IMG/VR virus record: IMGVR_UViG_3300005731_000013
Location: 32,001 to 96,000 of that record
Direction: 5' to 3' (one strand)
Origin: a virus
Length of the DNA: 64,000 nucleotides
The notes under the pieces were generated by a model. The model was not told where the DNA came from. It did no database searches and worked only from the letters and a program-made list of their open reading frames with translations. A program made the position numbers and the translations under genes. How positions within the stretch are numbered: position 1 is the stretch's first letter; each line of letters opens with the position of its first letter. Below are positions 1-64,000 of this stretch, in pieces.

Positions 1-492
1 ATACAATCCCAACGGACTAGCACTTGACACTTTTTCAATGCCAAGCTTGGCATCAATGTTGGTAACACCTTCATGCAATTCCATTTTGGCCATCACGTCC
101 ATGGATTCAATGATTGTCTCAACACCAAAACTTTTCCCAACGCCTGGAGGACCTGTTACAATAATTGCATTAACATTGCCTTCAATCGCTGCCAAAGTCA
201 TTGCATCCAAAACTTGAAATTTTTGACGCAGACGTTGCATGATCTCTTTATCAGTTTCAACAACTTCATCCGCAACCATTGGCTCTTGTGGTTCTTGCAA
301 ATTATCAGTTGGAACAACATGATTTTCATTTTCAATAAGAACACGAATGTTACGTTTTTGGCCTAGAGGGCCGCCATCTACAGTTACATACAACCCCTTC
401 TTTCCCTTGCGGGGAGTAAGGTGCATATTGAATTTTTGATGTTCAATTGTTTTGGAACCATATGTTCCTTTTTTGATAACAACTTCAGTCAT
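1..492 (-). CDS. P-loop ATPase (AAA-like), runs off the window edge
   Basis: Manual translation from ATG at 492 (SD GAGGA): MTEVVIKKG...IVTGPPGVGKSFGVE...SPLGLY. Walker A motif; open to position 1; absent from the ORF track. Confidence 0.8.
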   Translation of the reverse strand, partial: MTEVVIKKGTYGSKTIEHQKFNMHLTPRKGKKGLYVTVDGGPLGQKRNIRVLIENENHVVPTDNLQEPQEPMVADEVVETDKEIMQRLRQKFQVLDAMTLAAIEGNVNAIIVTGPPGVGKSFGVETIIESMDVMAKMELHEGVTNIDAKLGIEKVSSASPLGLY

Positions 493-573
493 ATTATCCT
501 CTGCGTTTAGATCATACTTTAGGTATATAATATAATAGGAGAGTTGTCAACCATTCAGATGGATTTAAATCAG

Positions 574-606
574 AATAAGTGCAAGGATTCCTTGCACTTA
601 TTTTTT
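574..606. terminator. Intrinsic terminator-like hairpin
   Basis: aataagtgcaagg-att-ccttgcacttatt inverted repeat followed by a T-run, at the end of the 605..1372 gene. Confidence 0.6.
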
Positions 607-1372
607 ACTCTTCGATTTTTACACGATTAAACATAGTTTCTTGACACTTGGAATATTCATTGACAGAATGTTTTTTCACCGTGCCTTTGATTTCAATGCT
701 TTTACCATCAATGTTTTTTGCAAGTGTTTCTTGATTATTGTTCAAGAAAAATCTTCCAATTTTATTATCTTGTGTCGTAAATGTTACAAGATGAACGCTA
801 TGACGGGGGATATATTTGACATCCAAAATATTGGCTGTCATATTCATGCGCTGCTTCAATTCACCAATATATCCATTCAATGGATTTTCGGCATAAAATC
901 TTTCGATAGCTTCACGTTTATGTGCAATGCGAAAACTATTCGGCAAGCTAGCAACCATTGCCATTTCCACATTGATATCTACATTGCCTGAATTAAAAAT
1001 ATGATACAGATCATCATTGTAGGTATTCATGGTGCCGTCTTTATGACGTTTAATCAATGAATCTGAAATTTTCTCCATCATCAACAATTGATCAAAGTAA
1101 TCATAAATTTCACGGGCCTTAATATGATCTTCATCAATAATTTCAATTGCAAAATCGTCCAGCAACGTATCTTGCTTTCCATTCATGTGACGAATTTTAT
1201 GAAGAATAATTGTCCGGTTATCATGAATATGGGTTTGGCTTTCAATATCATATGACTTTTGTTTGCTAGTCACAAAGCCTTGTTTACGATCAACTGCGAC
1301 GGCCAATTGCAACACTTCCATAATAGGATATTGCTCGTTGGCACGTTTGCGTTTATTGTAGGTATAATACAT
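605..1372 (-). CDS. Hypothetical protein, possible C-terminal OB-fold
   Basis: 255-aa ORF; C-terminal GYIGELKQR...IKGTVKKH...ETMFNRVK resembles phage OB-fold domains. Confidence 0.55.
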   Translation of the reverse strand: MYYTYNKRKRANEQYPIMEVLQLAVAVDRKQGFVTSKQKSYDIESQTHIHDNRTIILHKIRHMNGKQDTLLDDFAIEIIDEDHIKAREIYDYFDQLLMMEKISDSLIKRHKDGTMNTYNDDLYHIFNSGNVDINVEMAMVASLPNSFRIAHKREAIERFYAENPLNGYIGELKQRMNMTANILDVKYIPRHSVHLVTFTTQDNKIGRFFLNNNQETLAKNIDGKSIEIKGTVKKHSVNEYSKCQETMFNRVKIEE

Positions 1373-1659
1373 TATACAATCTCCAGCAACGATGCATCAA
1401 CATTCCATACACCTGTTGGGGTTTTCACTTTAATTTTCTTCGGGTTTACTTTTTGTACTGTGCCAGTAATGACACCGCCGCGACGGGGGCCAACATCAAA
1501 TTTAACTTTTTGGCCAAGAACAAAACTCATTGTTGCTTGGCGGGAAACACAATCACTTTGTGTTTTGATCATTTTGAATGCTAGATCCAAATCTTCACGA
1601 GTTGTACAAGTTGCAATTGCTTCACTCAGTTTACGAATTTGTGCATTTGTAAGGGCCAT
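1372..1659 (-). CDS. Small hypothetical protein (SH3/KOW-like barrel)
   Basis: 95 aa, GQKVKF...TGTVQKVNPKKIKV...WNV; preceded by TTGACA-N17-TATGTT. Confidence 0.6.
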   Translation of the reverse strand: MALTNAQIRKLSEAIATCTTREDLDLAFKMIKTQSDCVSRQATMSFVLGQKVKFDVGPRRGGVITGTVQKVNPKKIKVKTPTGVWNVDASLLEIV

Positions 1660-1726
1660 GTATCACCTATTTTGTCTAATTTACTAATTCAACATACATT
1701 GAATATTCTGTGTTGTCAACTGGTTT

Positions 1727-1840
1727 TTAGCCAACCAGGTTATATTCTGGACGCCAATGTGCGCCGCGCTTCAGGGCATACAGATAACCTACTGCGACAG
1801 GCATGGCGGCAGAAGCGAGAATTACGAGTGCATACGACAT
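1727..1840 (-). CDS. Small membrane peptide (37 aa)
   Basis: Manual translation MSYALVILASAAMPVAVGYLYALKRGAHWRPEYNLVG*; SD AAGGA; fills the gap in the operon. Confidence 0.6.
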   Translation of the reverse strand: MSYALVILASAAMPVAVGYLYALKRGAHWRPEYNLVG

Positions 1841-1855
1841 TTGATTTCCTTTCAG

Positions 1856-2149
1856 TTAGTCGTTAATCAACAAAAGTGTTAGGTCGGAATGTTCAGCGCT
1901 CAAGCTACGGTAGCGAGCACCAAAAATTTCACCTTCAGCATCTACGTCATATTTGACAAACTTGAAGGTGACAAGGTTTCCGTTGTCATAGTTTTTGATC
2001 ATGATGGACGACGGAAAGCCAGCAAACGAACCGTAAAATCCTAAGCTTGACAGCTCTGCGGAAAGCAGGCGCTGATCTTGGGTGTAGGTGAAAAATTCGA
2101 GATCATGATGAACATGCAACGGATTCCAGTTACGTTCTGCAATAGCCAT
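1856..2149 (-). CDS. Hypothetical early protein
   Basis: ORF track 1856..2167; likely start MAIAE at 2149, right after the upstream stop. Confidence 0.6.
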   Translation of the reverse strand: MAIAERNWNPLHVHHDLEFFTYTQDQRLLSAELSSLGFYGSFAGFPSSIMIKNYDNGNLVTFKFVKYDVDAEGEIFGARYRSLSAEHSDLTLLLIND

Positions 2150-2150
2150 A

Positions 2151-2318
2151 TTATACTTCCACCACACGAAGATCGGAAAATTTTGCAGCTAGTTCTTCTG
2201 CACTAGCTTCACATTGTGCTTTGGAACCAACCATGACTTCAACACGATCAGAGCCACCGTTGAACTGCGGGAACATAGTTTCTCGTGTCAATTTGTGTGT
2301 TACAGCATATTTAGGCAT
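2151..2318 (-). CDS. Small hypothetical protein (55 aa)
   Basis: Manual translation MPKYAVTHKLTRE...DLRVVEV*; SD AAGGAG; directly behind an early promoter. Confidence 0.7.
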   Translation of the reverse strand: MPKYAVTHKLTRETMFPQFNGGSDRVEVMVGSKAQCEASAEELAAKFSDLRVVEV

Positions 2319-2330
2319 TTATATCTCCTT

Positions 2331-2372
2331 TGCTTACAATACCAATATAAGCAAAAGGCATTGGTAAGTCAA
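2331..2372 (-). promoter_or_regulatory. Early sigma70-type promoter, conserved phage motif
   Basis: TTGACT-N17-TATATT-GGTATTGTAAGCA; near-copies at 26365, 27177, 60000 and 17640. Confidence 0.75.
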
Positions 2373-2373
2373 C

Positions 2374-2402
2374 AAAAAAGGTGGGATTAACCCACCTTTT
2401 TC
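2374..2402. terminator. Bidirectional intrinsic terminator
   Basis: aaaaaaggtggg-attaa-cccaccttttt, downstream of uvsY. Confidence 0.8.
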
Positions 2403-2463
2403 TTCTTACAACTCAATATGTTACATTTTTTTTAGAAAATCATTAAACCCGCATTGGCCAGCG

Positions 2464-2925
2464 TTAATCTAGTGAAATATCTTCCATGCCCGCTGTTCGT
2501 AGTTTGGTAATATTATTAATTTGAAATTGTTTTGCATCCAATCCTTTCATTAATGCCAAATAACGATTACGAATCAAAGCGAACTCATTTACAATATGTT
2601 CCATATCGATATATTCTTGTTCGCCTTCAGCAAATTTTTCAGCGTCACGACTACTTAATGTTCTGTTGTAATGTTCTAAATATTTTCGATAATGTTTACG
2701 TAAAATTGTTCGTAATTCAATATTCAAATGTTCCAAAATTGCATCAACTTCTTGAAGCTGAGAGAAACGGTGTTCTACAATTCCTGGAATGTCTCTACTG
2801 ATGCGCTCTAAATGTCCATGAATGAATGTTTCATTGCGGGCAGCATTTAATTCATTATCATAATAAATGATAGCATCAACAACATTTGCCGTATTTGCTT
2901 TAACTTTATTATACCAACCGGCCAT
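2464..2925 (-). CDS. uvsY: Recombination mediator UvsY
   Basis: C-terminal LDAKQFQINNITKLRTAGMEDISL typical of UvsY; near uvsX; likely start MAGWY. Confidence 0.8.
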   Translation of the reverse strand: MAGWYNKVKANTANVVDAIIYYDNELNAARNETFIHGHLERISRDIPGIVEHRFSQLQEVDAILEHLNIELRTILRKHYRKYLEHYNRTLSSRDAEKFAEGEQEYIDMEHIVNEFALIRNRYLALMKGLDAKQFQINNITKLRTAGMEDISLD

Positions 2926-2991
2926 CTTTAATCCTTGTTTGTTAAATGTCAATTTCTTCAATAGATGGCTGGCACCTATTGAAGAAATATA

Positions 2992-3246
2992 TTAATCCCA
3001 TTCATTGAATGATGACTCTGTATCGTCTAAGAGATTTTCCTGACAATATGCCTTTAATGCCTTATCGAATACATCACAAATTCCATAAAGTTCATAACTT
3101 ACAATAGATAAATCTACCAATCCAGAGTCATCAACCATAGCAAGAAATTGTTCTGCTGCTGGTCGCCTATCTTTGGCAGGCACATAATTTTTAATGCCTG
3201 CCCAAATTTCAACTAATGCAGTTGCGTCAGTTGCATGTAATGTCAT
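2992..3246 (-). CDS. Hypothetical protein
   Basis: 84-aa ORF between uvsX and uvsY, SD GAGG. Confidence 0.7.
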   Translation of the reverse strand: MTLHATDATALVEIWAGIKNYVPAKDRRPAAEQFLAMVDDSGLVDLSIVSYELYGICDVFDKALKAYCQENLLDDTESSFNEWD

Positions 3247-3259
3247 ATTTTACCTCGTA

Positions 3260-4372
3260 TTATTCTTCAGAAGAATCGTCTTCAAGGCTATTTAGTTCCT
3301 CGTCTGATCCAATTGGTTGACCTAATTTTTCTAGAACATCATAATTATCAAATTCGTTCATAATTAGATCTAGACAGCCATTGGCATTGCCTTCCCAATA
3401 TTTGCGGAATTCTTTAATTATTTCGCCAGTCTCCCAGCTAGTATATTCAAGTTTGTTGCCAACTTTAGTCAAGACTCCAATAGCTTCAAAATATTCAACC
3501 AAACCACTATATGGGTTCATACCTGAGTCCCAAGGAATTTTAATTTGTACAGATTCAAATGGTTTGCTATAACGGGTTTTCATTACCTTACATGCTGCAC
3601 GAATACCATGCACTTGTGAAGTCTTATTGCCATCTGCATCTTCTTTTAGTTTAAGCTTTTTAATAGCAACCACAATACTTGATGCATATACCATACCTGA
3701 TCCGCCAGAAATTTTATCATCTGGATCAAACATATCTTGACTTGCATATGTGTGGTTAGTTGCCACCAAACCAATGTTTAAATCACCAAACATATTGACA
3801 CAATTTGTGACTAAAGCTTTAAGTTGTTTTGCTTTACGTCCCATGTCACCTTTCATATCACCCTTTTCAAATTGAGCGATTTCTGTAGGACTCATAAGCA
3901 TACCTAGCGAATCAACAACAAATAAAACTTTTGGACGATTTTCTTCATCTTCACTTCCATATTCAGTTCGATAATTTTTAACAAAATCGTTAACAACTTT
4001 AGCAACATCATCAATCATTGCCATATTGAGTTTTAACAATTTTTCTTCATCAGTGTCTACTCCAAGGGCATGAAGCCATGATTCATCCAACGCATTTTCA
4101 CTATCGATCAACACAACATAAATGCCTTGTTCTTGCGCATTACGGACCAGGTTTCCTGACGCAATAAATGATTTCCCAGCACCACTTTCGCCAGCAAACA
4201 TTGTTACTTTTCCTAATGGCACACCTTTATCAAACTCACCTGATATCAGTTTATTCAATGTGTAATTACCTGTTGACACCCAAGTATCAGGATCACGAAA
4301 TCCGACAGATAACCCATTTACACTTTTTGTAATCGACTTGCGAAATTTTGAAACATCAAAAGCACGACTCAT
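3260..4372 (-). CDS. uvsX: RecA-like recombinase UvsX
   Basis: Walker A AGESGAGKS, IDSENALD, VVDSLG, DMGRKAK, ISGG motifs. Confidence 0.95.
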   Translation of the reverse strand: MSRAFDVSKFRKSITKSVNGLSVGFRDPDTWVSTGNYTLNKLISGEFDKGVPLGKVTMFAGESGAGKSFIASGNLVRNAQEQGIYVVLIDSENALDESWLHALGVDTDEEKLLKLNMAMIDDVAKVVNDFVKNYRTEYGSEDEENRPKVLFVVDSLGMLMSPTEIAQFEKGDMKGDMGRKAKQLKALVTNCVNMFGDLNIGLVATNHTYASQDMFDPDDKISGGSGMVYASSIVVAIKKLKLKEDADGNKTSQVHGIRAACKVMKTRYSKPFESVQIKIPWDSGMNPYSGLVEYFEAIGVLTKVGNKLEYTSWETGEIIKEFRKYWEGNANGCLDLIMNEFDNYDVLEKLGQPIGSDEELNSLEDDSSEE

Positions 4373-4476
4373 ATTATTTTCCTTTATGTAAATATGGGCA
4401 TTATATTCAATTGATCAATTTTCATCAGAAAACATCAAGAATATTCCCAATCATTTTAATATATCCTATTAAAATG

Positions 4477-4501
4477 ATCACAGGGCCTAAGGCCCTGTGA
4501 T
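4477..4501 (-). terminator. Hairpin/terminator after gp32
   Basis: atcacagggcc-taa-ggccctgtgat. Confidence 0.6.
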
Positions 4502-4520
4502 ATATTATTGTGTGTTTTTA

Positions 4521-5486
4521 TCAGCTATTTTTACTGCGCTGTTGGATTTTTGCTAGAATATCCTTAGCGTCAGTAACTGGACGTGAATTTTGTGTTTCAC
4601 TTGCGTCTGGCTGATTGACAGGCGCAGTAGGTGTGATTGGCGCTTCAGCTTTTGGTGTTACATTAGCTGCACGATCACTTGAGTCTTTCTTCGGTGCTTC
4701 CATACCGTATGGACGATAATAATCTGCAAACCGTTCTGGATCATATAACTCACCATCTACGCTTGCTTCAAACATATTGAAGATAACTTGCAATTCTTCA
4801 GCATTTGGCTTTTTAGGTAAGAAATCATTCAAATCATACAGCCCATGCGTTGCAATAATGTCACGTTCTTCTTGATTCAACGAGCGTTCTTTACGAGCCC
4901 AATTACTTGTTGTATAATCCGCATATTGACCTTTTTTGGTTTTGGTAATACGGAAATCAACACCTTGATCATAATCTGTTGGCAAATATTCACCAAAATC
5001 TGGATCCATCAATGCACTTTTAATGATGTTATTAATTTGTGTATTGATGATCAAACGACGAATTGGATTCTCTGGTGTTTCTTCTTCAGTAAATGCACTG
5101 TTTACAACTAATGCCTGATAAATGAAGCTACGCTTTTTCCAATATTTACGAGCCATGTCTTCCATGCTCGGATCCTTGAACCAAGGACGAATTTCGTCAT
5201 GAATAGGGCATTTCATACCATCCCACATTTCTACACATGGAACCTTAATAGTAACAGGTTTATTTTCGTCACCACCTTTAATCCCACTAAATGTGATATT
5301 AATCATTTGACGCTCACGCCAAAAGAAATCATTGTTCGTATTACCGTCTGGTAGGAAACGAACTACAGATGTTTCATTTTCAGGAGTATTCCAATGTGGG
5401 TAAATTGCGTTATCTGAACTGCCTTTTACGCCTTTTTGCTTCTCTTGTGCTAGAAGCTTTTCTCTAATTTCAGCTAGTGTTGCCAT
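4521..5486 (-). CDS. gp32: Single-stranded DNA-binding protein gp32
   Basis: VVRFLPD, CPI, KYWKKRS, GVDFRITK...YADYTTSNW motifs; adjacent to uvsX. Confidence 0.9.
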   Translation of the reverse strand: MATLAEIREKLLAQEKQKGVKGSSDNAIYPHWNTPENETSVVRFLPDGNTNNDFFWRERQMINITFSGIKGGDENKPVTIKVPCVEMWDGMKCPIHDEIRPWFKDPSMEDMARKYWKKRSFIYQALVVNSAFTEEETPENPIRRLIINTQINNIIKSALMDPDFGEYLPTDYDQGVDFRITKTKKGQYADYTTSNWARKERSLNQEERDIIATHGLYDLNDFLPKKPNAEELQVIFNMFEASVDGELYDPERFADYYRPYGMEAPKKDSSDRAANVTPKAEAPITPTAPVNQPDASETQNSRPVTDAKDILAKIQQRSKNS

Positions 5487-5608
5487 TTTTATTTTTCCTA
5501 TGTTAGTAACCGGTTATCCGGCTCATGTTGGTTGTTAGACAAGCATGTTATCTATTGTAACATCTTGAATTTACAGTATTTTTCGGCGTCTGTCAAGTAA
5601 GTTCTTGA

Positions 5609-7204
5609 TTATACGCCGAAAATTTTCTGTACGTTATATTTATCGAATGCCTCAGTAATTTTCTCCATTTCTTCAAGATCAATAGCATTTTTTTCACTAC
5701 CAATCGTGTTTACTTCTGAAACGATTGCTTTTTGCCCTATCACATTCAATGCTGTTAGTGCTATTTTAATATGTGCATTGCCTACTTCAAATACAGTATC
5801 TGACAATTGCATCATTTTATTTGCTAGCTCGTCATCTTTAATTTTTGGAGCAAGGTATGTTACCATTGCTGAAATCTTAGCCGCAGGATCTTTGAACTGT
5901 CGATTTGCAGGATTTTCAGGATCATCATCATCAATTGACGAACTAATTGTAATGTTATCACCCATATTCATCACAAGCTTTGCAAAGTCCATAATTTCTT
6001 TTTCTTTCTCTTTACGAGTGCGAAAACCTTCAATTATCTTAGCCACATATGGCAGACTATCTGCAATGCTTTCATCAAAATATCTGATTGTGACATTATC
6101 TTTTAATTCATCTAATTTTTCAGGTGCAACATTATGCTGTTCTTTAGTAAAGTTTTCATAATGATGGTTATATCCTTTTGGGCCTGACATTTGCTTCAAA
6201 TTCTTACGAATTGACTCAATGCGCAATCCAATCTCTTCAGTAATAGCAACATCTTCAAAAAAGTTATTGCGTTTGTTTTTACGATTAAATTTCTTAAGGT
6301 GATCTAATTCAGCCATGCATTCATATATGTGCTGCCCAAAATCGTCATGTGGCGCGCCGCCTTCTTGAACATGGCGCAACATTGCTTTCGCTGCGGTCAA
6401 ATTCTTGCTTGGAAATTTAAAACGTTCGCCTTCTGCATTCTCAACAAAAATGCTTTCAATTTGGCGTGTTCTTGCCCCGCGTTTTGTTTCATCAACTGAA
6501 CGCTTATGTCTGACAACCAAACGAGCATCTCCTAGTTCATTCATGCTTTTACGAGCAGAACCATGCCATCCACTGAAGCCTTCTTTTAAGGCTGCTCTAG
6601 CTTGGGTATATCCTGGAAACTTTTTTGAAGGATATTTTGCTGCCCATTTTCTTTTTAATTGACGTTGCATAATGTATTCAGAGTCTGATTGGGCAATATC
6701 ATTTGATCTGGCAGATTTTGACATACCTTGACCTAGCACACGCCCAGAATTTGAGTTGTCTGTCTCTGTTTCTTCTAGTTTTCCATAATCACCGCCGCAT
6801 TGCGGGCATTCATCTACATTTTTAGTTGCATCACAAAATTCACATTGTTCATTCATTTCCGATTCCTTGACTGTTCTGGCTTGATATGCAAAATCCTTAG
6901 GTGAAATTGATTTACCATATGTCTTGACAGTAAACTCAACAATGTACCTATTTGCTAAATTTCGCAAACTTGTAATTAATGGTTTAATTTCATCAATCAC
7001 TACATCTTTTGATAAATTGATGATAATTTCTGATTTCGAATCACTGACTTCGAAATTAATCATCACCTTTATGTCTTTTATATAAAATCGTCGAGCCTGT
7101 TCAGGGTCAACTGTTTTTTTGCCGTCCTCCGTAAAAAGAACGATATTATGACCGAATCCTTTGACGATCTTAAAAATTTGTTCTGCAATTTGTTCTGTAG
7201 CCAT
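5609..7204 (-). CDS. Conserved late/virion protein of unknown function
   Basis: 531-aa ORF behind a late promoter; internal CxxC-x7-CxxC segment. Confidence 0.6.
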   Translation of the reverse strand: MATEQIAEQIFKIVKGFGHNIVLFTEDGKKTVDPEQARRFYIKDIKVMINFEVSDSKSEIIINLSKDVVIDEIKPLITSLRNLANRYIVEFTVKTYGKSISPKDFAYQARTVKESEMNEQCEFCDATKNVDECPQCGGDYGKLEETETDNSNSGRVLGQGMSKSARSNDIAQSDSEYIMQRQLKRKWAAKYPSKKFPGYTQARAALKEGFSGWHGSARKSMNELGDARLVVRHKRSVDETKRGARTRQIESIFVENAEGERFKFPSKNLTAAKAMLRHVQEGGAPHDDFGQHIYECMAELDHLKKFNRKNKRNNFFEDVAITEEIGLRIESIRKNLKQMSGPKGYNHHYENFTKEQHNVAPEKLDELKDNVTIRYFDESIADSLPYVAKIIEGFRTRKEKEKEIMDFAKLVMNMGDNITISSSIDDDDPENPANRQFKDPAAKISAMVTYLAPKIKDDELANKMMQLSDTVFEVGNAHIKIALTALNVIGQKAIVSEVNTIGSEKNAIDLEEMEKITEAFDKYNVQKIFGV

Positions 7205-7209
7205 GTTAA

Positions 7210-7216
7210 TATTTAT
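7210..7216 (-). promoter_or_regulatory. T4-type late promoter (ATAAATA) 5 nt upstream of ATG
   Basis: Matches the core of the gp55-dependent TATAAATA consensus; same geometry at four other genes. Confidence 0.65.
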
Positions 7217-7369
7217 CCGGATCTCTTATTTCAATGTCTTAATTTTCTTGTTTTAACATATGACAGGTTAAATGTTTCTGTCCTAATTTGCCATGAGAGC
7301 TGCTATGTAACTCTTTACCAGGCATTGACTTTAATTGGAGTTTTGACTCAATTAAATTACGATAATGCA

Positions 7370-8458
7370 TCACAAAACTCCAATTGGCATAGGACGACGA
7401 AGATCACTATCATCAAAACTATCTTTCAAATCATCAAATGCTTCTGGATCGTATTTTGCAACTTGCATCGCCATTCTAACAGCCAACAATGTTGACATAA
7501 CCAAATCATCTGTTTCGCCTTCTTTTGCTGCATAGCTATTGCCTTTTGCAACAAATGTTTTAAGTTCACGAGTTAAATTCTTACTACGGATTTTCATGGT
7601 ATCTTCTTCAACCCATCGCTTTAACTTTGCACATGCAGCTAGTTTTGAAGAATGTGTTGTGTTGAATCCTTTACGGTAACGTTTAACATTACCCCGCCGT
7701 TTCGGCTCGCTTAAGAACACACCTGGAATGTTTTCTTCGCCCATCTCCTCAATAGAGACTAGTGCTGCCTCGCCTAACGTATTGTTTTCAACTGAATAAT
7801 AGATTTCACTATTGGGTGCTGACTCTTCTAACTCTTCTAAAATGCCACGCATGATTTTAATTTGACTTTGCACTGTTGTTTTGTTATGCTGCCATTCACC
7901 AATTTGTTTCATCCCAGGGATTGCATAAATTTGAATGGCAGATGGGTCGCCACCTGTACCTAAACTAGGGTCAAGTGACACGATGTAAGTCTGTCCATCT
8001 TTGATTGTGTCATACCAACGCACCTGTCCTGAACGACGCATTGGTTCCATACCTAAATCCATATCAGTCAGGAATAAGGCGCTAATAAGTGTTTCATCAA
8101 ACGCAATAAATTCGCAGTTTGAAACTAAAATATCATTGCCATAAAATCTATTTCCGCCGTCAACACCAATTAAGTCATATACTGCTTCGATTCGACCAGT
8201 ATATTTTGCTGCTGTCACTATTAATGGATCACCCAAAGCTGATACTTTATCACCAACTTTAAATAAATCAGCGGATCGTTTGTTCCCGTCAACATCATAA
8301 ATTTCATGATTATCAGTGCATTCAATAAATTGACCATTATCAAAATCAAGACGGTATATGGGCTTATCACCCATATATGATATTCCTTTGAAATGTTGAT
8401 AACCATTATGGGTTAAAATTTTTAACCCTTTTGTGTTTTCTTTAAAAATCTGAGTCAT
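7370..8458 (-). CDS. gp17: Terminase large subunit, C-terminal part: split-intein IntC (114 aa) fused to the nuclease domain
   Basis: MTQIFKENTKGLKILTHNG...ECTDNHEI...VYDLIGV...ILVSN then CEF; RNase H-like terminase motifs SLDPSLGTGGD, VENNTLG, DDLVMS. Confidence 0.9.
   Translation of the reverse strand: MTQIFKENTKGLKILTHNGYQHFKGISYMGDKPIYRLDFDNGQFIECTDNHEIYDVDGNKRSADLFKVGDKVSALGDPLIVTAAKYTGRIEAVYDLIGVDGGNRFYGNDILVSNCEFIAFDETLISALFLTDMDLGMEPMRRSGQVRWYDTIKDGQTYIVSLDPSLGTGGDPSAIQIYAIPGMKQIGEWQHNKTTVQSQIKIMRGILEELEESAPNSEIYYSVENNTLGEAALVSIEEMGEENIPGVFLSEPKRRGNVKRYRKGFNTTHSSKLAACAKLKRWVEEDTMKIRSKNLTRELKTFVAKGNSYAAKEGETDDLVMSTLLAVRMAMQVAKYDPEAFDDLKDSFDDSDLRRPMPIGVL
8117..8458 (-). mobile_element. 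Split intein, C-terminal fragment (IntC)
   Basis: Block B TxxH (CTDNH), block F VYDL, terminal Asn followed by Cys+1. Confidence 0.88.
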
Positions 8459-8466
8459 GCATATAT

Positions 8467-10029
8467 TTATGCATGCCATACCCATTTGATTTTTCCTGAA
8501 TCCCAGGTACGTAAAATGCCAGCATTGTTAGTCATTTGAAATTCTGTTAAATCATCTGAATAATATTCAGGCAATTTGTTTTTAATTCCTTTACGTGTGA
8601 AATAACTACAATGTCTCCATTTATTATCATACAAGTATCTATATGTTGGGCGTTGTTCTTCAATTTTTGTAAACCCTGTTTTTTCATATAAGTCACCAGT
8701 AAACCAATCATTCATTGAAAATGATACTACTTTATCGAATTTCAATTCGTTCTGTGCAAATTTAAAAGTTTTACTGAATAGACCTGGATGTGTATATTCA
8801 TCTGTCACCCACCGTTTTAATTCAAAATGTTGATTGCGTGACATACCAAATGACATTACACCTATTATTCGATGCATTGCATCAAATGCCGCAAAATGCG
8901 TTCCTGCTACATATCCTTGAAGGTGATATTTATTTAAAAAAAGTTTGGCAGCCTTACCTGAAATTTTATCAATTGTTGCTTTTCTAGCAGGGACGCCACG
9001 ATTCTTTAAATTCAATGAAGATTGGATCATTCTTTTGAATTTATCTTTATTATTATTCCAATCTGTCTCCCAAATCTGAATTAATCTTATTCCTTGATTG
9101 CGGGCTGAGTTCCATTTGTCTTGATGATATTTTTTATCTCTTTTTAAATCACTATGCCAATAATCGCCATTCATTTCAATTGCAAGATTATGACTTGGCA
9201 TGTAGAAATCCAATTCATAAGGAGGTATAATAGTTCTTATATTTTGATCAAATGTCACATTACAGTCATTCAAAAATGTTGCCATTTCCTGTTCTAAATA
9301 TGATGTTTTTAAAAATTCTGTTAAATTATGTTCGTGAATTTTTCGAATGATTGTAGATTTATTAACGCCAATTTCTTGAGCTAACTCACGGATAGATTTA
9401 GTTGTCAGTTCATGTTTTAGATTTGATTTATCTGATAAAATTAATTGGTATTTTGTCTCAATATGCTTATTATTGAAATGTGAATTTCCATATCTATCGT
9501 AATTAGTCTGAATTTTTTTATGCTGTATCGCTGCACTTAAAGATGGATTTTCAACACCATAGTTTTTTATTAAAGTCTCTGTTTTTCTTTGTTTTATAAT
9601 ATCACATTGTGACGGATTTTCAACACCATATTTGGACAAATTAGTTTGAAGTCTAATTTGTTGACCATGTTCAGTTTGTGAATGATATTTGACTCCAAAA
9701 TTTTGTAATGAGGTTTGCTCTTTTTTCAGCTTGACTTCAGAAGAATTATTACTGCATTTTGAACTACAATAACTTCTATAATTACCTCGTTCAGTCTGAT
9801 AGTGCGGGTTAACCACATTGTCCCATTTAACAGGTTGATTACAAGCAGAATTCATACAAGTCAACACACTATTATGTCCAGACATCAAATGCCAAACAAT
9901 TTGTTTGGGTGTAGCATTTATCTGTATTTCTTCATCTAATACTGATAGATCGTATGATTTTAATAATGAACGAGCAATCCTTTTTTGAGCATATAACTTT
10001 TGTAATTCAGACTGATTCATAATAATCAT
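8467..10029 (-). mobile_element. Free-standing Hef/Vsr-like (DUF559-type) endonuclease with C-terminal GNAT-like domain, copy 1 (inside terL)
   Basis: Zn finger (CMNSAC...YCSSKC), YGVENP repeats, HTH, ELDFYMP..LAIEMNGDYWHS, ELKRW...WDSGK. Confidence 0.85.
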
Positions 10030-10045
10030 ATTACTATCATTTTAG

Positions 10046-10948
10046 TTATTTGTCAATGGTTTCAAACAGATCACCAATTGTCTGATCATATTCGCCATTT
10101 TCATCCATTAATTTCAATAGTGTATTGTATGTCAAACAAAGGTGTTCACGACGGAATCTCTCATCACCAATCTTTTGTTGTTCTTCATCTGCCCATGCCT
10201 GGTCTCGATCTGGGTGCTCTTCCCACGTAACAATATATGGACGGAATCCATTTGTTCCGACTTCTGTTTCATTACCATAATCATCAAGGCGTTTATTAGC
10301 CTGCTTCCAAATTTGAGCAAATTGGTCATCATCTTGGTTAGGCGTAGAAGTGATAATACATTTACCACCTGTAGATAGAGTTGGTGAAATAGAGGTCCAA
10401 AATTCCTGCGCAACACGAGGTGGTACAAACGCAAATTCGTCCAAGTAAACTAGCGAAAGTGACAAACCTCGGCCTGTGTTTTCTGTAGTAGCCTGTGCAA
10501 TAATCTTGCTACCGTTGTCAAATTCAATGCTACCTTTATTATATGCAGTAACACCTGCACGAATATGATCTGGGCAACTTTCATACATGTAACGCAATCG
10601 TGTCATGATTTCATTTGCACCATCACGTTTATGTGCAGCCACAAGAATTGTTTTATCAGACTGAAACATTGCAAACCAAAGTAAGTATGCAGCCGCACAT
10701 GTTGATTTACCAGTTTGCCTAGAGAGCAAACTGATTGAATATCTGTAATCGTTATAGGAATTAATCAATCCTACTTGATAATCATATAACTCGAATGGCA
10801 TACGACCTTTAGTAGGATGTTGAATATAACAATAGTTACGGATAAAGTGCAACGGATTGATTGAACATAATGCCAATTCTTTAAGTTGATGTTGACTGAC
10901 CGTTTCTTCTTGGTATGGTTTTTTGATTAAGTCTGTATTGACAGCCAT
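10046..10948 (-). CDS. gp17: Terminase large subunit, N-terminal ATPase part plus split-intein IntN (30 aa)
   Basis: LYDYQ adenine motif, SRQTGKS Walker A, YLDEFAF Walker B, ITSTPN, FRREH; ends with CLTYNT...DLFETIDK. Confidence 0.93.
   Translation of the reverse strand: MAVNTDLIKKPYQEETVSQHQLKELALCSINPLHFIRNYCYIQHPTKGRMPFELYDYQVGLINSYNDYRYSISLLSRQTGKSTCAAAYLLWFAMFQSDKTILVAAHKRDGANEIMTRLRYMYESCPDHIRAGVTAYNKGSIEFDNGSKIIAQATTENTGRGLSLSLVYLDEFAFVPPRVAQEFWTSISPTLSTGGKCIITSTPNQDDDQFAQIWKQANKRLDDYGNETEVGTNGFRPYIVTWEEHPDRDQAWADEEQQKIGDERFRREHLCLTYNTLLKLMDENGEYDQTIGDLFETIDK
10049..10138 (-). mobile_element. Split intein, N-terminal fragment (IntN)
   Basis: Block A CLTYNTLL...TIGDLF starting exactly after RREHL. 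Confidence 0.85.
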
Positions 10949-11770
10949 TTATTTGCCTAGATTCGAATCTTCTTTAAACGCATTATATTCATTCAACATT
11001 GATTCATCAGTGTGGCTTTCTTGAACAGATACTTTCATTGCCTCTGCATTCAAATAACGACGCAATGAATTATCAATTGTTTCACCATCTGGTTGTTCTT
11101 GATAATTACCACGATCTTCAACATCACCAGCTACTGAGTTTGACCATTCACGCATTTGACCTTGTTCCGTTCGGATATTCATTCCGCCATTCATAGTTGT
11201 ATAACCTGGTTCGATCTGTGGTTTCATACCTTTTTCTGCATATTTTTGCATCAAATATTCTGCTCGTTGATCTGCTTCTTCTTTTGTTCGTCCCAAAGCC
11301 ATAGCAGTAGCTCTGGATCCTTCAGGCTTGTTATGCGTAGCACGCCATTTATCATGTCCAATAAAAGTAACCTTTCGCATATAATTTGCAGCATGAACTC
11401 CAATAGATTTACTTGGGTCAAAATCAACAGTTTCTTCTGATACCTCATCTTTGTCTATGCGTTCGTTATGCTTTTTCATATCAGTATCAAATTGTTCATC
11501 TAGATCATAATGTAACATCATTAAATCATTAATAAGTGCTTTAATTTGATCTGTTGGCAATCTGTTTACTTGGTCTTTTAAATATGATTCTGAATCAGAT
11601 GTTAAATAATTATCTATGATTTGATCGAATTCAGCTCTGTCTTCTTGATTCACAGATATATCTAACTCTTCAACATATTCGCCTGCTGTTTGACCATCAA
11701 TATCATATGATTCAGTAATCAACGTCGGGACACCTGCTAGCTGGCGCAATCTATTTAATTCAGTTGTCAT
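10949..11770 (-). CDS. Probable internal head/virion protein
   Basis: N-terminal ELNRLRQLAGV matches the scaffold C-terminus ELKKLAGL; acidic protein. Confidence 0.55.
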   Translation of the reverse strand: MTTELNRLRQLAGVPTLITESYDIDGQTAGEYVEELDISVNQEDRAEFDQIIDNYLTSDSESYLKDQVNRLPTDQIKALINDLMMLHYDLDEQFDTDMKKHNERIDKDEVSEETVDFDPSKSIGVHAANYMRKVTFIGHDKWRATHNKPEGSRATAMALGRTKEEADQRAEYLMQKYAEKGMKPQIEPGYTTMNGGMNIRTEQGQMREWSNSVAGDVEDRGNYQEQPDGETIDNSLRRYLNAEAMKVSVQESHTDESMLNEYNAFKEDSNLGK

Positions 11771-12285
11771 TTGCTTTCCTTATACTCAGTATTATGTGTT
11801 TTCTGTTCTTTAGTAAGTTCGTTAATAAAGGTTGATTTAAATTCTTCACCATAGAAATCTGTAGCTGTTGGATTTTCTACATCAGTATATGCGTCATCAG
11901 TTAGTCGGACTGAGTATTTTTCATCCGGAAGTTCTTCTGATTCATCTTCAACATGCAACGGTTCCATTTTATTACGAACAATCATAAAGCGTTCATGAAT
12001 TCCCATCTTTTGTGTTAACTCTGCTAGTAATTGTAAAGGTGCGGCAGGTTGACGTGTTTTGAAATCAATCATATATATTTCTGCTGCATCAATACTACGG
12101 AAATCACGTGGGTTACGTTGGATAATTGTTTTCTTCGGCGTTGTAATATCAAAGCCGTCATATTTACGTAGGTGCAACTCCAAGGCGTCGAGTTGCTCAT
12201 CTGTGGCGTCACAAGCAATTTTAAGACGGAATTCATGCACCGTTTCACTTTCTGCCAAATATTGACTTAAATCTTTTCTCATCAA
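11767..12285 (-). CDS. Hypothetical late protein
   Basis: 172-aa ORF with late promoter ATAAATA and SD AGGAG upstream. Confidence 0.65.
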   Translation of the reverse strand: MMRKDLSQYLAESETVHEFRLKIACDATDEQLDALELHLRKYDGFDITTPKKTIIQRNPRDFRSIDAAEIYMIDFKTRQPAAPLQLLAELTQKMGIHERFMIVRNKMEPLHVEDESEELPDEKYSVRLTDDAYTDVENPTATDFYGEEFKSTFINELTKEQKTHNTEYKESK

Positions 12286-12339
12286 GAGTCTCCTATTATT
12301 ATATATTTATGCGGTATGTTCCAAATACATCATATCAAC

Positions 12340-12873
12340 TTATGACTCTTCATCTCGTTTGATTCCAGCCAAGATATCATCTAATATATCATTTCGAGTT
12401 GCAATTACACGGCCTTCTGTTTCTTCAACAGTATCTCCATCATCATTATTTTTAAGGTGGCGTTTTTTCAAATAGTCCAATTTCTCGTTTTCATGTTCAA
12501 GTTTGGCCTTTTGTATTTGCAATTTTACCATCTCTAATTTTTTTTGAGCTTTATTGGTTTTTGCATTCAATGCATTTGACATCATATTGCTAGCTGCATT
12601 AAAAATATCAGCTGCATGACGATCTTCGACATTTTTACCTAAATCTACTAATTCATCAAATGTATCCATAGCTTTTTGTGCATAGTTATCATAATCAACA
12701 TCAACATTTTGCAGGCCTCCGACTTGTGGTAATGCTGCATCGATCTTATCTGCCCGTTCCATTATGGCATGCATTTCGTCTTCATTATAGACTTCGACTT
12801 CATGCACCTCTTCTTCAATCTTATTCATTGCAGGAAGGTCAAATGTCTCTTCTAATTTTGTTCTAGATGCCAT
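12340..12873 (-). CDS. Probable terminase small subunit
   Basis: Helical/coiled-coil 177-aa protein upstream of terL, with a C-terminal TRNDIL segment. Confidence 0.55.
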   Translation of the reverse strand: MASRTKLEETFDLPAMNKIEEEVHEVEVYNEDEMHAIMERADKIDAALPQVGGLQNVDVDYDNYAQKAMDTFDELVDLGKNVEDRHAADIFNAASNMMSNALNAKTNKAQKKLEMVKLQIQKAKLEHENEKLDYLKKRHLKNNDDGDTVEETEGRVIATRNDILDDILAGIKRDEES

Positions 12874-12890
12874 GACGGCTACTCCTTATT

Positions 12891-13445
12891 TTAGAAATTA
12901 AGTGGTGTTACTTGTATTGCAGGGTTATTAATTGTATATATATTATTTTGAGGATTAAACATTCCATCTATTCGGATAATTTTATTCCATCCAGTTACAA
13001 ATGAATTAATATCCACTGCCATTGCTATTTCAATTTGCCAATTACGAATTTCTTCAAATTTCATTATATTATATAATCGGACAAGATGACTTGGGTTGAC
13101 TTCTTCTTGGCTTTGAACCTCTATATTATAATCAGTCAACAAATACCAAAAATCATCGTTTGTTTTATTAATATAATCTAGAAACTTAACAGCTTTATTT
13201 GTTGTTATTAGCTTATCCGTGGCTTCTCTAGAATTTACTAAGGTTAACTTCGATGGATCAATTGAAATAATTTTGCTACCGTACGATTTGGCTACATTTA
13301 TGTCAGGACTGAAATAAATGCCAACTCCTTCTAGATTATTACTTGTATCATGAATCATCCATCTTATATCTAAGTGTTTGGTCCCAAAATCATCTCCATG
13401 ATATAATAGTTGGGGATTTTCTAATAAATGTTGATATCTCATCAT
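12891..13445 (-). CDS. ADP-ribosyltransferase-like protein (ART-PolyVal-like)
   Basis: LYHG...GVGIYFS...VAKSYG pattern typical of the ART fold. Confidence 0.6.
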   Translation of the reverse strand: MMRYQHLLENPQLLYHGDDFGTKHLDIRWMIHDTSNNLEGVGIYFSPDINVAKSYGSKIISIDPSKLTLVNSREATDKLITTNKAVKFLDYINKTNDDFWYLLTDYNIEVQSQEEVNPSHLVRLYNIMKFEEIRNWQIEIAMAVDINSFVTGWNKIIRIDGMFNPQNNIYTINNPAIQVTPLNF

Positions 13446-14269
13446 ACTCTCCTAACATCAAACATATCGCGAATATCACTGTGCCAAAATTTCCCTTTAC
13501 TTGGGGCTTTTAGCCATCGTTTAAAGGTGTTAGGCAATACATTGTGAATACGATATTGCCGTCCATTGTTTAATGTCATCATAACAGAGTTATCTTCATA
13601 AGTTAAATCTGCAATCCAACTTGACATAACCTCAACTTCTTCTATCTTTTGTGTTTCGCCCAAGGTTTTTGTTACTGTGACCATCTCCAATGCATTAGCA
13701 TATTTTTGTTGATGATTTTTGCTACGTGAAATCATTTGTTTAATATCTTCTTCACTTCCTAAATGCACTTTCTTTTGTCTGTCAGTTTCAATCTTAACAA
13801 ACTTTTCTCTAGGTTTGTGCCAAAAATAACCACGGTGCAGCATAAAGATTCTCTTCTCTGCATTATCAATAAAATTTTGCTGTTGAATCATAACTTGCTC
13901 CATTTTATCGTATGTATTTTGATCTACTTCAATACGCTTAACTGTTGTTAACGGAATTGGGCCTTTTGCGATTTCCTCACTTTCCCAACGAGCCTTATTT
14001 CCTGTTAGTGTGTCATCAGTATTAGATCCTGCTGCTACACGCTGATCAGCATATGGTGTTAATTTGTGTCGTTGCTTCAGTTCATCGCGATCAAACACAA
14101 GTCTTACTTTGTCATGTCCTGGTCCGCCACCTGGTGCGTGGTGATAATTTTTGTCTCGCGTAAGGGAGACACGTTGACCTTTGCCAACTTGGCCATCGTC
14201 AATTATACCTAGCAATCCATAAACGTCTGTGTTGTGATATAGCTCTGTGGCAAAATCGCCAAGTCTCAT
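13442..14269 (-). CDS. ART-like N-terminal domain fused to a C-terminal KTSC domain
   Basis: LYHNT...VSLTR...ESEE; C-terminal SSWIADLTYED...YRIHNV...APSKGKFWHSDIR matches the KTSC pattern. Confidence 0.6.
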   Translation of the reverse strand: MRLGDFATELYHNTDVYGLLGIIDDGQVGKGQRVSLTRDKNYHHAPGGGPGHDKVRLVFDRDELKQRHKLTPYADQRVAAGSNTDDTLTGNKARWESEEIAKGPIPLTTVKRIEVDQNTYDKMEQVMIQQQNFIDNAEKRIFMLHRGYFWHKPREKFVKIETDRQKKVHLGSEEDIKQMISRSKNHQQKYANALEMVTVTKTLGETQKIEEVEVMSSWIADLTYEDNSVMMTLNNGRQYRIHNVLPNTFKRWLKAPSKGKFWHSDIRDMFDVRRV

Positions 14270-14742
14270 TTCTTTTTCCTCTTAGTGCCTTTGCGCGGAC
14301 CGCGACGGGCGGTTGGTTTCTGTGGATTATTGAAGATATCATGTTCAGTAACAATACGGAATCCTATTCCTTGTTGTTTACAAAATTGACGTGCATAATT
14401 CCATTTTGCTTCATTTACAACTGCTTGTGCTTTATCATATTGTCCTTTGGCTTCGCCCATCACCTGACTGCTTGGCTTAACTTCAATCATTTCAGCGTGT
14501 CGTTGGCCATTTTTATCATCATATATGACAAAAAAATCAGGAATGTAATTTGACCGTTTTCCAGTAATAGGATGGATATATGGGATACGGTGGCTTTCGC
14601 TTGCCCATCCTATAATATTTGGATGATTATCAAATAGTCTCATCATAGTCAATTCCCATCCGCTTCTATATGTAGGCAAATGTTTCCCTAAATATTTTTC
14701 TGTATTAATTGGTTGATAAGATCCTTGTTGATAATTTCCCAT
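14266..14742 (-). CDS. gp4: Head completion nuclease (gp4, TnsA-like PD-(D/E)xK)
   Basis: YRSGWE, WASE..RIPY, YIPDF, IEVKP, NEAKW, FRIVTE. Confidence 0.88.
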   Translation of the reverse strand: MGNYQQGSYQPINTEKYLGKHLPTYRSGWELTMMRLFDNHPNIIGWASESHRIPYIHPITGKRSNYIPDFFVIYDDKNGQRHAEMIEVKPSSQVMGEAKGQYDKAQAVVNEAKWNYARQFCKQQGIGFRIVTEHDIFNNPQKPTARRGPRKGTKRKKK

Positions 14743-14743
14743 A

Positions 14744-15373
14744 TTATTCGTCTCTATATGTATACACTGTCACATCATCTGAAAAATCACCGTCGTAATA
14801 AACTTGCACCTTTTCAGGTTGAAATGTTACTGTTAGCATTGCAGGATTACTATCACTATAATCTAACGTATCACCTACAATGTCAGTTATTAAAGGATTT
14901 TTCAAAACAGTAGTTCTAATAAAATCATTATGTCCAGGCTGGACTATTCTAATATCTGTAAAAAAATTACGATCACTTGTCGGTGTATATCCGGCATCAG
15001 ATGACAATACATCATTAATAGTAGATACGCCCACATGTAAGTCTGTCTGCTCTATCCCTAAATTGTCATTATAATAATGCTTGATATATCTACGTAAAAT
15101 TCTGAACCATTCACTATCATATGTGTCATAAAATGAAATAGTAATCGGACTATAATTCATTTTTGTTTGCACTACTCGCTTATTATTATATTGATTTGCA
15201 ATCATAGTATCGAAATTGAAACTCGGTGTTGTGACAGATGCCACACGATCAATTATCGTATATGTGCCGTCATAAATTGAAAACCCCAAAGTAAATTGGA
15301 ATTTTTGACGTGGCACTCTTACTTGCTCTGCATCACTACGATATGTTTCTTGTGCAAAATTACGAATAGCCAT
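14744..15373 (-). CDS. Tail-tube-like baseplate/tube initiator protein
   Basis: Tube-fold motifs (QYN...Y.PITISFYD, LDYS) paralogous to the neighbouring tube gene. Confidence 0.7.
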   Translation of the reverse strand: MAIRNFAQETYRSDAEQVRVPRQKFQFTLGFSIYDGTYTIIDRVASVTTPSFNFDTMIANQYNNKRVVQTKMNYSPITISFYDTYDSEWFRILRRYIKHYYNDNLGIEQTDLHVGVSTINDVLSSDAGYTPTSDRNFFTDIRIVQPGHNDFIRTTVLKNPLITDIVGDTLDYSDSNPAMLTVTFQPEKVQVYYDGDFSDDVTVYTYRDE

Positions 15374-15400
15374 ATATATCTCCTTCATATATTTAGTCAG

Positions 15401-15432
15401 AAAAGAACCGTAGCAAAATCTACGGTTCTTTT
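15401..15432. terminator. Bidirectional terminator after the tail tube gene
   Basis: aaaagaaccgtag-caaaat-ctacggttctttt. Confidence 0.8.
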
Positions 15433-15438
15433 AATATA

Positions 15439-16044
15439 TTAAACTGTTGAGCCTGATTGTGTATTGGTATCAACATTAAATGTTGGGTCACTCAATGTAT
15501 CTAAGCTTCCAACATAATGTGCAGCGTTATCATAACGCAATTGAACTGAGATAGATTGATATTCACCACCACTTGCATAGTTTGTTTCATTGTATGCTAA
15601 ATTCGAAATATAACAGCCACTTAGAACCCATGTATCCAATACCGTTGGATTCGGATTAGCACCATTAAGGTTTTCAATAGCTATTTCAAATTTATAGCTA
15701 GTTCCTGCTTGTGGTGAGCTTTGGTTTGCCATATCAATTTGTTTTGCAACTTGTTGATCAAGCAATGTGCTGGTTGCTGATGTAATGTCATCACGCAACT
15801 CAATTGTCACTGGGTCCCAGGTATGTTTTCCTGCCAAATAAATTCGTGAGTTGTATGTGTCTACAAGAACTTCATCATGAGTCATATTTGGGCGGGTGAC
15901 ACTTATAACGTTGTTTGTTGCAACTTTTGTATCGCCTGAACCCATGTTGATAAAGTTAACGCGGAAACGGTATTGTAGTTTAGGCATAAGTGTTCCGCTT
16001 GACTCTCCATTAACTGGAACACTCAATTTATCTAATACGGCCAT
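15439..16044 (-). CDS. gp19: Tail tube protein gp19
   Basis: PKLQYRFRV, YLAGKHTWDPVTIELRDD, W.LSGC, LRYDNA; TATAAATA late promoter upstream. Confidence 0.88.
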   Translation of the reverse strand: MAVLDKLSVPVNGESSGTLMPKLQYRFRVNFINMGSGDTKVATNNVISVTRPNMTHDEVLVDTYNSRIYLAGKHTWDPVTIELRDDITSATSTLLDQQVAKQIDMANQSSPQAGTSYKFEIAIENLNGANPNPTVLDTWVLSGCYISNLAYNETNYASGGEYQSISVQLRYDNAAHYVGSLDTLSDPTFNVDTNTQSGSTV

Positions 16045-16125
16045 AATGATTATCTCCTAGTAAATATTTCATATAAGTATTTATAAGAATTGACAAAAAA
16101 ATCATTCTAGTTTAAAATCAAAGGT

Positions 16126-17643
16126 ATGAAAATAATGAGAACACCTAAACGATTATTCTGGATTCACGTTAAAGACCTTGACTTATCTAATATAGACCCA
16201 AACATCGTTGCATCTAAAAATGCAGCTCGTGTAAAATGGCACTTAGATAATGAAATTGCATCTACTCCGCATTGCATCAATCAAAATTGTAATAATGAAG
16301 TTAAATGGAAGGCAGGGCATGGTTACCAAACATTTTGCAGTCGTAAATGTAGTGCGCAAAATGAATCAATCAAACAACAAAAGAAAAATACATGTGAACA
16401 AAAATATGGTGTGTCAAATCCGAGCAAAAACACAGAAATTAAACAAAAAATAAAAGATACAACGAATAAACGATTTGGTGTTGACCATCCGTTGCAAAAT
16501 GACGATATTATGACTAAAACCAAGAATACGAATATAGCCAAATATGGTGTGTCGTCATACTCACAAACTGCTAAATTCAAAGAATTGGTCTCAGGTGACA
16601 GTAATCCGAATCGTCAACGGTTTTCACAAGACACATTAGATATCTTGAATAGTAAATCAAAATTTAATAGTTTGGCTGATGGTAAATCGATTTATGAGTT
16701 AAGTGACGCTTTAGAAAAGTTTGATATATCTACTTTACGAAAGTATATTCATCAATATGACAGTAATGTATTATTGCGACGGTCACAATTAGAACATGAA
16801 ATGGCTGATTTTTTGAATGATTTAGATGTTAAATTTATTCAAAATGAACGCAATATTATATCTCCACAAGAACTAGATTTTTATTTACCTGATCATAATA
16901 TTGCTATCGAAATGAATGGTATCTACTGGCATTCCGAAAAGTTTATTTCTGATAAATTTTACCATTATAATAAATGGAAATCATGTCATGATAACGATAT
17001 CCACCTGATATCTATTTTTGAAGATTTATGGATAAATCATCCAACTAAAGTCAAACAAGCATTAATATCATTATTGGGATTGCGACATAGTCCAGTAATT
17101 GGGGCGCGAAAGTTGCAAATCATGCAAATAAATGCAACCATTGCACGGCCATTTTTAAACAAATACCATTTACAAAATTTTGTGAATGGAACACATTTTG
17201 CTGCATTCAACTATCAAATGCAACCAATGGCAATCATGACATTTGGAATGTCACGAAATCAACATTTTGAACTTAAACGGTTTTCTACAAATGGCGGGAA
17301 TTTTCCAGGTGTGGCCTCTAAATTATTCAAATATGCACGCCAACAATTAGCATTTGATAAGGTTGTCAGTTTTAGTGATAATACATGGTTTACAGGCAAG
17401 ATGTATGAACATTTAGGTTTTGATTTTGAAAATGTAATTCAACCGTCATATAAATATTTTTATAAAGGAAATTTAGTTCATTGCTCGACTTTTACAAAAC
17501 AAAATATAGTTAGGAAATTTCCATATATGAAAGAAGCAATAGATAACGGAATGACTGAAAAAATTGCCATGCAGCAACTTGACATACCACGTGTATGGGA
17601 TTGTGGCAAGAAAAAATGGTTATGGACTGATAGAAACGGTTGA
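16126..17643 (+). mobile_element. Hef/Vsr-like endonuclease-GNAT, copy 2
   Basis: Same architecture (FCSRKC, YGVSNP repeats, ELDFYLP..IAIEMNGIYWHS, WDCGK); own TTGACA-N17-TAAAAT promoter. Confidence 0.85.
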
Positions 17644-17668
17644 CAACCAAAATGTTTTACGTTATATT
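17640..17668 (+). promoter_or_regulatory. Early sigma70-type promoter
   Basis: TTGACA-N17-TATATT-GAT. Confidence 0.7.
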
Positions 17669-17724
17669 GATAATATAATTAATGCAACAAACTGTTGCCA
17701 ATGCTGTTTATTAGGAGACAAGCA

Positions 17725-17865
17725 ATGATGAACCCTATTTTCTTCGTATTTAATATTGCAATCATGTGTGCAATGCTGACGTTCCTCCCCCAGATTGCAT
17801 TTGCGTTTGCAAATACCACTTCTGCATCTGGCCGCATGTTTTGGCCAATCTTGACTCAATTTTAA
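17725..17865 (+). CDS. Small hydrophobic peptide (46 aa)
   Basis: Manual translation MMNPIFFVFNIAIMCAMLTFLPQIAFAFANTTSASGRMFWPILTQF*; SD AGGAG; flanked by a promoter and a terminator. Confidence 0.6.
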   Translation: MMNPIFFVFNIAIMCAMLTFLPQIAFAFANTTSASGRMFWPILTQF

Positions 17866-17892
17866 TATATAAGTTGATTTGCAAAGTTAGAT

Positions 17893-17924
17893 AATGGGAC
17901 TAGAAATCTAGTCCCATTTTTTTT
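17893..17924 (+). terminator. Intrinsic terminator
   Basis: aatgggactaga-aa-tctagtcccatt followed by a T-run. Confidence 0.8.
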
Positions 17925-17930
17925 GAGTAA

Positions 17931-18359
17931 TTAATCTTTATTTACAGTGTTTGTCAAGGGTTTCCATTCATTCAATGATAACCCGTCAGCATAATTGTCA
18001 TCAAATGATAATTGAACTTCATCACCATTTTGTATTTTAGCACCTGCATCATTCATCTTCTCCATCATTTCCCTATTATATGCAAATTCATATAATTTAT
18101 GATATTCTTGATCATCAATTAACCAAATTAAGATCATGTTGTCTGAAGTCACAATGTGATGTATGTAAACAAAATTGCCTTCAGGCACTGATTTGATCGG
18201 TGTTCCCAATAATTGTTGATATGTTGTAAATGCAACTGTTCCTAATAACAGCATACCAATAAGAATTAATGATTTGAATATATCATTCATATTTGAAAAA
18301 TATGATGTATATGCCATCAAAATTGCAACTGCCACTCCGCATACAATTAATATTGTCAT
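17931..18359 (-). CDS. Membrane protein (2 N-terminal TM segments plus a soluble domain)
   Basis: Two hydrophobic stretches; ATGA overlap with the upstream gene. Confidence 0.7.
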   Translation of the reverse strand: MTILIVCGVAVAILMAYTSYFSNMNDIFKSLILIGMLLLGTVAFTTYQQLLGTPIKSVPEGNFVYIHHIVTSDNMILIWLIDDQEYHKLYEFAYNREMMEKMNDAGAKIQNGDEVQLSFDDNYADGLSLNEWKPLTNTVNKD

Positions 18360-18970
18360 CTAGATCTCCCTTGCGAATTTCCATTAAATACAATATTTCG
18401 TCGAAATGGCATTTGAATATCTGTACGCATGTCACCAATATCTCCATTTTCATTGACTTCAAATGATGCAACTGTCAATTCTTTATCAGGTGTTAATGTT
18501 ATACTGTCTACAAATTTAATCGCAAAAGGATCAATTTGTGTTACTGTTATTGTCGAATCAACTGCATCGCCAGCAGGAGTATAATAATGAACGTTTATAA
18601 AATATTCTCCGGCCGGTAAAGTTGTAAAAGATATTACTTCATAATTTCGAGCAATAATTTCTTCTTCACCATTTACTATAATAGTATCATTTGATACACC
18701 GCGGTCATCTCTTTCTAAATTGAAATATTTTCCATCCATTTTAGAAAATCCAACCCACGTCTGATCATAACCTCTTACCCATAAATCCATATCTTCAGTC
18801 AATGCAGGATCCCATTCTAATGTGATTAATAGCCGAACAGGAGGATCAATTGTTCCTAATGTTTCTGGAGGATTAATCATTAGAAAAGAAATGATAAACA
18901 TCATCGATATACCAAGTAATAAATTGAACAATAAATCAATGAATGCTAATATTGCTGATGTTCGTTTCAT
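18356..18970 (-). CDS. MotB/ExbD/TolR-like single-TM protein
   Basis: N-terminal AFIDLLFNLLLG TM with the conserved Asp, followed by a beta-rich domain (DMDLWV, LERDDRG, NYEVI, GEY.INVHYY). Confidence 0.65.
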   Translation of the reverse strand: MKRTSAILAFIDLLFNLLLGISMMFIISFLMINPPETLGTIDPPVRLLITLEWDPALTEDMDLWVRGYDQTWVGFSKMDGKYFNLERDDRGVSNDTIIVNGEEEIIARNYEVISFTTLPAGEYFINVHYYTPAGDAVDSTITVTQIDPFAIKFVDSITLTPDKELTVASFEVNENGDIGDMRTDIQMPFRRNIVFNGNSQGRSR

Positions 18971-19416
18971 GATTCAAGCACCACAATTTGTAAATTGATG
19001 ATAACACTTGCAACAATTCCTGATAACGATGTGATAAGAGCAGCACTCATTCCTTGTGCCATCATTGCCAAGGCCGTCGTCATTGCCAATGTATCTGATG
19101 GGTCTAGAATTACGCCCGGACCAAATACTGCCCACAAGACTATCATAAACCCACTTAACGTGCCTATCAGCCCTATAGATATTACGCTCTCACTCATAAA
19201 ATATAACATATCGTTATTAGTATATTGTTTGGTATAATATTTCCATCCGAGCAATATATGAGATGACACCAGAATTCCTATGTTTACAAATGTCAACATT
19301 GTTTGATCATAAATTTGAATAAATTCAAATAAACCAAAATAAAAGTGACCAGTTGCTAATACAAATACCATTAGGACTAAAATTGTCCAGAATTTCCAAA
19401 ATTTAATTTTTTCCAT
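18967..19416 (-). CDS. MotA/TolQ/ExbB proton channel family protein
   Basis: IGLIGTLSGF...GMSAALITSLSGI signature TM hairpin; likely start MEKIKFW. Confidence 0.75.
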   Translation of the reverse strand: MEKIKFWKFWTILVLMVFVLATGHFYFGLFEFIQIYDQTMLTFVNIGILVSSHILLGWKYYTKQYTNNDMLYFMSESVISIGLIGTLSGFMIVLWAVFGPGVILDPSDTLAMTTALAMMAQGMSAALITSLSGIVASVIINLQIVVLES

Positions 19417-21040
19417 TATTTTTCCAAATATATTTTGCATTTCCACAATCCCAAATTCGAAGCCAGCCATTATTTGTCATATTATCATATTGACTTTGCG
19501 TGTTGTCATAATGCTTTAAAAGTGTAGTTAAATTTGATCTTACTGCTTTGTTTCGTGATATTACGTCATATGTTCCTCTTCCTGTTTGCTTGGCATACAT
19601 ATAGCCTGGTTTTGAAAATGACACAAATTCAAACCCGTAACGGCTATAAACATTATCAGCATTGCCAAATCTAAGATTGGCGTATGTCAATAATGATTCA
19701 AAATCTTCTTCCTTGCATGAGTTGACCAACAATTTACTGAACCCGCCAGGAATATGATATCCATTTTTGATAGCAAATCTTGCAATTTCAAAAGTATCAG
19801 GGCCTTTGTTAAATCTGTCATGAATGAATGAAATCGCTGCTACTAATTCACCAGATGAAGTTTTCAACCCATAATTTATTTTTGTTTTGACATCACCCAT
19901 CAAATGATTTTCATTCATAAACACTTGCTTGTCAGAATGTTGAAGTTTGACAAACTTCAATTTCCTAGCATATATCTTTGTTTCATATTTGCCCAAACAA
20001 TGACTGATCATGCCTGTTACTAAATCAAATTTATTTTCAATCTCATGTTCAAAAAACGTCAACAATCTGATATTCTTATCTGAACACATTTTGAACTTAT
20101 CTTTCGAAGTATGTTTATTACGAGGATCAATTAAATCTGAATGCCAATAAATTCCATTCAATTCAATAGCAAGATTATATTCTGGTATCCAAATATCCAA
20201 TTCACGTTCTATTACATCTCTGTTATTTGTTTCAAAATACACATTTTGTGATATCAAATAATCTGCAATATAACTTTCTATTTTTGATACAGGTTTACGT
20301 GTTATTTTTAAATCATGCTTTCGAATATAACTCAGCAATGTTTTTGGTGTTATTTGAAGGTCGTCAGCATATTGTGTAAATGTCTTAGATTTGTCATCAC
20401 AAATTTGTTTACAAAACTCTACATTTGATAATTTTTCTAATAGTGATTCAGACATATGTTGCTGCGTATAATATTTGTTTCCAAACATTTTATTATGTGA
20501 ATCTCTGATTTTATCTATTACGAGTTGTGATTTTGCAGGATTATCATAACCATAACGTTCAATATTGGTCTGCTTAATCTTTTCTCGAATTTCAGGCGAG
20601 CTCGCTGGAGTTTTGGTCCCATAACGTTTTAAATTAGTCTGTTCACGAATAGTCTTTGTATGATTAAATGTATGCGTATCTCCATACTTATTTAAATTTG
20701 TTTGTTTGATTTTTTCAAATTTTGTTGATTTTGGATCATTTGAACATTTATTCGAACAAAACTTACGAAACTCTTTTTTGACCGTATCTAATGTGGTCTG
20801 TTTCCCACAAATCATACAATGATTAGTAATGGCTATATCATTGATGATAATCATAATCACGGCAGATAATTTATAATTTTGTAAGTTGTGCTTCTTGACA
20901 AATGGACTAACTATTGTTATGATATCGTCATAATGCTTCGAAGTTGTTCGAACAGTATTGGCATTGACCCTTCCTTTTGAATCAATTATCTTTGGAATTT
21001 TTAATAGTTCTGCCTTCGTCATTACAATACCTTTTAGCAT
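19403..21040 (-). mobile_element. Hef/Vsr-like endonuclease-GNAT, copy 3
   Basis: FCSNKC, KQTNL.RYG repeats, ELDIWIPEYNLAIELNGIYWHS, IYARK...EIARF...WDCG; TATAAATA upstream. Confidence 0.85.
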
Positions 21041-21062
21041 TATTTATACAGGTATTCAGACT

Positions 21063-21091
21063 GAATGCCAAGCAAAAAATGCTTGGCATTC
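21063..21091. terminator. Hairpin after the tail sheath gene
   Basis: gaatgccaagca-aaaaa-tgcttggcattc. Confidence 0.6.
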
Positions 21092-21117
21092 TATTTTAAT
21101 TTAAATGTGCGCTATTA

Positions 21118-23589
21118 TTACAGCGAACCAGTGTTTACAATCCTAATAGGTATGTATATAAATTCAACACTTTTTGTTGGTGCAATTGCGATATCGATAT
21201 ATAGTTCGTTACGGTCAATTCGCAATGATGTGTTATTGCTTTCGTCACAGACAACTGCGAAATCTGACAATGCTCGTTTTGTCAAAAGATCACTTAAGAA
21301 CGAGTCAAACAATTGTTTTGCACGGTCACGAGTCAATTTATCATTTTGTTCAAACAATAATGGTCTTGCAATTTCATCAAATCGCTCACGTAGATATGCA
21401 ACAAGGCGTGCCACGTTAACTCGGTCCAAAGCACTTGATGTAGGGTGCAATGTTTTTTGTCCAAATACAACCACACCTTCTAATGGGAATTGTGCGATTG
21501 GGTTCATATTATTCAAATACATTGCATCACGTTGGCCTTGGCTCAATGATACAGTTTTAAATTCATTTTCAGTTGTAATATATCCAACTGCTGAACCATT
21601 TTGAACTACACCACGAGTCAAGCCAGCAGGCGCGAACCATGGATATGAAATATTATCATTATAAGCATATGTATACAATACAACATGACTTGCTGGGACT
21701 GTAACTGTGTCTCCTGCAGGTGTAGTTGAACGTGCAGATGGATAATAAACAGCACTATATGTATTTTTGGTAACTAGACCATCTTCACCATTTTCAGATG
21801 CTGATGTTCCTAATACCCATTCAGTTGCTTCTGCAGGAGTTTTGCGCATAGGTGCATCAATAATAATAAATCCTGTTTCGCCACGGTCACTATTAAGTGT
21901 TACTAATTCGTCAGTTAATTCTGGGAAATTAGGTGCAGCAAGCAATGTAAATTCACGATACGGATCACGAAGATCATCATTTCCTGCTACTGCTGCTTGC
22001 ATTGATGTTGCGATGATTTTATGTTGTGCCAATCTGCCAAATACACCAGATCCATCAACATTATTTCCTGCGCCATTAACCCAGGCATCAACAGTAGATG
22101 CGCCATCATTTACTGAAATATTTTCTTCCCATACACGAACAGTATTGCTACTAAATGCCATGTTTACAGCCAACATATCAGTTGGATAAATTGCAGCTTG
22201 AGGAGCATCATCAAATAAGTTTGCGCCTGTTACAGCACCACTTGCTAATGTAGTTCTGTCAGTCGATGTAAAATCAGAAAACAAAACGCCGCGTTCGGTG
22301 CTTTGATCAGTATTATCATAAAGCAACCATTGTGTTGATGCAGAATCATATCTATATAATTTTGGATAAGCACTATCTTCAGCACTTGTGTCTACCCAAA
22401 TATCATTATCACTAAGTGAACCAGTCGGCTCAGTAACTGAATAAGTGATATCAGCTGCTGCAACCCGTGTCCAATCACTTCCGTCATGAATCAAGATATC
22501 CAAATCATCTACAGAATCATCATACCAATAAGTTCCTGCAACTGCGGTTCCTGTTGGTTCATCATCTTGTGCATAAATCACTGAATCAATTGCAGATGCA
22601 GTAGTGTCTACTTGTTCTAATGCGATTCCTGCGGCTGTAGATGCCATTACTGCTAATGCTAGATTTGTATCTGTCATTGTTGCAGTAATATTAGTTGCAC
22701 TCAATCCATCTTGTGCCACATAAATTGATCCACCTTCTGTTAATGTTACACCTTCAACAGTCAATAAATCAAACACGCCTGAAGAATTTGACTGATAAGC
22801 AACAAGGTTTATACCATTGCCAGGCTGGGTTGTTTTGATCCATACATCATTATCAGCTGGAGAGCTAGGTGTATTATAATGAGGATTAAATGTAACGGTT
22901 TGTGTTTGTGCAGTTTGCCACGCATCATTTAATGCTGTCCATGTTCCGTCTTCATTTACAAAATAACCTAATGAAACACCTGTTGTGCCATCACTAAGAA
23001 TTGCAACTAGAAAATTTTGATCATCTGGCGATGATGCTGCTGTTGTGGTTGGTGAATATGTGCTTGGATTGGCAATTTCACCAGCACTTGCACTGAGGTC
23101 AACCTCGACAGTTACAGATTGTAATACCCAAGATGCACTTGACGCAACCCATTTATGAACACCATAAGAACTGGCATCTGTATCAAACCAAATTTGATTT
23201 GCATTTGCTGGACCTGTTGGCGCAGTGTCTGTCGCTTCAAGTTGATCTAAATCAATTGCAGCACGGACAACATATGCTTGAGAACCTTGACCTAAATAGC
23301 TATATGCAGCCAACAAACCATACTCACTTGTCTCTGCTGCCTCAATGCTTGAAAATGTCGGATCTCCGAAATATTGTGTTAACTCACGCTGACTTGTTAC
23401 TGGAACAACCTGCCCTGCATAGGCAGCTTTCGTATATTTGGCAATTCCATCTGTCTCTGTTCCTGTTGGATCTGTTTTGTCTTGCGCCGTAGCAAGAATG
23501 ATTAGAGGAATTGTCCCAGCACCTGGGCTGGCATAGGCGCTTTCGTCTACAACTGTTACGTCGACACCTGGGGATACTAATGTAGCCAT
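21118..23589 (-). CDS. gp18: Tail sheath protein gp18
   Basis: LVSPGV N-terminus, WFAPAGLTRG, GQKTL..., DRVNVARL, C-terminal EFIYIP. Confidence 0.95.
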   Translation of the reverse strand: MATLVSPGVDVTVVDESAYASPGAGTIPLIILATAQDKTDPTGTETDGIAKYTKAAYAGQVVPVTSQRELTQYFGDPTFSSIEAAETSEYGLLAAYSYLGQGSQAYVVRAAIDLDQLEATDTAPTGPANANQIWFDTDASSYGVHKWVASSASWVLQSVTVEVDLSASAGEIANPSTYSPTTTAASSPDDQNFLVAILSDGTTGVSLGYFVNEDGTWTALNDAWQTAQTQTVTFNPHYNTPSSPADNDVWIKTTQPGNGINLVAYQSNSSGVFDLLTVEGVTLTEGGSIYVAQDGLSATNITATMTDTNLALAVMASTAAGIALEQVDTTASAIDSVIYAQDDEPTGTAVAGTYWYDDSVDDLDILIHDGSDWTRVAAADITYSVTEPTGSLSDNDIWVDTSAEDSAYPKLYRYDSASTQWLLYDNTDQSTERGVLFSDFTSTDRTTLASGAVTGANLFDDAPQAAIYPTDMLAVNMAFSSNTVRVWEENISVNDGASTVDAWVNGAGNNVDGSGVFGRLAQHKIIATSMQAAVAGNDDLRDPYREFTLLAAPNFPELTDELVTLNSDRGETGFIIIDAPMRKTPAEATEWVLGTSASENGEDGLVTKNTYSAVYYPSARSTTPAGDTVTVPASHVVLYTYAYNDNISYPWFAPAGLTRGVVQNGSAVGYITTENEFKTVSLSQGQRDAMYLNNMNPIAQFPLEGVVVFGQKTLHPTSSALDRVNVARLVAYLRERFDEIARPLLFEQNDKLTRDRAKQLFDSFLSDLLTKRALSDFAVVCDESNNTSLRIDRNELYIDIAIAPTKSVEFIYIPIRIVNTGSL

Positions 23590-23694
23590 ATTTGACTCCT
23601 TTTGCTAATATTGTTATATCAATATTTAGCAATCCCATACTTATTATAGCACAAAACAGAATAAACTACGTATGAAATAACAAATTACAAAAAA

Positions 23695-23901
23695 TCAGTG
23701 ATATTGACTTAGTTTGTTAAAAATGATTTTTTGAATTTTTTGGTCATAATAATCGTGTAGTTCTATCAATTTCGCAATAGTTGTTTCATGCATAATAAGT
23801 TGTTCTTCATAATATTGGTCCATTTGATCTATTGGTTGCAGAGCTATGAAATCACAAAATTTACTCATCGTTTCATTTCGTTGTTGTTCAATATTCAACA
23901 T
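23695..23901 (-). CDS. Hypothetical protein
   Basis: Short ORF continuing the operon after the dNMP kinase. Confidence 0.45.
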   Translation of the reverse strand: MLNIEQQRNETMSKFCDFIALQPIDQMDQYYEEQLIMHETTIAKLIELHDYYDQKIQKIIFNKLSQYH

Positions 23902-24530
23902 TTATCTATCATTTGCCGTTGTATCTGTTGTGCTAAATCTTCAATAGTTCCCTCATTATGAATTGTTTTATCAAATTCCGTCGGATGATCAATCCATCGC
24001 CATTCACTTTCATGAATGTCAGGATGATATTCATGCATCCAATCCGTATCATACCGATTGTCGTTAATGGCATTATTAATCCATTCTGGATCTGGACCCT
24101 TTTTAATACGCCACACTTGACCATTCATGTTACGCACCAATTCACGCTCATTAAAAAATCTAATGTCAGGTATTACAAAATTAGTATTCGGATTTTCAAT
24201 CAATTCTTTCTTAACAAATAAAATCCATATTTGATCATCCAATCCTTTTCGCATACAATCAGTTCCGACCCGCTGCAATATAGACCTCGGCGTGACATCA
24301 TATCCTAATTCATTTGTCCAAAATTCATCTGGCTTTTCACGCCATTTTCGACTATGTGGTGTTTGACCTTCAATCATATCACGATCCCAATCAAACATTG
24401 TCGCAATAGTATCTTTCAATCGATCAGCATAGCTAAGTTTTTTAAAATTGTAATTGTCAACGAGAATATCACCGACAGTGTCTTTACCACTGCCGATGAA
24501 TCCTGCTAGCCCTATAATGTGTCGTTTCAT
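23895..24530 (-). CDS. gp1: Deoxynucleoside monophosphate kinase (gp1-like)
   Basis: GFIGSGKDT, TPR.ILQ.VGT, PDIRFFNE, HESE. Confidence 0.9.
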   Translation of the reverse strand: MKRHIIGLAGFIGSGKDTVGDILVDNYNFKKLSYADRLKDTIATMFDWDRDMIEGQTPHSRKWREKPDEFWTNELGYDVTPRSILQRVGTDCMRKGLDDQIWILFVKKELIENPNTNFVIPDIRFFNERELVRNMNGQVWRIKKGPDPEWINNAINDNRYDTDWMHEYHPDIHESEWRWIDHPTEFDKTIHNEGTIEDLAQQIQRQMIDKC

Positions 24531-24581
24531 ATAATCTCCTATGCGTAAATTATAGCATAAAAGTTAAATGAAATCAAGTAG

Positions 24582-24815
24582 TTACTGTGACATTTTTTTA
24601 AATAACGCATTCTGATTTTGAATATCTAAATCAGCCATTAATTTATCAATTTCATCCTCAGTGCCACAAAGGATGTCTCGTTTTAACCCCCACAAAATGA
24701 CACTGTCATGTTTGTTCATAGAACTAAGATACCAATCTTTAAACTTGTTCAACTTGTCCAACGCATCAGAACGTTTTGAAATCAAACGGCGGGCGGCGAT
24801 AGCTTTGCCCGTCAT
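24582..24815 (-). CDS. Hypothetical early protein
   Basis: Coupled ORF in the early island. Confidence 0.6.
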   Translation of the reverse strand: MTGKAIAARRLISKRSDALDKLNKFKDWYLSSMNKHDSVILWGLKRDILCGTEDEIDKLMADLDIQNQNALFKKMSQ

Positions 24816-25090
24816 TTATCTTTAAGCCTGTTCATAAATTCTTCTTGTCCAAGTGCATCTACAGTCTTGCGGATCTCTTCCAAAATATGTTCAGGGAGGT
24901 TGCTATCTTCAGGAACCTCAGCAATCAATGCTGTGATAAAGTATCGCCAAGATCCAATCATATGAGAATAGAATTTTCCACGATTGATTGAATTTATGCT
25001 TTTGTTTTCTTCGCTACGTTCAAGTGACCTGACAAGATTTGAATAGTCTTTAAGTAATGGTTCAAGTTGGGATGCAATTTCTTTGTTCAT
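24812..25090 (-). CDS. Hypothetical early protein
   Basis: Coupled ORF (ATGA overlap). Confidence 0.6.
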   Translation of the reverse strand: MNKEIASQLEPLLKDYSNLVRSLERSEENKSINSINRGKFYSHMIGSWRYFITALIAEVPEDSNLPEHILEEIRKTVDALGQEEFMNRLKDK

Positions 25091-25347
25091 GTCATGAGCT
25101 TTTTAATTACAATGGCTTCTTCAGCAAATTTAATATCTTGGTCTGGAACAAACTCGTTACACGCATGAACGCTTGAAGATGGGCCGCGGCTTCGACCACG
25201 AACATTGTGTTCTTTCGGACACATTGATGATTTCATCCAATTATAACAATTTCCACATTTGCGACGGCGGGCCAATTCTTGCAGCGAAGCCAATGAATTG
25301 GATTTAATCAAATTATCAATTTGACGTTGTTTAAAATCGTCACTCAT
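25087..25347 (-). CDS. Small Cys-containing (Zn-binding) protein
   Basis: CGNC...C...C; likely start MSDDF. Confidence 0.6.
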   Translation of the reverse strand: MSDDFKQRQIDNLIKSNSLASLQELARRRKCGNCYNWMKSSMCPKEHNVRGRSRGPSSSVHACNEFVPDQDIKFAEEAIVIKKLMT

Positions 25348-25498
25348 CAAATTTTCCTTTATGCTTTCGTTTACGAGGAATAATTTTTTCCTTGCACTTC
25401 TTAGAAGGCACTGCCTTAGGACGATATGGTCCGTTCGGATCACGGACCAACATAGCGGCATAATTGCGCTCTTTTGGGATTTTAGGTTTCTTCGCCAT
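25340..25498 (-). CDS. Small basic protein, ArfA-like (52 aa)
   Basis: Manual translation MAKKPKIPKERNYAAMLVRDPNGPYRPKAVPSKKCKEKIIPRKRKHKGKFDE*. Confidence 0.5.
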   Translation of the reverse strand: MAKKPKIPKERNYAAMLVRDPNGPYRPKAVPSKKCKEKIIPRKRKHKGKFDE

Positions 25499-25706
25499 AA
25501 TTCTCAAGCTTCACAAAAGTATTGCGGACAATCACTTCATTTTCATCAACCCGTCCTGGGCGGTTGTGTTTGACCACTTTAACAAACATAGATTTGGCTG
25601 TAAAACGAGTTACAACACAAACGCGGGATTCTGCATAGCGGCCTGTTGTACTATAAAAGATATAGTCGCCAACGTCAACGCTTTTACCAATAAAATCAGT
25701 TTTCAT
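25482..25706 (-). CDS. Hypothetical protein (SH3-like)
   Basis: DFIGKSVDVGDYI pattern. Confidence 0.6.
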   Translation of the reverse strand: MKTDFIGKSVDVGDYIFYSTTGRYAESRVCVVTRFTAKSMFVKVVKHNRPGRVDENEVIVRNTFVKLENYGEET

Positions 25707-25721
25707 TTTTTACCTTTTGTA

Positions 25722-25997
25722 TCATTCAAGCACTGTCGCAATATCTGCAACATAGGATGCGAAGTTACAATAAAACTCGCCATTCAAGTCTTCTGGGGCA
25801 AACTCATCTAGATCAACTTCATAAAATTCAAGCAATGAGCCATCAAGATTTACAACTACTGCAACACTTACAGGACAAGCGCCATATGTGTAACTGAAGC
25901 CGTAAGGCTGTTCAACTAAATCTTCTACAACGTTCATCAATGATGGCGCTTGGTTTACGATTTGGTAAATAAACTTATTTACATTTTCTTTTTGCAT
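25722..25997 (-). CDS. Hypothetical protein
   Basis: ORF in the early island; likely start MQKEN. Confidence 0.55.
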   Translation of the reverse strand: MQKENVNKFIYQIVNQAPSLMNVVEDLVEQPYGFSYTYGACPVSVAVVVNLDGSLLEFYEVDLDEFAPEDLNGEFYCNFASYVADIATVLE

Positions 25998-26350
25998 TAC
26001 ATTGCTCCAGTCCAATGGACTTTATAATTACCTTCAAGTATATTGCCACGTGCAAAATTACGAGCAGGTGCGTTCCAGCCTGCTGCTTTCAAAATATCAC
26101 CGCGACGGAATTGTTTGTCATTTTCGCCAATAATAATGAAGCCCCAAACGCTGCCGTTGGAGACAATTTTGATATATTTGCGGCCAGCTATAACTTCAAT
26201 ACTGTTATTAAACTCTGCAATCATCTGTTTACGGAGTTCAGTGTATCCGCCGCGGGAAAAAGTAGCATAATCTGCTTTGATCTTTTCAATCAAAGTGTCA
26301 ACACCTTCTCCGAATTTATTGGCGTCAGCTGACATTTGTTTAATATCCAT
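25997..26350 (-). CDS. Conserved phage hypothetical protein
   Basis: GRKYIKI...SVWGFI...GDILKAAGWNAPARNFARGNI, a family common in T4-like phages. Confidence 0.75.
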   Translation of the reverse strand: MDIKQMSADANKFGEGVDTLIEKIKADYATFSRGGYTELRKQMIAEFNNSIEVIAGRKYIKIVSNGSVWGFIIIGENDKQFRRGDILKAAGWNAPARNFARGNILEGNYKVHWTGAM

Positions 26351-26364
26351 CAAATCATTTCCTG

Positions 26365-26406
26365 TGCTTACAATATCAATATAAAGCAAAGCCTATTGCT
26401 AGTCAA
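26365..26406 (-). promoter_or_regulatory. Early promoter (conserved motif)
   Basis: TTGACT-N17-TATATT-GATATTGTAAGCA. Confidence 0.75.
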
Positions 26407-26426
26407 CCAATAATTTAAATATTGTG

Positions 26427-26702
26427 TTAAAAATCTAAGTTTTGTTCAAGTTTTGCTTTCATTATTGATTCATTAGCTGTATTGTATCCATCAATGATAT
26501 GTTTCAATTCATAAATGTCATAACAATTATGAATTTCTAAGAATTGAGGATATGACATTGCTTCTGACAGAATATCATAGTCTTGACTATGTGGCGATGT
26601 CCAGCGCAAATTATCAACAAATGCAGCCCAAGCTAATTCTCTATATTCAACAACAACTTTCATATAATCGTTGTAAAGTTTTTCAATATTTTGTTTAGAC
26701 AT
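26427..26702 (-). CDS. Hypothetical protein
   Basis: Likely start MSKQNIE. Confidence 0.55.
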   Translation of the reverse strand: MSKQNIEKLYNDYMKVVVEYRELAWAAFVDNLRWTSPHSQDYDILSEAMSYPQFLEIHNCYDIYELKHIIDGYNTANESIMKAKLEQNLDF

Positions 26703-27147
26703 GATGTTTGTTCGCACAAATTGGGCCAAGACCAGTTTCAATTGATTCAGGTGCAGTAAGTAGACGGCCGCAGGCGCCACATTTGTTGGCATGATAAAAT
26801 TCGAGTTGTTCAGGATTTCTGCCTAGGTGAATATTACCAACAAGCCAATCGATTGCTTTGAACCCAACTAAATTTGGTGATCCTTTTTTACCAGCATACA
26901 TCATGCCTTTATGATCTGTTAGCAAATATCCCAAATAAGTATAATTTGTTTCATTGTCTGGGCCTGTCAACATTTTAACAAAACGCACAGAAGATGTGTC
27001 ATTCATATTATGCATTTTAGTCACTCGATACGTAAACCGTTTCGACGTCTTATTACTAACAATAGTAAATGTTGCGTTGCCTGCATATATAAACCGTTCA
27101 ATAGATTTTGGGTCGATAATTTGATATTTAAAAACTTCACATGACAT
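26695..27147 (-). CDS. DUF6011-like Zn-finger protein
   Basis: C-terminal CGACGRLLTAPESIETGLGPIC; N-terminal AGNATFT..S..T..RFTY. Confidence 0.7.
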   Translation of the reverse strand: MSCEVFKYQIIDPKSIERFIYAGNATFTIVSNKTSKRFTYRVTKMHNMNDTSSVRFVKMLTGPDNETNYTYLGYLLTDHKGMMYAGKKGSPNLVGFKAIDWLVGNIHLGRNPEQLEFYHANKCGACGRLLTAPESIETGLGPICANKHHV

Positions 27148-27176
27148 TGTCGAATCCTGATATGAACATTTGTTGG

Positions 27177-27217
27177 TGTTTACATATCAATATAAAGCAA
27201 AGTAGATTACTTGTCAA
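27177..27217 (-). promoter_or_regulatory. Early promoter (conserved motif)
   Basis: TTGACA-N17-TATATT-GATATGTAAACA. Confidence 0.7.
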
Positions 27218-27230
27218 TCATTTTTAAAAA

Positions 27231-27968
27231 TTATCCAATTAATATTCCTAAGCCTGCGCTTCCATCTTTGTATAGTTTGATATCTTCTTCCAATTGATTC
27301 ATTATTTCAATTGCCTCAGCTTTAAGTTGGTCACCATTCAATGTTGTGCCGCCTTGAGGGCCTGCCAACGTTGCAAATTTACTTCTTGCTTCTCCTAGCA
27401 TCATTTTACTCATAGCAAGGGCATATTCTTTAATCCAAGGCAATGCATAATGATCTGCAAACAAATCATCTTCCTCACGATATTGATAAACATGTGCATA
27501 GATATCTTTTTTATATGTTGGTCGACGATGAATACGAAGTTGATGTTGTGTTCGATTCCAAGTATAGGTATATTCAGCACCAAATAATCGACCTAATAAT
27601 TCATGATGCTGTGCTAAGAAATCATACATAGCCAAACTACCAGATCCACTACCATTACCATATCCACGTAAAAATGTATTCCAATAATTGGCTTCAAATG
27701 GTTCAAAATCCACGCCATTGCTTGAACCTGCAACTGATCCATAAAGATCTCTTACGTCTATTATATTATGCGGCATAGTGTATACATCTTTATATGGTTC
27801 AATTTCAAAATGATAAAAATTTTCTTCAACCGCATTTTCACTGCGCTGTCGGAATTTTTCCAAGGCTTTGTCAATTGCCAATTGAAAATGTTCTGGGTCA
27901 AGTTCTACATCGACCATCTGCCCACCTAGTCGTAATTCAATTTCTTTTGTTATTTTTGCACGATTCAT
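27231..27968 (-). CDS. gp13: Neck protein gp13
   Basis: LRLGG..VDVEL, WIKEYALA..K..LGEARSKF..L.GP.GG..LNG. Confidence 0.88.
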   Translation of the reverse strand: MNRAKITKEIELRLGGQMVDVELDPEHFQLAIDKALEKFRQRSENAVEENFYHFEIEPYKDVYTMPHNIIDVRDLYGSVAGSSNGVDFEPFEANYWNTFLRGYGNGSGSGSLAMYDFLAQHHELLGRLFGAEYTYTWNRTQHQLRIHRRPTYKKDIYAHVYQYREEDDLFADHYALPWIKEYALAMSKMMLGEARSKFATLAGPQGGTTLNGDQLKAEAIEIMNQLEEDIKLYKDGSAGLGILIG

Positions 27969-28030
27969 TTAATCATCTCCGCTTCTAAAATATTTATCAT
28001 AATACAATAAATACTATAAAGGATATGTTT

Positions 28031-28717
28031 ATGCGGTTACATCAGTTGACAGAAAATAAAGACTATAATGATGCTAAAAAAATAAAACCATTATTGTCAC
28101 GAGATGCAGAACGCGCCCTTAATAGTTGGGAATTTTCAAATTGGGATTCAGGCGAATTATCAAACCACTTTGAAAACAACACTGCTATCGCACAAGAACT
28201 TATTACTGCTTTCGAACCTGTTCGTAACAATATGCGTAAACGATATGGCAACACAATCAAATTATATCGAGGAATCGATGAATATGCAACAGGAGTTCGT
28301 GATGACAGATTACTTTTCTCTTGGACAATTGACCCTGCAATAGCCAAGGAGTTTGCAGGGCAAAATCGTAATAAACAAAAGGCAGCTTTGAAAAAAGTGC
28401 CTGATGACACTGCGGTCAATGCTGCAATTGAAAGATTTCACAAGACAGGGTTCACATCATTCTTAGGATACAAATATATTTTAAATAAAAATAATCCTAA
28501 ATATTATGACATTTATAGAGGTAAAAGTTACCAAACAGATGGAGATAATATTGAACGCGAATTATTTCGACAACGTGATTACATGAAACAACGTACTAAA
28601 GATTATAGTAATATCCCAGGTCAGGTTATTGAAAAAAATATTCCAATTGATGATATAATTTGGGTTTTGATGGGCGGCAATGCTCAAGAATATATTGTAA
28701 AAGGTCATGCTGAATGA
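28031..28717 (+). CDS. ADP-ribosyltransferase-like protein (R-S-E type)
   Basis: LYRG, FSWT, IAKEFA, QEYIV motifs; N-terminal MRLHQLTE. Confidence 0.55.
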   Translation: MRLHQLTENKDYNDAKKIKPLLSRDAERALNSWEFSNWDSGELSNHFENNTAIAQELITAFEPVRNNMRKRYGNTIKLYRGIDEYATGVRDDRLLFSWTIDPAIAKEFAGQNRNKQKAALKKVPDDTAVNAAIERFHKTGFTSFLGYKYILNKNNPKYYDIYRGKSYQTDGDNIERELFRQRDYMKQRTKDYSNIPGQVIEKNIPIDDIIWVLMGGNAQEYIVKGHAE

Positions 28718-28744
28718 TCAATATTATAGATAAAGGAATAGCCA

Positions 28745-29800
28745 ATGCCACGACTTAGTATGTGGAGTCCTAATAAGACAAATGATTATAAATTCCATGA
28801 CAGGCAAATTCGTGAGCAATTTCATGTTGGCGGGACAGGAGCCATCATTCACAAATATCTTGGTCCTGAAGATGGAACAATCACTGATGATCCAACTAGA
28901 CCAGATTATCAAAATGACAGTCAAATCAATGAAACCTCAATACAAGATTTATTACTGCTTGAAAATAGAGATCGTAAATATGACAAAGATTTGTATGAAT
29001 TGCGGGGTGTCTATAATGTAAGTGATAATGATTTTGATCTAACACAATTTGGTTTATTTCTTACAAACGATGTGCTTTATATAACATTCCATATGAATGA
29101 AATGGTTGAAATCTTGGGTCGAAAATTAATGAATGGTGATGTAATTGAATTACCTCACCTGATAGACGATATTGGTTTAGATGCAGATACACCTCCTATT
29201 CCAAAATTTTATGTAGTTGAAGATGGAAATAAAGGTGGCGAAGGGTTCAGCGCAACCTGGTGGTCACATATTTGGAGATGTAAAATAGCACCAATTACTG
29301 ATAGTCAAGAATATGACGACATATTAGGAACCGCCGTTGATGATGAATCACTTAAAAATATTTTCAGCACATTTAGTGCAGAATTGGATATCACTAATGC
29401 TGTAGTTGAAAGTGCAAGTAATCATGATCCCATTGGGGGCGGAACACAATTAGTAGATCATTTATACAATTATGTTAATGACCAAGGGTATGAGTGGAAT
29501 CCTGGTGAAACTATCGATCAAGGTGACAATTTCCCATCAAATCCAAATCAAGGTGATTTTTTTATCCGAACTGATTTTCAACCAAATAGACTGTTTTCCT
29601 TTAATGATAATAAATGGATTCGCATGTATGACAATATAGATGACCAATTATGGAGTGACCGAACATTTAATGCTTCAACGTTTGTTAATAACAAAGAAGA
29701 AGATGTTGCGAAAGGTCAACGTTACGATTCCAGACAAAGTATTACTGATGCAATCTTACCTCGTAACGATTTTGATGATGATACTGGTCTTGATAATTAA
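28745..29800 (+). CDS. gp14: Neck/head-closure protein gp14-like
   Basis: DLLLLENRDRKY, LTQFGL, GDVIELPH; between gp13 and gp15. Confidence 0.75.
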   Translation: MPRLSMWSPNKTNDYKFHDRQIREQFHVGGTGAIIHKYLGPEDGTITDDPTRPDYQNDSQINETSIQDLLLLENRDRKYDKDLYELRGVYNVSDNDFDLTQFGLFLTNDVLYITFHMNEMVEILGRKLMNGDVIELPHLIDDIGLDADTPPIPKFYVVEDGNKGGEGFSATWWSHIWRCKIAPITDSQEYDDILGTAVDDESLKNIFSTFSAELDITNAVVESASNHDPIGGGTQLVDHLYNYVNDQGYEWNPGETIDQGDNFPSNPNQGDFFIRTDFQPNRLFSFNDNKWIRMYDNIDDQLWSDRTFNASTFVNNKEEDVAKGQRYDSRQSITDAILPRNDFDDDTGLDN

Positions 29801-29855
29801 CCATCATAAAAATATATGTCGAAACCACGATAAATAATATTAAAGGATTTACTTT

Positions 29856-31208
29856 ATGCAGCATTTTTATGATGAATCTATTAGACGATACTTATTGCAA
29901 TTTGTCAGAATCTTTGGTTCATTCACTGTCCAAAAAGGCAAGGATGTCCAAGGAAATCCAGTTTATGAATCTGTGCCTGCACGATATGGTGACATGAGCC
30001 GCAATGTAGGTCACATTTTGAAAAACAATAGTGAAAATACATTGAATGCTGTTCCTTTTATTAGCTGTTATGTTAACAATTTAGAAATGAATGCTGATTT
30101 ACGACGCTACCCACAATTTCAAGAAACATTACAGGTGATTGAAAAGGAATTTGATGAAAATCAACACAAATATGTTGATGAACCTGGTCAGAGTTATGAT
30201 GTGACACGTTACCAACCTGTGCCATATATGTTAACTATGACTGTCGATATATGGACAAGCAACACTGATCAGAAGTTACAACTATTAGAACAGATCCTCG
30301 TATTATTTAACCCAGGCATAAATTTACACACTAATCAAAATACACTTGATTGGACAAGTTTAACATATTGTGAATTGACCAGCACTAATTGGTCAAGTAG
30401 AACTATGCCATCAGGGACTGACACTGTGATTGATGTCGCAACATTAACTTTTGAAATTCCAATCTTTATCAATCCACCAGTGCGTGTCCAACGAATGAAT
30501 ATTATCCAAACAATATTAACTAAAATGCATACATTGGATTTAGTTGATTTTGAGACATGGTCAATCGACGACCTTACCCCTGACTCACCAAATTTTGTCA
30601 TTACAACATTAGAAGATTTTTGGCTTAAATTTGAAGATGGAGATGCATTGTTATTAAAATCTGATGGATCTGACCAAGGCGGGGATGGTTCTATTCTGAA
30701 TTGGAACGATGATGTGTTTACAGCATATGGCGAGCTACGCCCAGGAATCAGCCAGATACGCTTACGACAAGGCGGTGACGTTACTGATCCAACAAATGAT
30801 GTTATAGGGACTATCGACTATCACCCTACCAATACACAAATGTTATCTGTTACTATTGATACTGATACTTTACCTTCTAACACACAAACTGCTATCAATG
30901 CAATCATTAATCCTCAATCAAATTATCCTGGTGATGGAACATTAGATGCTGCAATTAGTGGCCAACGATATTTGATATTAGATGAAATTCCAACAGGCGG
31001 GGCTTGGGGGAATATAATCGCTAATACCAATGATATAATTGAATATAATGGATCAAATTGGGTCGTAAGCTTTGACGCCAAAGCCAATAATGATACAGAA
31101 TATGTGACCAATCTTGCTACGTCAGATCAATTTGAATGGTCTGGTTCCTATTGGCAAAACAGTTATGAAGGCATATACAGAGAAGGCTGGTGGCGCTTAT
31201 ACATTTAA
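29856..31208 (+). CDS. gp15: Tail terminator / sheath stabiliser gp15 with C-terminal extension
   Basis: HFYD.SIRRY, VPARYG, PVPY, QLLEQILVLFNP. Confidence 0.82.
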   Translation: MQHFYDESIRRYLLQFVRIFGSFTVQKGKDVQGNPVYESVPARYGDMSRNVGHILKNNSENTLNAVPFISCYVNNLEMNADLRRYPQFQETLQVIEKEFDENQHKYVDEPGQSYDVTRYQPVPYMLTMTVDIWTSNTDQKLQLLEQILVLFNPGINLHTNQNTLDWTSLTYCELTSTNWSSRTMPSGTDTVIDVATLTFEIPIFINPPVRVQRMNIIQTILTKMHTLDLVDFETWSIDDLTPDSPNFVITTLEDFWLKFEDGDALLLKSDGSDQGGDGSILNWNDDVFTAYGELRPGISQIRLRQGGDVTDPTNDVIGTIDYHPTNTQMLSVTIDTDTLPSNTQTAINAIINPQSNYPGDGTLDAAISGQRYLILDEIPTGGAWGNIIANTNDIIEYNGSNWVVSFDAKANNDTEYVTNLATSDQFEWSGSYWQNSYEGIYREGWWRLYI

Positions 31209-31219
31209 TAAATAAATGT

Positions 31220-33130
31220 ATGAAGACACTACATGAATTATATCATAAACGATCATTGCGTATGAGTGAAATATCTCATTTAGATCTTACGTTATTGCCA
31301 CCAAATATCACTAATTTAAAATCTGCCAGACAAATCGTATGGCATTTATATCATCAAATATATAATATTCCGTCTTGCAAACACCCTAATTGTTCTGAAA
31401 ATGCAAAATGGCATCGATCGTATTATGGTAAATTCTGTTCTAAAAAATGTTCAGCATCTGACCCATCTACTATTACAAAAGCACAAACTACAATTATTAA
31501 TAGATATGGAAGTCACAAGCCATTAATTGAAAAAAGTGCAGCAAAACGGAAACAAACAAATTTAGAGAGATATGGTGTTGAAAATCCTTGGGGTAACAAG
31601 TCTGTCAGAGAAAAAATCACAGCGACAAACTTAGAACGTTACGATGTTGAAAATGCTGGCGGCACAGAAATATCACAATTGAAGGCGCAGCATACTAAAC
31701 AAGAGAAGTATGGCGATAAATTTTACAACAACCGACATCAAGCAAAAAAGACAAATTTAGAGAGATATGGAACTGAACATGCGTCACAATGTGATCGTGT
31801 AAAAGAAAAAACTGCAAATACATTTAATACAAAACATGATGGAATATTTCATAATTCGCCATCGATTTCTGAAAAAATTAAAAATACAAAATTAGAAAAA
31901 TATAATGATGAATCATATTCTAATCGTGAGAAAGCTATACAAACTAATTTAGAAAAATATGGTCATTCTAATGTTATGAATTGTCCTGCAATAAAACTAT
32001 CCCATACAAATAAAATGAATGAAGATGACGTCAAGTGCCGTCGTGCAAAAACAATGATTGAACGATATGGCGTATCAAATTTTCAATATATGCACATAGC
32101 ACATGATGATATTGCAGTCTTGACTAACCGCAAATCATTCATTGATTTTTGTAATAATAAAACAATATCAGAAATTAGTAGTTTATTAAATGTTCATCCG
32201 AGTACAATATATAATAAAATCATCAATTTTGATTGTAAAGACGATGTTAATATTGTTAAAGATCATAGCTTATTTGAAATACAAATTGCAAATTTTCTAA
32301 CTTCTTTAGATGTTAAATTTATTCAAAATACTAGACAAGAAATCAAACCATATGAGCTTGATTTTTATTTGCCTGATTATAATATAGCTATTGAATGCAA
32401 TGGCGATTATTGGCATAGTGATATTTTTAAATCAAGAAAATACCACTATAACAAATGGCAAAAATGTGTAGATGCTGGTATTCATCTGTTGTCCTTAGGA
32501 GAATCAGACTGGTATATGAATAATGAGCTATTTAAAAATTTAATCAAATCAAAATTGCATCTTGTCAATACATCCGTCGGTGCCCGCAACTGTGTTATTA
32601 AACGTGTAAATACAAATGAAGTATCACAATTTGTGAATAAACACCATTTACAAGGTCATGCTATTGGAACTCATACATATGCAGCATATGATAAACAAAA
32701 CAATTTGGTTGGTGTAATGATTTTTGGCTGGACACGAGGTTCAAAGCAATCTAGGAGATTTGAACTCAAACGTTGGGTCACTATACCGAACGTTAAGTTT
32801 CCAGGGCTATTCAGTAAAATATTCAAATTTGCACAAAATGATATAGGGTTTAAAGAAGTGATTTCATTTTCAGACAATCGTTGGTTCGCTGGTGATGTAT
32901 ATCATCTTAATAATTTTGAATGTATAAAAACACACCATCCCAATTATTATTATGTGTTAAATGGAAAATCATATCACAAACAAATGTTCATGAAATCAAA
33001 CATCAAGAAAAATTTCAATTTCTTAGCTGAAAGTATTGATAACGGTATGACTGAATTAGAAGCAACTAGAGAGTTAGGTGCGCTTAAAATATGGGATTGT
33101 GGTAAAATAGAATGGAAATGGAGTTTGTAA
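31220..33130 (+). mobile_element. Hef/Vsr-like endonuclease-GNAT, copy 4 (most repeats)
   Basis: FCSKKC, about nine T(N/K)LERYG-type repeats, ELDFYLPDYNIAIECNGDYWHS, WDCGKIEW. Confidence 0.85.
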
Positions 33131-33561
33131 TGACGATCAATGCTAGTGGATGTATTCTGTTAAGTGAAGATACAAAACGAATTTTATTGCAATTGCGCTC
33201 ACCAGACCGCAAAGGCAAAAATTATTGGGGTTTCTGGGGAGGAAGCAAAGAACATGATGAATTGCCTATACAAACTATTGAACGGGAATTAAATGAAGAA
33301 CTAGGATTATCTCCAAATATAACTAAGTTCTATCCATTACATAAAATGGTAAGCAATGATGAATCTTTTGAGTACAATACATTTTTAGCAACCGTTCCTC
33401 ATGAATTTACTCCCATTATTAATCATGAAAGTGAAGGATATGCTTGGGTAAATTATGATAGATACCCTGTTCCATTACATCCTGGTGCTAAATTAGTATT
33501 GCAAAATCCAAGAATTATCAGCAAAATAAAAACAATTGTAACTCAAATATCAAACAAATAA
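33130..33561 (+). CDS. NUDIX hydrolase
   Basis: Nudix box GG...E......RELNEELG. Confidence 0.85.
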   Translation: MTINASGCILLSEDTKRILLQLRSPDRKGKNYWGFWGGSKEHDELPIQTIERELNEELGLSPNITKFYPLHKMVSNDESFEYNTFLATVPHEFTPIINHESEGYAWVNYDRYPVPLHPGAKLVLQNPRIISKIKTIVTQISNK

Positions 33562-33573
33562 TATTAATGGGTG

Positions 33574-35145
33574 TTATCTTCTTAACACCCATTTTCTCTT
33601 TCCACAATCCCAAAGTTTCAATAACCCGATACTTTTACAAATTTCTTTTTCAGTTAAATTTGAATCATATCCTTTAGCCACTAGTTTTTGTTTTGAGTAA
33701 TTAAATCTATGCATCAATTTTTCTTCTTTTGGATGGATATACCAATAACTCACTGGTATATCTTTTTCTAATTCAAATCCTAAAGCAGAGTACAATGCTC
33801 CATTACTCCATTCATTGTTGCTATAAGAAAACACATCTTCATCAGGATATTCATTCAAAAATTTTGATAACAATTTGCTTGCTCCACCAACTATTCGTTT
33901 CTTACTAGCATATCGAACTAATTCAAATTGATCTGTTTTGTTTCCAATCGCGATCCTTGATTTTGAAAATGTCATTACTGCTTGCATTTCGTCACCATCA
34001 AATAATGCATAACATAATGACGCAGGGGTATATCCTTGAATATGATTATTATTCAAAAAATCTTTTGTGTCTTTTGATTTTACTTTTTTAAATTCTAATT
34101 TTCTTGCATACACTGATTCTGATGACATTTGCAATTTATTTTTAATTGTATTTTTTACCACATCTTTTTTTGTATTCCAAAAATTAGAAAATATAGTGAT
34201 CAGTTGTATTCCTAGTTGTTCAGCTTCATCAAATTTTTGTTTATGATAATTTCGACTAATATGTTGAATGTCTTCGTGATGCCAATATATTCCATTGAAT
34301 TCTATTGCGATGTTATAATCTGGCAAATATATATCTAATTCCTTACGTGATGGCAATATAGATCTACTATTTTGGATAATCCTGTCAACCCCTAGACTTT
34401 TAAGGTAATTTACTATTTCGACTTCATATGAACTTTGAAATGGATTTCGAAGTTTGTGCTTGTTTAGGTAATGATATACCGTCTGAATATGAACATTTAA
34501 TTCTACAGCAATTTCAGGAATAGTTTTTTCCTGAAATAATTTTTTAAGTTCATCTGGATTATATAATGTTTCTAAATCTTTTTCTGGAAAAAATGATTTC
34601 CAGAAATCTTGTGATTTTTGATTCCATGTAGTTTTTATTTGTGCTGCATTGTTGTAATTTGGATCACCATATCGTTTTGTCTTAGTGCTTTTAACTTTAT
34701 CAACAATTTCTTTTACTTTACATTCATCATTATATAACTCTTGATGTTTTTTTCTAGCCGATTCAGTTTGCCCATTATTATAAACACCATATTTTTCAAA
34801 TGTTGTTTGCTTCCGCTTTTTAGTAATTGCTGCTTTTTTTTCGTCATTAAAGTCTTGCTTGGTTTTTGATATAGATTTTGACATTTGATTAGCAACACAT
34901 TTACATTTAGATGGGCGACCGCAATTGCCAAATCCATCAGTTATATTTGTAAACTTTTTTATATTACCAAATTGACATCTATTAGATACTTTATATAATG
35001 AACTATAAATATGCTCAGATAATTTTGCATCTTCTTCTAAAAGTGAATTGGATAATATCCAAGTATGTAATGCTTTATCTTTTTTGGCCATCCTTGTATA
35101 ATGTTTTGGGTATTCTGATATCATTGATATTAACTTGTCACGCAT
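33574..35145 (-). mobile_element. Hef/Vsr-like endonuclease-GNAT, copy 5
   Basis: ELDIYLPDYNIAIEFNGIYWH, VYARK, ELVRY, GGASKL, LWDCGK; own ATAAATA just after the gp23 terminator. Confidence 0.85.
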
Positions 35146-35197
35146 TTATTGATCCATATATATTTGAGGCTGTAATGTAACTAAGTTTATTTATCAT

Positions 35198-35227
35198 AAA
35201 AAAATGACGGCTAAAAAGCCGTCATTT
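35198..35227 (-). terminator. Terminator after the major capsid gene
   Basis: aaatgacggct/agccgtcattt stem with a T-run on the minus strand. Confidence 0.8.
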
Positions 35228-35254
35228 AAAAAGTTTATATATGTTGAACTTAAA

Positions 35255-36415
35255 TTAAGTAAAGCTCAAGTTACCGCTATTAACGTCTAGACGGTTCAAG
35301 TAGTCAGCAGCATTACCAAGTGATGATGCTTGGTTGCTTAGTTCTACATAACCATAACGTGTCATAAAGCTGACAACTGGTTCAAATGTATCAGGATCAA
35401 GAACTGTTCCTGAGCTCATTAGCGGAATATATGGGCAATAGAATGCTGCGGCATCTGTTTCGTTTGCGCCTTTGTATCCGATAAGGATGTTATCATCAGT
35501 TGCATATTGGTTAACATAAACACGCATTGTGCCGTTAAGTGTTCCAACAAACTTAGTATTAGTAGGTGCTTCGAAAGGACCTTCTGTTGTACGTGCAAAC
35601 GCAGATGTTGTAGCTGCTTGTAGAACTGTTAGCATAGTTGGTGATACAACCATCCAGTTACCTGCGCCACGACGTGTACGTGCTGCAATATCGTTTGCTG
35701 CTTTGTTGATTAGAACTGCAAGAGCAGCATGTTCATCACCAACAAATGTTGCTGTTCCGCTAACCGCTGCTTGGTCATAAGTAGAAGTTGCTGGACCTGC
35801 AAGTGAACGTAGAGATGCTAGGATCTCTTGGTCAATTTCAGCAGTAATTTCTTGTGCCAACGCAGCCATGATTTCAGCTTCAACGTCTAGACCGTGCATT
35901 GATTGTGCATCTTGTGCAGCTTCAAAAGTCCAACGTGCGCTTAGTTTACGTGATTTTGCTTCAACAGTTTGTTTCAATACTTGGATATTCAACTTACGAC
36001 CCGCTTGACCTTCAAGAACTGAAGTTGCGTCTGCACGAGCAGTAGATGCATTACCTGAGTAACCGTTTGCAATTTGGAATGGGCTAAGTGCCTCATCGCC
36101 AGCTGTTGCACCTGCAAAAGTTTCTGCATAACGAACACGTAGAGTGTGAATTTGACCAACTGGGCCAGTCATTGGCTGAACACCAACCAATTCGTTTGCA
36201 ATAACTGTTGGCATAACACGGCGGATAACTGGTAGGATCACTTTGTTAAGTGTCGCAATGTTACCTGCAGATGTTGCACCTGTAGATGCAGATTCAGTAA
36301 GAGCTGTTTTAGTATTTTCTAAAACTGACTCCATAACCATTTTTTTGTTTCCTGTCAAACCGTCAACAAGTGCGTCCTTGGTTGCTGACCAGTTTTCAAA
36401 TAGAACGTCTGCCAT
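35255..36415 (-). CDS. gp23: Major capsid protein gp23
   Basis: GVQPMTGP, EAKSRKL.ARWT.E.AQD, YCPYIPL, TRYG. Confidence 0.97.
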   Translation of the reverse strand: MADVLFENWSATKDALVDGLTGNKKMVMESVLENTKTALTESASTGATSAGNIATLNKVILPVIRRVMPTVIANELVGVQPMTGPVGQIHTLRVRYAETFAGATAGDEALSPFQIANGYSGNASTARADATSVLEGQAGRKLNIQVLKQTVEAKSRKLSARWTFEAAQDAQSMHGLDVEAEIMAALAQEITAEIDQEILASLRSLAGPATSTYDQAAVSGTATFVGDEHAALAVLINKAANDIAARTRRGAGNWMVVSPTMLTVLQAATTSAFARTTEGPFEAPTNTKFVGTLNGTMRVYVNQYATDDNILIGYKGANETDAAAFYCPYIPLMSSGTVLDPDTFEPVVSFMTRYGYVELSNQASSLGNAADYLNRLDVNSGNLSFT

Positions 36416-36428
36416 TTGTAATTCTCCT

Positions 36429-37559
36429 TTAGCTTAGTCCTGCTAATTTCTTGAGTTCAATAATATCAGCTGAGCCGCCAGTCTCTGTCTGGGCGCTCTT
36501 ATTAACTTTGTCACCGTTAATCATACGTTTGTTGTTATGATTTTCAGTAAGTTTAGTTTTGTTAGTTGCTTGTGTCTTAACATCAGTTGTTTCTGATAGA
36601 ACACTTGGAAGATACTTCTTGTATGCAGCTTTCAACTGAGTAGTTTTAACTGATTCAAGTAGTGTTCCCATTAGTTCTTTCTGTCCTTTGTTTAGAGGAC
36701 CAAGCATTTCGCTCATCATCGCCTTGCGTTCACTTAGGTCCATTTGGACTTTTGCCGAGCGCTTTGCTTCTGTTAGAGCTTTGTCTTTTACATTAATTGC
36801 TTCATTTTGTTCAGCAATGTTTTGTTTAAGACCCATAATTTGTTTAGCAAGTTTTGCTACCTGTGTGCTTTCGCTTAAGGCGCTTGTCATATACTCACTA
36901 GCAAAGGATTCGAAGATTTTGCGGCCGAAATTGTTTTCTTTAGCTGTTTGAATGTCTTCACGTAAAGTAGTTAATTCTTTACGCAATACACTTTCAACCA
37001 TTGTTTCAAGTTGTGCGGCACTCTTCTTAATAAAGTTATGTTTTGCTTCTGCAATAACTTTTTGTCCTTCACGAACCATTTTGACTTTTTGCTCTGCAAG
37101 AGCACGTTTGTCATCATGGAATTCATTTAATTCAGTGGTCAATTGACGTAGAACAAATTCTTCCAATTTTCCAAAGTTAGCCTTTTGTGTTTTGCGATCT
37201 TCGCGCAATTCACTAATTTCTTTCGTAAGCATTTCATTAATGAAACTATCCAACATTGCTGCATGTTCCTTGACCGCTTTTTTATAACGGACACGTTCTT
37301 CTGCAACCTTAGCTTTATCCTGTGCGAACTCTTCTAATTCTGTTTTGATAGCTTCCTTTAGCATTACGTCCATTGCTTCAACAATTTGTGACTTATCATT
37401 TTCATAACGGGTCGCAAATTCTTCACGTAATTCAGCGGTTAACTGTTCACGCTCTTCTGCAATACGAACATTAAATGCTTCAGCAAGATCAGTTTTAATG
37501 TCTTCTGAAAGAACTTTGTTTGTGCGTAGAATATCATTAAATGACTTAGGCATATTCAT
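36429..37559 (-). CDS. gp22: Prohead core scaffold protein gp22
   Basis: Coiled-coil protein between the protease and capsid genes; GRKIFESF. Confidence 0.85.
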   Translation of the reverse strand: MNMPKSFNDILRTNKVLSEDIKTDLAEAFNVRIAEEREQLTAELREEFATRYENDKSQIVEAMDVMLKEAIKTELEEFAQDKAKVAEERVRYKKAVKEHAAMLDSFINEMLTKEISELREDRKTQKANFGKLEEFVLRQLTTELNEFHDDKRALAEQKVKMVREGQKVIAEAKHNFIKKSAAQLETMVESVLRKELTTLREDIQTAKENNFGRKIFESFASEYMTSALSESTQVAKLAKQIMGLKQNIAEQNEAINVKDKALTEAKRSAKVQMDLSERKAMMSEMLGPLNKGQKELMGTLLESVKTTQLKAAYKKYLPSVLSETTDVKTQATNKTKLTENHNNKRMINGDKVNKSAQTETGGSADIIELKKLAGLS

Positions 37560-38191
37560 TTTCTCCCTAGGTCTTGAATAAATCGAATCATCTCTTCTTT
37601 GAGATACTTCTGTGCGGTGGTGTCATGTTGCACATTAGATGCAACGTCCCAAATACTGTTTCCTCTATTATGATTCATTATTTGTTCATAAATTGGATCC
37701 GGATATGCATCCGGAGCACTTGGGTTCGCTACGATATCAACCGTAATAATTTCAAAATCTGCTACATTGCCAGATCCATCAACGTTACCGCTACCACGTG
37801 AACTAACACCTAGTTTTACACCATTTTCCAATAGTGTTTTACATATGTCACCCATCGGTGTAGGTAACATTTTTAGTTTTCCTATACCGTCTTGTCCTTG
37901 CATATCAATGTCAACAATCATATGCGAGACACGGTCTAGGTTAATATTCAAATCATCTGGATGATCTGCTTCACCAAGGACGGTGAACCCACCGGAAATC
38001 TTCTCTTTAAGTGATTTAACAGCACTTGCGATTTCATTTACCGGATAAACTCTTTGGTTTTGGTTTTTCACTCCACCTTGGATGAATATACCACGCATAT
38101 ACAGATCTTTACCACCAGAGTCATTAGTATGACTCTCAGTAGTAATTGATGCTGCATTTGGTGCAATAACTTCTCTTAGTGGTGTAAACAT
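37556..38191 (-). CDS. gp21: Prohead protease gp21
   Basis: NQNQRVYP, GEADHP, GVSSRG.G, DIVANPSAPDA. Confidence 0.95.
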   Translation of the reverse strand: MFTPLREVIAPNAASITTESHTNDSGGKDLYMRGIFIQGGVKNQNQRVYPVNEIASAVKSLKEKISGGFTVLGEADHPDDLNINLDRVSHMIVDIDMQGQDGIGKLKMLPTPMGDICKTLLENGVKLGVSSRGSGNVDGSGNVADFEIITVDIVANPSAPDAYPDPIYEQIMNHNRGNSIWDVASNVQHDTTAQKYLKEEMIRFIQDLGRK

Positions 38192-38201
38192 TTATTGTCC
38201 T

Positions 38202-39020
38202 TTAGCTTCCAAGATTCGATTTTGATTTTTCACTTGTGTTGCTTGGTTTAGCAACAGTCTTATCAAATTTACCGCCTTGGTCTTGTGGGCCAGTTACATT
38301 CATCTTTTTAGCTGAATTACCTTTACCACCTTTTTCATCTGAACCGCCTGCAAAATTAACTGCTTTTGCATGTCCGTTGCTTAGATCTGGTTGGTTTTGT
38401 TTGACAGGAGATGCTTTACCATCTTCGTCACCTGACATTGTTACGTTGCCATGCTTCTTAAGAACTGCGCTTTCACCCAAGTCTTCATCATCCATGTCTT
38501 CATCAGTGTCGATTTCCATATCGTCAAATTCATCTGCAACTTCATCGTCCATGCCGTCGTCAGCTGCATCATCACCCATAAGGTCTGCAAATGCTGCTTT
38601 AAGCTCAGCCATTGCATCTTCAACATTGACCATTGCATCTTCAACATTATCATCAGTATCGAATTCATCAGATTCTAAACCGTCATCCATCTCGTCGTCC
38701 ATGTCCATGTCCATCTCGCCTTCGAGATCATCCATAGCATCAACTTCGTCATCTTCACCAAAATATTCTTCAGTATCGATTTCATCTTCAATTGTTTCTA
38801 AATCATCAGCAAAATCATCAGTCTCGTCACTGATGTCAATGCTTTCATCTAGATCATCATCTAACTCTAATTCGTCTTCAACTGAAGCGTCATCTTCTGC
38901 CAAATCTGCATAAATTTCGCGAGCTGATTCAATTAGGTGCTCATGTAACATTTCACTAGCAAGATCACTCTCACCATTAACCATGTACTCAAGCACTTTT
39001 TCAAGTTTTGATTTTGTCAT
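38202..39020 (-). CDS. Highly acidic prohead core protein
   Basis: D/E-rich 272-aa ORF between the portal and protease genes. Confidence 0.65.
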   Translation of the reverse strand: MTKSKLEKVLEYMVNGESDLASEMLHEHLIESAREIYADLAEDDASVEDELELDDDLDESIDISDETDDFADDLETIEDEIDTEEYFGEDDEVDAMDDLEGEMDMDMDDEMDDGLESDEFDTDDNVEDAMVNVEDAMAELKAAFADLMGDDAADDGMDDEVADEFDDMEIDTDEDMDDEDLGESAVLKKHGNVTMSGDEDGKASPVKQNQPDLSNGHAKAVNFAGGSDEKGGKGNSAKKMNVTGPQDQGGKFDKTVAKPSNTSEKSKSNLGS

Positions 39021-39166
39021 TTCACACTCCTAATAGTCCTTCGTAGAACATTATGTTTTGTTTTACTTCAATACTATTTACAAAACAAAACACATTACCT
39101 ATAAAAAAGGCACAAAAAAAGCAAAAAAACGCACTTAATTCTTATCACAGTGATGATAAGTAATCG

Positions 39167-39370
39167 TTATTCTTCTGCTTTGCTTCCATAGATATATGCC
39201 ACGTCATCAATACGCTGTTTTTGTTCTAAATCTTCAATACTTCGTGTTTTACGAAGTTTATGCAAATGCCATAATGTAATACGTGGCCTACGTTTATGAT
39301 CAATGTTAACTACAGAATAATCATCATCTGCCTCATCATACATTTCTGTTATAAATTCACGACTTTTCAT
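39167..39370 (-). CDS. Small head-associated protein
   Basis: MKSREFITE N-terminus; directly after the portal gene. Confidence 0.6.
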   Translation of the reverse strand: MKSREFITEMYDEADDDYSVVNIDHKRRPRITLWHLHKLRKTRSIEDLEQKQRIDDVAYIYGSKAEE

Positions 39371-39372
39371 TT

Positions 39373-41079
39373 TTAATCCTTAGTTGTATCTTGTCCGCCA
39401 TCAATCAATGATTCGTCACCCATATCACCGTCAATGTCATCGCCCATGTCATCATCAAACTCAAAATCGTCCAAAGAACCATCCATGCCACCAGTAACAC
39501 CTACGTTTCCAAGATCACTAAATTCACTGCTATCTGTTTCATCTGATGTGTTGCCATCTATAGGGTTCTCTTGTTTCCACAATTTTTCATTTTCAAGAAT
39601 TTCGTCTTCATTCAATTGTAGATATTTTTTAAGAACAAAACGTTTGCTCATATATTCAATATCATCTACCTGTCTAAATACACTTGCTCTTGCACTGTTT
39701 ATTTCAATTTCACGATAATCACTGAAACTTTGTGGTTCTACAAAATCTAATTCAAATTGACTTGAATCGATTTGGTATCCACGATGTTTAACAAACATTT
39801 TAAATTCTTTATCAAACACTGGCTGAACAATGCGTTGTAATCGTCTACAATATTGTGTAAATCTATACTCTTGAATGAATGCAGTCCCGACTCTACCATC
39901 ATTAAACGTAGCAGAACCATCATCAGGACCTGTAGGCAAATAACTTGATGGGACTCTAAGTCCTCGTGCTAATTTGTTATTGAAGAATTTCAAATCATCA
40001 ATATCACCTAAACTTTGACCACCAGGTAATGTATCTACTTTTGATCCTCTACCGTCAGCAGTTTGAGCAAAAAAATAATCTTCCATAATTGATAATGGAT
40101 TATACTGTGCATCCATCATATTTGATGCACCACCAGATCTACTTGGAATACGACGTTGGTGTATTTCATTTTTGACACGCTCAACATGTGCCATTGCTTG
40201 GTGACTAGGCATATCACCTACATCAACATAGAAAATTCTACGTTCAGGTGCCCGTTGAACTCTATAAATGATAATCGAATCTTCAAGCAATTCTTTTTGT
40301 TTATATGTTTTGAAAATAGCATCTAAGATACTTGTTCCAAATGGCCAAGCTGTATCCATTCCGTCAGTCAATGCAAAATGAATAACGTGACTTGCATCTA
40401 CTAGAAATTCTGATTCAGCACCAATTCCATATCCGCCTTTACCAATATTAGTAGGTGCCGCGCCTTGGCTGGCTGATGTAGTATTTGGTCCTACTACACC
40501 TGTTGCATAATTGCTTGCATTTGCAGGTGTTGTTGCGTTCAATGTTTGAAAATTTGGATCCAAATTTTTAATAATATATTGTGCAATATCTTTACCATTT
40601 GACTCATCAACAACTGCTCGCATAACATCTGTTGGAGATATATAAAATAATTTCCAAGTTTCAGGATCACGAATAAATGGTTGATCACCATATTTAATAG
40701 TGTTGCGGAATGTATTGAATAATCGACGATTCCAATCATTTACACGACACCATTGCTTTAATACTGTCAACAAAACATCACTTTCAGTTTCAGTCGGACT
40801 ATCATGCCAAGTAATTTTGAAAGGTGTTGCAGTTGCTTCATCTTGTTGAGTTGAAAATTCTGCAATGGTATCCAAACATGTGTTAATTTCACTGTCCATA
40901 TCCATTTGATCGTAGGTCATATAACGTTCTAATCTATTTGGATGCCCTACATATACTTCAGGTAACCAAGACTGATATCTAGATAAATTACTTTTACCAT
41001 TATCAGAACCACGGGTCTTGCCATTGCCTAATGGACTTTGTGTTCCACTATATGTTTGAAAATGCTTCTGCCAGCTCAT
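39373..41079 (-). CDS. gp20: Portal protein gp20
   Basis: LLEDSIIIYRVQRAPERRIFYVDVG, EDYFF, TLPGG, LRVPSS. Confidence 0.96.
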   Translation of the reverse strand: MSWQKHFQTYSGTQSPLGNGKTRGSDNGKSNLSRYQSWLPEVYVGHPNRLERYMTYDQMDMDSEINTCLDTIAEFSTQQDEATATPFKITWHDSPTETESDVLLTVLKQWCRVNDWNRRLFNTFRNTIKYGDQPFIRDPETWKLFYISPTDVMRAVVDESNGKDIAQYIIKNLDPNFQTLNATTPANASNYATGVVGPNTTSASQGAAPTNIGKGGYGIGAESEFLVDASHVIHFALTDGMDTAWPFGTSILDAIFKTYKQKELLEDSIIIYRVQRAPERRIFYVDVGDMPSHQAMAHVERVKNEIHQRRIPSRSGGASNMMDAQYNPLSIMEDYFFAQTADGRGSKVDTLPGGQSLGDIDDLKFFNNKLARGLRVPSSYLPTGPDDGSATFNDGRVGTAFIQEYRFTQYCRRLQRIVQPVFDKEFKMFVKHRGYQIDSSQFELDFVEPQSFSDYREIEINSARASVFRQVDDIEYMSKRFVLKKYLQLNEDEILENEKLWKQENPIDGNTSDETDSSEFSDLGNVGVTGGMDGSLDDFEFDDDMGDDIDGDMGDESLIDGGQDTTKD

Positions 41080-41213
41080 AAAATATTGTCCTTTTCACTA
41101 TTTATTGGATTGTCACCAACAACATAAAATCTAATAATATTGAAATAAAAGTTGTGATTGTATTCATGATCAATCCATATGGACATATTATTAATATCCG
41201 ATATATAAGGTAT

Positions 41214-43544
41214 TTAGTTGTTCTCGATGGCATCGATTTGACGGCGTGCTAATCTGTTGTTTTCTTCAACTGCATCTGCCATTCTTTTTAATTGTTCATT
41301 ACTAAATCGCCATGCAACACTGTTGTCAATTTGCCCATTAGGAACAATCGATCCGTCAGTTTTGACTGTTGCGTCTTGATTTTTAATTAATGTTGATGGG
41401 ACTGAATGGTAGTCTGAGGATAATTTAGGATCAAACCCTGGAACCGTTGATTTGACTGAATTTTGACTGCCAATATAATTTGTCCAACCAGCAACTTCTG
41501 GTGTTGTGGCCCATTCTTTAAATGCAGCACTCATATCAACATTATTATCCCACCCAGGTCCGACACCTAATGTGCTAGCTGCACCTGTCAATACATTCCA
41601 CCCAAAATCACCTATATCAGCGGCAGATTCAAAAATACCTAATGATGCTCTATCAAACCAATTATACCCAGCTTTTTTGTAATCATCATCTATTACACCA
41701 GATGCGCCTGCAATACCAGTCCCAATATATGGTATTTTTTTCAACATTGGTGCCAATTTGCTCATCCAACCTACGCCTTTACTTGCACTAGTTACTGCAC
41801 CAGCGCCACCGACGCCTGCTAAACCAGCCCATAACGCATTTGCACCTGCAATCATTGCAATAGTAAACGGACTTGTTGATGCAAATAACAATCCTGCTCC
41901 TACTACCATTTCATCAACTAATGATCCATTGCCTGAATCTGTAAATATGCCTACCAAATCTTTGAAACCATCAACAAGAATTTTTAATCCATCTCCAAAT
42001 TCTGAAATTCCAGACTGCATAGAATTGAAATTATCATCATTTAAAACATCTTCAAGCTTACCAAAACCAAAACCTTCAAGTAATGATGCCATGAATGAAT
42101 TTTGTAAAATTTGTATACGATCTCTGATCATAAGCAATTGTTGTTCAGATTCTGCCATAGTAGCAGTAAACGCCGCATCTTGTTCTTTATTACTTTTATT
42201 AAGAAAATTGGTTGCGGCTTGGCCAGCGCCCACAATACTTTTAAGCAGATCACCCACTGGGTTATCTTGTTGGTAATAAGCCAAATCAATAATATCGGCA
42301 TTTTGAATCAAATCACCTGCTTGTCGCGCAAAATCTAATTGAATTGATTTCATTGCTGATGGATTATTAGCATTTTGCATAAAATTATTCGCAGCCGTTT
42401 CAAATAATTCATGTAATCCGGGGACTTGTTGCAATGCAGCCAACTGATCTGAAGACAGCATTTCCATTCCGCCCCTGAATTGACTTGTAACCATAGATGT
42501 GAATATAGATGCAAATTCATCACTACTATTGCCAAATACTGCACTCATATTCTGCATTATACTATCAAAACTAACTGTTGCATTTGGGCCTAATTTTGCC
42601 AAATCTGCCAATATCAATGCAGAATCATCACGCATTGAAAGGTTATTGCGCATTATTTCTCTGCGTTCTTTACCCGTTAATTTAGCATAAGCTAACACTT
42701 CTTGATTCAACAATTTAAAACTATCTTTAGCAGAATTAATTGCAACACTTTCGACAAAACCTTGGCGTCGCAAAAGATCAATCCGCTCAGCAGTCAATCC
42801 TGCAATTTCTTCAGTAGTCATACCAAATAACCCAAAATCACGAGTAGATGCTTTAATTGATTTGATAAGATTAATAAATGCATTGGCACTAGATGCGCTA
42901 TTGCCGCCTAATGAATTAACTGCTTCACCATTGTTCACAATGATATCACTTAATTGTTTCATATTCATGCCTAGACCAGCAACATTACCTCGAGTGTTGA
43001 CTAATTCTTGACTAAAACTGAAACCTGTTTGTAATGCCGAAGTTTGAAATTCTGCAAACTGATCAATGACTCCAGCCGCCACACCAAATGCTGTTCCAAT
43101 CGCACCTGCGCCGCCCGCAACTTTGAAAAATGCGTCATTAGTCCCTTTCAATGAACCATCTAATTTATCAAATTCATTTATAGTGGTGTCAACTTTGCCA
43201 ACTAACCCTTTGAATCCTTTACCCGCTAAATCAGATGTGTCTCGCAATAATGCAACCGCTTCAGATGCATTTTCATTTGCTAATATTAGATCAGTCTCAG
43301 ATTTAATTCTTGCCTTAATAGATGTTTTGCTATTGTTAACCCATCCATTAAGGGCTTTGAAGGCTTTACTTGATGCCTCTACTTGCTTTATGTGTTCATC
43401 ATTTGAAGATTTCTTTGGCGTGTTATTTGACTTGCCATACTTCTTTTGTAACACTGACAGAATTTCTTCCATAGTGTCTTCAGTTGCCCAATTGCCAGAT
43501 ATAACACTACCATCAGGTAATTTAATTTCAGAATCTTTTGCCAT
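41214..43544 (-). CDS. Probable tape measure / hub protein
   Basis: 776 aa, Ala/Gly-rich helical protein with hydrophobic segments; divergent from the gp26-like gene. Confidence 0.6.
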   Translation of the reverse strand: MAKDSEIKLPDGSVISGNWATEDTMEEILSVLQKKYGKSNNTPKKSSNDEHIKQVEASSKAFKALNGWVNNSKTSIKARIKSETDLILANENASEAVALLRDTSDLAGKGFKGLVGKVDTTINEFDKLDGSLKGTNDAFFKVAGGAGAIGTAFGVAAGVIDQFAEFQTSALQTGFSFSQELVNTRGNVAGLGMNMKQLSDIIVNNGEAVNSLGGNSASSANAFINLIKSIKASTRDFGLFGMTTEEIAGLTAERIDLLRRQGFVESVAINSAKDSFKLLNQEVLAYAKLTGKERREIMRNNLSMRDDSALILADLAKLGPNATVSFDSIMQNMSAVFGNSSDEFASIFTSMVTSQFRGGMEMLSSDQLAALQQVPGLHELFETAANNFMQNANNPSAMKSIQLDFARQAGDLIQNADIIDLAYYQQDNPVGDLLKSIVGAGQAATNFLNKSNKEQDAAFTATMAESEQQLLMIRDRIQILQNSFMASLLEGFGFGKLEDVLNDDNFNSMQSGISEFGDGLKILVDGFKDLVGIFTDSGNGSLVDEMVVGAGLLFASTSPFTIAMIAGANALWAGLAGVGGAGAVTSASKGVGWMSKLAPMLKKIPYIGTGIAGASGVIDDDYKKAGYNWFDRASLGIFESAADIGDFGWNVLTGAASTLGVGPGWDNNVDMSAAFKEWATTPEVAGWTNYIGSQNSVKSTVPGFDPKLSSDYHSVPSTLIKNQDATVKTDGSIVPNGQIDNSVAWRFSNEQLKRMADAVEENNRLARRQIDAIENN

Positions 43545-43553
43545 TAACTACTA

Positions 43554-43610
43554 CTTTTATTTAGATAAATATTCGAAAGATGAATATAAAAATATTTATC
43601 TAAATAAAAG
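43554..43610. promoter_or_regulatory. Symmetric divergent late-promoter cassette (perfect 20-bp inverted repeat)
   Basis: cttttatttagataaatatt - 17 nt - aatatttatctaaataaaag; each arm holds TAAATA on both strands. Confidence 0.7.
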
Positions 43611-43619
43611 GATAGAAAA

Positions 43620-44462
43620 TTGGCTGAAAATCCACTTAAACAGTATTCTAAACGTCCAGGGACATTTGTATCATTGCCGTCAGACGGGAAATTTTATACT
43701 GTGCCACCTGAAATGTCAGCTGACGGAGAAATCGAGATCCGCCCAATGACTGCTAGTGATGAAATCAAACTAAAAAATCCTGATGGGCTAATGAATTCTG
43801 AATCATTGTTTCAAGTTATTGAACATATTGCTCCTGGAATCGCAAATGCAAAAGACATTCCTACTCCAGATTTAGATATTATTGTCATAGGGATGCGGTT
43901 AGCAACCTATGGTCAATTTATGGATGTGAATGTCACATGCAAAAATTGTTCTCATACCGAAAACTATCAAATCAATTTGTCAAATGTATTGGCAAGTGCA
44001 GGAAAAATTACTGCGCCTGATAAAGTTAATGTAGGGGGGTTGGTTGTATCGATTCGTCCACATACGACAGAATCAAATACCATGTATTCAAATTATCAAG
44101 TTGAACTATTACGCGCTGCTAGAATGGTTGAAACTAATGTAATGGAAAATAAAGAACCTCTTAATAAACAATTGGCCGAAATTATGGCGAAAGGATCACA
44201 AATTTTATATGAAATTGCAATGAATCATGTCACATCTGTAATGATGCCTGATGGCAATAGTATAACTGATAAATCATTGATTAAAGAATGGTTAGCTGAT
44301 TTAGCTGCGCCTGACTATCAGTTGGTCCGTGACGCAGTTAATGCATTGAGCAAAGAACAGATTGACCGTAATGTGTCATTCCATTGTACTCAATGTGAGA
44401 CTGAAAATAAGGTCGAAGTATCATTTGATCCTGCAAATTTTTTCGGAGCCAGCTCGCTTTAA
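43620..44462 (+). CDS. gp26: Baseplate hub / tail assembly chaperone gp26-like
   Basis: NPL..Y..RP...LPS.G..Y, RPMT..DE, R.ATYG, two CxxC pairs; TTG start. Confidence 0.75.
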   Translation: MAENPLKQYSKRPGTFVSLPSDGKFYTVPPEMSADGEIEIRPMTASDEIKLKNPDGLMNSESLFQVIEHIAPGIANAKDIPTPDLDIIVIGMRLATYGQFMDVNVTCKNCSHTENYQINLSNVLASAGKITAPDKVNVGGLVVSIRPHTTESNTMYSNYQVELLRAARMVETNVMENKEPLNKQLAEIMAKGSQILYEIAMNHVTSVMMPDGNSITDKSLIKEWLADLAAPDYQLVRDAVNALSKEQIDRNVSFHCTQCETENKVEVSFDPANFFGASSL

Positions 44463-44710
44463 CAACAAGTTATAATGAGGTCCAAGAGCTGGTTCAAAAA
44501 TATGAGACGCAAACAGATTTGTTCATTAAAGATTTAATGCGTATCAGTGTATTAGGACCTGTGCCATACGAAGATGTAGTCAATATGACACCAAAAGAAC
44601 GAAAAATATTATCAGATGTATTACAAGAACGAGCAGATGCACAGAACCCAAACAAAAAGACACAACAGCTAGAACCAGGTGTTGTGTCAGGACCAGTACG
44701 GAATTTATAA
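44441..44710 (+). CDS. gp51/gpT-like C-terminal extension, probably reached by -1 frameshift
   Basis: -1 frame open from 44429 through slippery TTTTTTC (44438-44444); YEDVVNMTPKERKIL motif. Confidence 0.6.
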   Translation, partial: FRSQLALTTSYNEVQELVQKYETQTDLFIKDLMRISVLGPVPYEDVVNMTPKERKILSDVLQERADAQNPNKKTQQLEPGVVSGPVRNL

Positions 44711-44759
44711 GAAGTTTAATAGATCATTCAGGCAGAACTTCGTCAACCGTATAATATTT

Positions 44760-45380
44760 TATCTTGTTTACAATGATGCTTCGCATCATTGGCTGATTGA
44801 TAAATCGACTTTCATTCACTTCGTTCATTCAAGTCATTTATCTTCAGCTTTTTTAAAGATATCGAAATATATTTTATTATGATTAATTTTTCGAATATAT
44901 ATGATAATCATATATCATTTTCCAGAACTAATAACCACACTTTGCCTAGATCAGGCAAAGTGTGGTCAAAGATTCAGAGTTATTTTCCGTCACCAACTCA
45001 GCAAGCTGAGCCACTCTGTAATAAAACAACCTTATATAGCCAGGTAAGGGCGGTTGAGCGATACCCTTTTATGTTTAGCTTTATCAACGCGGGAACATAT
45101 AACAATATTACAGCTTTGTTATACTACCTCTAGGATCCTAGCGTGTGAGGAGAGCCTAGTCATTTTTGATTTGTCAAATCAATGCATTTAGACTGCGGCG
45201 CGCCAGATCTGTCAATATAAGAATATCTTATATAAACTCAAGACGGGTCAAACCAGTGTTGCCGCTATAGCAGGGTTCTGTGGAAGGGTTCTGTATTAGC
45301 ATGTGTTAGCTGCTAGGAAATCTTCATATTATACACATAAGACTTAAATGTGTTTGAATATCATAGTTAAACGATAATAT
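44760..45380 (-). ncRNA. Candidate large structured non-coding RNA (alternatively an origin region)
   Basis: No credible ORF over about 700 bp; many hairpins; sigma70 promoter TTGACT-N17-TAAACT at 45387-45415. Confidence 0.5.
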
Positions 45381-45386
45381 TTTACC

Positions 45387-45415
45387 AGTTTAACAACATT
45401 TGTATTATTAGTCAA
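45387..45415 (-). promoter_or_regulatory. Sigma70-type promoter firing into the non-coding region
   Basis: TTGACT-N17-TAAACT with extended TG. Confidence 0.6.
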
Positions 45416-45427
45416 CAGAAAAATACA

Positions 45428-45856
45428 TTATTTCTTTGGTATTGTGACATCTTTGACATGATTTCGATGAATCTTACCACCTATAAAACTGTTATGATAA
45501 TCTGAACGCAATAATACATCTCTTATGATTTGCTCACGTAGCTCTATATATGACATTTCGCCTTTGCTGTTACACAAATGTAAAATTTCACGAATATAAT
45601 TATCGCCACCATTTGTTTCAACTAATAATTTTAATTCTTCAGAAGAACCGTAATATGATTTCCAATCGGATTCTTTAATTACGGTTCTTTTGCGTTTTTT
45701 GCCTTTTAACGGAGGAATTTTACGAGTTGACCAAAATAATTTTTTACCGATATATTTCATACCCGTAGTTTTTTCAGTAATCAAATAAACAAAACCAACC
45801 CAATTTGAAAGTTCATCCATAGAAGGCTTAAATTCTTCACCATTGTATATCCACAT
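45428..45856 (-). CDS. Minimal GIY-YIG nuclease-domain protein
   Basis: GFVYLIT...KYIGKK, YYGSS, REIL, E...Q, YHN; no C-terminal DNA-binding module. Confidence 0.8.
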   Translation of the reverse strand: MWIYNGEEFKPSMDELSNWVGFVYLITEKTTGMKYIGKKLFWSTRKIPPLKGKKRKRTVIKESDWKSYYGSSEELKLLVETNGGDNYIREILHLCNSKGEMSYIELREQIIRDVLLRSDYHNSFIGGKIHRNHVKDVTIPKK

Positions 45857-45888
45857 GCACCTATTTATATGGTATACAATTATGTTTA

Positions 45889-46137
45889 TCAGATGTTGTT
45901 ATTGATTCTATCTGCCAAGATAATACTAATATTTTCTGAATCTACAACTTCATTTGAGCTTTCTTTATTATGGTCATTTTCTGGCGTTAGATACTTGCGA
46001 TACAATGTATCATTAATAAAATCATTATAATATTTTTGATAGGCACTAGTTCTAGCATCAGTATCATTATACTTCCAATCATAACCCTCCCCTCTCCAAA
46101 TATTAGAACTAGTAATTATATTGCTATTGTTTTCCAT
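45889..46137 (-). CDS. Hypothetical protein
   Basis: 82-aa ORF, SD AAGGA. Confidence 0.5.
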   Translation of the reverse strand: MENNSNIITSSNIWRGEGYDWKYNDTDARTSAYQKYYNDFINDTLYRKYLTPENDHNKESSNEVVDSENISIILADRINNNI

Positions 46138-46152
46138 TTTATATTCCTTTAA

Positions 46153-48720
46153 TTATTCAGTATTACTTATTTCAAATGATGTAAACCCATTTTCTTTTAC
46201 AACATTCAAAATTTTATGAATTCTCCCAACAAGTTCTTCTCTGTGTGAAATTAGGAAAATATTCTTATTACGCTCTCGATTCATTTTCTTCAAAACCAAA
46301 AGCGCACTTTCTACACCGTTTTGGTCTAAACCACTATCAATAAGTTCATCAATAGCCATAAAGTCAATAGGCATATTTGTACATTCATGAACATCACGGA
46401 ACGCCCAACTTAGTCCAAGAATGAGTCGATTGCGCTCACCTCTACTTAGATTGTCAAAATCCAAATCACGTCCTAATTCAGTAATTTCTACTGACAGGTC
46501 ACTTTGGAAGATAACCTCATGTGGCAGACCTAATTTAGTTAGATAATAATTCAATCTCAAATTCAAATATTGTAAATTTTGTTCAATAATGCGTTTACGA
46601 ACAAAGCTATCTTTGTTGGTCAACAATTTCAGCAAGAAATCTTGGTGCTCGCGCAAATTGTGCAACTCATTCATTGTTTCCCAGTCAATTTCTTGAATCC
46701 CACTCTGCTCCAAAATTTCAATTTGATCGCAATATGGATCTTCAGCATTCATTGTTGATTCTAATTGGTTTTGTAATGATGTCAATTGACTTTGTTGTTC
46801 ATATGCTTCTTGTGCAGTAGCATATTTTGTGACAGGAATTGAAGGCTGAATTACGATGTTATCTAATTTAGAAGATAATTCAACAGTTGCTTCATTATAT
46901 TGGCTAATCAAATTATCAAAATCAGCAACAGCCGCGGCCTTTGTTTGCATGATTTGTTCATGTTGCTCATCATGAATATCTTGGCCGCAAGCGTAACATG
47001 TATGCTCTTTAGCAGCATTTAGATCATTCAATGCCTTTTCTTTAAGGCGTGATTCTCGTTGAATACTTGCTTCTAACGTAGCAATTTCTTTTTTAATTTC
47101 CGCACTTTCAGCATGTTTACGATTATATTCTTCTAAATCGATATGTTGTTGTAGCTCATGTTCTAAATCAAGTTTTGACAGGAAATCAATTGATTTAGTC
47201 AATAATTCGATTTCTTCGTTATTCTTATTAGCCCATACCCGCTGTCTTCGTTTTAAATCTGAAATGCTTTTTTCAATTTGCTCATTAGCATTTTTGATAC
47301 CATTAATACGAAATTCTTCTTCTTTGATTTTATCTTTTGTGTTTTTCAATAACTCTCGTAACACAACAGCTTTTTCACTTAGCATTGTTATGCCTAGCAA
47401 ATTCTCAATAATTTCCCGTTGATCATTTGCTCGTAATGCAAGAAATGGTTCATTATATGTGTTCAATGCAACCAAATGTTTGAACATTAAATGATTCATG
47501 CCTACTACTTTTTCAATTTCAAGTTGGGTTAATCTTGATTCGCCTTGTCCTTCATCAGTTTCTTCAACATTTACACCATCTACTAAAAATCGCAATACAT
47601 TAGGACTGCGCCCCCGTTCAATTCGATAATGGGTCTGATTTATATCAAATTCAACAGTCACCAACATACCTTTTGAATTTGTCTTGTTGATTAAATTATT
47701 CTTCTTAATATTACTAATAGCATTGCCATATAATGCATAGCTCAATGCATTTACCATAGTGGTGTTATGAGTTACAATAAAATCATCAGTAATATATAGA
47801 TGATCTGGATGATTGATCATGATACACTGTGCTTTATCTTTTCCAATGAATTTGATATCAGTGATTTTCAGACCATTTGTATTATCTGTATTGGTCAATC
47901 TATCCTTCAACGTTGGATCAGTTACAAGTGACTGCAAGTCATTATGTTTTATATATAGGTGATTGACGCCATCAACTTCATCTATATTTACAATCCCACC
48001 AACACTGCGAATCAAAAATTGCAAGTCATGTGCTAATAATTTATCATATGTAGAATAACGAAGAATCTTGCTATCACAAAACCCATTTACATCCATTAAA
48101 CCTTGAATCAATGCTTTCCGTTGTGACAATGATGCAAATTTATAAGGACCAATCAAATTATAGCCGATTGGCGAGGTTCTATAAACTAAATCATTATTTC
48201 CTAATAATACACCAGTTGAATATGGATCTGCAGGCAGGATAACGTGAAAAATATCATCTATTGGGTCCACCAAAGGAATAAACATTTCATTCTTGACATC
48301 AAGATTCATGATTTCAGTTGTAGACAATGTCATATATTCTGTAGGATCATCAAAAGAATTTGACTTAACATTCCATAAATGATCTCCACAAGCATGAGTT
48401 TTTCGTCCATCCTCAAATGTTAATTCATAAATGTCAACCATACCTTGAGGAAAAATACCAATTACAGATGCATTTTTGCCATCCGGAGTAGATACTACAT
48501 CATGAAGTTTGATATCACCCATGGTCGTCCAACCCTTAGGTGTGTGAATCTTGCTATATAGCGGTTGTGCTTTGCCTACACCATTTCTTGACCCATCACC
48601 TCCAAGATCCAGGTTATTACCTAATACAAGTGTCAATCCTGAGTCTTCAAAATTAATTGCTTGGGTGATGTTGCCAACACTCAAAAAGTTTTTAATTGTT
48701 ACATTTTTGATTTTGATCAT
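46153..48720 (-). CDS. gp46: Recombination exonuclease subunit gp46 (Rad50/SbcC) containing an intein
   Basis: KNFLSVGN, Walker A NGVGK|T interrupted, Zn hook CYACGQ, LSRGE signature, IDELID, ISH. Confidence 0.93.
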   Translation of the reverse strand: MIKIKNVTIKNFLSVGNITQAINFEDSGLTLVLGNNLDLGGDGSRNGVGKAQPLYSKIHTPKGWTTMGDIKLHDVVSTPDGKNASVIGIFPQGMVDIYELTFEDGRKTHACGDHLWNVKSNSFDDPTEYMTLSTTEIMNLDVKNEMFIPLVDPIDDIFHVILPADPYSTGVLLGNNDLVYRTSPIGYNLIGPYKFASLSQRKALIQGLMDVNGFCDSKILRYSTYDKLLAHDLQFLIRSVGGIVNIDEVDGVNHLYIKHNDLQSLVTDPTLKDRLTNTDNTNGLKITDIKFIGKDKAQCIMINHPDHLYITDDFIVTHNTTMVNALSYALYGNAISNIKKNNLINKTNSKGMLVTVEFDINQTHYRIERGRSPNVLRFLVDGVNVEETDEGQGESRLTQLEIEKVVGMNHLMFKHLVALNTYNEPFLALRANDQREIIENLLGITMLSEKAVVLRELLKNTKDKIKEEEFRINGIKNANEQIEKSISDLKRRQRVWANKNNEEIELLTKSIDFLSKLDLEHELQQHIDLEEYNRKHAESAEIKKEIATLEASIQRESRLKEKALNDLNAAKEHTCYACGQDIHDEQHEQIMQTKAAAVADFDNLISQYNEATVELSSKLDNIVIQPSIPVTKYATAQEAYEQQSQLTSLQNQLESTMNAEDPYCDQIEILEQSGIQEIDWETMNELHNLREHQDFLLKLLTNKDSFVRKRIIEQNLQYLNLRLNYYLTKLGLPHEVIFQSDLSVEITELGRDLDFDNLSRGERNRLILGLSWAFRDVHECTNMPIDFMAIDELIDSGLDQNGVESALLVLKKMNRERNKNIFLISHREELVGRIHKILNVVKENGFTSFEISNTE
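47764..48570 (-). mobile_element. Cis intein (269 aa), Ala1 class-3 type, with degenerate LAGLIDADG domain
   Basis: AQPLYSKIHTP...DHLW...GLMDVNG...AQCIMI...YITDDFIVTHN followed by Thr+1. Confidence 0.88.
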
Positions 48721-50269
48721 TAGTCCAGTTCCATTCAGTTTTTCCTGAATCCCATATTCTTAGAATGCCTGCATTGTCCATCATTTCTTTTTCAGTTAAA
48801 ATACAGTTATAATGTTCAGGTAATTTTAGTTTTATTTGTTGTTTTGTGAAATGGCTGCAATGTTTTAATTCACCATTAAATAGATATTGATATGACGGAG
48901 GAAGAGTCTTGCCTTTTGTGAATTTACATTGAGAATACACATCTCCAGTAAACCAATCATTCATTGAAAAGCTTACAACATTGTTAAATTTGAGTTCTTT
49001 TTGCGCATGAGCAAATGTTTTGCTGAATAACCCTGGGTGTGTTTTGTTATCAGTTGCCCAACGTTTGAGTTCAAATCTCCTAGATTGTCTTGACCCTCTT
49101 GTCCAGCCAAATGTCATAACTCCGATTAAATTATTTTGCTTGTCATATGCACCCCAATAACTTGTGCTTATAACAAAGCTTTGTAAATGATATTTATTTA
49201 AAAACTTCCTGGCACTTTTGGCGTCAATTTTAGAAATATAACATTGACGCGCCCCTATACCTTTTTGCTTGATATGCACATGTGTTTTGATTAATTCAAT
49301 AATTTTTTCTTTTTGTGTATGCCAAGTTGATTCAGAAATTTGTAATAACGTTATATTTTGATCTTTACATTTTTGCCATTTGTTATAATGATAATCTTTA
49401 GATTTGAACAAATCACTATGCCAATAATCGCCATTACATTCAATAGCTAAATTATAATCAGGTAAGTAAAAATCTAACTCTTGGGGATGAATAATATTGC
49501 GGTCATTGAACACAATATTAGTCAAATTTAAATTATCCAATACTGCTTTAATTTCTGTTTCAAAATTGCTACAATAAAATTTAAAATCTATGTCGTATTT
49601 TTTAATATGATTATATACAGTATATTGATCAACACCTAGTTTTTTAGCAACATTCAAAACTGAATTATGTTTAAGTAATTCAGTTAATTGTGATTCATCT
49701 AATAGGATTTGTTTTGCGAGGTCAGATATATGTTGCTGACTTGGATGACCATTATATCTTGCATGATTGGATTGTAATGTTTTTTGTTTGATAATATCTG
49801 CTTGGGCAGGATTTAATACACCATATTTTTCTAAAGTTGTTTGCTGTGCTTTATATTTTAAAGAATCTGATTGCATAGCATATTCTACATCATGTCGGTC
49901 CAACATTGTAGATTTGAATTTAGATTTTAACAATTCAGATTGTAATGCATGTTCATGGCCATAACGTTCAGTCATTGTAAATTTGAATTTAGATTTTAAC
50001 AATTCAGATTGTAATGCATGTTTATGACCATAACGTTCAATCATAGTGTTATTTTTTGCAGTTTTAAATGATTCACTATTTGCACGACATTTTGCAGAAC
50101 AAAATGATGCGTAGTTTTTTCTCTGCCATTTTACAATATTATTGCATTCAATACAAGTAGGAATATGTGCGATATCATTTATTAAATGCCAAACAATTTG
50201 ACGAGCATTAGTTGAATTAACAATATTATCATCCAAGGCTGAATAATCAATATCAGATAAATCTGACAT
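48692..50269 (-). mobile_element. Hef/Vsr-like endonuclease-GNAT, copy 6
   Basis: FCSAKC, ERYG repeats, ELDFYLPDYNLAIECNGDYWHS, WDSGK; overlaps the gp46 start. Confidence 0.85.
49904..50041. repeat. 69-bp tandem duplication inside endonuclease copy 6
   Basis: Two units about 65/69 identical, encoding ERYGH(K/E)HALQSELLKSKFK(F/S)TM. Confidence 0.9.
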
Positions 50270-50303
50270 TGTTAACCGACTCTTATCCCACAACTTGTTT
50301 AAA

Positions 50304-51323
50304 TTATAAGTTATTATATATATCCATTAATAATTTTTGACTAATAATGTCACTTTCAACAGATTGCAATTGATTATATACAATTTGATCTACACTTTCG
50401 ACAATTATTTCGCCATTGTTGACGGTTTCTGCTGAAATTTCTTCTTTCTTCATAGGAACAAGACTTAATTCACGAGGATTAAATTGTGCCATAAATGTTT
50501 CTTTAATAAAGTTAGCTTCTTCGTAACTAATAGGAACATCAAGCATTGTTCTGCAATAAGTTTTATCATTCAGGTAGTCCTCAGGTGCATCAATTAAATC
50601 ACTAAGATTAATGCGAATGTAGCGCGGGCCGTCATAATTGACATAAGTTGGTTCACCTCCCCACTCTAAAAACATGCAACCACGGTCGTCATCCCATGCA
50701 TCAGCATAGTTATGTGCAAAAGGACTACCTAAATAATGAACTTTTTCTCGAATTTGTCGTTTATGGAAATGTCCTGAAAACACATAGTCAGCAGCATGGA
50801 AGTCAGCAGTTTGCAACTCACCATAGTCTGGCATTTCTACAATTGCGTTCATCATAAAATGTGGCAACTCAAAATGTCCAAAAACATATTTACTTTTGAG
50901 CTTTTTCATTTTTTTCCATTCATCACCAATTAACCAAGGAACAAGAGCAACATTACCTTGTTCTAAAATATCATCATTGATGATGTGAATATTTTCAAAT
51001 AATTCGCCATACGGAAAAGAATTGATTTCACGTTTTTCCCTATAGAATAAGTCGTGATTACCAACCAACATATAGATATCATCAAAAGCATCACTTAATG
51101 CCTTAAGATTGCTGACTGAGTAATTTAATGTAGACACATTGACACTTGACCTATTATGATGTAGATCACCAAGAAAAATGCACGTCTCACAACCACGTGC
51201 TTTAGATTCTTTGATAAACCAAGTTACAAATTCTTCACAATCAATGTTGTGTGTGCGACTGTTATTACGGTAGCCGAAATGTATGTCTGTGAAACATGCG
51301 GCGTGTTTAAATAAATTTGACAA
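50304..51323 (-). CDS. gp47: Recombination endonuclease subunit gp47 (Mre11/SbcD)
   Basis: TDIHFG, LGDL, VGNHD, GHFE, SGHFH phosphoesterase motifs. Confidence 0.93.
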   Translation of the reverse strand: MSNLFKHAACFTDIHFGYRNNSRTHNIDCEEFVTWFIKESKARGCETCIFLGDLHHNRSSVNVSTLNYSVSNLKALSDAFDDIYMLVGNHDLFYREKREINSFPYGELFENIHIINDDILEQGNVALVPWLIGDEWKKMKKLKSKYVFGHFELPHFMMNAIVEMPDYGELQTADFHAADYVFSGHFHKRQIREKVHYLGSPFAHNYADAWDDDRGCMFLEWGGEPTYVNYDGPRYIRINLSDLIDAPEDYLNDKTYCRTMLDVPISYEEANFIKETFMAQFNPRELSLVPMKKEEISAETVNNGEIIVESVDQIVYNQLQSVESDIISQKLLMDIYNNL

Positions 51324-51371
51324 ATATTTTTCCTATATATACTATAATTCTACTTATTAACCTATTGAAAG

Positions 51372-52916
51372 TCAACAATTTTTCCATATCCACTCAATTT
51401 TTCCACTATCCCAAATACATGGTATGTGCAACAATTCCATCATTTCTTTTTCAGTCAAATTTTTATCAAAAATATCTGGAAATTGTTGTTTTATACGAGC
51501 CTTTGTGAAATTACTGCAATGTGTTCGTTTATTTCGCCAAACATAAAAATATGAGGGAGGAACAACGTTCGCTGCATGAAATTGATTGCAATCATACAAT
51601 TGACCATCAAACCAATCATTCATTGAAAACGAGACTATTTCATTAAATCCGATATCTTTCTGTGCTTGTTTGAATATTTTACTGAACAGACCAGGATGCG
51701 TTTTATTATCTGATACCCAACGTTTTAATTCGAACCGTCTAGATTGTCTTGACCCTCTTGTCCATCCAAATGTCATAACAGCAATTAGTGTATCATTGTC
51801 GAATGCACCATAATGGATTCCACCAACAAAATTTTGTAAATGATATTTGTCAACAAATGGTCTAGCCATTGCTGCATTGATGACAGATATATCCGCTTTC
51901 CGTCCACCTATACCTTTTGGTTTATTATGCAATTTTGATTGTATTAATGCTTTGACTTTATCAAAATTTGACACAAAATCACATTCAAATATTTGAATAA
52001 GAGATATATTGTTTTCGTTAGCCAAGCGCCATTTATTAAAATGATAATTCTTGTCTTTGAATTTGTTGGAATGCCAATAATCACCGTTACATTCAATACC
52101 TAGATTTAATTCAGGAAGCCATATATCTATTTCAAAAGGAGGTATGATGTTATATGAATTTTGTTCTATTTTGATATCAGAGTTGATAGATTTGATAATG
52201 TCAACAATACCAGTCTCCAAGTAACTTGATTTTTTACATATATTATTAGTATCGATATCATGTACAGAAATATATCTAATGATAGTATTGCGGTCAACAG
52301 ATAGATGAGAGGCTAATGTTCCAGGAGTCATATTTGATAATGCAGTCTCGAATATACGCTTGTCTTCTAAAAACGACAAAATATCCGAAGACATATTAAT
52401 ATGGGAAATATGTTCCACGCCGTATTTTTTGAGTAAGGTTTGTTTTCTATTTTTAGAACCAACAATAGAATTTTGATTAGTAGCAAAAGAGTGAATGTCA
52501 GGATTTTGGAATGAAAACTCATAGCCATATTGTTCTAACATTGTTTTTGATCGTTTTAATTGTGATGTGGGATTTTGAAATGAATAATTATAACCGTGGC
52601 TCTTTAAATTTGATTCAGCCAATGTTTTTTTAAATTTACCACATCTTGCTCTGCATTTTGCTGAACAATATTGTGGATATTGATTGCGGTCTGCATTCCA
52701 TTTTAAAGACTTAGAACAGTTATCATTTTGACAAATAGGCACCTCGACTATTTGATTTTTACAATGCCAAATTATTTGACGGGCTTTAAACTTATTCCAA
52801 TCTGTGGGAATAATATCCCATAGATCAGATTTCTTAATCATATTAATGGTGACTATTTGCTTATTTGAAAATTCATCGTCAATTATTCGATTTGCCTGTG
52901 TGAATTGTATAGACAT
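51372..52916 (-). mobile_element. Hef/Vsr-like endonuclease-GNAT, copy 7
   Basis: YCSAKC, YGY.FSFQNP repeats, EIDIWLPELNLGIECNGDYWHS, WDSGKIEW. Confidence 0.85.
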
Positions 52917-52931
52917 AATGATAGTCTTATA

Positions 52932-53825
52932 TTATAAAATGTTATACCCGCGATCACGCAACTCTTGATTTTGCTTTTCTTCATCTTCTTCACGAGCACG
53001 TTGTTGTGCTGCTTCATCATCCAATTGACGATTGAAACTTGGCATATATCCGCCATCTTGTAATATATCATCACGAATATGCTGATTTCGTTTTTCTAAA
53101 TTAAGAACACGAGTGAATGAATTTTGTAGGACACGAGTATAATAAGCAAACGGATTGTCACTTCTCGCTTCGTTAAATTTTAATCCAACTTCACTTAGTT
53201 GCAATAATGCAGCACTTTGCATTTCATCATTATACGTATAACCACGCCAATTGCCTCGCATTGCATAACGTTCGACTAATTTGATCATCATTTTAGCTAA
53301 TGTTGGAGTTAGTCTACCATGATCTACACTGAAACACCCATTATCAAACCCGCCACTCCAATGACTTCTTGCCACTTCACGAAGTTCATCATTAACATAT
53401 GCATAATGTTTGAATGGAGGGAAATTACATTTTGTATGCAAGTCTGCTTCGGTTTTTGGATTCTTTTTACGATCGGGTGTTTCAGGAATATGATCATACG
53501 TCATAACACGAAATACAATATCGTCATCAGGAATTGAAGCATCATCTACTTTGAACTCTGCTTGTTTTGGTTTTGTTGACCGTTGAGCGCCATTGGCTTC
53601 CCAATTTTTGATACCTGTTTCATAACCTGCACTAGACAGCTTTGCAGCATGGTTGATTTTTGCTTGTGTTACAACTTCGGGAGTGATTTCATCTACATTG
53701 TCGACAATAATGTCGAAATGTGAGTATGCGTCATCCATAGTGTAACAGAAACTCATTTTGCTTTTATGAATTTCTTTAAGAATGTCTTTATTATTAAGAT
53801 AGTTTGTTGCGCGTTTCCTCGCCAT
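52932..53825 (-). CDS. gp55: Late transcription sigma factor gp55
   Basis: NYLNNKD, NWRGYTYNDEM, KFN...S.NPFAYYT...NSF.R. Confidence 0.88.
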   Translation of the reverse strand: MARKRATNYLNNKDILKEIHKSKMSFCYTMDDAYSHFDIIVDNVDEITPEVVTQAKINHAAKLSSAGYETGIKNWEANGAQRSTKPKQAEFKVDDASIPDDDIVFRVMTYDHIPETPDRKKNPKTEADLHTKCNFPPFKHYAYVNDELREVARSHWSGGFDNGCFSVDHGRLTPTLAKMMIKLVERYAMRGNWRGYTYNDEMQSAALLQLSEVGLKFNEARSDNPFAYYTRVLQNSFTRVLNLEKRNQHIRDDILQDGGYMPSFNRQLDDEAAQQRAREEDEEKQNQELRDRGYNIL

Positions 53826-53944
53826 AGATTTTCCTTATTTGTTTCAATATAACATGGATAACCCATTGAAGTCAATAGATTTTTTTTGTGTATAAATATT
53901 ATTAAGAATGATTGAATATCATATATTTATTAGGTTGAAACATA

Positions 53945-54544
53945 ATGACAAGAGTAGATCAACGTGCGCGGTTATCAGCAAAACGTGCTTATAAAACAGC
54001 ATTTGGTGGGCCAGCATCAGTTTTGGAAAATACTAATGGAATTCTATTTCCATATACTCCGAATATTTCGGTTGCACATACTGCTGAATATGCACAATAT
54101 GATTTGGTGCATACAAATTACCAACAACAGGCGTTCAGTAGATCACGAAATCCAACAATACAGATCACAGGAACATTTATAAATCAAACTCCACGTGAAG
54201 CAAAATATACTATTGGTGTAATGCATTTTTTAAGAGTAGTAAGTAAGATGCATTATGGTATCAATGATGATGATGCAGGAACGCCGCCACCAGTATTGGA
54301 TTTTTCTGCATATGGGACTTATAATTTTTACAAAGTCCCGGTGTTGGTGAGCAGTTTTAATTTCATTTATGAAGATGGTGTTGATTATATAGAAACGGTA
54401 ACATCAGATGGTGAAACAGTTCAAATTCCGACATTGATGACCATTGCTATTGATCTGTTGCCACAATATAACCCGACCAAACAAAGTAATTTCAGTTTAT
54501 ATGATTTTGCTAACGGTGACGGTTACAAAGGAGGATTTATTTGA
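53945..54544 (+). CDS. Baseplate tube-initiator-like protein (gp48/54 family)
   Basis: FPYTP, GTPPPVL.FSAYG; TATAAATA at 53891. Confidence 0.65.
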   Translation: MTRVDQRARLSAKRAYKTAFGGPASVLENTNGILFPYTPNISVAHTAEYAQYDLVHTNYQQQAFSRSRNPTIQITGTFINQTPREAKYTIGVMHFLRVVSKMHYGINDDDAGTPPPVLDFSAYGTYNFYKVPVLVSSFNFIYEDGVDYIETVTSDGETVQIPTLMTIAIDLLPQYNPTKQSNFSLYDFANGDGYKGGFI

Positions 54545-54831
54545 TGGCATACAAACGAAACAGTCATTTGAGAGAGACAAGGATTGTAAATGGATATACT
54601 GCATTATATAATCCATCAGTTACTCCAGATTATTCTCGAACTTTTGAATTTACGATAACACAAAAATATGTTAAACGCCCAGATTTGCTTGCATATGATC
54701 TATATGGCGATGCACATTTTTGGTGGTTATTCCCTATATATAATCCAAATGCATTGTTGGATCCAATAAACGATTTTACCTTAGAGACTAGTTTATTAGT
54801 CCCAACTCGTGATTTTGTGGCGGGGATATAA
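54544..54831 (+). CDS. gp53: Baseplate wedge protein gp53-like (LysM)
   Basis: RPDLLAYDLYG...WW.F...N. Confidence 0.8.
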   Translation: MAYKRNSHLRETRIVNGYTALYNPSVTPDYSRTFEFTITQKYVKRPDLLAYDLYGDAHFWWLFPIYNPNALLDPINDFTLETSLLVPTRDFVAGI

Positions 54832-56912
54832 TGACATATATTCCTAATAGATTAAATGATTATGATACCTATACATATAATATTAGAATGTATATGGTCC
54901 ACCCGTCATATTTGTCACAACTTGATATGGCAATTCAAAATGGAAATGCGAAATTAATCGCAGATAATTCTCAAATAGCAAAATACAATATTTCTGATTT
55001 AGAACAGATTTTTACTGTTGGGCATAATTTGGTCAGAGAAGGCATTGGTAATAAATTTATAATGACAATGAATGAACCAAATGGCGCAACATTGATCAAT
55101 ACATTGAAACAAGTTAGTTTGGATTTAGGAATTGAAAATCATTTACATGCGCGATATATAATTGCAATAGATTTTCGAGGCCGCAAATCAGATGGCAAAC
55201 CGCATAAGTTCAATCAAACATTTTATTATCCTGTTATCATTACATCATTAAATTTCAATGTAAGTGAAGGCGGGGCTGCCTACAATATCAATTTAATTGA
55301 AAATTCAACATTAGGATATCAATATCTGAGCAACAATATAAATGAACAAATTACAGTGGTGGCACGAACTGTTGGTGAATTTGTTACAGAATTTGAAAAG
55401 AAATACAATAACTCAATTTTCAATGCCTGGGCAATAAATGATTCGGCAGGTGAATATTATGACACATTTTCTTTTGAATTTGATGATTCAACATCTGATT
55501 GGAAAAATTGGCGATTTCAAATTTTAGATGATGGCTTGGATATTGGTGCTGTCGAATTAGTAGGATTGCCTGGTGAAGATCCTGCATTACAAATAACTGT
55601 AAATAATGGAACAAATATCACAACATTGTTTTCACAAGTGCTGCAACTGACAGCTGAATATAAATGTATACCATTAACAGGCAAATCTGGCCTAGGACAA
55701 CAATTTGCTAGACCAATACCTAGTGAAAATACAAATACAACATTAGATTCATTGCCAACATTTTTTAAAATGATCAGTAATGTTGAATATGGCAATTATG
55801 ATCGCCTTAAAGGTGATTATCAAAAGAAGATAGTATATAAACTCAAATCATATGTTGTTACGAATGAAATTATTGATGCGATTGCATATCAAGCAAGTAT
55901 TACAAATTCTGGAGTTCAAAATCGTAGAGTAGAAAATCTTATAGCAAATAATTTCCTACGTAAAAGATATGATTATTACTACACAGGAAAAAACACTGAA
56001 GTATTAGAATTTGATATGCAATTTGATAATCTATATTATTATATCACACCATATGGCGAGGGCACAATCGGAGACCCAAACTTTATGGCACCTGTAATTG
56101 CATCAGATAAGGATCAATTGATGGCACGATTGGTTAATTCTAGAAAAGAAGTTGCATCTGCAAAAAAAGCATTCAATGCAGCATCCGCGTCAAAATTGAA
56201 TTTGTCAAATGATATTTTAGATCCACGAGGTGAATCATTCATAACTATTGGTCAAGCGAAAATTCAATTTGATAATGCTTTTGAAAATTTTCGTAGAACA
56301 ACTGATGAAGTAATTGATATATTAAAAACACAATATGAATTAACTGACGCGGATATCAATTATCAATTACGATTTGTCGCAGATACTATTAGTGACCAAG
56401 ATATATCTTCAAGTGACAATGATAGAAAAGGTGGAACCCTGAAACATGGTGCAGTCAAAGCTAATCTGGAAAATCCTGCGGATTTGGTCCAAATTGAATT
56501 AGGAATTCGCGGTGATCCATACTGGCTTGGGGCACCAAATAGCTTTTATAATCAACAACGAAATAGTGACGAAATTGTTGATTATGAAGCAGGATCGCCT
56601 AATTTCTTCTTACAAGTTAACTTGCCAACCTCTGATGAAGATAGTGCAGGCCTGCGTAAACCACAACCAGATTATCAAGTAAGTGGTGTATATACTGTTA
56701 AAAATGTGATCAATAGATATCGGGATGGAATGTTTACGCAACATCTTAATGCAGTTAGAGATCTAGCCACGAATACTATAACTGCATTTGGTAGCTTAGC
56801 AAGTAATAATGTAGATTCGTTTAACACAGATGATGCAAGCATAAAAAGTCAATATTTGGATGTTGCACAACAAATAGAAAATGCAACTCGACGAATAACT
56901 AACAATAGGTAA
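54831..56912 (+). CDS. Baseplate hub protein (gp27-like)
   Basis: C-terminal IRGDPYWL, SGVY.V..V...F.Q.L; upstream of gp5. Confidence 0.65.
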   Translation: MTYIPNRLNDYDTYTYNIRMYMVHPSYLSQLDMAIQNGNAKLIADNSQIAKYNISDLEQIFTVGHNLVREGIGNKFIMTMNEPNGATLINTLKQVSLDLGIENHLHARYIIAIDFRGRKSDGKPHKFNQTFYYPVIITSLNFNVSEGGAAYNINLIENSTLGYQYLSNNINEQITVVARTVGEFVTEFEKKYNNSIFNAWAINDSAGEYYDTFSFEFDDSTSDWKNWRFQILDDGLDIGAVELVGLPGEDPALQITVNNGTNITTLFSQVLQLTAEYKCIPLTGKSGLGQQFARPIPSENTNTTLDSLPTFFKMISNVEYGNYDRLKGDYQKKIVYKLKSYVVTNEIIDAIAYQASITNSGVQNRRVENLIANNFLRKRYDYYYTGKNTEVLEFDMQFDNLYYYITPYGEGTIGDPNFMAPVIASDKDQLMARLVNSRKEVASAKKAFNAASASKLNLSNDILDPRGESFITIGQAKIQFDNAFENFRRTTDEVIDILKTQYELTDADINYQLRFVADTISDQDISSSDNDRKGGTLKHGAVKANLENPADLVQIELGIRGDPYWLGAPNSFYNQQRNSDEIVDYEAGSPNFFLQVNLPTSDEDSAGLRKPQPDYQVSGVYTVKNVINRYRDGMFTQHLNAVRDLATNTITAFGSLASNNVDSFNTDDASIKSQYLDVAQQIENATRRITNNR

Positions 56913-56917
56913 CAACA

Positions 56918-58681
56918 ATGTCAATCAATCGTAGTTCTGATACTAATAGTAAAAAAGTTAGGGCACAATATAACCAAAATGTTATGGAAAAAGGCCTAAA
57001 AATTCCAACTGGCGTTTATAGGGGCGTTGTGGTTGATGTAAATGATCCTAATAAAATGGGCCGAGTCAAAGTTCATATTATGAAATTTTATGGAACATTC
57101 ACAGCAGGACAAAATGCAGGAACAAATATCGACCCTGAAGATTATTTAGGTGCAATGTGGTGTAGGCAATTAATGCCATTTGGGGGGACATCAACCCCAG
57201 CAGCAGGGCCAAATGGCGTGGTAAGTCAAAATGCATATGGAATGCATGGCCAACCACCATCATTAGATAATGAGGTATTAGTAGCATTTTCTGGTGATAC
57301 GCATAGTGGTATTATTTTGGGTGTGTTGCCTGATCCACAAAAAATTGATGGGTTAGCAGGTGCTGGCGTAACAGGTCAAACAGCATCAGGTGAAACAACT
57401 ATCCGCCAAGAAAGAAGCAAAACAACTTCTACTGCGGATGAACAACCAGATGAACACCCCTTGGCCGAAATACTTAGAAAACAAGGGTTAGATAAAGATA
57501 GAATCCGTGGACAAAATTATTCAAGTCCTACACGAGATCCAAGTTCACAGGTCATGGGAATGACTACACCTGTCGGACATAGTATTACTATGGATGATGG
57601 TGATGGTGAAGATCAAGATAATTTAGGTATGCGTTTAAGAACCGCTGGTGGGGCACAGATTCTTATGGACGACACAAATGGTATGACATACATTAACAAC
57701 CGTGAAGGCAATGTATGGGTTGAAATGAACCGTAACGGTGACATTGATATATATGCCGGAAACAGTATTAACATAGCAACTCAAGGTGATTTTAATTTTA
57801 ATTGCGGCGGCAGCTTCAATTTAAATGCAGGGCGAGCAATTAATATGAAATCAGGTGGCGCAACTGGAATTAAATTAGAAGCAGCGAGCGGAAGTGTTGA
57901 TATATTCGCCCATGCAAATCTTAACTTGCAAGCGGATGCAAATGGAAATTTACGAGTAGCTGGGAATTATAGAGAAACGGCTGGAAGAATTGATATGAAC
58001 GGTGCTCCTGCATTGGCTGCGTCAAAGCCTGCAGTGCAACAACACGCAGGCAATACAAATATAACTGAAAGCATTGCTGGACGGGTTCCAGAAGCAGAGC
58101 CTTGGAATGGGCATTTAGATGTAAGTGTGCTTGATTCGTCATCAGCTAGTGGTGCAACTGCACAAGGAAATAGTAATAGTTATTATTATGGTTCTCCTAC
58201 AGACATGCATTCATATAATGATCAGACTGGTGATTTTGACATTAACAATTATCCTGTCGCTGAAGGAGAAACAGGCGCATTTGTTCAATATAGATCTGGT
58301 GTAGATAAACGTATTGATCCTGCATTGATAACTATGGTTGAAGAAATTGCTCGACGTTTCGGCCGTCCATTGGTTATTACTTCAGGATATCGTTCACCAT
58401 CTAGAAATACAAAGGCAGGCGGCGCAAAATATTCTCAGCATATGTTAGGTAAGGCTGTTGATATTTCAGGTGGCGGATTGACTAACAATGATCGTCTACA
58501 ATTGGTTGCTATAGCAAGCTCAGTAGGAATTAAAGGGATTGGTGTTTATAATGGCGGTAGTCTGCACTTTGATAATAGAGATAGCAGCCGCGCGGGCTGG
58601 GGTTCTGATTATACTAGCAATAGTGTTCCTAGCTATGCAGTCACAACTATAAACAAGCATAAGGCAGGAGGATTTGCATAA
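56918..58681 (+). CDS. gp5: Baseplate spike gp5/VgrG-like with C-terminal peptidase M15 domain
   Basis: GVVVDVNDP.KMGRVKV OB-fold, beta-helix repeats, ITSGYRS...SQHM.GKAVD...LHFD. Confidence 0.85.
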   Translation: MSINRSSDTNSKKVRAQYNQNVMEKGLKIPTGVYRGVVVDVNDPNKMGRVKVHIMKFYGTFTAGQNAGTNIDPEDYLGAMWCRQLMPFGGTSTPAAGPNGVVSQNAYGMHGQPPSLDNEVLVAFSGDTHSGIILGVLPDPQKIDGLAGAGVTGQTASGETTIRQERSKTTSTADEQPDEHPLAEILRKQGLDKDRIRGQNYSSPTRDPSSQVMGMTTPVGHSITMDDGDGEDQDNLGMRLRTAGGAQILMDDTNGMTYINNREGNVWVEMNRNGDIDIYAGNSINIATQGDFNFNCGGSFNLNAGRAINMKSGGATGIKLEAASGSVDIFAHANLNLQADANGNLRVAGNYRETAGRIDMNGAPALAASKPAVQQHAGNTNITESIAGRVPEAEPWNGHLDVSVLDSSSASGATAQGNSNSYYYGSPTDMHSYNDQTGDFDINNYPVAEGETGAFVQYRSGVDKRIDPALITMVEEIARRFGRPLVITSGYRSPSRNTKAGGAKYSQHMLGKAVDISGGGLTNNDRLQLVAIASSVGIKGIGVYNGGSLHFDNRDSSRAGWGSDYTSNSVPSYAVTTINKHKAGGFA

Positions 58682-59391
58682 TGTTAAAGTTAGTAGAGGC
58701 TAGTAAACGAATTCAATGGGAAACATTTACCAATCAAAATACGTTTTCAACTCAATTTGAAGTAAATGTTGGGGCTGTAACAATTTCTGAATCAATGTCA
58801 GATATGATATTAAGTTACAACACTTGGAGCGGCATACGATATCTAAATGATGATGGCGATTATGTAATTGGATATGGTATTGGGGACCCGGATGACCAAC
58901 AAGGCCAAACTGAAACTGATTCATATATCGAATGGATAGGTCATGTTCGTAATAAACAAAAAACTTTGAGAAATCAATTGCCAATTGTCAATATAACACA
59001 AACTGTTTTTGATGGTTTGATGAGTTTATATTTAGACACTGGAACTTGGCGAACAGTAACCTCAAATGAAGGCACTTATGATTTAGCCGATGCTGTTCGC
59101 AATGGTAATTGGTTATTGGTTGCGGACATTATTTCTAGAGGGAATGTAAATCCAAACAGAAGGCAACATGAGGCACGAGTAATACAATTAGCCGATTATT
59201 CGGCTAGTAAAGATAGAAATCAACAAATTATTCAAGGTATACAAAAATTGCGAACATCATATGTTAACGGCTTTTCAAATGATTTTGATAAAACACAAGC
59301 CGAATTTGTATATTACCGACAACTCGGGGTGTTCTTGCCTAACATGTCAAACTTAAGGCAACGACGCATCGTTGCCCAAGCTGTTACATAA
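58681..59391 (+). CDS. Lysozyme-like (GH24) protein, possibly catalytically degenerate
   Basis: IGYG, TQ..FD.L.S, RR..EA motifs; the canonical N-terminal catalytic Glu (EG) is not evident. Confidence 0.55.
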   Translation: MLKLVEASKRIQWETFTNQNTFSTQFEVNVGAVTISESMSDMILSYNTWSGIRYLNDDGDYVIGYGIGDPDDQQGQTETDSYIEWIGHVRNKQKTLRNQLPIVNITQTVFDGLMSLYLDTGTWRTVTSNEGTYDLADAVRNGNWLLVADIISRGNVNPNRRQHEARVIQLADYSASKDRNQQIIQGIQKLRTSYVNGFSNDFDKTQAEFVYYRQLGVFLPNMSNLRQRRIVAQAVT

Positions 59392-59481
59392 TAGTAAACA
59401 TAAATGTATATAGCCAATTCACCAATCATTACACTGATAAAACAAATGGTGCTATTTGCTTGTATCGACTATTGTTGCTTA

Positions 59482-59724
59482 TTATCTCCAAGTGTCGCCA
59501 CGGCTACGAGCAATTTCGTCTTCAGAAAAGGCCCCGCCCATACGATCAGGATTCAAACGCCATCCCATTTCGCTGTTTGATTCCTCGAGATCAGCAATTC
59601 TTCCCTCTAGAGAACGGATACGAGCAATAGTTTGCACAACAAGATCACTGTTTCTAGAACCAATGCCCAATCCCTCAGATAATGTCATTAGTTCTTCAAT
59701 CAATTGTTCATTTGTTTTTGGCAT
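59482..59724 (-). CDS. Hypothetical early protein
   Basis: 80-aa ORF. Confidence 0.6.
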   Translation of the reverse strand: MPKTNEQLIEELMTLSEGLGIGSRNSDLVVQTIARIRSLEGRIADLEESNSEMGWRLNPDRMGGAFSEDEIARSRGDTWR

Positions 59725-59736
59725 AATTAACCTTTC

Positions 59737-59764
59737 AACATGTCATAAACGTTTATGACATGTT
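59737..59764. repeat. Perfect 28-bp palindrome
   Basis: aacatgtcataaac|gtttatgacatgtt. Confidence 0.85.
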
Positions 59765-59790
59765 TGATAACATGAATGGATACTTTTGAA

Positions 59791-59976
59791 TTAAATCGAG
59801 CGGCGGCTTCCCCAAGCAACATTTTTACTACGTGAAACGTCCGCGGCATCAATTTCATATTCACTTTTGAAAAGGTTGCATTTGATAGTAACTTTGTCGC
59901 CGTTCATTGCAACAATAACACCTGCGTTACCATAAATGGTATATACATTTGCGCCTACTTTCAAGTTCTTACCCAT
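59791..59976 (-). CDS. Small SH3-like hypothetical protein
   Basis: 61 aa, behind an early promoter. Confidence 0.65.
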   Translation of the reverse strand: MGKNLKVGANVYTIYGNAGVIVAMNGDKVTIKCNLFKSEYEIDAADVSRSKNVAWGSRRSI

Positions 59977-59999
59977 GTCTTTGTCCTTTTGTCTTTTAT

Positions 60000-60041
60000 T
60001 GCTTACAATATCAATATAAAGTAAAACGTTTTACTTGTCAA
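60000..60041 (-). promoter_or_regulatory. Early promoter (conserved motif)
   Basis: TTGACA-N17-TATATT-GATATTGTAAGCA. Confidence 0.75.
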
Positions 60042-60086
60042 CTATAATTTATAAAAAACTTGGTTTTTCTTGCCATAAATACTTAT

Positions 60087-60452
60087 ATGGTAACATTTAT
60101 AGGTTTTTCATCATATAATAAACGTACTGGCACCCAAGTCTTAGAAGATAAGGAACTGGCCAAGCGTGATTTATTAAATCATTTTTATACCCGTCGTGGC
60201 GAACGATTGGGCGAGCCGGAGTTTGGCAGTATTTTGCCTGAATTACTTTTTGAGCAATATGATCAAGTTGTAATTGATGCAGCGGATGAAGATGTACGAA
60301 CAATTATTGGTTTAGATCCAAGATGGAAATTACAAGATTATGATATTGATATTGGCGAGCATACAATTACTATTACTGTCCAACTTCAATATGTGCCGGA
60401 CCTCAGTGTAGATAGGTTAGTATTGTCATATACTGATCAAGAAGGAATATGA
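60087..60452 (+). CDS. gp25: Baseplate wedge subunit gp25
   Basis: TRRGER...PEFGS...LLFE, DPR. Confidence 0.88.
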   Translation: MVTFIGFSSYNKRTGTQVLEDKELAKRDLLNHFYTRRGERLGEPEFGSILPELLFEQYDQVVIDAADEDVRTIIGLDPRWKLQDYDIDIGEHTITITVQLQYVPDLSVDRLVLSYTDQEGI

Positions 60453-60468
60453 AAGAATGGAACAATAA

Positions 60469-63400
60469 ATGAGTCAAAGTATTAGACAACGAAATTTATT
60501 TGCAGCAGAAGATTATAGAGTAATTTATGATAGTTTTCGCCAGGCGAATTTTCAAGCTTACGATTATGATACAATTCGGGGTGCATTGGTAGAATATATC
60601 AAGCAACAATATCCAGAAAATTATAATGATTGGATTCAAAGTAGTGAATTTGTTGCATTGATTGAAACCTTATCTTTCTTAGCACATTCTCTTGCATTCC
60701 GAATTGATCAAGCAGGCAGAGAAAACTTTCTAAGCACGGCTACCCGCCGTGAAAGTGTCTTGAGAATTGCAGAATTTTTAGGATATACTGCAACACGACA
60801 TCAACCAGCACGTGGTCAACTTAAAGTCGTTGGCATTCGTACAACACAGGATGTATATGACATCAATGGTGCTTCGTTGAAAAACACAACTATTGATTTT
60901 GAAGATGCGTATCAAAATTTCCTGTTGGTAATGAATGAAATTTTGAATGATACAAATAAATTTGGACGACCTACAAATAGTGTTTCTATAGGTAACGTGA
61001 AAACTGACTTATATTCTACAAACAATAGTGCTGATAGAAATATTGTATTTCAAATTAATGGTGACGTGAATAATGTAACTAGATCATTTGAAATACATAG
61101 TTTGGATATAGATTCATCAGAACAATTAGTTGAAGCAGAACCTAATCCTGATTCATCTTTTGACCTAGTATATAAAAATGACAGCCAAGGATTGGGCAGC
61201 GGCAATACAGGTTTTTTTGTAGGATTCAAACAAGGTAATTTACAGTATAATGACATCAATGCAGACCAAGCAATAAGCAATCTTGTAATTGATCTAGGTG
61301 CATCAGATGTAAATGATAGTGATATTTGGGTTCAAGGAATTAATGGTGATGGTGAAGTTCAAGATTCTTGGACCAAGGTTGATTCAACTTTTGGCGCGAA
61401 TACAATGTTTAATACAATTAGACAAGATAATAGAAAATTGTATAGTGTTAAAACTGTAGACAATGATAATGTAAATGTTATTTTTGGTGATGGAGTATAT
61501 AGTGAGATTCCTAGAGGCATATTACGTATTTGGTATCGAACTGGATTGAATCAAACCTATACATTAGATACTTCGGATATTGGCACAGTCTCATTTAGTT
61601 TTGATTATAATGCAAAAGATAATAATACATACAAAGTAACATTCACTTGTGAATTACAATCACCTGTCACAAATGCAGCAGCACAAGAAACAATTACAAG
61701 TATTAAGAATAATGCAGGACGTGTGTTTGCAACACAAGATCGAATGATTACAGCTGATGACTATTCTGTTTATCCATTAACTGTAAGTGAAAACATTAAG
61801 AAATTGAAGGCAGTTAATAGAACTTACACAGGACATTCACGTTTCATCAAATCACAAGATCCAACTGCAACATACCAAAATGTTGATATGTTTGCAGATG
61901 ATGGTTATTTGTATACTGAAGGCAAGGTGTTTAGAAGTTCGTTGGATTTACCAACGAATTTATCAGCCGAACAGATTTATGAACGTTATTTGGCAGATAT
62001 CATAAAAAATCCTGAGGTCATTAACACATTTTATGACAAATATGATGTAAACAATGTCAGTTATACTACATCAGCAACAAGTTATGAATGGCAACAAATT
62101 ACATCAGGATATAAAGGATCAACTGGCTATTTGACTAAAAACAGTGTAATACAAAAGGTTGGTAGTAATGCAACAAATGACTTGAATATTTTACGACCTG
62201 GTGCAATAGTCGAATTTATTGAAGATCCATATGGAACTGGATCTTTAGGCGAGGCGGGCGATTCACTTAACATTGTTGATGGTGGGTCAGGGTATACTAG
62301 CATTCCGACTGTTACTATTAGAGGAACAGGAACAGGCGCAACTGCCATTGCTTCAGTCAGTGGTGGAAAAGTTACGTCTGTAGTGTTGACTGATGGAGGA
62401 CAAAATTATCAAAACCCAGTTATAGTTGATATTGACGGGAATGGAACAGGTGCAAGCGTATCAGTTGTAATTTCAAATTCAACAAGAACATGGGCCCGTG
62501 TAATTGATGTGACGTCTGAAGGGCAAGGTGTTGTTGACACTAATGGCAACCCAACAGGGTTAACATCTAGAGGTCAAGGAACGATTATTTTAAATAAGTC
62601 TATTCCTAATACAGCTAGAGTAAGTAGAATCTTCCCTGCATATAAGACTGAATTTTCAACAGATGAAAAAAATAATATTTTAAGTGAGCTAACAAGTTTG
62701 AATAATTTCGGATTGCGTTACTCAACAGTTGATAATGAATGGATTGTTATTCAATCAGGTGATTTGCCTGATGAGGATGAAAATAATCCAGATTACTTTA
62801 GTTTAGATTACGCAGGTAATGAAACAAATGGGAATTTGGATCACAGTTGGCTTATTCGTGTAAATTATAGTGCGGATGCATGGCGATTTATTTCTAGAAG
62901 AGTTAGATATGTATTCGGGTCAGATAATCAATTACGATTTTATAACCAAAATGGTCGACGTAAATTTAATGTTGACACAAACAAGCCAGAATATGATCAA
63001 GTAGTGGTCAACAGTGTTAATACACAACCTGGAGGATCAGATTATCCAATGGGTGTAGATTCTGTATTTTTTGTTCACAAATATTATACAGAGCCAGATG
63101 GGTATACTGATGATAGGAAAATGATTGTAACATTAGCTGATTATAACAATGACAATTATCCTGATAATCCAATGTCATTTAAAAATCTAGTATCAAATGA
63201 CACCATAACTATTGGGGAAATAACAGATGACGGGAATACATATGTTGTTAGAACTGATGACGGCACATCAGTAACAGGCAGAGATAATCTATCAGTAAAA
63301 TGGAGTAGGATTTCAAGTTCTAATTATAGAATCGATCCAAGTCTTAGCAATATTATTGATGTGTTTGTTCTTAACCAAAATTATGATACTAAATACCGTG

Positions 63401-63891
63401 AGTGGTTAGCAGGAACAAGAAATATTGACAATATGCCATCTATTCCAACAGAATCTGAACTTGAAACTCAATTTGCTGAATTAAATACAAAGAAAGCAAT
63501 AAGTGATTCTATCGTATATCGTGCTTCAGAATATAAAGTATTGTTTGGTGAATTAGCTGATATTGAATTACAAGGAAGATTTAACATTGTGAAAGTATCA
63601 GGAACAACATTAACTGATAGTGAGATTAAGTCTAGAGTGTTGACATCAATTAATGAATTTTTTGATTTAGATAACTGGGACTTTGGTGAAACATTTTATT
63701 TCACGGAATTGTCAGCATACATACATCAGCAATTGCCTGGAATAATTAGCAGTGTTGTTATTATTCCAGTTCAGACTGAAAGCCAATTTGGTGATTTATT
63801 CCAAATTACTCCGAATAGTAATGAATTATTCATTCCAGACGTAACATTACAAGACATAGATATTGTCGACTCATTAAATGCATTAAGGTGA
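60469..63891 (+). CDS. gp6: Baseplate wedge protein gp6
   Basis: ENFLSTA.RRESV, FGDG, TQDRMITADDY, WDFGETFY. Confidence 0.9.
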   Translation: MSQSIRQRNLFAAEDYRVIYDSFRQANFQAYDYDTIRGALVEYIKQQYPENYNDWIQSSEFVALIETLSFLAHSLAFRIDQAGRENFLSTATRRESVLRIAEFLGYTATRHQPARGQLKVVGIRTTQDVYDINGASLKNTTIDFEDAYQNFLLVMNEILNDTNKFGRPTNSVSIGNVKTDLYSTNNSADRNIVFQINGDVNNVTRSFEIHSLDIDSSEQLVEAEPNPDSSFDLVYKNDSQGLGSGNTGFFVGFKQGNLQYNDINADQAISNLVIDLGASDVNDSDIWVQGINGDGEVQDSWTKVDSTFGANTMFNTIRQDNRKLYSVKTVDNDNVNVIFGDGVYSEIPRGILRIWYRTGLNQTYTLDTSDIGTVSFSFDYNAKDNNTYKVTFTCELQSPVTNAAAQETITSIKNNAGRVFATQDRMITADDYSVYPLTVSENIKKLKAVNRTYTGHSRFIKSQDPTATYQNVDMFADDGYLYTEGKVFRSSLDLPTNLSAEQIYERYLADIIKNPEVINTFYDKYDVNNVSYTTSATSYEWQQITSGYKGSTGYLTKNSVIQKVGSNATNDLNILRPGAIVEFIEDPYGTGSLGEAGDSLNIVDGGSGYTSIPTVTIRGTGTGATAIASVSGGKVTSVVLTDGGQNYQNPVIVDIDGNGTGASVSVVISNSTRTWARVIDVTSEGQGVVDTNGNPTGLTSRGQGTIILNKSIPNTARVSRIFPAYKTEFSTDEKNNILSELTSLNNFGLRYSTVDNEWIVIQSGDLPDEDENNPDYFSLDYAGNETNGNLDHSWLIRVNYSADAWRFISRRVRYVFGSDNQLRFYNQNGRRKFNVDTNKPEYDQVVVNSVNTQPGGSDYPMGVDSVFFVHKYYTEPDGYTDDRKMIVTLADYNNDNYPDNPMSFKNLVSNDTITIGEITDDGNTYVVRTDDGTSVTGRDNLSVKWSRISSSNYRIDPSLSNIIDVFVLNQNYDTKYREWLAGTRNIDNMPSIPTESELETQFAELNTKKAISDSIVYRASEYKVLFGELADIELQGRFNIVKVSGTTLTDSEIKSRVLTSINEFFDLDNWDFGETFYFTELSAYIHQQLPGIISSVVIIPVQTESQFGDLFQITPNSNELFIPDVTLQDIDIVDSLNALR

Positions 63892-63895
63892 TTAA

Positions 63896-64000
63896 ATGGC
63901 AAACAAATACATAGCCAATCCAACAACAGTAGTAAATTCAACACAAACCGCAGAAACAACTAATAGTCAAGAAATTCAAGATTACAGTGTGTTTCTACCT
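63896..64000 (+). CDS. Start of the next baseplate/tail protein (truncated by the window)
   Basis: ATG at 63896, open to the window end (MANKYIANP...SVFLP). Confidence 0.6.
   Translation, partial: MANKYIANPTTVVNSTQTAETTNSQEIQDYSVFLP

Follow-up and report, generated by a model that had tools for sequence, protein, structure and literature searches.

Known Hef-like enzymes and comparable systems

The Hef enzyme of phage U5 was reportedly described by Sandegren et al. in 2005. An nrdB-cleaving Hef of that phage is placed in the nrdA-nrdB slot (PMC2988022), phage Hef-type enzymes have been assigned to the I-Bth0305I family (PMC3239194), and in Dickeya phage LIMEstone1 Hef-like genes (F-Lim) adjoin those for the tail tube and baseplate (PMC3296691). 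Hef or Hef-like annotations are found on homologues in NCTC12673, Jersey and other phages; 12 places match in the genome of Campylobacter phage NCTC12673, and the gene between nrdA and nrdB of the T-even phage vB_Eco_F26 matches PHROG 3339 with an E-value of 1.6e-151. The tie between this family and U5 Hef is supported by where the gene lies, how it is annotated and what two secondary sources say.

Similar expansions are known for the T5orf172 and IPA-HNH endonucleases of ICP1 and other phages, where several copies lie beside terminase, capsid and replication genes and have repeated modular DNA-binding domains that are swapped, although these nucleases belong to other superfamilies, GIY-YIG-like and HNH (Barth et al. 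2023, PMC10448857). The CapR and DUF4379 modules described in that work are also used by the AR9 member of the Hef family, and DNA-binding modules are therefore shared between families; the AR9 homologue is found inside a CDS whose annotation joins three pieces. "Fractured genes" were described by Dassa et al. (2009), including a "Terminase" locus in the GOS data with an atypically split intein whose IntC is 122 aa long, and the fusion of a Mom domain to a nuclease has been read as a restriction-modification-like weapon of jumbo phages, with five such enzymes counted in PA5oct (Iyer et al. 2021, PMC7824862). Multi-copy Hef sets, a fractured terL and Mom-nuclease fusions have each been published already, and the large T4-related phage considered here, with its eight diverged Hef-type homing endonuclease genes, all of them lodged beside or within essential genes that related phages have intact, is a rich case of a known phenomenon and not a new type of system.

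Copies of the Hef family and their architecture

The phage is an uncultured relative of the jumbo phages; the ATPase of its TerL is 61% identical to that of PA5oct, the nearest isolate, and a megablast search for relatives among the DNA of isolated phages returned only a 180-bp match in a capsid gene at ~82%. The window, by which we mean the whole stretch of 64,000 nucleotides that was analysed, contains seven intact Hef ORFs of 505-636 aa that together make up 11,349 bp or 17.7% of its length, and the seven ORFs of the preliminary description (~11.3 kb, 18% of the window) are all present where it had placed them. An eighth copy lies 3.6 kb ahead of the window at genome positions 26747-28354 on the minus strand. 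All seven window copies match PHROG 3339, "homing endonuclease", over ~90% of the profile, and with near full-length matches at E-values of 8e-81 to 6e-109 chance is excluded.

Copy 1 (8467-10029, minus strand; 520 aa, 4 repeats; PHROG 3339 E 5.6e-93) is located between the two halves of a fractured terL. Copy 2 (16126-17643, plus strand; 505 aa, 3 repeats; E 1.6e-100) runs antisense to its neighbours, the tail tube gene and a 142-aa ORF, and copy 3 (19403-21040, minus strand; 545 aa, 4 repeats; E 2e-95) lies downstream of the tail sheath gene and is adjoined by TATAAATA at 21041-21048. The interval between the gp15-like gene and a NUDIX gene holds copy 4 (31220-33130, plus strand; 636 aa, 9 repeats; E 6.8e-101), whose reading frame extends back to a GTG at 31190, and copy 5 (33574-35145, minus strand; 523 aa, 2-3 repeats; E 5.6e-109) is downstream of the gp23 major capsid gene. 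Copy 6 (48692-50293, minus strand; 533 aa, 5 repeats; E 2.2e-95), which starts with TTG or with an ATG 24 nt further in, is found in the gp47/gp46 interval and copy 7 (51372-52916, minus strand; 514 aa, 3 repeats; E 8e-81) in the gp55/gp47 interval. The neighbours of the window copies are thus TerL, tail tube, sheath, gp15-like, gp23, gp46/gp47 and gp55, as had been named, but the earlier picture of seven copies each beside a core gene has to be amended in that copy 1 is inside terL and the eighth copy is outside the window.

The window copies can be aligned end to end at 26-44% identity, with E..D, E.NG.YWH, H.Q, E..R, G..SK and WD.G invariant in the alignment of the copies. The shared domain order previously put forward is confirmed: a Cys4 zinc ribbon is followed by repeats, an HTH, a Vsr-like nuclease and a C-terminal domain of ~190 aa. 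The repeats, of which there are 2-9 per copy, are 23 aa long, of the (Q/K)TNLE(R/K)YGVENP type, and correspond to the first half of Pfam DUF7487; the HTH has weak Pfam matches only, and copy 8 has a second zinc ribbon in its DNA-reading end. In their PHROG assignment, in having the same nuclease and C-terminal domain, and in being free-standing, next to conserved genes and present several times in a genome (as in NCTC12673), the copies resemble the Hef-like enzymes of T4-related and other phages. They differ from the known Hef sets in that one copy is associated with an intein, the N-terminal repeat arrays reach 9 units and the host phage is uncultured.

The nuclease is of the Vsr-like EDxHD type, as in I-Bth0305I (PDB 3R3P), judging from profile matches with E-values of 2e-7 for a profile of the 8 copies and 4.5e-9 for one of 70 sequences. 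Of the motif of this family (Dassa et al. 2009, Taylor et al. 2011) the residues E, D, N and H are kept, with E245, D274, E285 and H292 found in 69-70 of 70 family sequences and N287 in 66, and the catalytic residues at these positions are intact. At the fifth EDxHD position (Asp222 in I-Bth0305I) the alignment, which is short there, places an invariant His of this clade. I-Bth0305I is also a smaller protein of 266 aa, in which a NUMOD/HTH region precedes the nuclease and there is no Mom-like domain; a search of the Hef copies for the N-terminal NUMOD/HTH region of the EDxHD type gave only weak HTH matches, their DNA-binding end consisting instead of the zinc ribbon and the DUF7487-type repeats.

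A fractured terL with a split intein

Copy 1 sits inside terL, flanked by the two parts of an atypically split intein, an arrangement which on its sequence motifs is a "fractured gene". The N-terminal half of terL (10046-10948, minus strand) encodes the ATPase domain (Pfam Terminase_6N) and can be aligned to the TerL of PA5oct as far as ...RFRREHL, after which it continues as CLTYNTLL...ETIDK and stops; this end is a 30-aa IntN at 10049-10138, starting with Cys. The C-terminal half (7370-8485, minus strand) begins with a 123-aa IntC at 8117-8485, which has TDNH and the ...ILVSN end, followed from CEFIAFD by the nuclease-domain extein, which is colinear with the TerL of PA5oct and of 77 unbroken relatives. 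The two same-strand ORFs are colinear with an unbroken homologue, and in the alignment to PA5oct TerL extra residues occur only at the break. Among 78 related loci with both halves terL is unbroken in 77, and in these 77 of 78 relatives the junction reads RFRREHxCEFIAFD or RFRREHLNEFIAFD.

The IntC is homologous to CatC of the engineered consensus atypical split intein Cat (PDB 6DSL; E 4.4e-11 against 6DSL_B), and the residues for splicing are present, namely Cys1 of IntN, TDNH, the terminal Asn of ...ILVSN and the +1 Cys, with Ser and not His as the penultimate residue of the intein. Since the intein motifs are present and TerL is essential, we infer that TerL must be rebuilt by protein trans-splicing, and an essential packaging enzyme would here depend on protein splicing for its reconstruction. 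A group I intron around copy 1 was considered and rejected, as the intein motifs account for the interruption and Rfam gave no match at gathering thresholds across the window and nothing relevant at E-values up to 10 between 7300 and 11000.

The locus resembles the GOS "Terminase" locus of Dassa et al. (2009) in its single break, short IntN and long IntC (123 aa against 122), and in the Vsr-like endonuclease gene lying on the same strand between the halves. In contrast to the GOS locus, the fractured terL is here part of a long phage contig, many relatives of which are free of the intein. The relative L017 has the same split intein, but the endonuclease gene within it is another one, and so two related phages have the same split intein around different endonuclease genes. 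Protein engineers may find a use for the atypically split TerL intein and for its natural variants.

Empty sites, orthologues and a remnant

The preliminary description had proposed a selfish homing family, against which fixed and syntenic copies in relatives would have spoken; what was found are empty alleles, which dominate at six of the seven sites, so the comparison does not refute the proposal and supports selfish, homing-type elements. In addition to the unbroken terL genes, the gp55|gp47 site of copy 7 is empty in 68 of 75 loci, the gp47|gp46 site of copy 6 in 74 of 79 and the sheath|ORF167 site of copy 3 in 9 of 10. The gp15|NUDIX site of copy 4 is empty in 11 of 12 loci and the twelfth, in L258, has a decayed Hef remnant of 91 codons. 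No Hef gene is present at the ORF142|tube site of copy 2 in any of 9 loci, the gaps being below 400 bp in 2 loci and 518-909 bp in the other 7, which makes this site less cleanly "empty". The seventh site, NUDIX|MCP (copy 5), is empty in L258, the sole close relative in which it can be compared. Three close relatives of ~90 kb each have no Hef copies at all.

The presence and absence of the genes is precise, and some occupied sites are shared. L271 has a gene 56% identical to copy 2 that shares both its site and its inverted orientation, and same-site orthologues exist for copy 4 (P0038 and L331) and copy 7 (P0014). For copies 1 and 6 a same-site lineage was not found, their nearest homologues (P0019 and P0011) lying elsewhere, next to gp13 and gp15. 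The contig displays several stages of the homing life cycle together, with sites that are occupied, others that are empty and a remnant in decay. With empty alleles dominant in relatives and the remnant at gp15|NUDIX, homing is well supported by comparison, with cleavage itself predicted.

On this evidence the genes are probably free-standing homing endonucleases of the phage Hef-like family, present as eight old, site-specific lineages that have accumulated and not as recent duplicates. The modular DNA-reading end of such an enzyme would consist of the Cys4 zinc ribbon, 2-9 helical repeats and the HTH, and the other working end of the EDxHD-type nuclease and, after it, a Mom-like GNAT domain. 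When a related phage without the gene infects the same cell, the enzyme would cut the naive genome at a putative target within or close to the neighbouring conserved gene, and recombinational repair would copy the endonuclease gene with its flanking markers into that genome. Copy 1 would occupy the classic intein niche, splitting the terL intein into IntN and IntC, with TerL then presumably restored by trans-splicing.

The Mom-like C-terminal domain

According to the structural model the C-terminal domain is a Mom-like GNAT fold with four of the catalytic-site residues of Mom. In a fold search with this domain (AlphaFold2 model of copy 6, mean pLDDT 95) the top PDB match was Mom of phage Mu (8BV8; E 9e-8, TM by target 0.55-0.58), with generic GNATs next, and hhalign against Mu Mom gave 88% probability. 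Mom was seen by these two methods only; a sequence search of the PDB did not find it even with the 70-sequence profile. Of the window copies copy 6 alone matches Pfam Mom (PF25680), weakly, at 23.8 bits against a gathering threshold of 27.1, and precomputed PF25680 matches exist on many metagenomic homologues. The equivalents of Mom R111 and H58 are present in all 70 family members, that of Y159 in 69 and that of S124 in 62. The domain differs from Mu Mom in having only 16% identity in the structural alignment, a Pfam score under threshold, and D149 and R151 not conserved; D149 has an equivalent in 33 of 70 and R151 in 19 of 70, and copy 4 is the only window copy with both.

The literature holds a conflict that these genes expose, as one and the same family is a homing endonuclease for some authors and a Mom-type restriction-modification fusion for others. 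Following Iyer et al. (2021) the genes could be single-chain weapons, kept for conflict and not to spread themselves, in which the Mom-like domain protects the phage genome by modifying its adenines throughout and the nuclease is directed against DNA from the host or from superinfecting phages. The match to Mu Mom in fold and in the four residues is what such a role would lead one to expect, and the genes share with the group 2 jumbo phage enzymes the fusion to a nuclease of the restriction-endonuclease fold, the role having been proposed for jumbo phages that include the nearest isolate. However, genome-wide defence needs no eight paralogues with differing DNA-reading arrays, and neither precise insertion sites that are empty in close relatives, nor a location in a split intein or interrupted gene, nor absence from three close relatives would be expected of a weapon, while the two unconserved residues, D149 and R151, are essential in Mu Mom (PMC13219725). 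We regard the weapon reading as unlikely, the genes here behaving genomically as homing elements; the two readings overlap, since homing endonucleases exclude superinfecting relatives anyway.

The classical homing model has no role for a conserved Mom-like domain. It is conceivable, though we hold it to be doubtful, that Hef-type enzymes are "cut-and-protect" selfish elements in one polypeptide, in which the Mom-like domain, using an activated acyl or aminoacyl donor, would mark adenine in the recognition site of the enzyme itself; the carrier genome would then be immune although a free-standing gene leaves its target undisrupted. If this were true, one phage would carry, in eight copies with different DNA-reading arrays, eight mobile homing systems of a restriction-modification-like kind, orthogonal to one another. 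As the chemistry of Mu Mom is known, being a Gly-tRNA-dependent modification of adenine (PMC13219725), the role of a GNAT domain in a homing enzyme is directly testable.

Origin of the copies

The preliminary description spoke of an expansion within this genome, which would mean a recent burst in which one founder was duplicated here and its copies were retargeted by changes in their repeat/zinc-finger regions. That 168 kb carry eight copies, when the closest large relatives have 0-2, would agree with a burst, as would the range in repeat number from 2 to 9 and the greater divergence of paralogues in their N-terminal halves (29.5% identity) than in their catalytic halves (38.9%). The phylogeny does not bear the expansion out. 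The eight copies are not monophyletic, branches with support of 95% or higher force at least 6 separate placements, and every copy has closer relatives in other contigs, grouping with the genes of other phages with no sign of a recent burst. Copies 4, 5 and 7 each have their tree partner in another contig, on a branch of that support, and copy 3 has one at 83% on a long, unreliable branch. Moreover the paralogues are just 26-59% identical in any domain, and between same-site orthologues the N-terminal regions match, at 58% identity and equal length for copy 4 and 50% for copy 7. A burst is thus very improbable, and the accumulation of separate site-specific lineages fits the sequences better than duplication and retargeting in this genome.

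Retargeting by way of the repeat/zinc-finger region may nonetheless have taken place and is consistent with the data. The contrast between N- and C-terminal divergence was dropped as a test of it, because same-site orthologues show the difference in much the same proportion as paralogues and the ratios are too alike to decide.

A scan of the sequence for sigma-70 promoters gave counts no higher than in shuffled sequence, which makes the 11/12 match found upstream of copy 2 (16090-16118) no more than a lead. Between the gp23 major capsid gene and copy 5 there is a terminator-like hairpin at 35202-35227.

Hef-type homing endonuclease genes

The preliminary description had listed seven copies of one endonuclease family in the window and all seven are there, intact and totalling 11,349 bp, at 8467-10029 (-), 16126-17643 (+), 19403-21040 (-), 31220-33130 (+), 33574-35145 (-), 48692-50293 (-) and 51372-52916 (-), here copies 1 to 7. 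A search of the whole contig added an eighth intact copy, 3.6 kb ahead of the window (genome 26747-28354, minus strand). The seven can be aligned end to end with invariant motifs at pairwise identities of 26-44%, and each of the seven matches PHROG 3339, annotated "homing endonuclease", over nearly its full length (E 8e-81 to 6e-109). An AlphaFold2 model of copy 6, built from a 70-sequence alignment (mean pLDDT 95), starts with a helical part that includes a zinc ribbon of four Cys, followed by five regular helix-loop repeats with a period of 23 aa and the helical region of the HTH; after these come two alpha/beta domains, the nuclease and a GNAT-like one. The number of repeats varies from 2 to 9 per copy, their match to Pfam DUF7487 is confined to the first half of that profile, and in copy 8 the HTH of the other copies is replaced by a second CxxC...CxxC element.

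The family profile matches the catalytic domain of I-Bth0305I (PDB 3R3P) with an E-value of 4.5e-9; the equivalents of its E170, D196 and H213 are kept in 69-70 of 70 homologues and that of N208 in 66 of 70, and the position of D222 is an invariant His. Taylor et al. named this Vsr-homologous group the EDxHD family and counted "bacteriophage Hef type homing endonucleases" within it (PMC3239194). Phage annotations agree with a Hef identity: the NCTC12673 gene is named Hef60, and Jersey and several Klebsiella phages have "Hef-like" entries. Furthermore, T-even phage vB_Eco_F26 has a PHROG 3339 member (E 1.6e-151) between nrdA and nrdB, the interval that houses the nrdB-cleaving Hef of phage U5 (PMC2988022).

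For the C-terminal domain Foldseek ranks phage Mu Mom (8BV8) first, with an E-value of 9e-8, a probability of 1.0 and a TM by target of 0.55-0.58, generic GNAT acetyltransferases ranking below it; profile alignment with hhalign gives Mu Mom 88% probability. In the hhalign alignment a His, an Arg and a Tyr that are invariant in the family fall on Mom H58, R111 and Y159, and a Ser found in 62 of 70 family sequences falls on S124; D149 and R151 are not conserved across the family. Mom moves glycine from Gly-tRNA onto adenine N6 in double-stranded DNA, with R111 and S124 essential (PMC13219725). The identity of this domain was known beforehand, as Iyer et al. had noted that group 2 jumbo phages have Mom domains fused to restriction-endonuclease-fold nucleases, counting five such fusions in PA5oct, which they interpreted as restriction-modification-like (PMC7824862).

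Every element of this finding has a precedent. Multiple Hef copies are seen in NCTC12673 and in an uncultured 462-kb phage (12 matching places each) and in a PA5oct-like phage (five). Endonuclease genes with modular DNA-binding repeats concentrated at essential genes (PMC10448857), a terL fractured by an atypical split intein (PMC2677866) and Mom fused to a nuclease (PMC7824862) have all been described.

Insertion sites in related phages

The source contig is a 167,976 bp IMG/VR phage, 46% complete by CheckV estimate, with a T4-related gene set of TerL, portal, prohead protease, gp23, sheath, two tube-like proteins, gp15-like, gp46/gp47 and gp55. The closest isolates are jumbo phages, Pseudomonas phage PA5oct first (61% identity over the ATPase half of TerL), with Atu_ph07, Phosso and GAP32-like phages next; no close DNA relative was found among the isolate phages searched. 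An adjacent pair of paralogous tail-tube-like genes lies at 14744-15388 and 15439-16044 (-) (PHROG 4542, E 3e-19 and 2.5e-48), and a 142-aa ORF at 45428-45856 (-) adjoins the window's sole long non-coding stretch.

Loci of relatives were collected with gp47, gp23 and sheath protein queries, flanking genes were placed by tblastn and gaps below 400 bp were tallied. Between gp55 and gp47, where the gap here is 1608 bp, 68 of the 75 loci with both flanks have such a short gap, as do 74 of 79 between gp47 and gp46 (1583 bp here), with a Hef gene in none at either site. The sheath/ORF167 gap (1647 bp here) is short in nine of ten loci, the other one holding a different Hef lineage, and the gp15/NUDIX gap (1903 bp here) in 11 of 12. 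Between ORF142 and the tube gene (1886 bp here) two of nine gaps are short and the remaining seven measure 518-909 bp without a Hef gene, whilst at NUDIX/MCP (1693 bp here) the one close relative, locus L258, has 239 bp; a more distant relative, L205, has a Hef gene there that is merely 26% identical to copy 5.

The exception at gp15/NUDIX, the site of copy 4, is again L258, whose 464-bp gap contains a 91-codon open frame (L258:1165-1383, contig 3300022689_000130) that matches the Hef profile in the Mom-like part alone (E 1.5e-18) and looks like a decayed endonuclease gene. The family is missing altogether from three relatives of ~90 kb; of two others, one has a single copy and the remnant and the second has two copies. 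The comparison with relatives lends good support to the interpretation of these genes as homing elements.

Copy 1 and the fractured terL

Copy 1 had been placed beside terL; the association with terL holds, and alignment of the ORFs with the contiguous PA5oct TerL puts the gene inside it. The ATPase domain is encoded by a 300-aa ORF at 10046-10948 and the nuclease domain by a 371-aa ORF at 7370-8485. The first is colinear with PA5oct TerL up to RFRREHL and then has 30 additional residues (CLTYNTLL...ETIDK-stop); the second begins with 123 additional residues, with TDNH inside and ILVSN at the end, before TerL resumes at CEFIAFDETLI. The Cys1, block B TxxH, terminal Asn and +1 Cys of the insert are intein hallmarks, with the split point after block A, and the 123-aa part matches CatC (6DSL_B), an engineered consensus atypical split intein (E 4.4e-11). 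A group I intron was considered and none was detected; it is intein marks that the break carries. The arrangement is exactly that of the "fractured genes" of Dassa et al. 2009, in which a Vsr-like endonuclease gene is sandwiched by split-intein halves, and their set has a terminase locus with an unusual C-part of 122 residues (PMC2677866), compared with 123 here.

Both terL halves are present in 78 of 80 related IMG/VR loci, 77 of which have an unbroken terL whose junction reads RFRREH-x-CEFIAFD or RFRREHLNEFIAFD. The sole exception, locus L017 of a close relative, has the same atypically split intein in a TerL 86% identical to that here, with another gene inside (6898-7977, plus strand, contig 3300022689_000130). 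Its DUF7487-type product of 359 aa has a zinc finger, 23-aa repeats of the kind found in the Hef copies, a Pfam DUF7487 match that reaches the end of the profile and, at the C-terminus, a distinct domain bearing a D...EVK motif; both the EDxHD nuclease and the Mom-like domain are absent from this product. There is therefore turnover of endonuclease genes inside one intein niche.

Lineages and modularity

The preliminary description had read the copies as an expansion within this genome, which is not borne out by a tree of 71 sequences (nuclease plus Mom-like region; quick IQ-TREE search, SH-aLRT support). The eight copies do not group, and the starred branches require at least six placements. 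Copy 4 pairs with P0038 (support 98), a homologue lying between gp15 and NUDIX of its own contig, and at locus L331 a gene 58% identical to copy 4 is likewise at gp15/NUDIX. Copy 7 pairs with P0014 (support 96), found between a gp55-sized ORF and gp47 on a contig where gp46 directly follows gp47 and both an intein and any counterpart of copy 6 are missing. In locus L271 the region upstream of the tube gene has a counterpart of copy 2, 56% identical and inverted as here. Copies 1 and 6 have their nearest homologues at other sites. Given the scattered placements and the same-site counterparts, the eight copies look like accumulated site-specific lineages and not a local burst.

Mean identity between paralogues is 29.5% in the DNA-reading half and 38.9% in the catalytic half, or by domain 25% for the zinc ribbon, 29% for the repeats, 20% for the HTH, 41% for the nuclease and 36% for the Mom-like domain. 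Same-site orthologues have N-half/C-half identities of 58/68, 50/56 and 39/67%. A family member in AR9 has CapR and DUF4379 modules where the repeats would be and, together with the domain divergence, this makes the modularity of the family clear. The repeat array may be what determines the target.

Expression context

Copies 3 and 5 are preceded by hairpins that lie downstream of the genes for sheath and capsid, and TATAAATA directly adjoins the first ATG in copy 3. Upstream of copy 2, which runs antisense to the late genes around it, 16090-16118 gives a sigma-70-like match of 11/12; matches of this kind are no commoner in this DNA than in shuffled sequence.

Other inteins in the contig

A UvsW-like helicase and, directly downstream of it, copy 8 together occupy genome 26747-30425, 1.6-5.3 kb before the window (L343:748-4426). 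A conventionally split intein fractures the helicase in the DExH motif. Its N-half closes with VIVDE/CLDGDT...TANH... and gives Pfam Intein_splicing/Hint matches, the halves are separated by 63 bp without a gene, and the C-half starts with a C-terminal intein piece of 35 aa ending VVKN/CHLGK. The Rad50/SbcC-like gp46 ORF (46153-48720, minus strand, 855 aa) has a contiguous intein of ~269 aa at 47764-48570, within Walker A, with junctions NGVGK/AQPLYS and FIVTHN/TTMVNAL. Its residues resemble class 3 (Ala start, Trp after block B, block F Cys and block G Thr) and mycobacterial DnaB inteins match it (6RIX, E 6e-8). The intein is missing from 76 of 78 relatives, and the other two have a larger intein, 38-39% identical, at the same point.

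What the first reader, a model, noticed from the sequence alone, without database searches (positions are those of the whole stretch)
44930..45856. Minimal GIY-YIG nuclease followed by a promoter-driven, highly structured non-coding region: candidate RNA-associated nuclease system or new large ncRNA
Seen: the only long non-coding stretch in an otherwise dense genome. It is GC-richer than its flanks, has a sigma70 promoter (45387-45415) on the same strand as the nuclease, and contains many stems: a 14-bp stem at 44934-44966, ctcagc/gctgag nested in cagagt/actctg, ccttat/gtaagg, tataacaa/ttgttata, ctaggatcctag, ttgatttg/caaatcaa, tataaga/tcttata, a possible long-range gcggc/gccgc pair, and a doubled agggttctgt. 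The adjacent 142-aa GIY-YIG protein lacks a DNA-recognition domain. Inference: a 450-600 nt RNA that may scaffold or guide the nuclease (by analogy with nuclease-associated RNAs such as omega/HEARO), or an independent large phage ncRNA or ribozyme.
Basis: partly seen in the sequence, partly recalled or inferred. Interest (0 to 1): 0.8.

Follow-up and report, generated by a model that had tools for sequence, protein, structure and literature searches.

The report
Large structured phage RNA beside nuclease gene
The gap after the small GIY-YIG nuclease gene of this uncultured jumbo T4-like phage encodes a real, roughly 400-nucleotide, heavily base-paired RNA. It is a divergent branch of an uncharacterised RNA family found in at least 120 related phage contigs, part of which Rfam lists as the Polynucleobacter-1 motif.

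Summary
Window 44915-45317, minus strand, is a conserved structured RNA of about 400 nt.

- **Covariation:** in 10 syntenic relatives 94% of cells pair, and 41 of 88 pairs show compensatory changes, against 21 in shuffles and 8-12 in slid controls.
- **Strand:** 73 G·U against 7 A·C cells place the RNA on the nuclease's strand.
- **Family:** Rfam gives no hit here. A more distant syntenic clade (at least 113 viral contigs) carries a homologous ~420-nt RNA whose 5' domain is Rfam RF01718 (Polynucleobacter-1, function unknown). That motif is therefore part of a much larger jumbo-phage RNA.
- **Promoter:** the proposed sigma-70 promoter is no better than chance and is not conserved. In relatives the upstream ORF ends within -26 to +37 nt of the RNA, so co-transcription is likely.
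- **Nuclease link:** it is real but not exclusive. 87 of 102 distant loci have a short GIY-YIG gene abutting the RNA. The RNA also follows PDDEXK_15 or long Seg-type genes. The 80 closest GIY-YIG homologues have no RNA, and GIY-YIG genes arrived beside it at least three times.
- **Unexplained:** two boxes flanking the 3' hairpin covary by identity (96 of 96 scored, and 9 of 9).

Best reading: an independent, compactly folded phage ncRNA in the resolvase/nuclease slot. A guide-RNA role is unlikely. Expression could not be tested.

The parts
44915..45317 (-). Structured RNA gene, about 400 nt, read 45317 -> 44915
   Evidence: Conserved at 69-73% DNA identity in syntenic relatives, with tblastx hits in all frames. 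15 helices; 41 of 88 pairs are compensatory. G·U 73 against A·C 7.
45295..45317 (-). 5' hairpin: UAGC stem with an 11-nt loop (relatives GGCUAAUAUAG). The loop can pair with the 3' tail (helix 1: 45306-45311 with 44926-44931).
   Evidence: Alignment A4. Helix 1 has 90.7% of cells paired, with one-sided changes only. The loop resembles the first hairpin loop of RF01718, GGCcaauaUcu. This is by inspection only.
45195..45265 (-). 5' domain core: long-range helix GCGGC/GCCGC enclosing CGUC/GGCG and the hairpin 45215-45233
   Evidence: Helices 2-4. Helix 2 has a G-C to A-U swap in 4 of 9 sequences. All pairs of helices 3 and 4 are compensatory.
45167..45182 (-). Hairpin with a conserved UGACA loop
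   Evidence: Helix 5: all 4 pairs are compensatory.
45092..45159 (-). Central helices 6-9: CUAGG/CCUAG, UCC/GGA and the variable hairpin 45097-45124
45046..45068 (-). Signature hairpin AAGGG-UAU-CG-CUCAAC-CG-CCCUU, followed by the invariant CCUGGCUAUAnAAGG (45030-45044)
   Evidence: Nearly invariant in clade 1. Model R1 finds the same hairpin at the syntenic place in L085 and L086, where it reads GAGGUACCGGAnnACCGCCUC.
44982..44996 (-). Box 1: UUGGUGACGG-A-AAAU
   Evidence: The direct-repeat partner of box 2. The variable base N (A, U or G) is identical in both boxes in 9 of 9 clade-1 sequences.
44932..44968 (-). 3' terminal hairpin, 15-17 bp, ...CACUUUGCC/GGCAAAGUG...
   Evidence: helix 15. 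Several U·G cells on the minus strand would be C·A on the plus strand. The clade-2 nhmmer profile has its only significant (E < 0.001) hit in the 64-kb window here (44918-44963, E 3.8e-4).
44917..44931 (-). Box 2 and 3' tail: UUAGUUCUGG-A-AAAU
45318..45427 (-).
   Evidence: No counterpart in relatives.
45428..45856 (-). Short SegE-type GIY-YIG nuclease gene, 142 aa, catalytic domain only
   Evidence: Pfam PF19835, E 1e-35. Alignment A8. The only copy in the 168-kb record.

Best explanation
**What it is.** Window 45317 -> 44915 (minus strand) encodes a compactly folded non-coding RNA of about 400 nt. It is a divergent branch (clade 1, 9 distinct sequences) of an RNA family of uncultured jumbo T4-like phages. 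The main branch (clade 2, at least 113 contigs) has the Rfam motif Polynucleobacter-1 (RF01718) as its 5' domain.

**Where it sits.** The gene lies at the 3' end of the minus-strand recombination cluster (gp47, gp46, small ORFs, a nuclease gene, then the RNA). It is convergent with the baseplate-hub genes.

**How it is made (inferred).** It is probably read through from the upstream nuclease gene. In relatives that ORF ends within -26 to +37 nt of the RNA, or overlaps it, which leaves no room for a promoter.

**How it folds (partly shown).** The multi-helix fold appears to be closed by pairing of the 5' hairpin loop with the 3' tail.

**What it does (inferred, low certainty).** It acts in trans as a stable RNA or RNP. 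Two identical single-stranded boxes flanking the terminal hairpin would be read by one common partner.

**Relation to the GIY-YIG gene.** The neighbourhood is best explained by position. This is the resolvase/nuclease slot of this phage supergroup, filled in turn by PDDEXK_15, EndoVII, RusA-like or GIY-YIG genes. Some of these look like free-standing homing endonucleases that settle beside a highly conserved sequence.
For: **Real RNA**
- 94.1% of cells pair. 41 of 88 pairs are compensatory, against 20.8 +/- 2.7 in shuffles (0 of 500 reach it) and 8-12 in slid controls.
- The minus-strand consensus fold is -85 kcal/mol, the plus-strand fold -62.
- G·U 73 against A·C 7.
- No coding signal: tblastx hits fall in all six frames.

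**Family**
- Pattern and profile searches give 9 distinct clade-1 sequences.
- Model R1 finds the signature hairpin at the syntenic site of L085 and L086.
- That pattern occurs in at least 120 viral contigs.
- RF01718 scores 73-121 bits on the 5' part of those RNAs.
- The clade-2 profile has its only significant (E < 0.001) window hit, E 3.8e-4, on the 3' hairpin and tail.

**Co-transcription**
- Distances between ORF end and RNA are given. In L090 and L092 the PDDEXK stop codon lies inside the RNA's 5' hairpin.

**Independence from the GIY-YIG protein**
- The clade-1 upstream gene is PDDEXK_15 in 4 loci, short GIY-YIG in 2 and long GIY-YIG in 2.
- Clade-2 exceptions exist.
- 80 of 80 closest GIY-YIG homologues lack the RNA and are followed by another ORF at a median of 44 nt.
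- The tree shows at least three origins of RNA-adjacent GIY-YIG genes.
- GAP32, PA5oct and Atu_ph07 share the hub ... gp46-gp47 neighbourhood. GAP32 has EndoVII and PA5oct a RusA-like gene there, on the other strand than here. Atu_ph07 shows no annotated resolvase in that interval.

**Boxes**
-.
Against:
- No cultured phage carries the RNA.
- The tight, overlapping junction with a nuclease ORF holds in all 8 clade-1 loci with upstream sequence and in 85% of clade-2 loci. Repeated independent arrival of nuclease genes at exactly this junction could equally mean a functional tie.
- The RF01718 model does not score the window or any clade-1 RNA. Homology therefore rests on the 3' half, on synteny and on the shared architecture.
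- Helices 1 and 13 have no compensatory support.
- The trans-acting RNP role is inference only.
Confidence: 0.55

Rival explanations
1. The RNA is a functional partner of whichever nuclease is encoded just upstream. It could be a cis or trans regulator, an inhibitor (antitoxin-like) or a scaffold. Made on the same transcript, it would restrain or localise a nuclease that lacks its own DNA-binding domain.
For: - A nuclease ORF abuts the RNA in 87 of 102 clade-2 loci and in all 8 clade-1 loci with upstream sequence. The stop codon often lies inside the RNA.
- Flanks on both sides vary while this junction stays tight.
- Weinberg et al. 2010 (PMC2864571, supplement) independently noted that most Polynucleobacter-1 RNAs lie downstream of one gene family.
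- The short nuclease has the catalytic domain only.
Against: - Three unrelated or distantly related nuclease types precede the same RNA.
- In five loci an ORF of no known family sits between the GIY-YIG gene and the RNA. In four loci (L132, L182, L184, L199) no nuclease gene was recognised within about 1.5 kb upstream.
- The nuclease family is common without the RNA.
Confidence: 0.22
2. An RNA-guided GIY-YIG nuclease, analogous to OMEGA systems. The RNA would supply target recognition, with the two identity-covarying boxes as the specificity element.
For: - The RNA overlaps the 3' end of the nuclease ORF on the same strand, as with TnpB and its RNA (general knowledge).
- The boxes vary between phages but are identical within each RNA.
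Against: - No long variable guide-like segment.
- The boxes share only 7-10 nt, and complementary sites are not enriched in about 1 Mb of flanks (9 found against about 16 expected).
- The same RNA occurs with PDDEXK nucleases, and the nuclease occurs without the RNA.
- No Rfam HEARO or OMEGA hit.
Confidence: 0.04
3. The conserved sequence works mainly at the DNA level or in cis. It could be a replication origin, a homing-endonuclease target, or a 3'-UTR stabiliser or terminator block between convergent operons.
For: - It lies between convergent transcription units.
- A GC-UUC-GC / GCGAAGC stem-loop with a covarying stem lies nearby (44771-44791).
- Homing-type nuclease genes cluster at the site.
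Against: - Fifteen helices with strand-specific G·U wobble, and many invariant unpaired bases over 400 nt, are far more than a terminator or a protein-binding site needs.
- Being a homing target is compatible with the best explanation and is not an alternative to it.
Confidence: 0.08
4. A diverged member of a known catalytic or housekeeping RNA class that the models missed: group I intron, RNase P, tmRNA, GOLLD, ROOL or HEARO.
For: - Its size, its multi-domain fold and its neighbourhood of homing-type nucleases recall intron-like elements.
Against: - No Rfam match at E <= 10 for the region, and none for eight relatives.
- ARAGORN finds no tmRNA or tRNA.
- The RNA does not interrupt any gene. 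The flanks are a complete ORF upstream and non-coding DNA downstream.
Confidence: 0.05

Closest known systems
Polynucleobacter-1 RNA motif (Rfam RF01718; Weinberg et al. 2010, PMC2864571)
   Same: - The distant syntenic homologues of the window RNA carry this 141-nt motif as their 5' domain (73-121 bits).
- Both come from short contigs binned into MAGs labelled Polynucleobacter, Flavobacteriales or Bacteroidetes; RF01718 itself was described from fresh-water/estuary samples.
- Both lie downstream of one small gene family, as the original supplement noted.
- The first hairpin and its 11-nt loop look alike.
   Different: - The window RNA and all of clade 1 fail the RF01718 model.
- The published motif is 141 nt and was scored as probably cis-regulatory. 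Here it is one domain of a 400-420-nt RNA that lies 3' of its neighbour gene, in jumbo T4-like phages.
Large structured RNAs of unknown function linked to phages (GOLLD, ROOL) and HEARO/OMEGA RNAs
   Same: - Several hundred nucleotides, many covarying helices, conserved unpaired bases, phage context.
- For OMEGA RNAs, also the placement next to a nuclease gene.
   Different: - No sequence or structure match in Rfam.
- The neighbouring nuclease is GIY-YIG or PDDEXK, not RuvC or HNH.
- No guide segment identified.
Free-standing homing endonuclease genes of T4-like phages (seg and mob genes)
   Same: - SegE-type GIY-YIG genes, long and short, lie in an intergenic slot beside a highly conserved sequence.
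- Presence is patchy among close relatives, and the genes have several independent origins.
   Different: - In clade 2 the short form is monophyletic and retained in 85% of loci, which looks more like a fixed gene than a selfish one.
- Cleavage of the RNA gene was not tested.
Type III toxin-antitoxin RNAs (ToxI/ToxN)
   Same: - An RNA with repeated identical boxes is encoded next to a nuclease gene on the same transcript.
   Different: - ToxI is a tandem array upstream of an endoribonuclease gene. Here a single complex RNA lies downstream of DNA-nuclease-type genes, with only two short boxes.

Membership tests
Rfam RF01718 Polynucleobacter-1 | Scores at or above the family's gathering threshold (37 bits) with the Rfam covariance model | tested here: not met
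   No RF01718 match at E <= 10 in window 44400-45600. None at E <= 5 in eight clade-1 loci. Clade-2 loci score 73-121 bits.
Rfam RF01718 Polynucleobacter-1 | Lies downstream of the small gene family noted by the describers (GOS11034; here taken to be the short SegE-type GIY-YIG, an equation not verified) | tested here: met
   GIY-YIG ORF 45428-45856 lies directly upstream on the same strand. The same holds in 87 of 102 clade-2 loci.
Extended phage RNA family (RF01718-bearing ~420-nt RNAs, defined here) | Signature hairpin GGUAnCG...ACCGCC, and a 3' hairpin ...UUUGCC/GGCAAAGUGUG flanked by two identity-covarying boxes, at the hub/gp46 locus on the gp46 strand | tested here: met
   model R1; nhmmer E 3.8e-4; boxes; synteny.
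SegE-type GIY-YIG nucleases (Pfam PF19835) | Profile match above the cut-off, with GIY/YIG, Glu and Asn positions conserved | tested here: met
   123.1 bits against a cut-off of 25. Invariant Y24, Y35, G37, E105 and N122 in A8. The PDB sequence search found nothing.
Free-standing Seg homing endonucleases | C-terminal DNA-binding domain, and cleavage of the nuclease-less allele near the insertion site | tested here: not met
   The window protein ends after the catalytic domain. Relatives L089 and L094 have a ~170-aa extension with CxxC...HxxxC. Cleavage is not testable with these tools.
OMEGA/HEARO-type guide RNAs | Association with IscB, TnpB or Cas-type RuvC nucleases, and a variable guide at one RNA end | tested here: not met
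   The neighbours are GIY-YIG or PDDEXK genes. No Rfam HEARO hit. No guide found: the boxes share 7-10 nt, with no enrichment of complementary sites.
Group I introns | Interrupts a host gene; Rfam intron core | tested here: not met
   No Rfam hit. No split ORF: the downstream region is non-coding, with indels that are not multiples of three.

The most novel reading that the evidence does not exclude
The RNA and the nuclease encoded just upstream form one module in which the RNA programmes or restrains the nuclease. The two boxes that covary by identity would be the specificity element. This would be a first RNA-dependent GIY-YIG/PDDEXK system, in jumbo phages.
Probability: 0.1. Interest if true: 0.9.

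Novelty: new variant of a known kind. Interest (0 to 1): 0.66.

Why it matters
Complex-folded RNAs of several hundred nucleotides with unknown function are rare, and past examples have led to new biochemistry. Four points came out of this work:

- A 2010 Rfam motif treated as a short, probably cis-regulatory bacterial element is one domain of a 400-420-nt RNA of uncultured jumbo T4-like phages.
- The family has a second branch that Rfam cannot see, and the window's RNA belongs to it.
- The RNA sits at a fixed locus, welded to a nuclease-gene slot.
- Two boxes covary by identity, which ordinary RNA folding does not explain.

The box pattern gives a concrete handle for experiments on function.

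Tried and rejected
- **Rfam:** gathering and E-value searches of the window and of eight relatives gave nothing relevant.
- **ARAGORN:** no tRNA or tmRNA.
- **Cultured phages:** BLASTN of the region and of a clade-2 RNA against 50,697 phage records gave no match.
- **GIY-YIG homologue loci:** BLASTN and nhmmer of the window RNA and of the clade-2 profile against 80 such loci gave no RNA.
- **False pattern hits:** one viral-contig hit (L100) was a GC-rich coding chance match. 115 of 120 hits in prokaryote assemblies were chance matches in GC-rich genomes; only 5 short MAG contigs are real.
- **Model R1** on GAP32, PA5oct and Atu_ph07 loci: no hit.
- **Coding readings rejected:**
  - the 84-aa plus-strand ORF 44879-45133 has no family hit;
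  - the 34-aa minus-strand ORF 44724-44828 lies in a stretch where relatives have indels that are not multiples of three;
  - the block 44733-44752 is not in a consistent frame with the small plus-strand ORF.
- **Translational bypass (gene-60-like)** as a reading of the boxes: rejected. No ORF reads into box 1 consistently, and the box spacing of 47-58 nt varies freely.
- **Reverse-transcriptase template-jump reading:** no RVT_1 gene in the 168-kb record.
- **CsrA-type GGA sites:** rejected, because many boxes lack GGA.
- **PDDEXK_15 elsewhere in the record:** none, but the record is only about 46% complete.
- **My earlier reading of 44771-44791 as a C(UUCG)G tetraloop was wrong.** It is GC-UUC-GC, which is GCGAAGC on the other strand.
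Full report
**Context**

The window is part of a 168-kb IMG/VR virus record, about 46% complete. It belongs to a jumbo T4-like phage. Its portal protein is about 52% identical to those of Atu_ph07, Phosso and PA5oct.

Gene order around the finding:

| Coordinates | Strand | Feature |
|---|---|---|
| 43620-44462 | + | baseplate hub (T4_baseplate) |
| 44519-44710 | + | 63-aa ORF |
| 44711-45427 | | 717-nt ORF-free gap |
| 45428-45856 | - | SegE-type GIY-YIG gene |
| 45889-46137 | - | 82-aa ORF |
| 46153-48720 | - | gp46-like SbcC/Rad50 |
| 48692-50293 | - | HNH/Mom-like endonuclease |

The gap therefore lies between convergent transcription units, downstream of the nuclease gene.

**The observation**

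GC is 0.40-0.41 in the core against 0.27-0.30 in the flanks. Single-sequence folding is only mildly better than shuffles, with z -2.2 on the minus strand and -3.1 on the plus strand. The sigma-70-like site 45415-45387 is a 9-of-12 match in a region where such matches are at chance level: 15 found against 10.1 +/- 3.5 expected.

**Comparative proof**

Loci found through the hub protein (L083, L084) keep the gap at 69-73% DNA identity. That is as high as the flanking coding DNA, and tblastx hits fall in all six frames.

A conserved 20-mer pattern and a metagenome scan raised the set to 9 distinct sequences plus one partial.

- **Strand from the consensus fold:** -85 kcal/mol with 89 pairs on the minus strand, against -62 kcal/mol with 69 pairs on the plus strand.
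- **Covariation on alignment A4:**

| Measure | Observed | Shuffled | Slid controls |
|---|---|---|---|
| Cells paired | 94.1% | 83.6% | 34-43% |
| Pairs with compensatory change (of 88) | 41 | 20.8 +/- 2.7 (0 of 500 reach it) | 8-12 |

- **Strand from wobble pairs:** in the helices with compensatory support there are 73 G·U cells and 7 A·C cells. The RNA is therefore read from the minus strand, the strand of the nuclease.

The RNA spans about 45317 -> 44915 (coordinates).

**Anatomy (window coordinates, minus strand)**

- 5' hairpin, 45317-45295.
- A 5' domain closed by GCGGC/GCCGC (45261-45265 with 45195-45199).
- A hairpin with a conserved UGACA loop (45167-45182).
- Central helices (45092-45159).
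- The nearly invariant hairpin AAGGGUAUCGCUCAACCGCCCUU (45046-45068), followed by CCUGGCUAUAnAAGG.
- Hairpin 44996-45011.
- The 15-17-bp terminal hairpin (44932-44968).

Helix 1 (5' loop with 3' tail) and helix 13 have only one-sided changes and are tentative.

**A larger family, and a link to Rfam**

A covariance model of the central domain (R1) found one element in the more distant syntenic loci L085 and L086, where the hub protein is about 30% identical. That element is the signature hairpin, at the same place and on the same strand, with changed stem bases: GAGGUACCGGAnnACCGCCUC.

L085 and L086 share a conserved non-coding stretch of about 420 nt there. 99 unique full-length copies align over the whole length.

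Rfam identifies the 5' 140 nt of these RNAs as RF01718, Polynucleobacter-1, at 73-121 bits. The describers knew 16 examples and noted two things: the 3' half was not always detected, and most examples lie downstream of one small gene family. They found none in sequenced phages (PMC2864571 supplement). No other paper in the library mentions the motif.

The window RNA and all of clade 1 fail RF01718. Homology to clade 2 rests on four points:

- synteny and strand;
- the R1 hits;
- the clade-2 nhmmer profile, whose only significant (E < 0.001) hit in the 64-kb window is 44963-44918, minus strand, E 3.8e-4;
- the shared architecture of the 3' half, including the boxes described below.

I put this homology at about 85%.

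No cultured phage has either form. In prokaryote assemblies only five short MAG contigs carry it, from Polynucleobacter, Flavobacteriales and Bacteroidetes bins. I read these as probably mis-binned phage DNA.

**Relation to the nuclease**

- **Clade 2.** 87 of 102 loci with upstream sequence have a short GIY-YIG ORF (140-171 aa, 37-56% identical to the window's). It ends -26 to +37 nt from the RNA. The distances to gp46 and to the hub gene vary by kilobases.
- **Clade 2 exceptions.** PDDEXK_15 precedes the RNA in L117, L111 and L191; in the last two an RNase H gene lies between. In five loci an ORF of 234-283 aa with no known family (one has only a sub-threshold Pfam match) is inserted between the nuclease gene and the RNA. 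In four loci no nuclease gene was recognised within about 1.5 kb upstream.
- **Clade 1.** The upstream gene is PDDEXK_15 in four loci, and its stop codon lies inside the RNA's 5' hairpin. It is short GIY-YIG in two (the window and L087), and long Seg-type GIY-YIG with a zinc-finger-like tail in two.
- **GIY-YIG without the RNA.** The 80 viral loci whose GIY-YIG proteins are closest to the window's (55-67% identity) have no such RNA. The next ORF follows after a median of 44 nt.
- **Nuclease tree.** It covers 60 sequences: 28 sampled at random from each large group, with the RNA-less set pre-selected as the best hits to the window protein. Clade-2 proteins form one group (100/100). The window plus L087 pair nests among RNA-less proteins (97/90). 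The long forms lie far away.
- **Cultured relatives.** GAP32, PA5oct and Atu_ph07 share the hub ... gp46-gp47 neighbourhood. GAP32 has an EndoVII gene and PA5oct a RusA-like/PDDEXK-type gene between hub and gp46, on the other strand than here. Atu_ph07 shows no annotated resolvase in that interval. None has the RNA.

My reading is that the RNA arose next to the resolvase/nuclease slot of this phage group. Different nuclease genes have since occupied that slot, some of them homing-type. A specific RNA-GIY-YIG machine is unlikely. A looser functional tie to whichever nuclease is upstream cannot be excluded.

**Transcription**

Relatives leave no space for a promoter between the ORF and the RNA, so co-transcription with the nuclease gene is inferred. 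Upstream of the window's GIY-YIG start there is a perfect T4 late-promoter consensus, TATAAATA (45865-45872, minus strand). It is absent from clade-2 loci.

**Unexplained: the boxes**

Two single-stranded boxes flank the terminal hairpin and covary by identity, not by complementarity.

- **Clade 2.** The boxes read ACUC-XX-AU-R-A-W and AUCU-XX-AU-R-A-W. XX is GG in 48, AG in 39 and GC in 9 sequences. Among the 96 sequences in which both boxes were found, none is discordant. Mutual information between the twin positions is 0.5-0.97, and no column covaries in a complementary way. Spacing is 47-58 nt.
- **Clade 1.** The boxes read UUGGUGACGG-N-AAA and UUGGUUCUGG-N-AAA. N is A, U or G and is concordant in 9 of 9 sequences. 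In the window they lie at 44982-44996 and 44917-44931.

This pattern implies that one partner reads both sites (a protein, or a nucleic acid in trans), or that the boxes are alternative partners of a third element, or that a copying mechanism keeps them alike. I could not decide between these. Bypass, reverse-transcriptase and CsrA-type readings were examined and dropped.

**Verdict**

This is a real, large, structured phage RNA. It is a new, Rfam-invisible branch of a family known only as an uncharacterised short motif. The own-promoter claim and the guide-RNA reading are not supported. Function remains inferred.

Noticed in passing
window 46153-48720 (-): The gp46-like protein is 855 aa. Its orthologue in L097 aligns to residues 1-50 and 320-849 contiguously, so residues about 51-319 are an insertion next to the P-loop. 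This N-terminal part (about residues 18-177) hits PHROG families annotated as helicase loader, primase and large terminase, which fits an intein (my inference).
   Followed up: partly
window 48692-50293 (-): A 533-aa HNH/Mom-like homing-type endonuclease gene lies upstream of gp46 (overlapping its start), just before the next minus-strand ORF (50304-51323, 339 aa, probably gp47). This is a second mobile-looking nuclease in the same cluster.
   Followed up: no
window 45865-45872 (-): A perfect T4 late-promoter consensus, TATAAATA, lies just upstream of the GIY-YIG ribosome site. It is not present upstream of clade-2 GIY-YIG genes.
   Followed up: partly
window 44771-44791 and 44733-44752: A stem-loop with a GC-UUC-GC core (GCGAAGC on the minus strand) has a stem that covaries in relatives. 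In clade 2 the same motif lies on the RNA's own strand, just after box 2. A conserved 20-nt block, CAGAACTTCGTCAACCGTA, lies beside it and is in no consistent reading frame.
   Followed up: partly
window 44519-44710 (+): The small ORF after the hub gene is 63 aa here and 71-83 aa in relatives. In the window stop codons close the frame before the conserved block, so the C-terminus differs.
   Followed up: no
L103:6043-6848 (Cronobacter phage GAP32, same locus): An unannotated gap of about 800 nt between the hub module and EndoVII is conserved at 68-80% identity over about 500 nt in 62 Rak2/121Q-like jumbo phages. BLAST reports 4-5 matching places per genome. It shows no similarity to the RNA studied here.
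   Followed up: partly
L111 and L191 (clade-2 loci): An RNase H gene (139 aa, Pfam E 1e-44) lies between the PDDEXK_15 gene and the RNA, about 380-390 nt upstream of the RNA.
   Followed up: no
L090 and L092 (clade 1): The stop codon of the PDDEXK_15 ORF lies inside the RNA's 5' hairpin loop (GCUAAUAU). In L092 the ORF runs about 35 nt into the RNA.
   Followed up: partly
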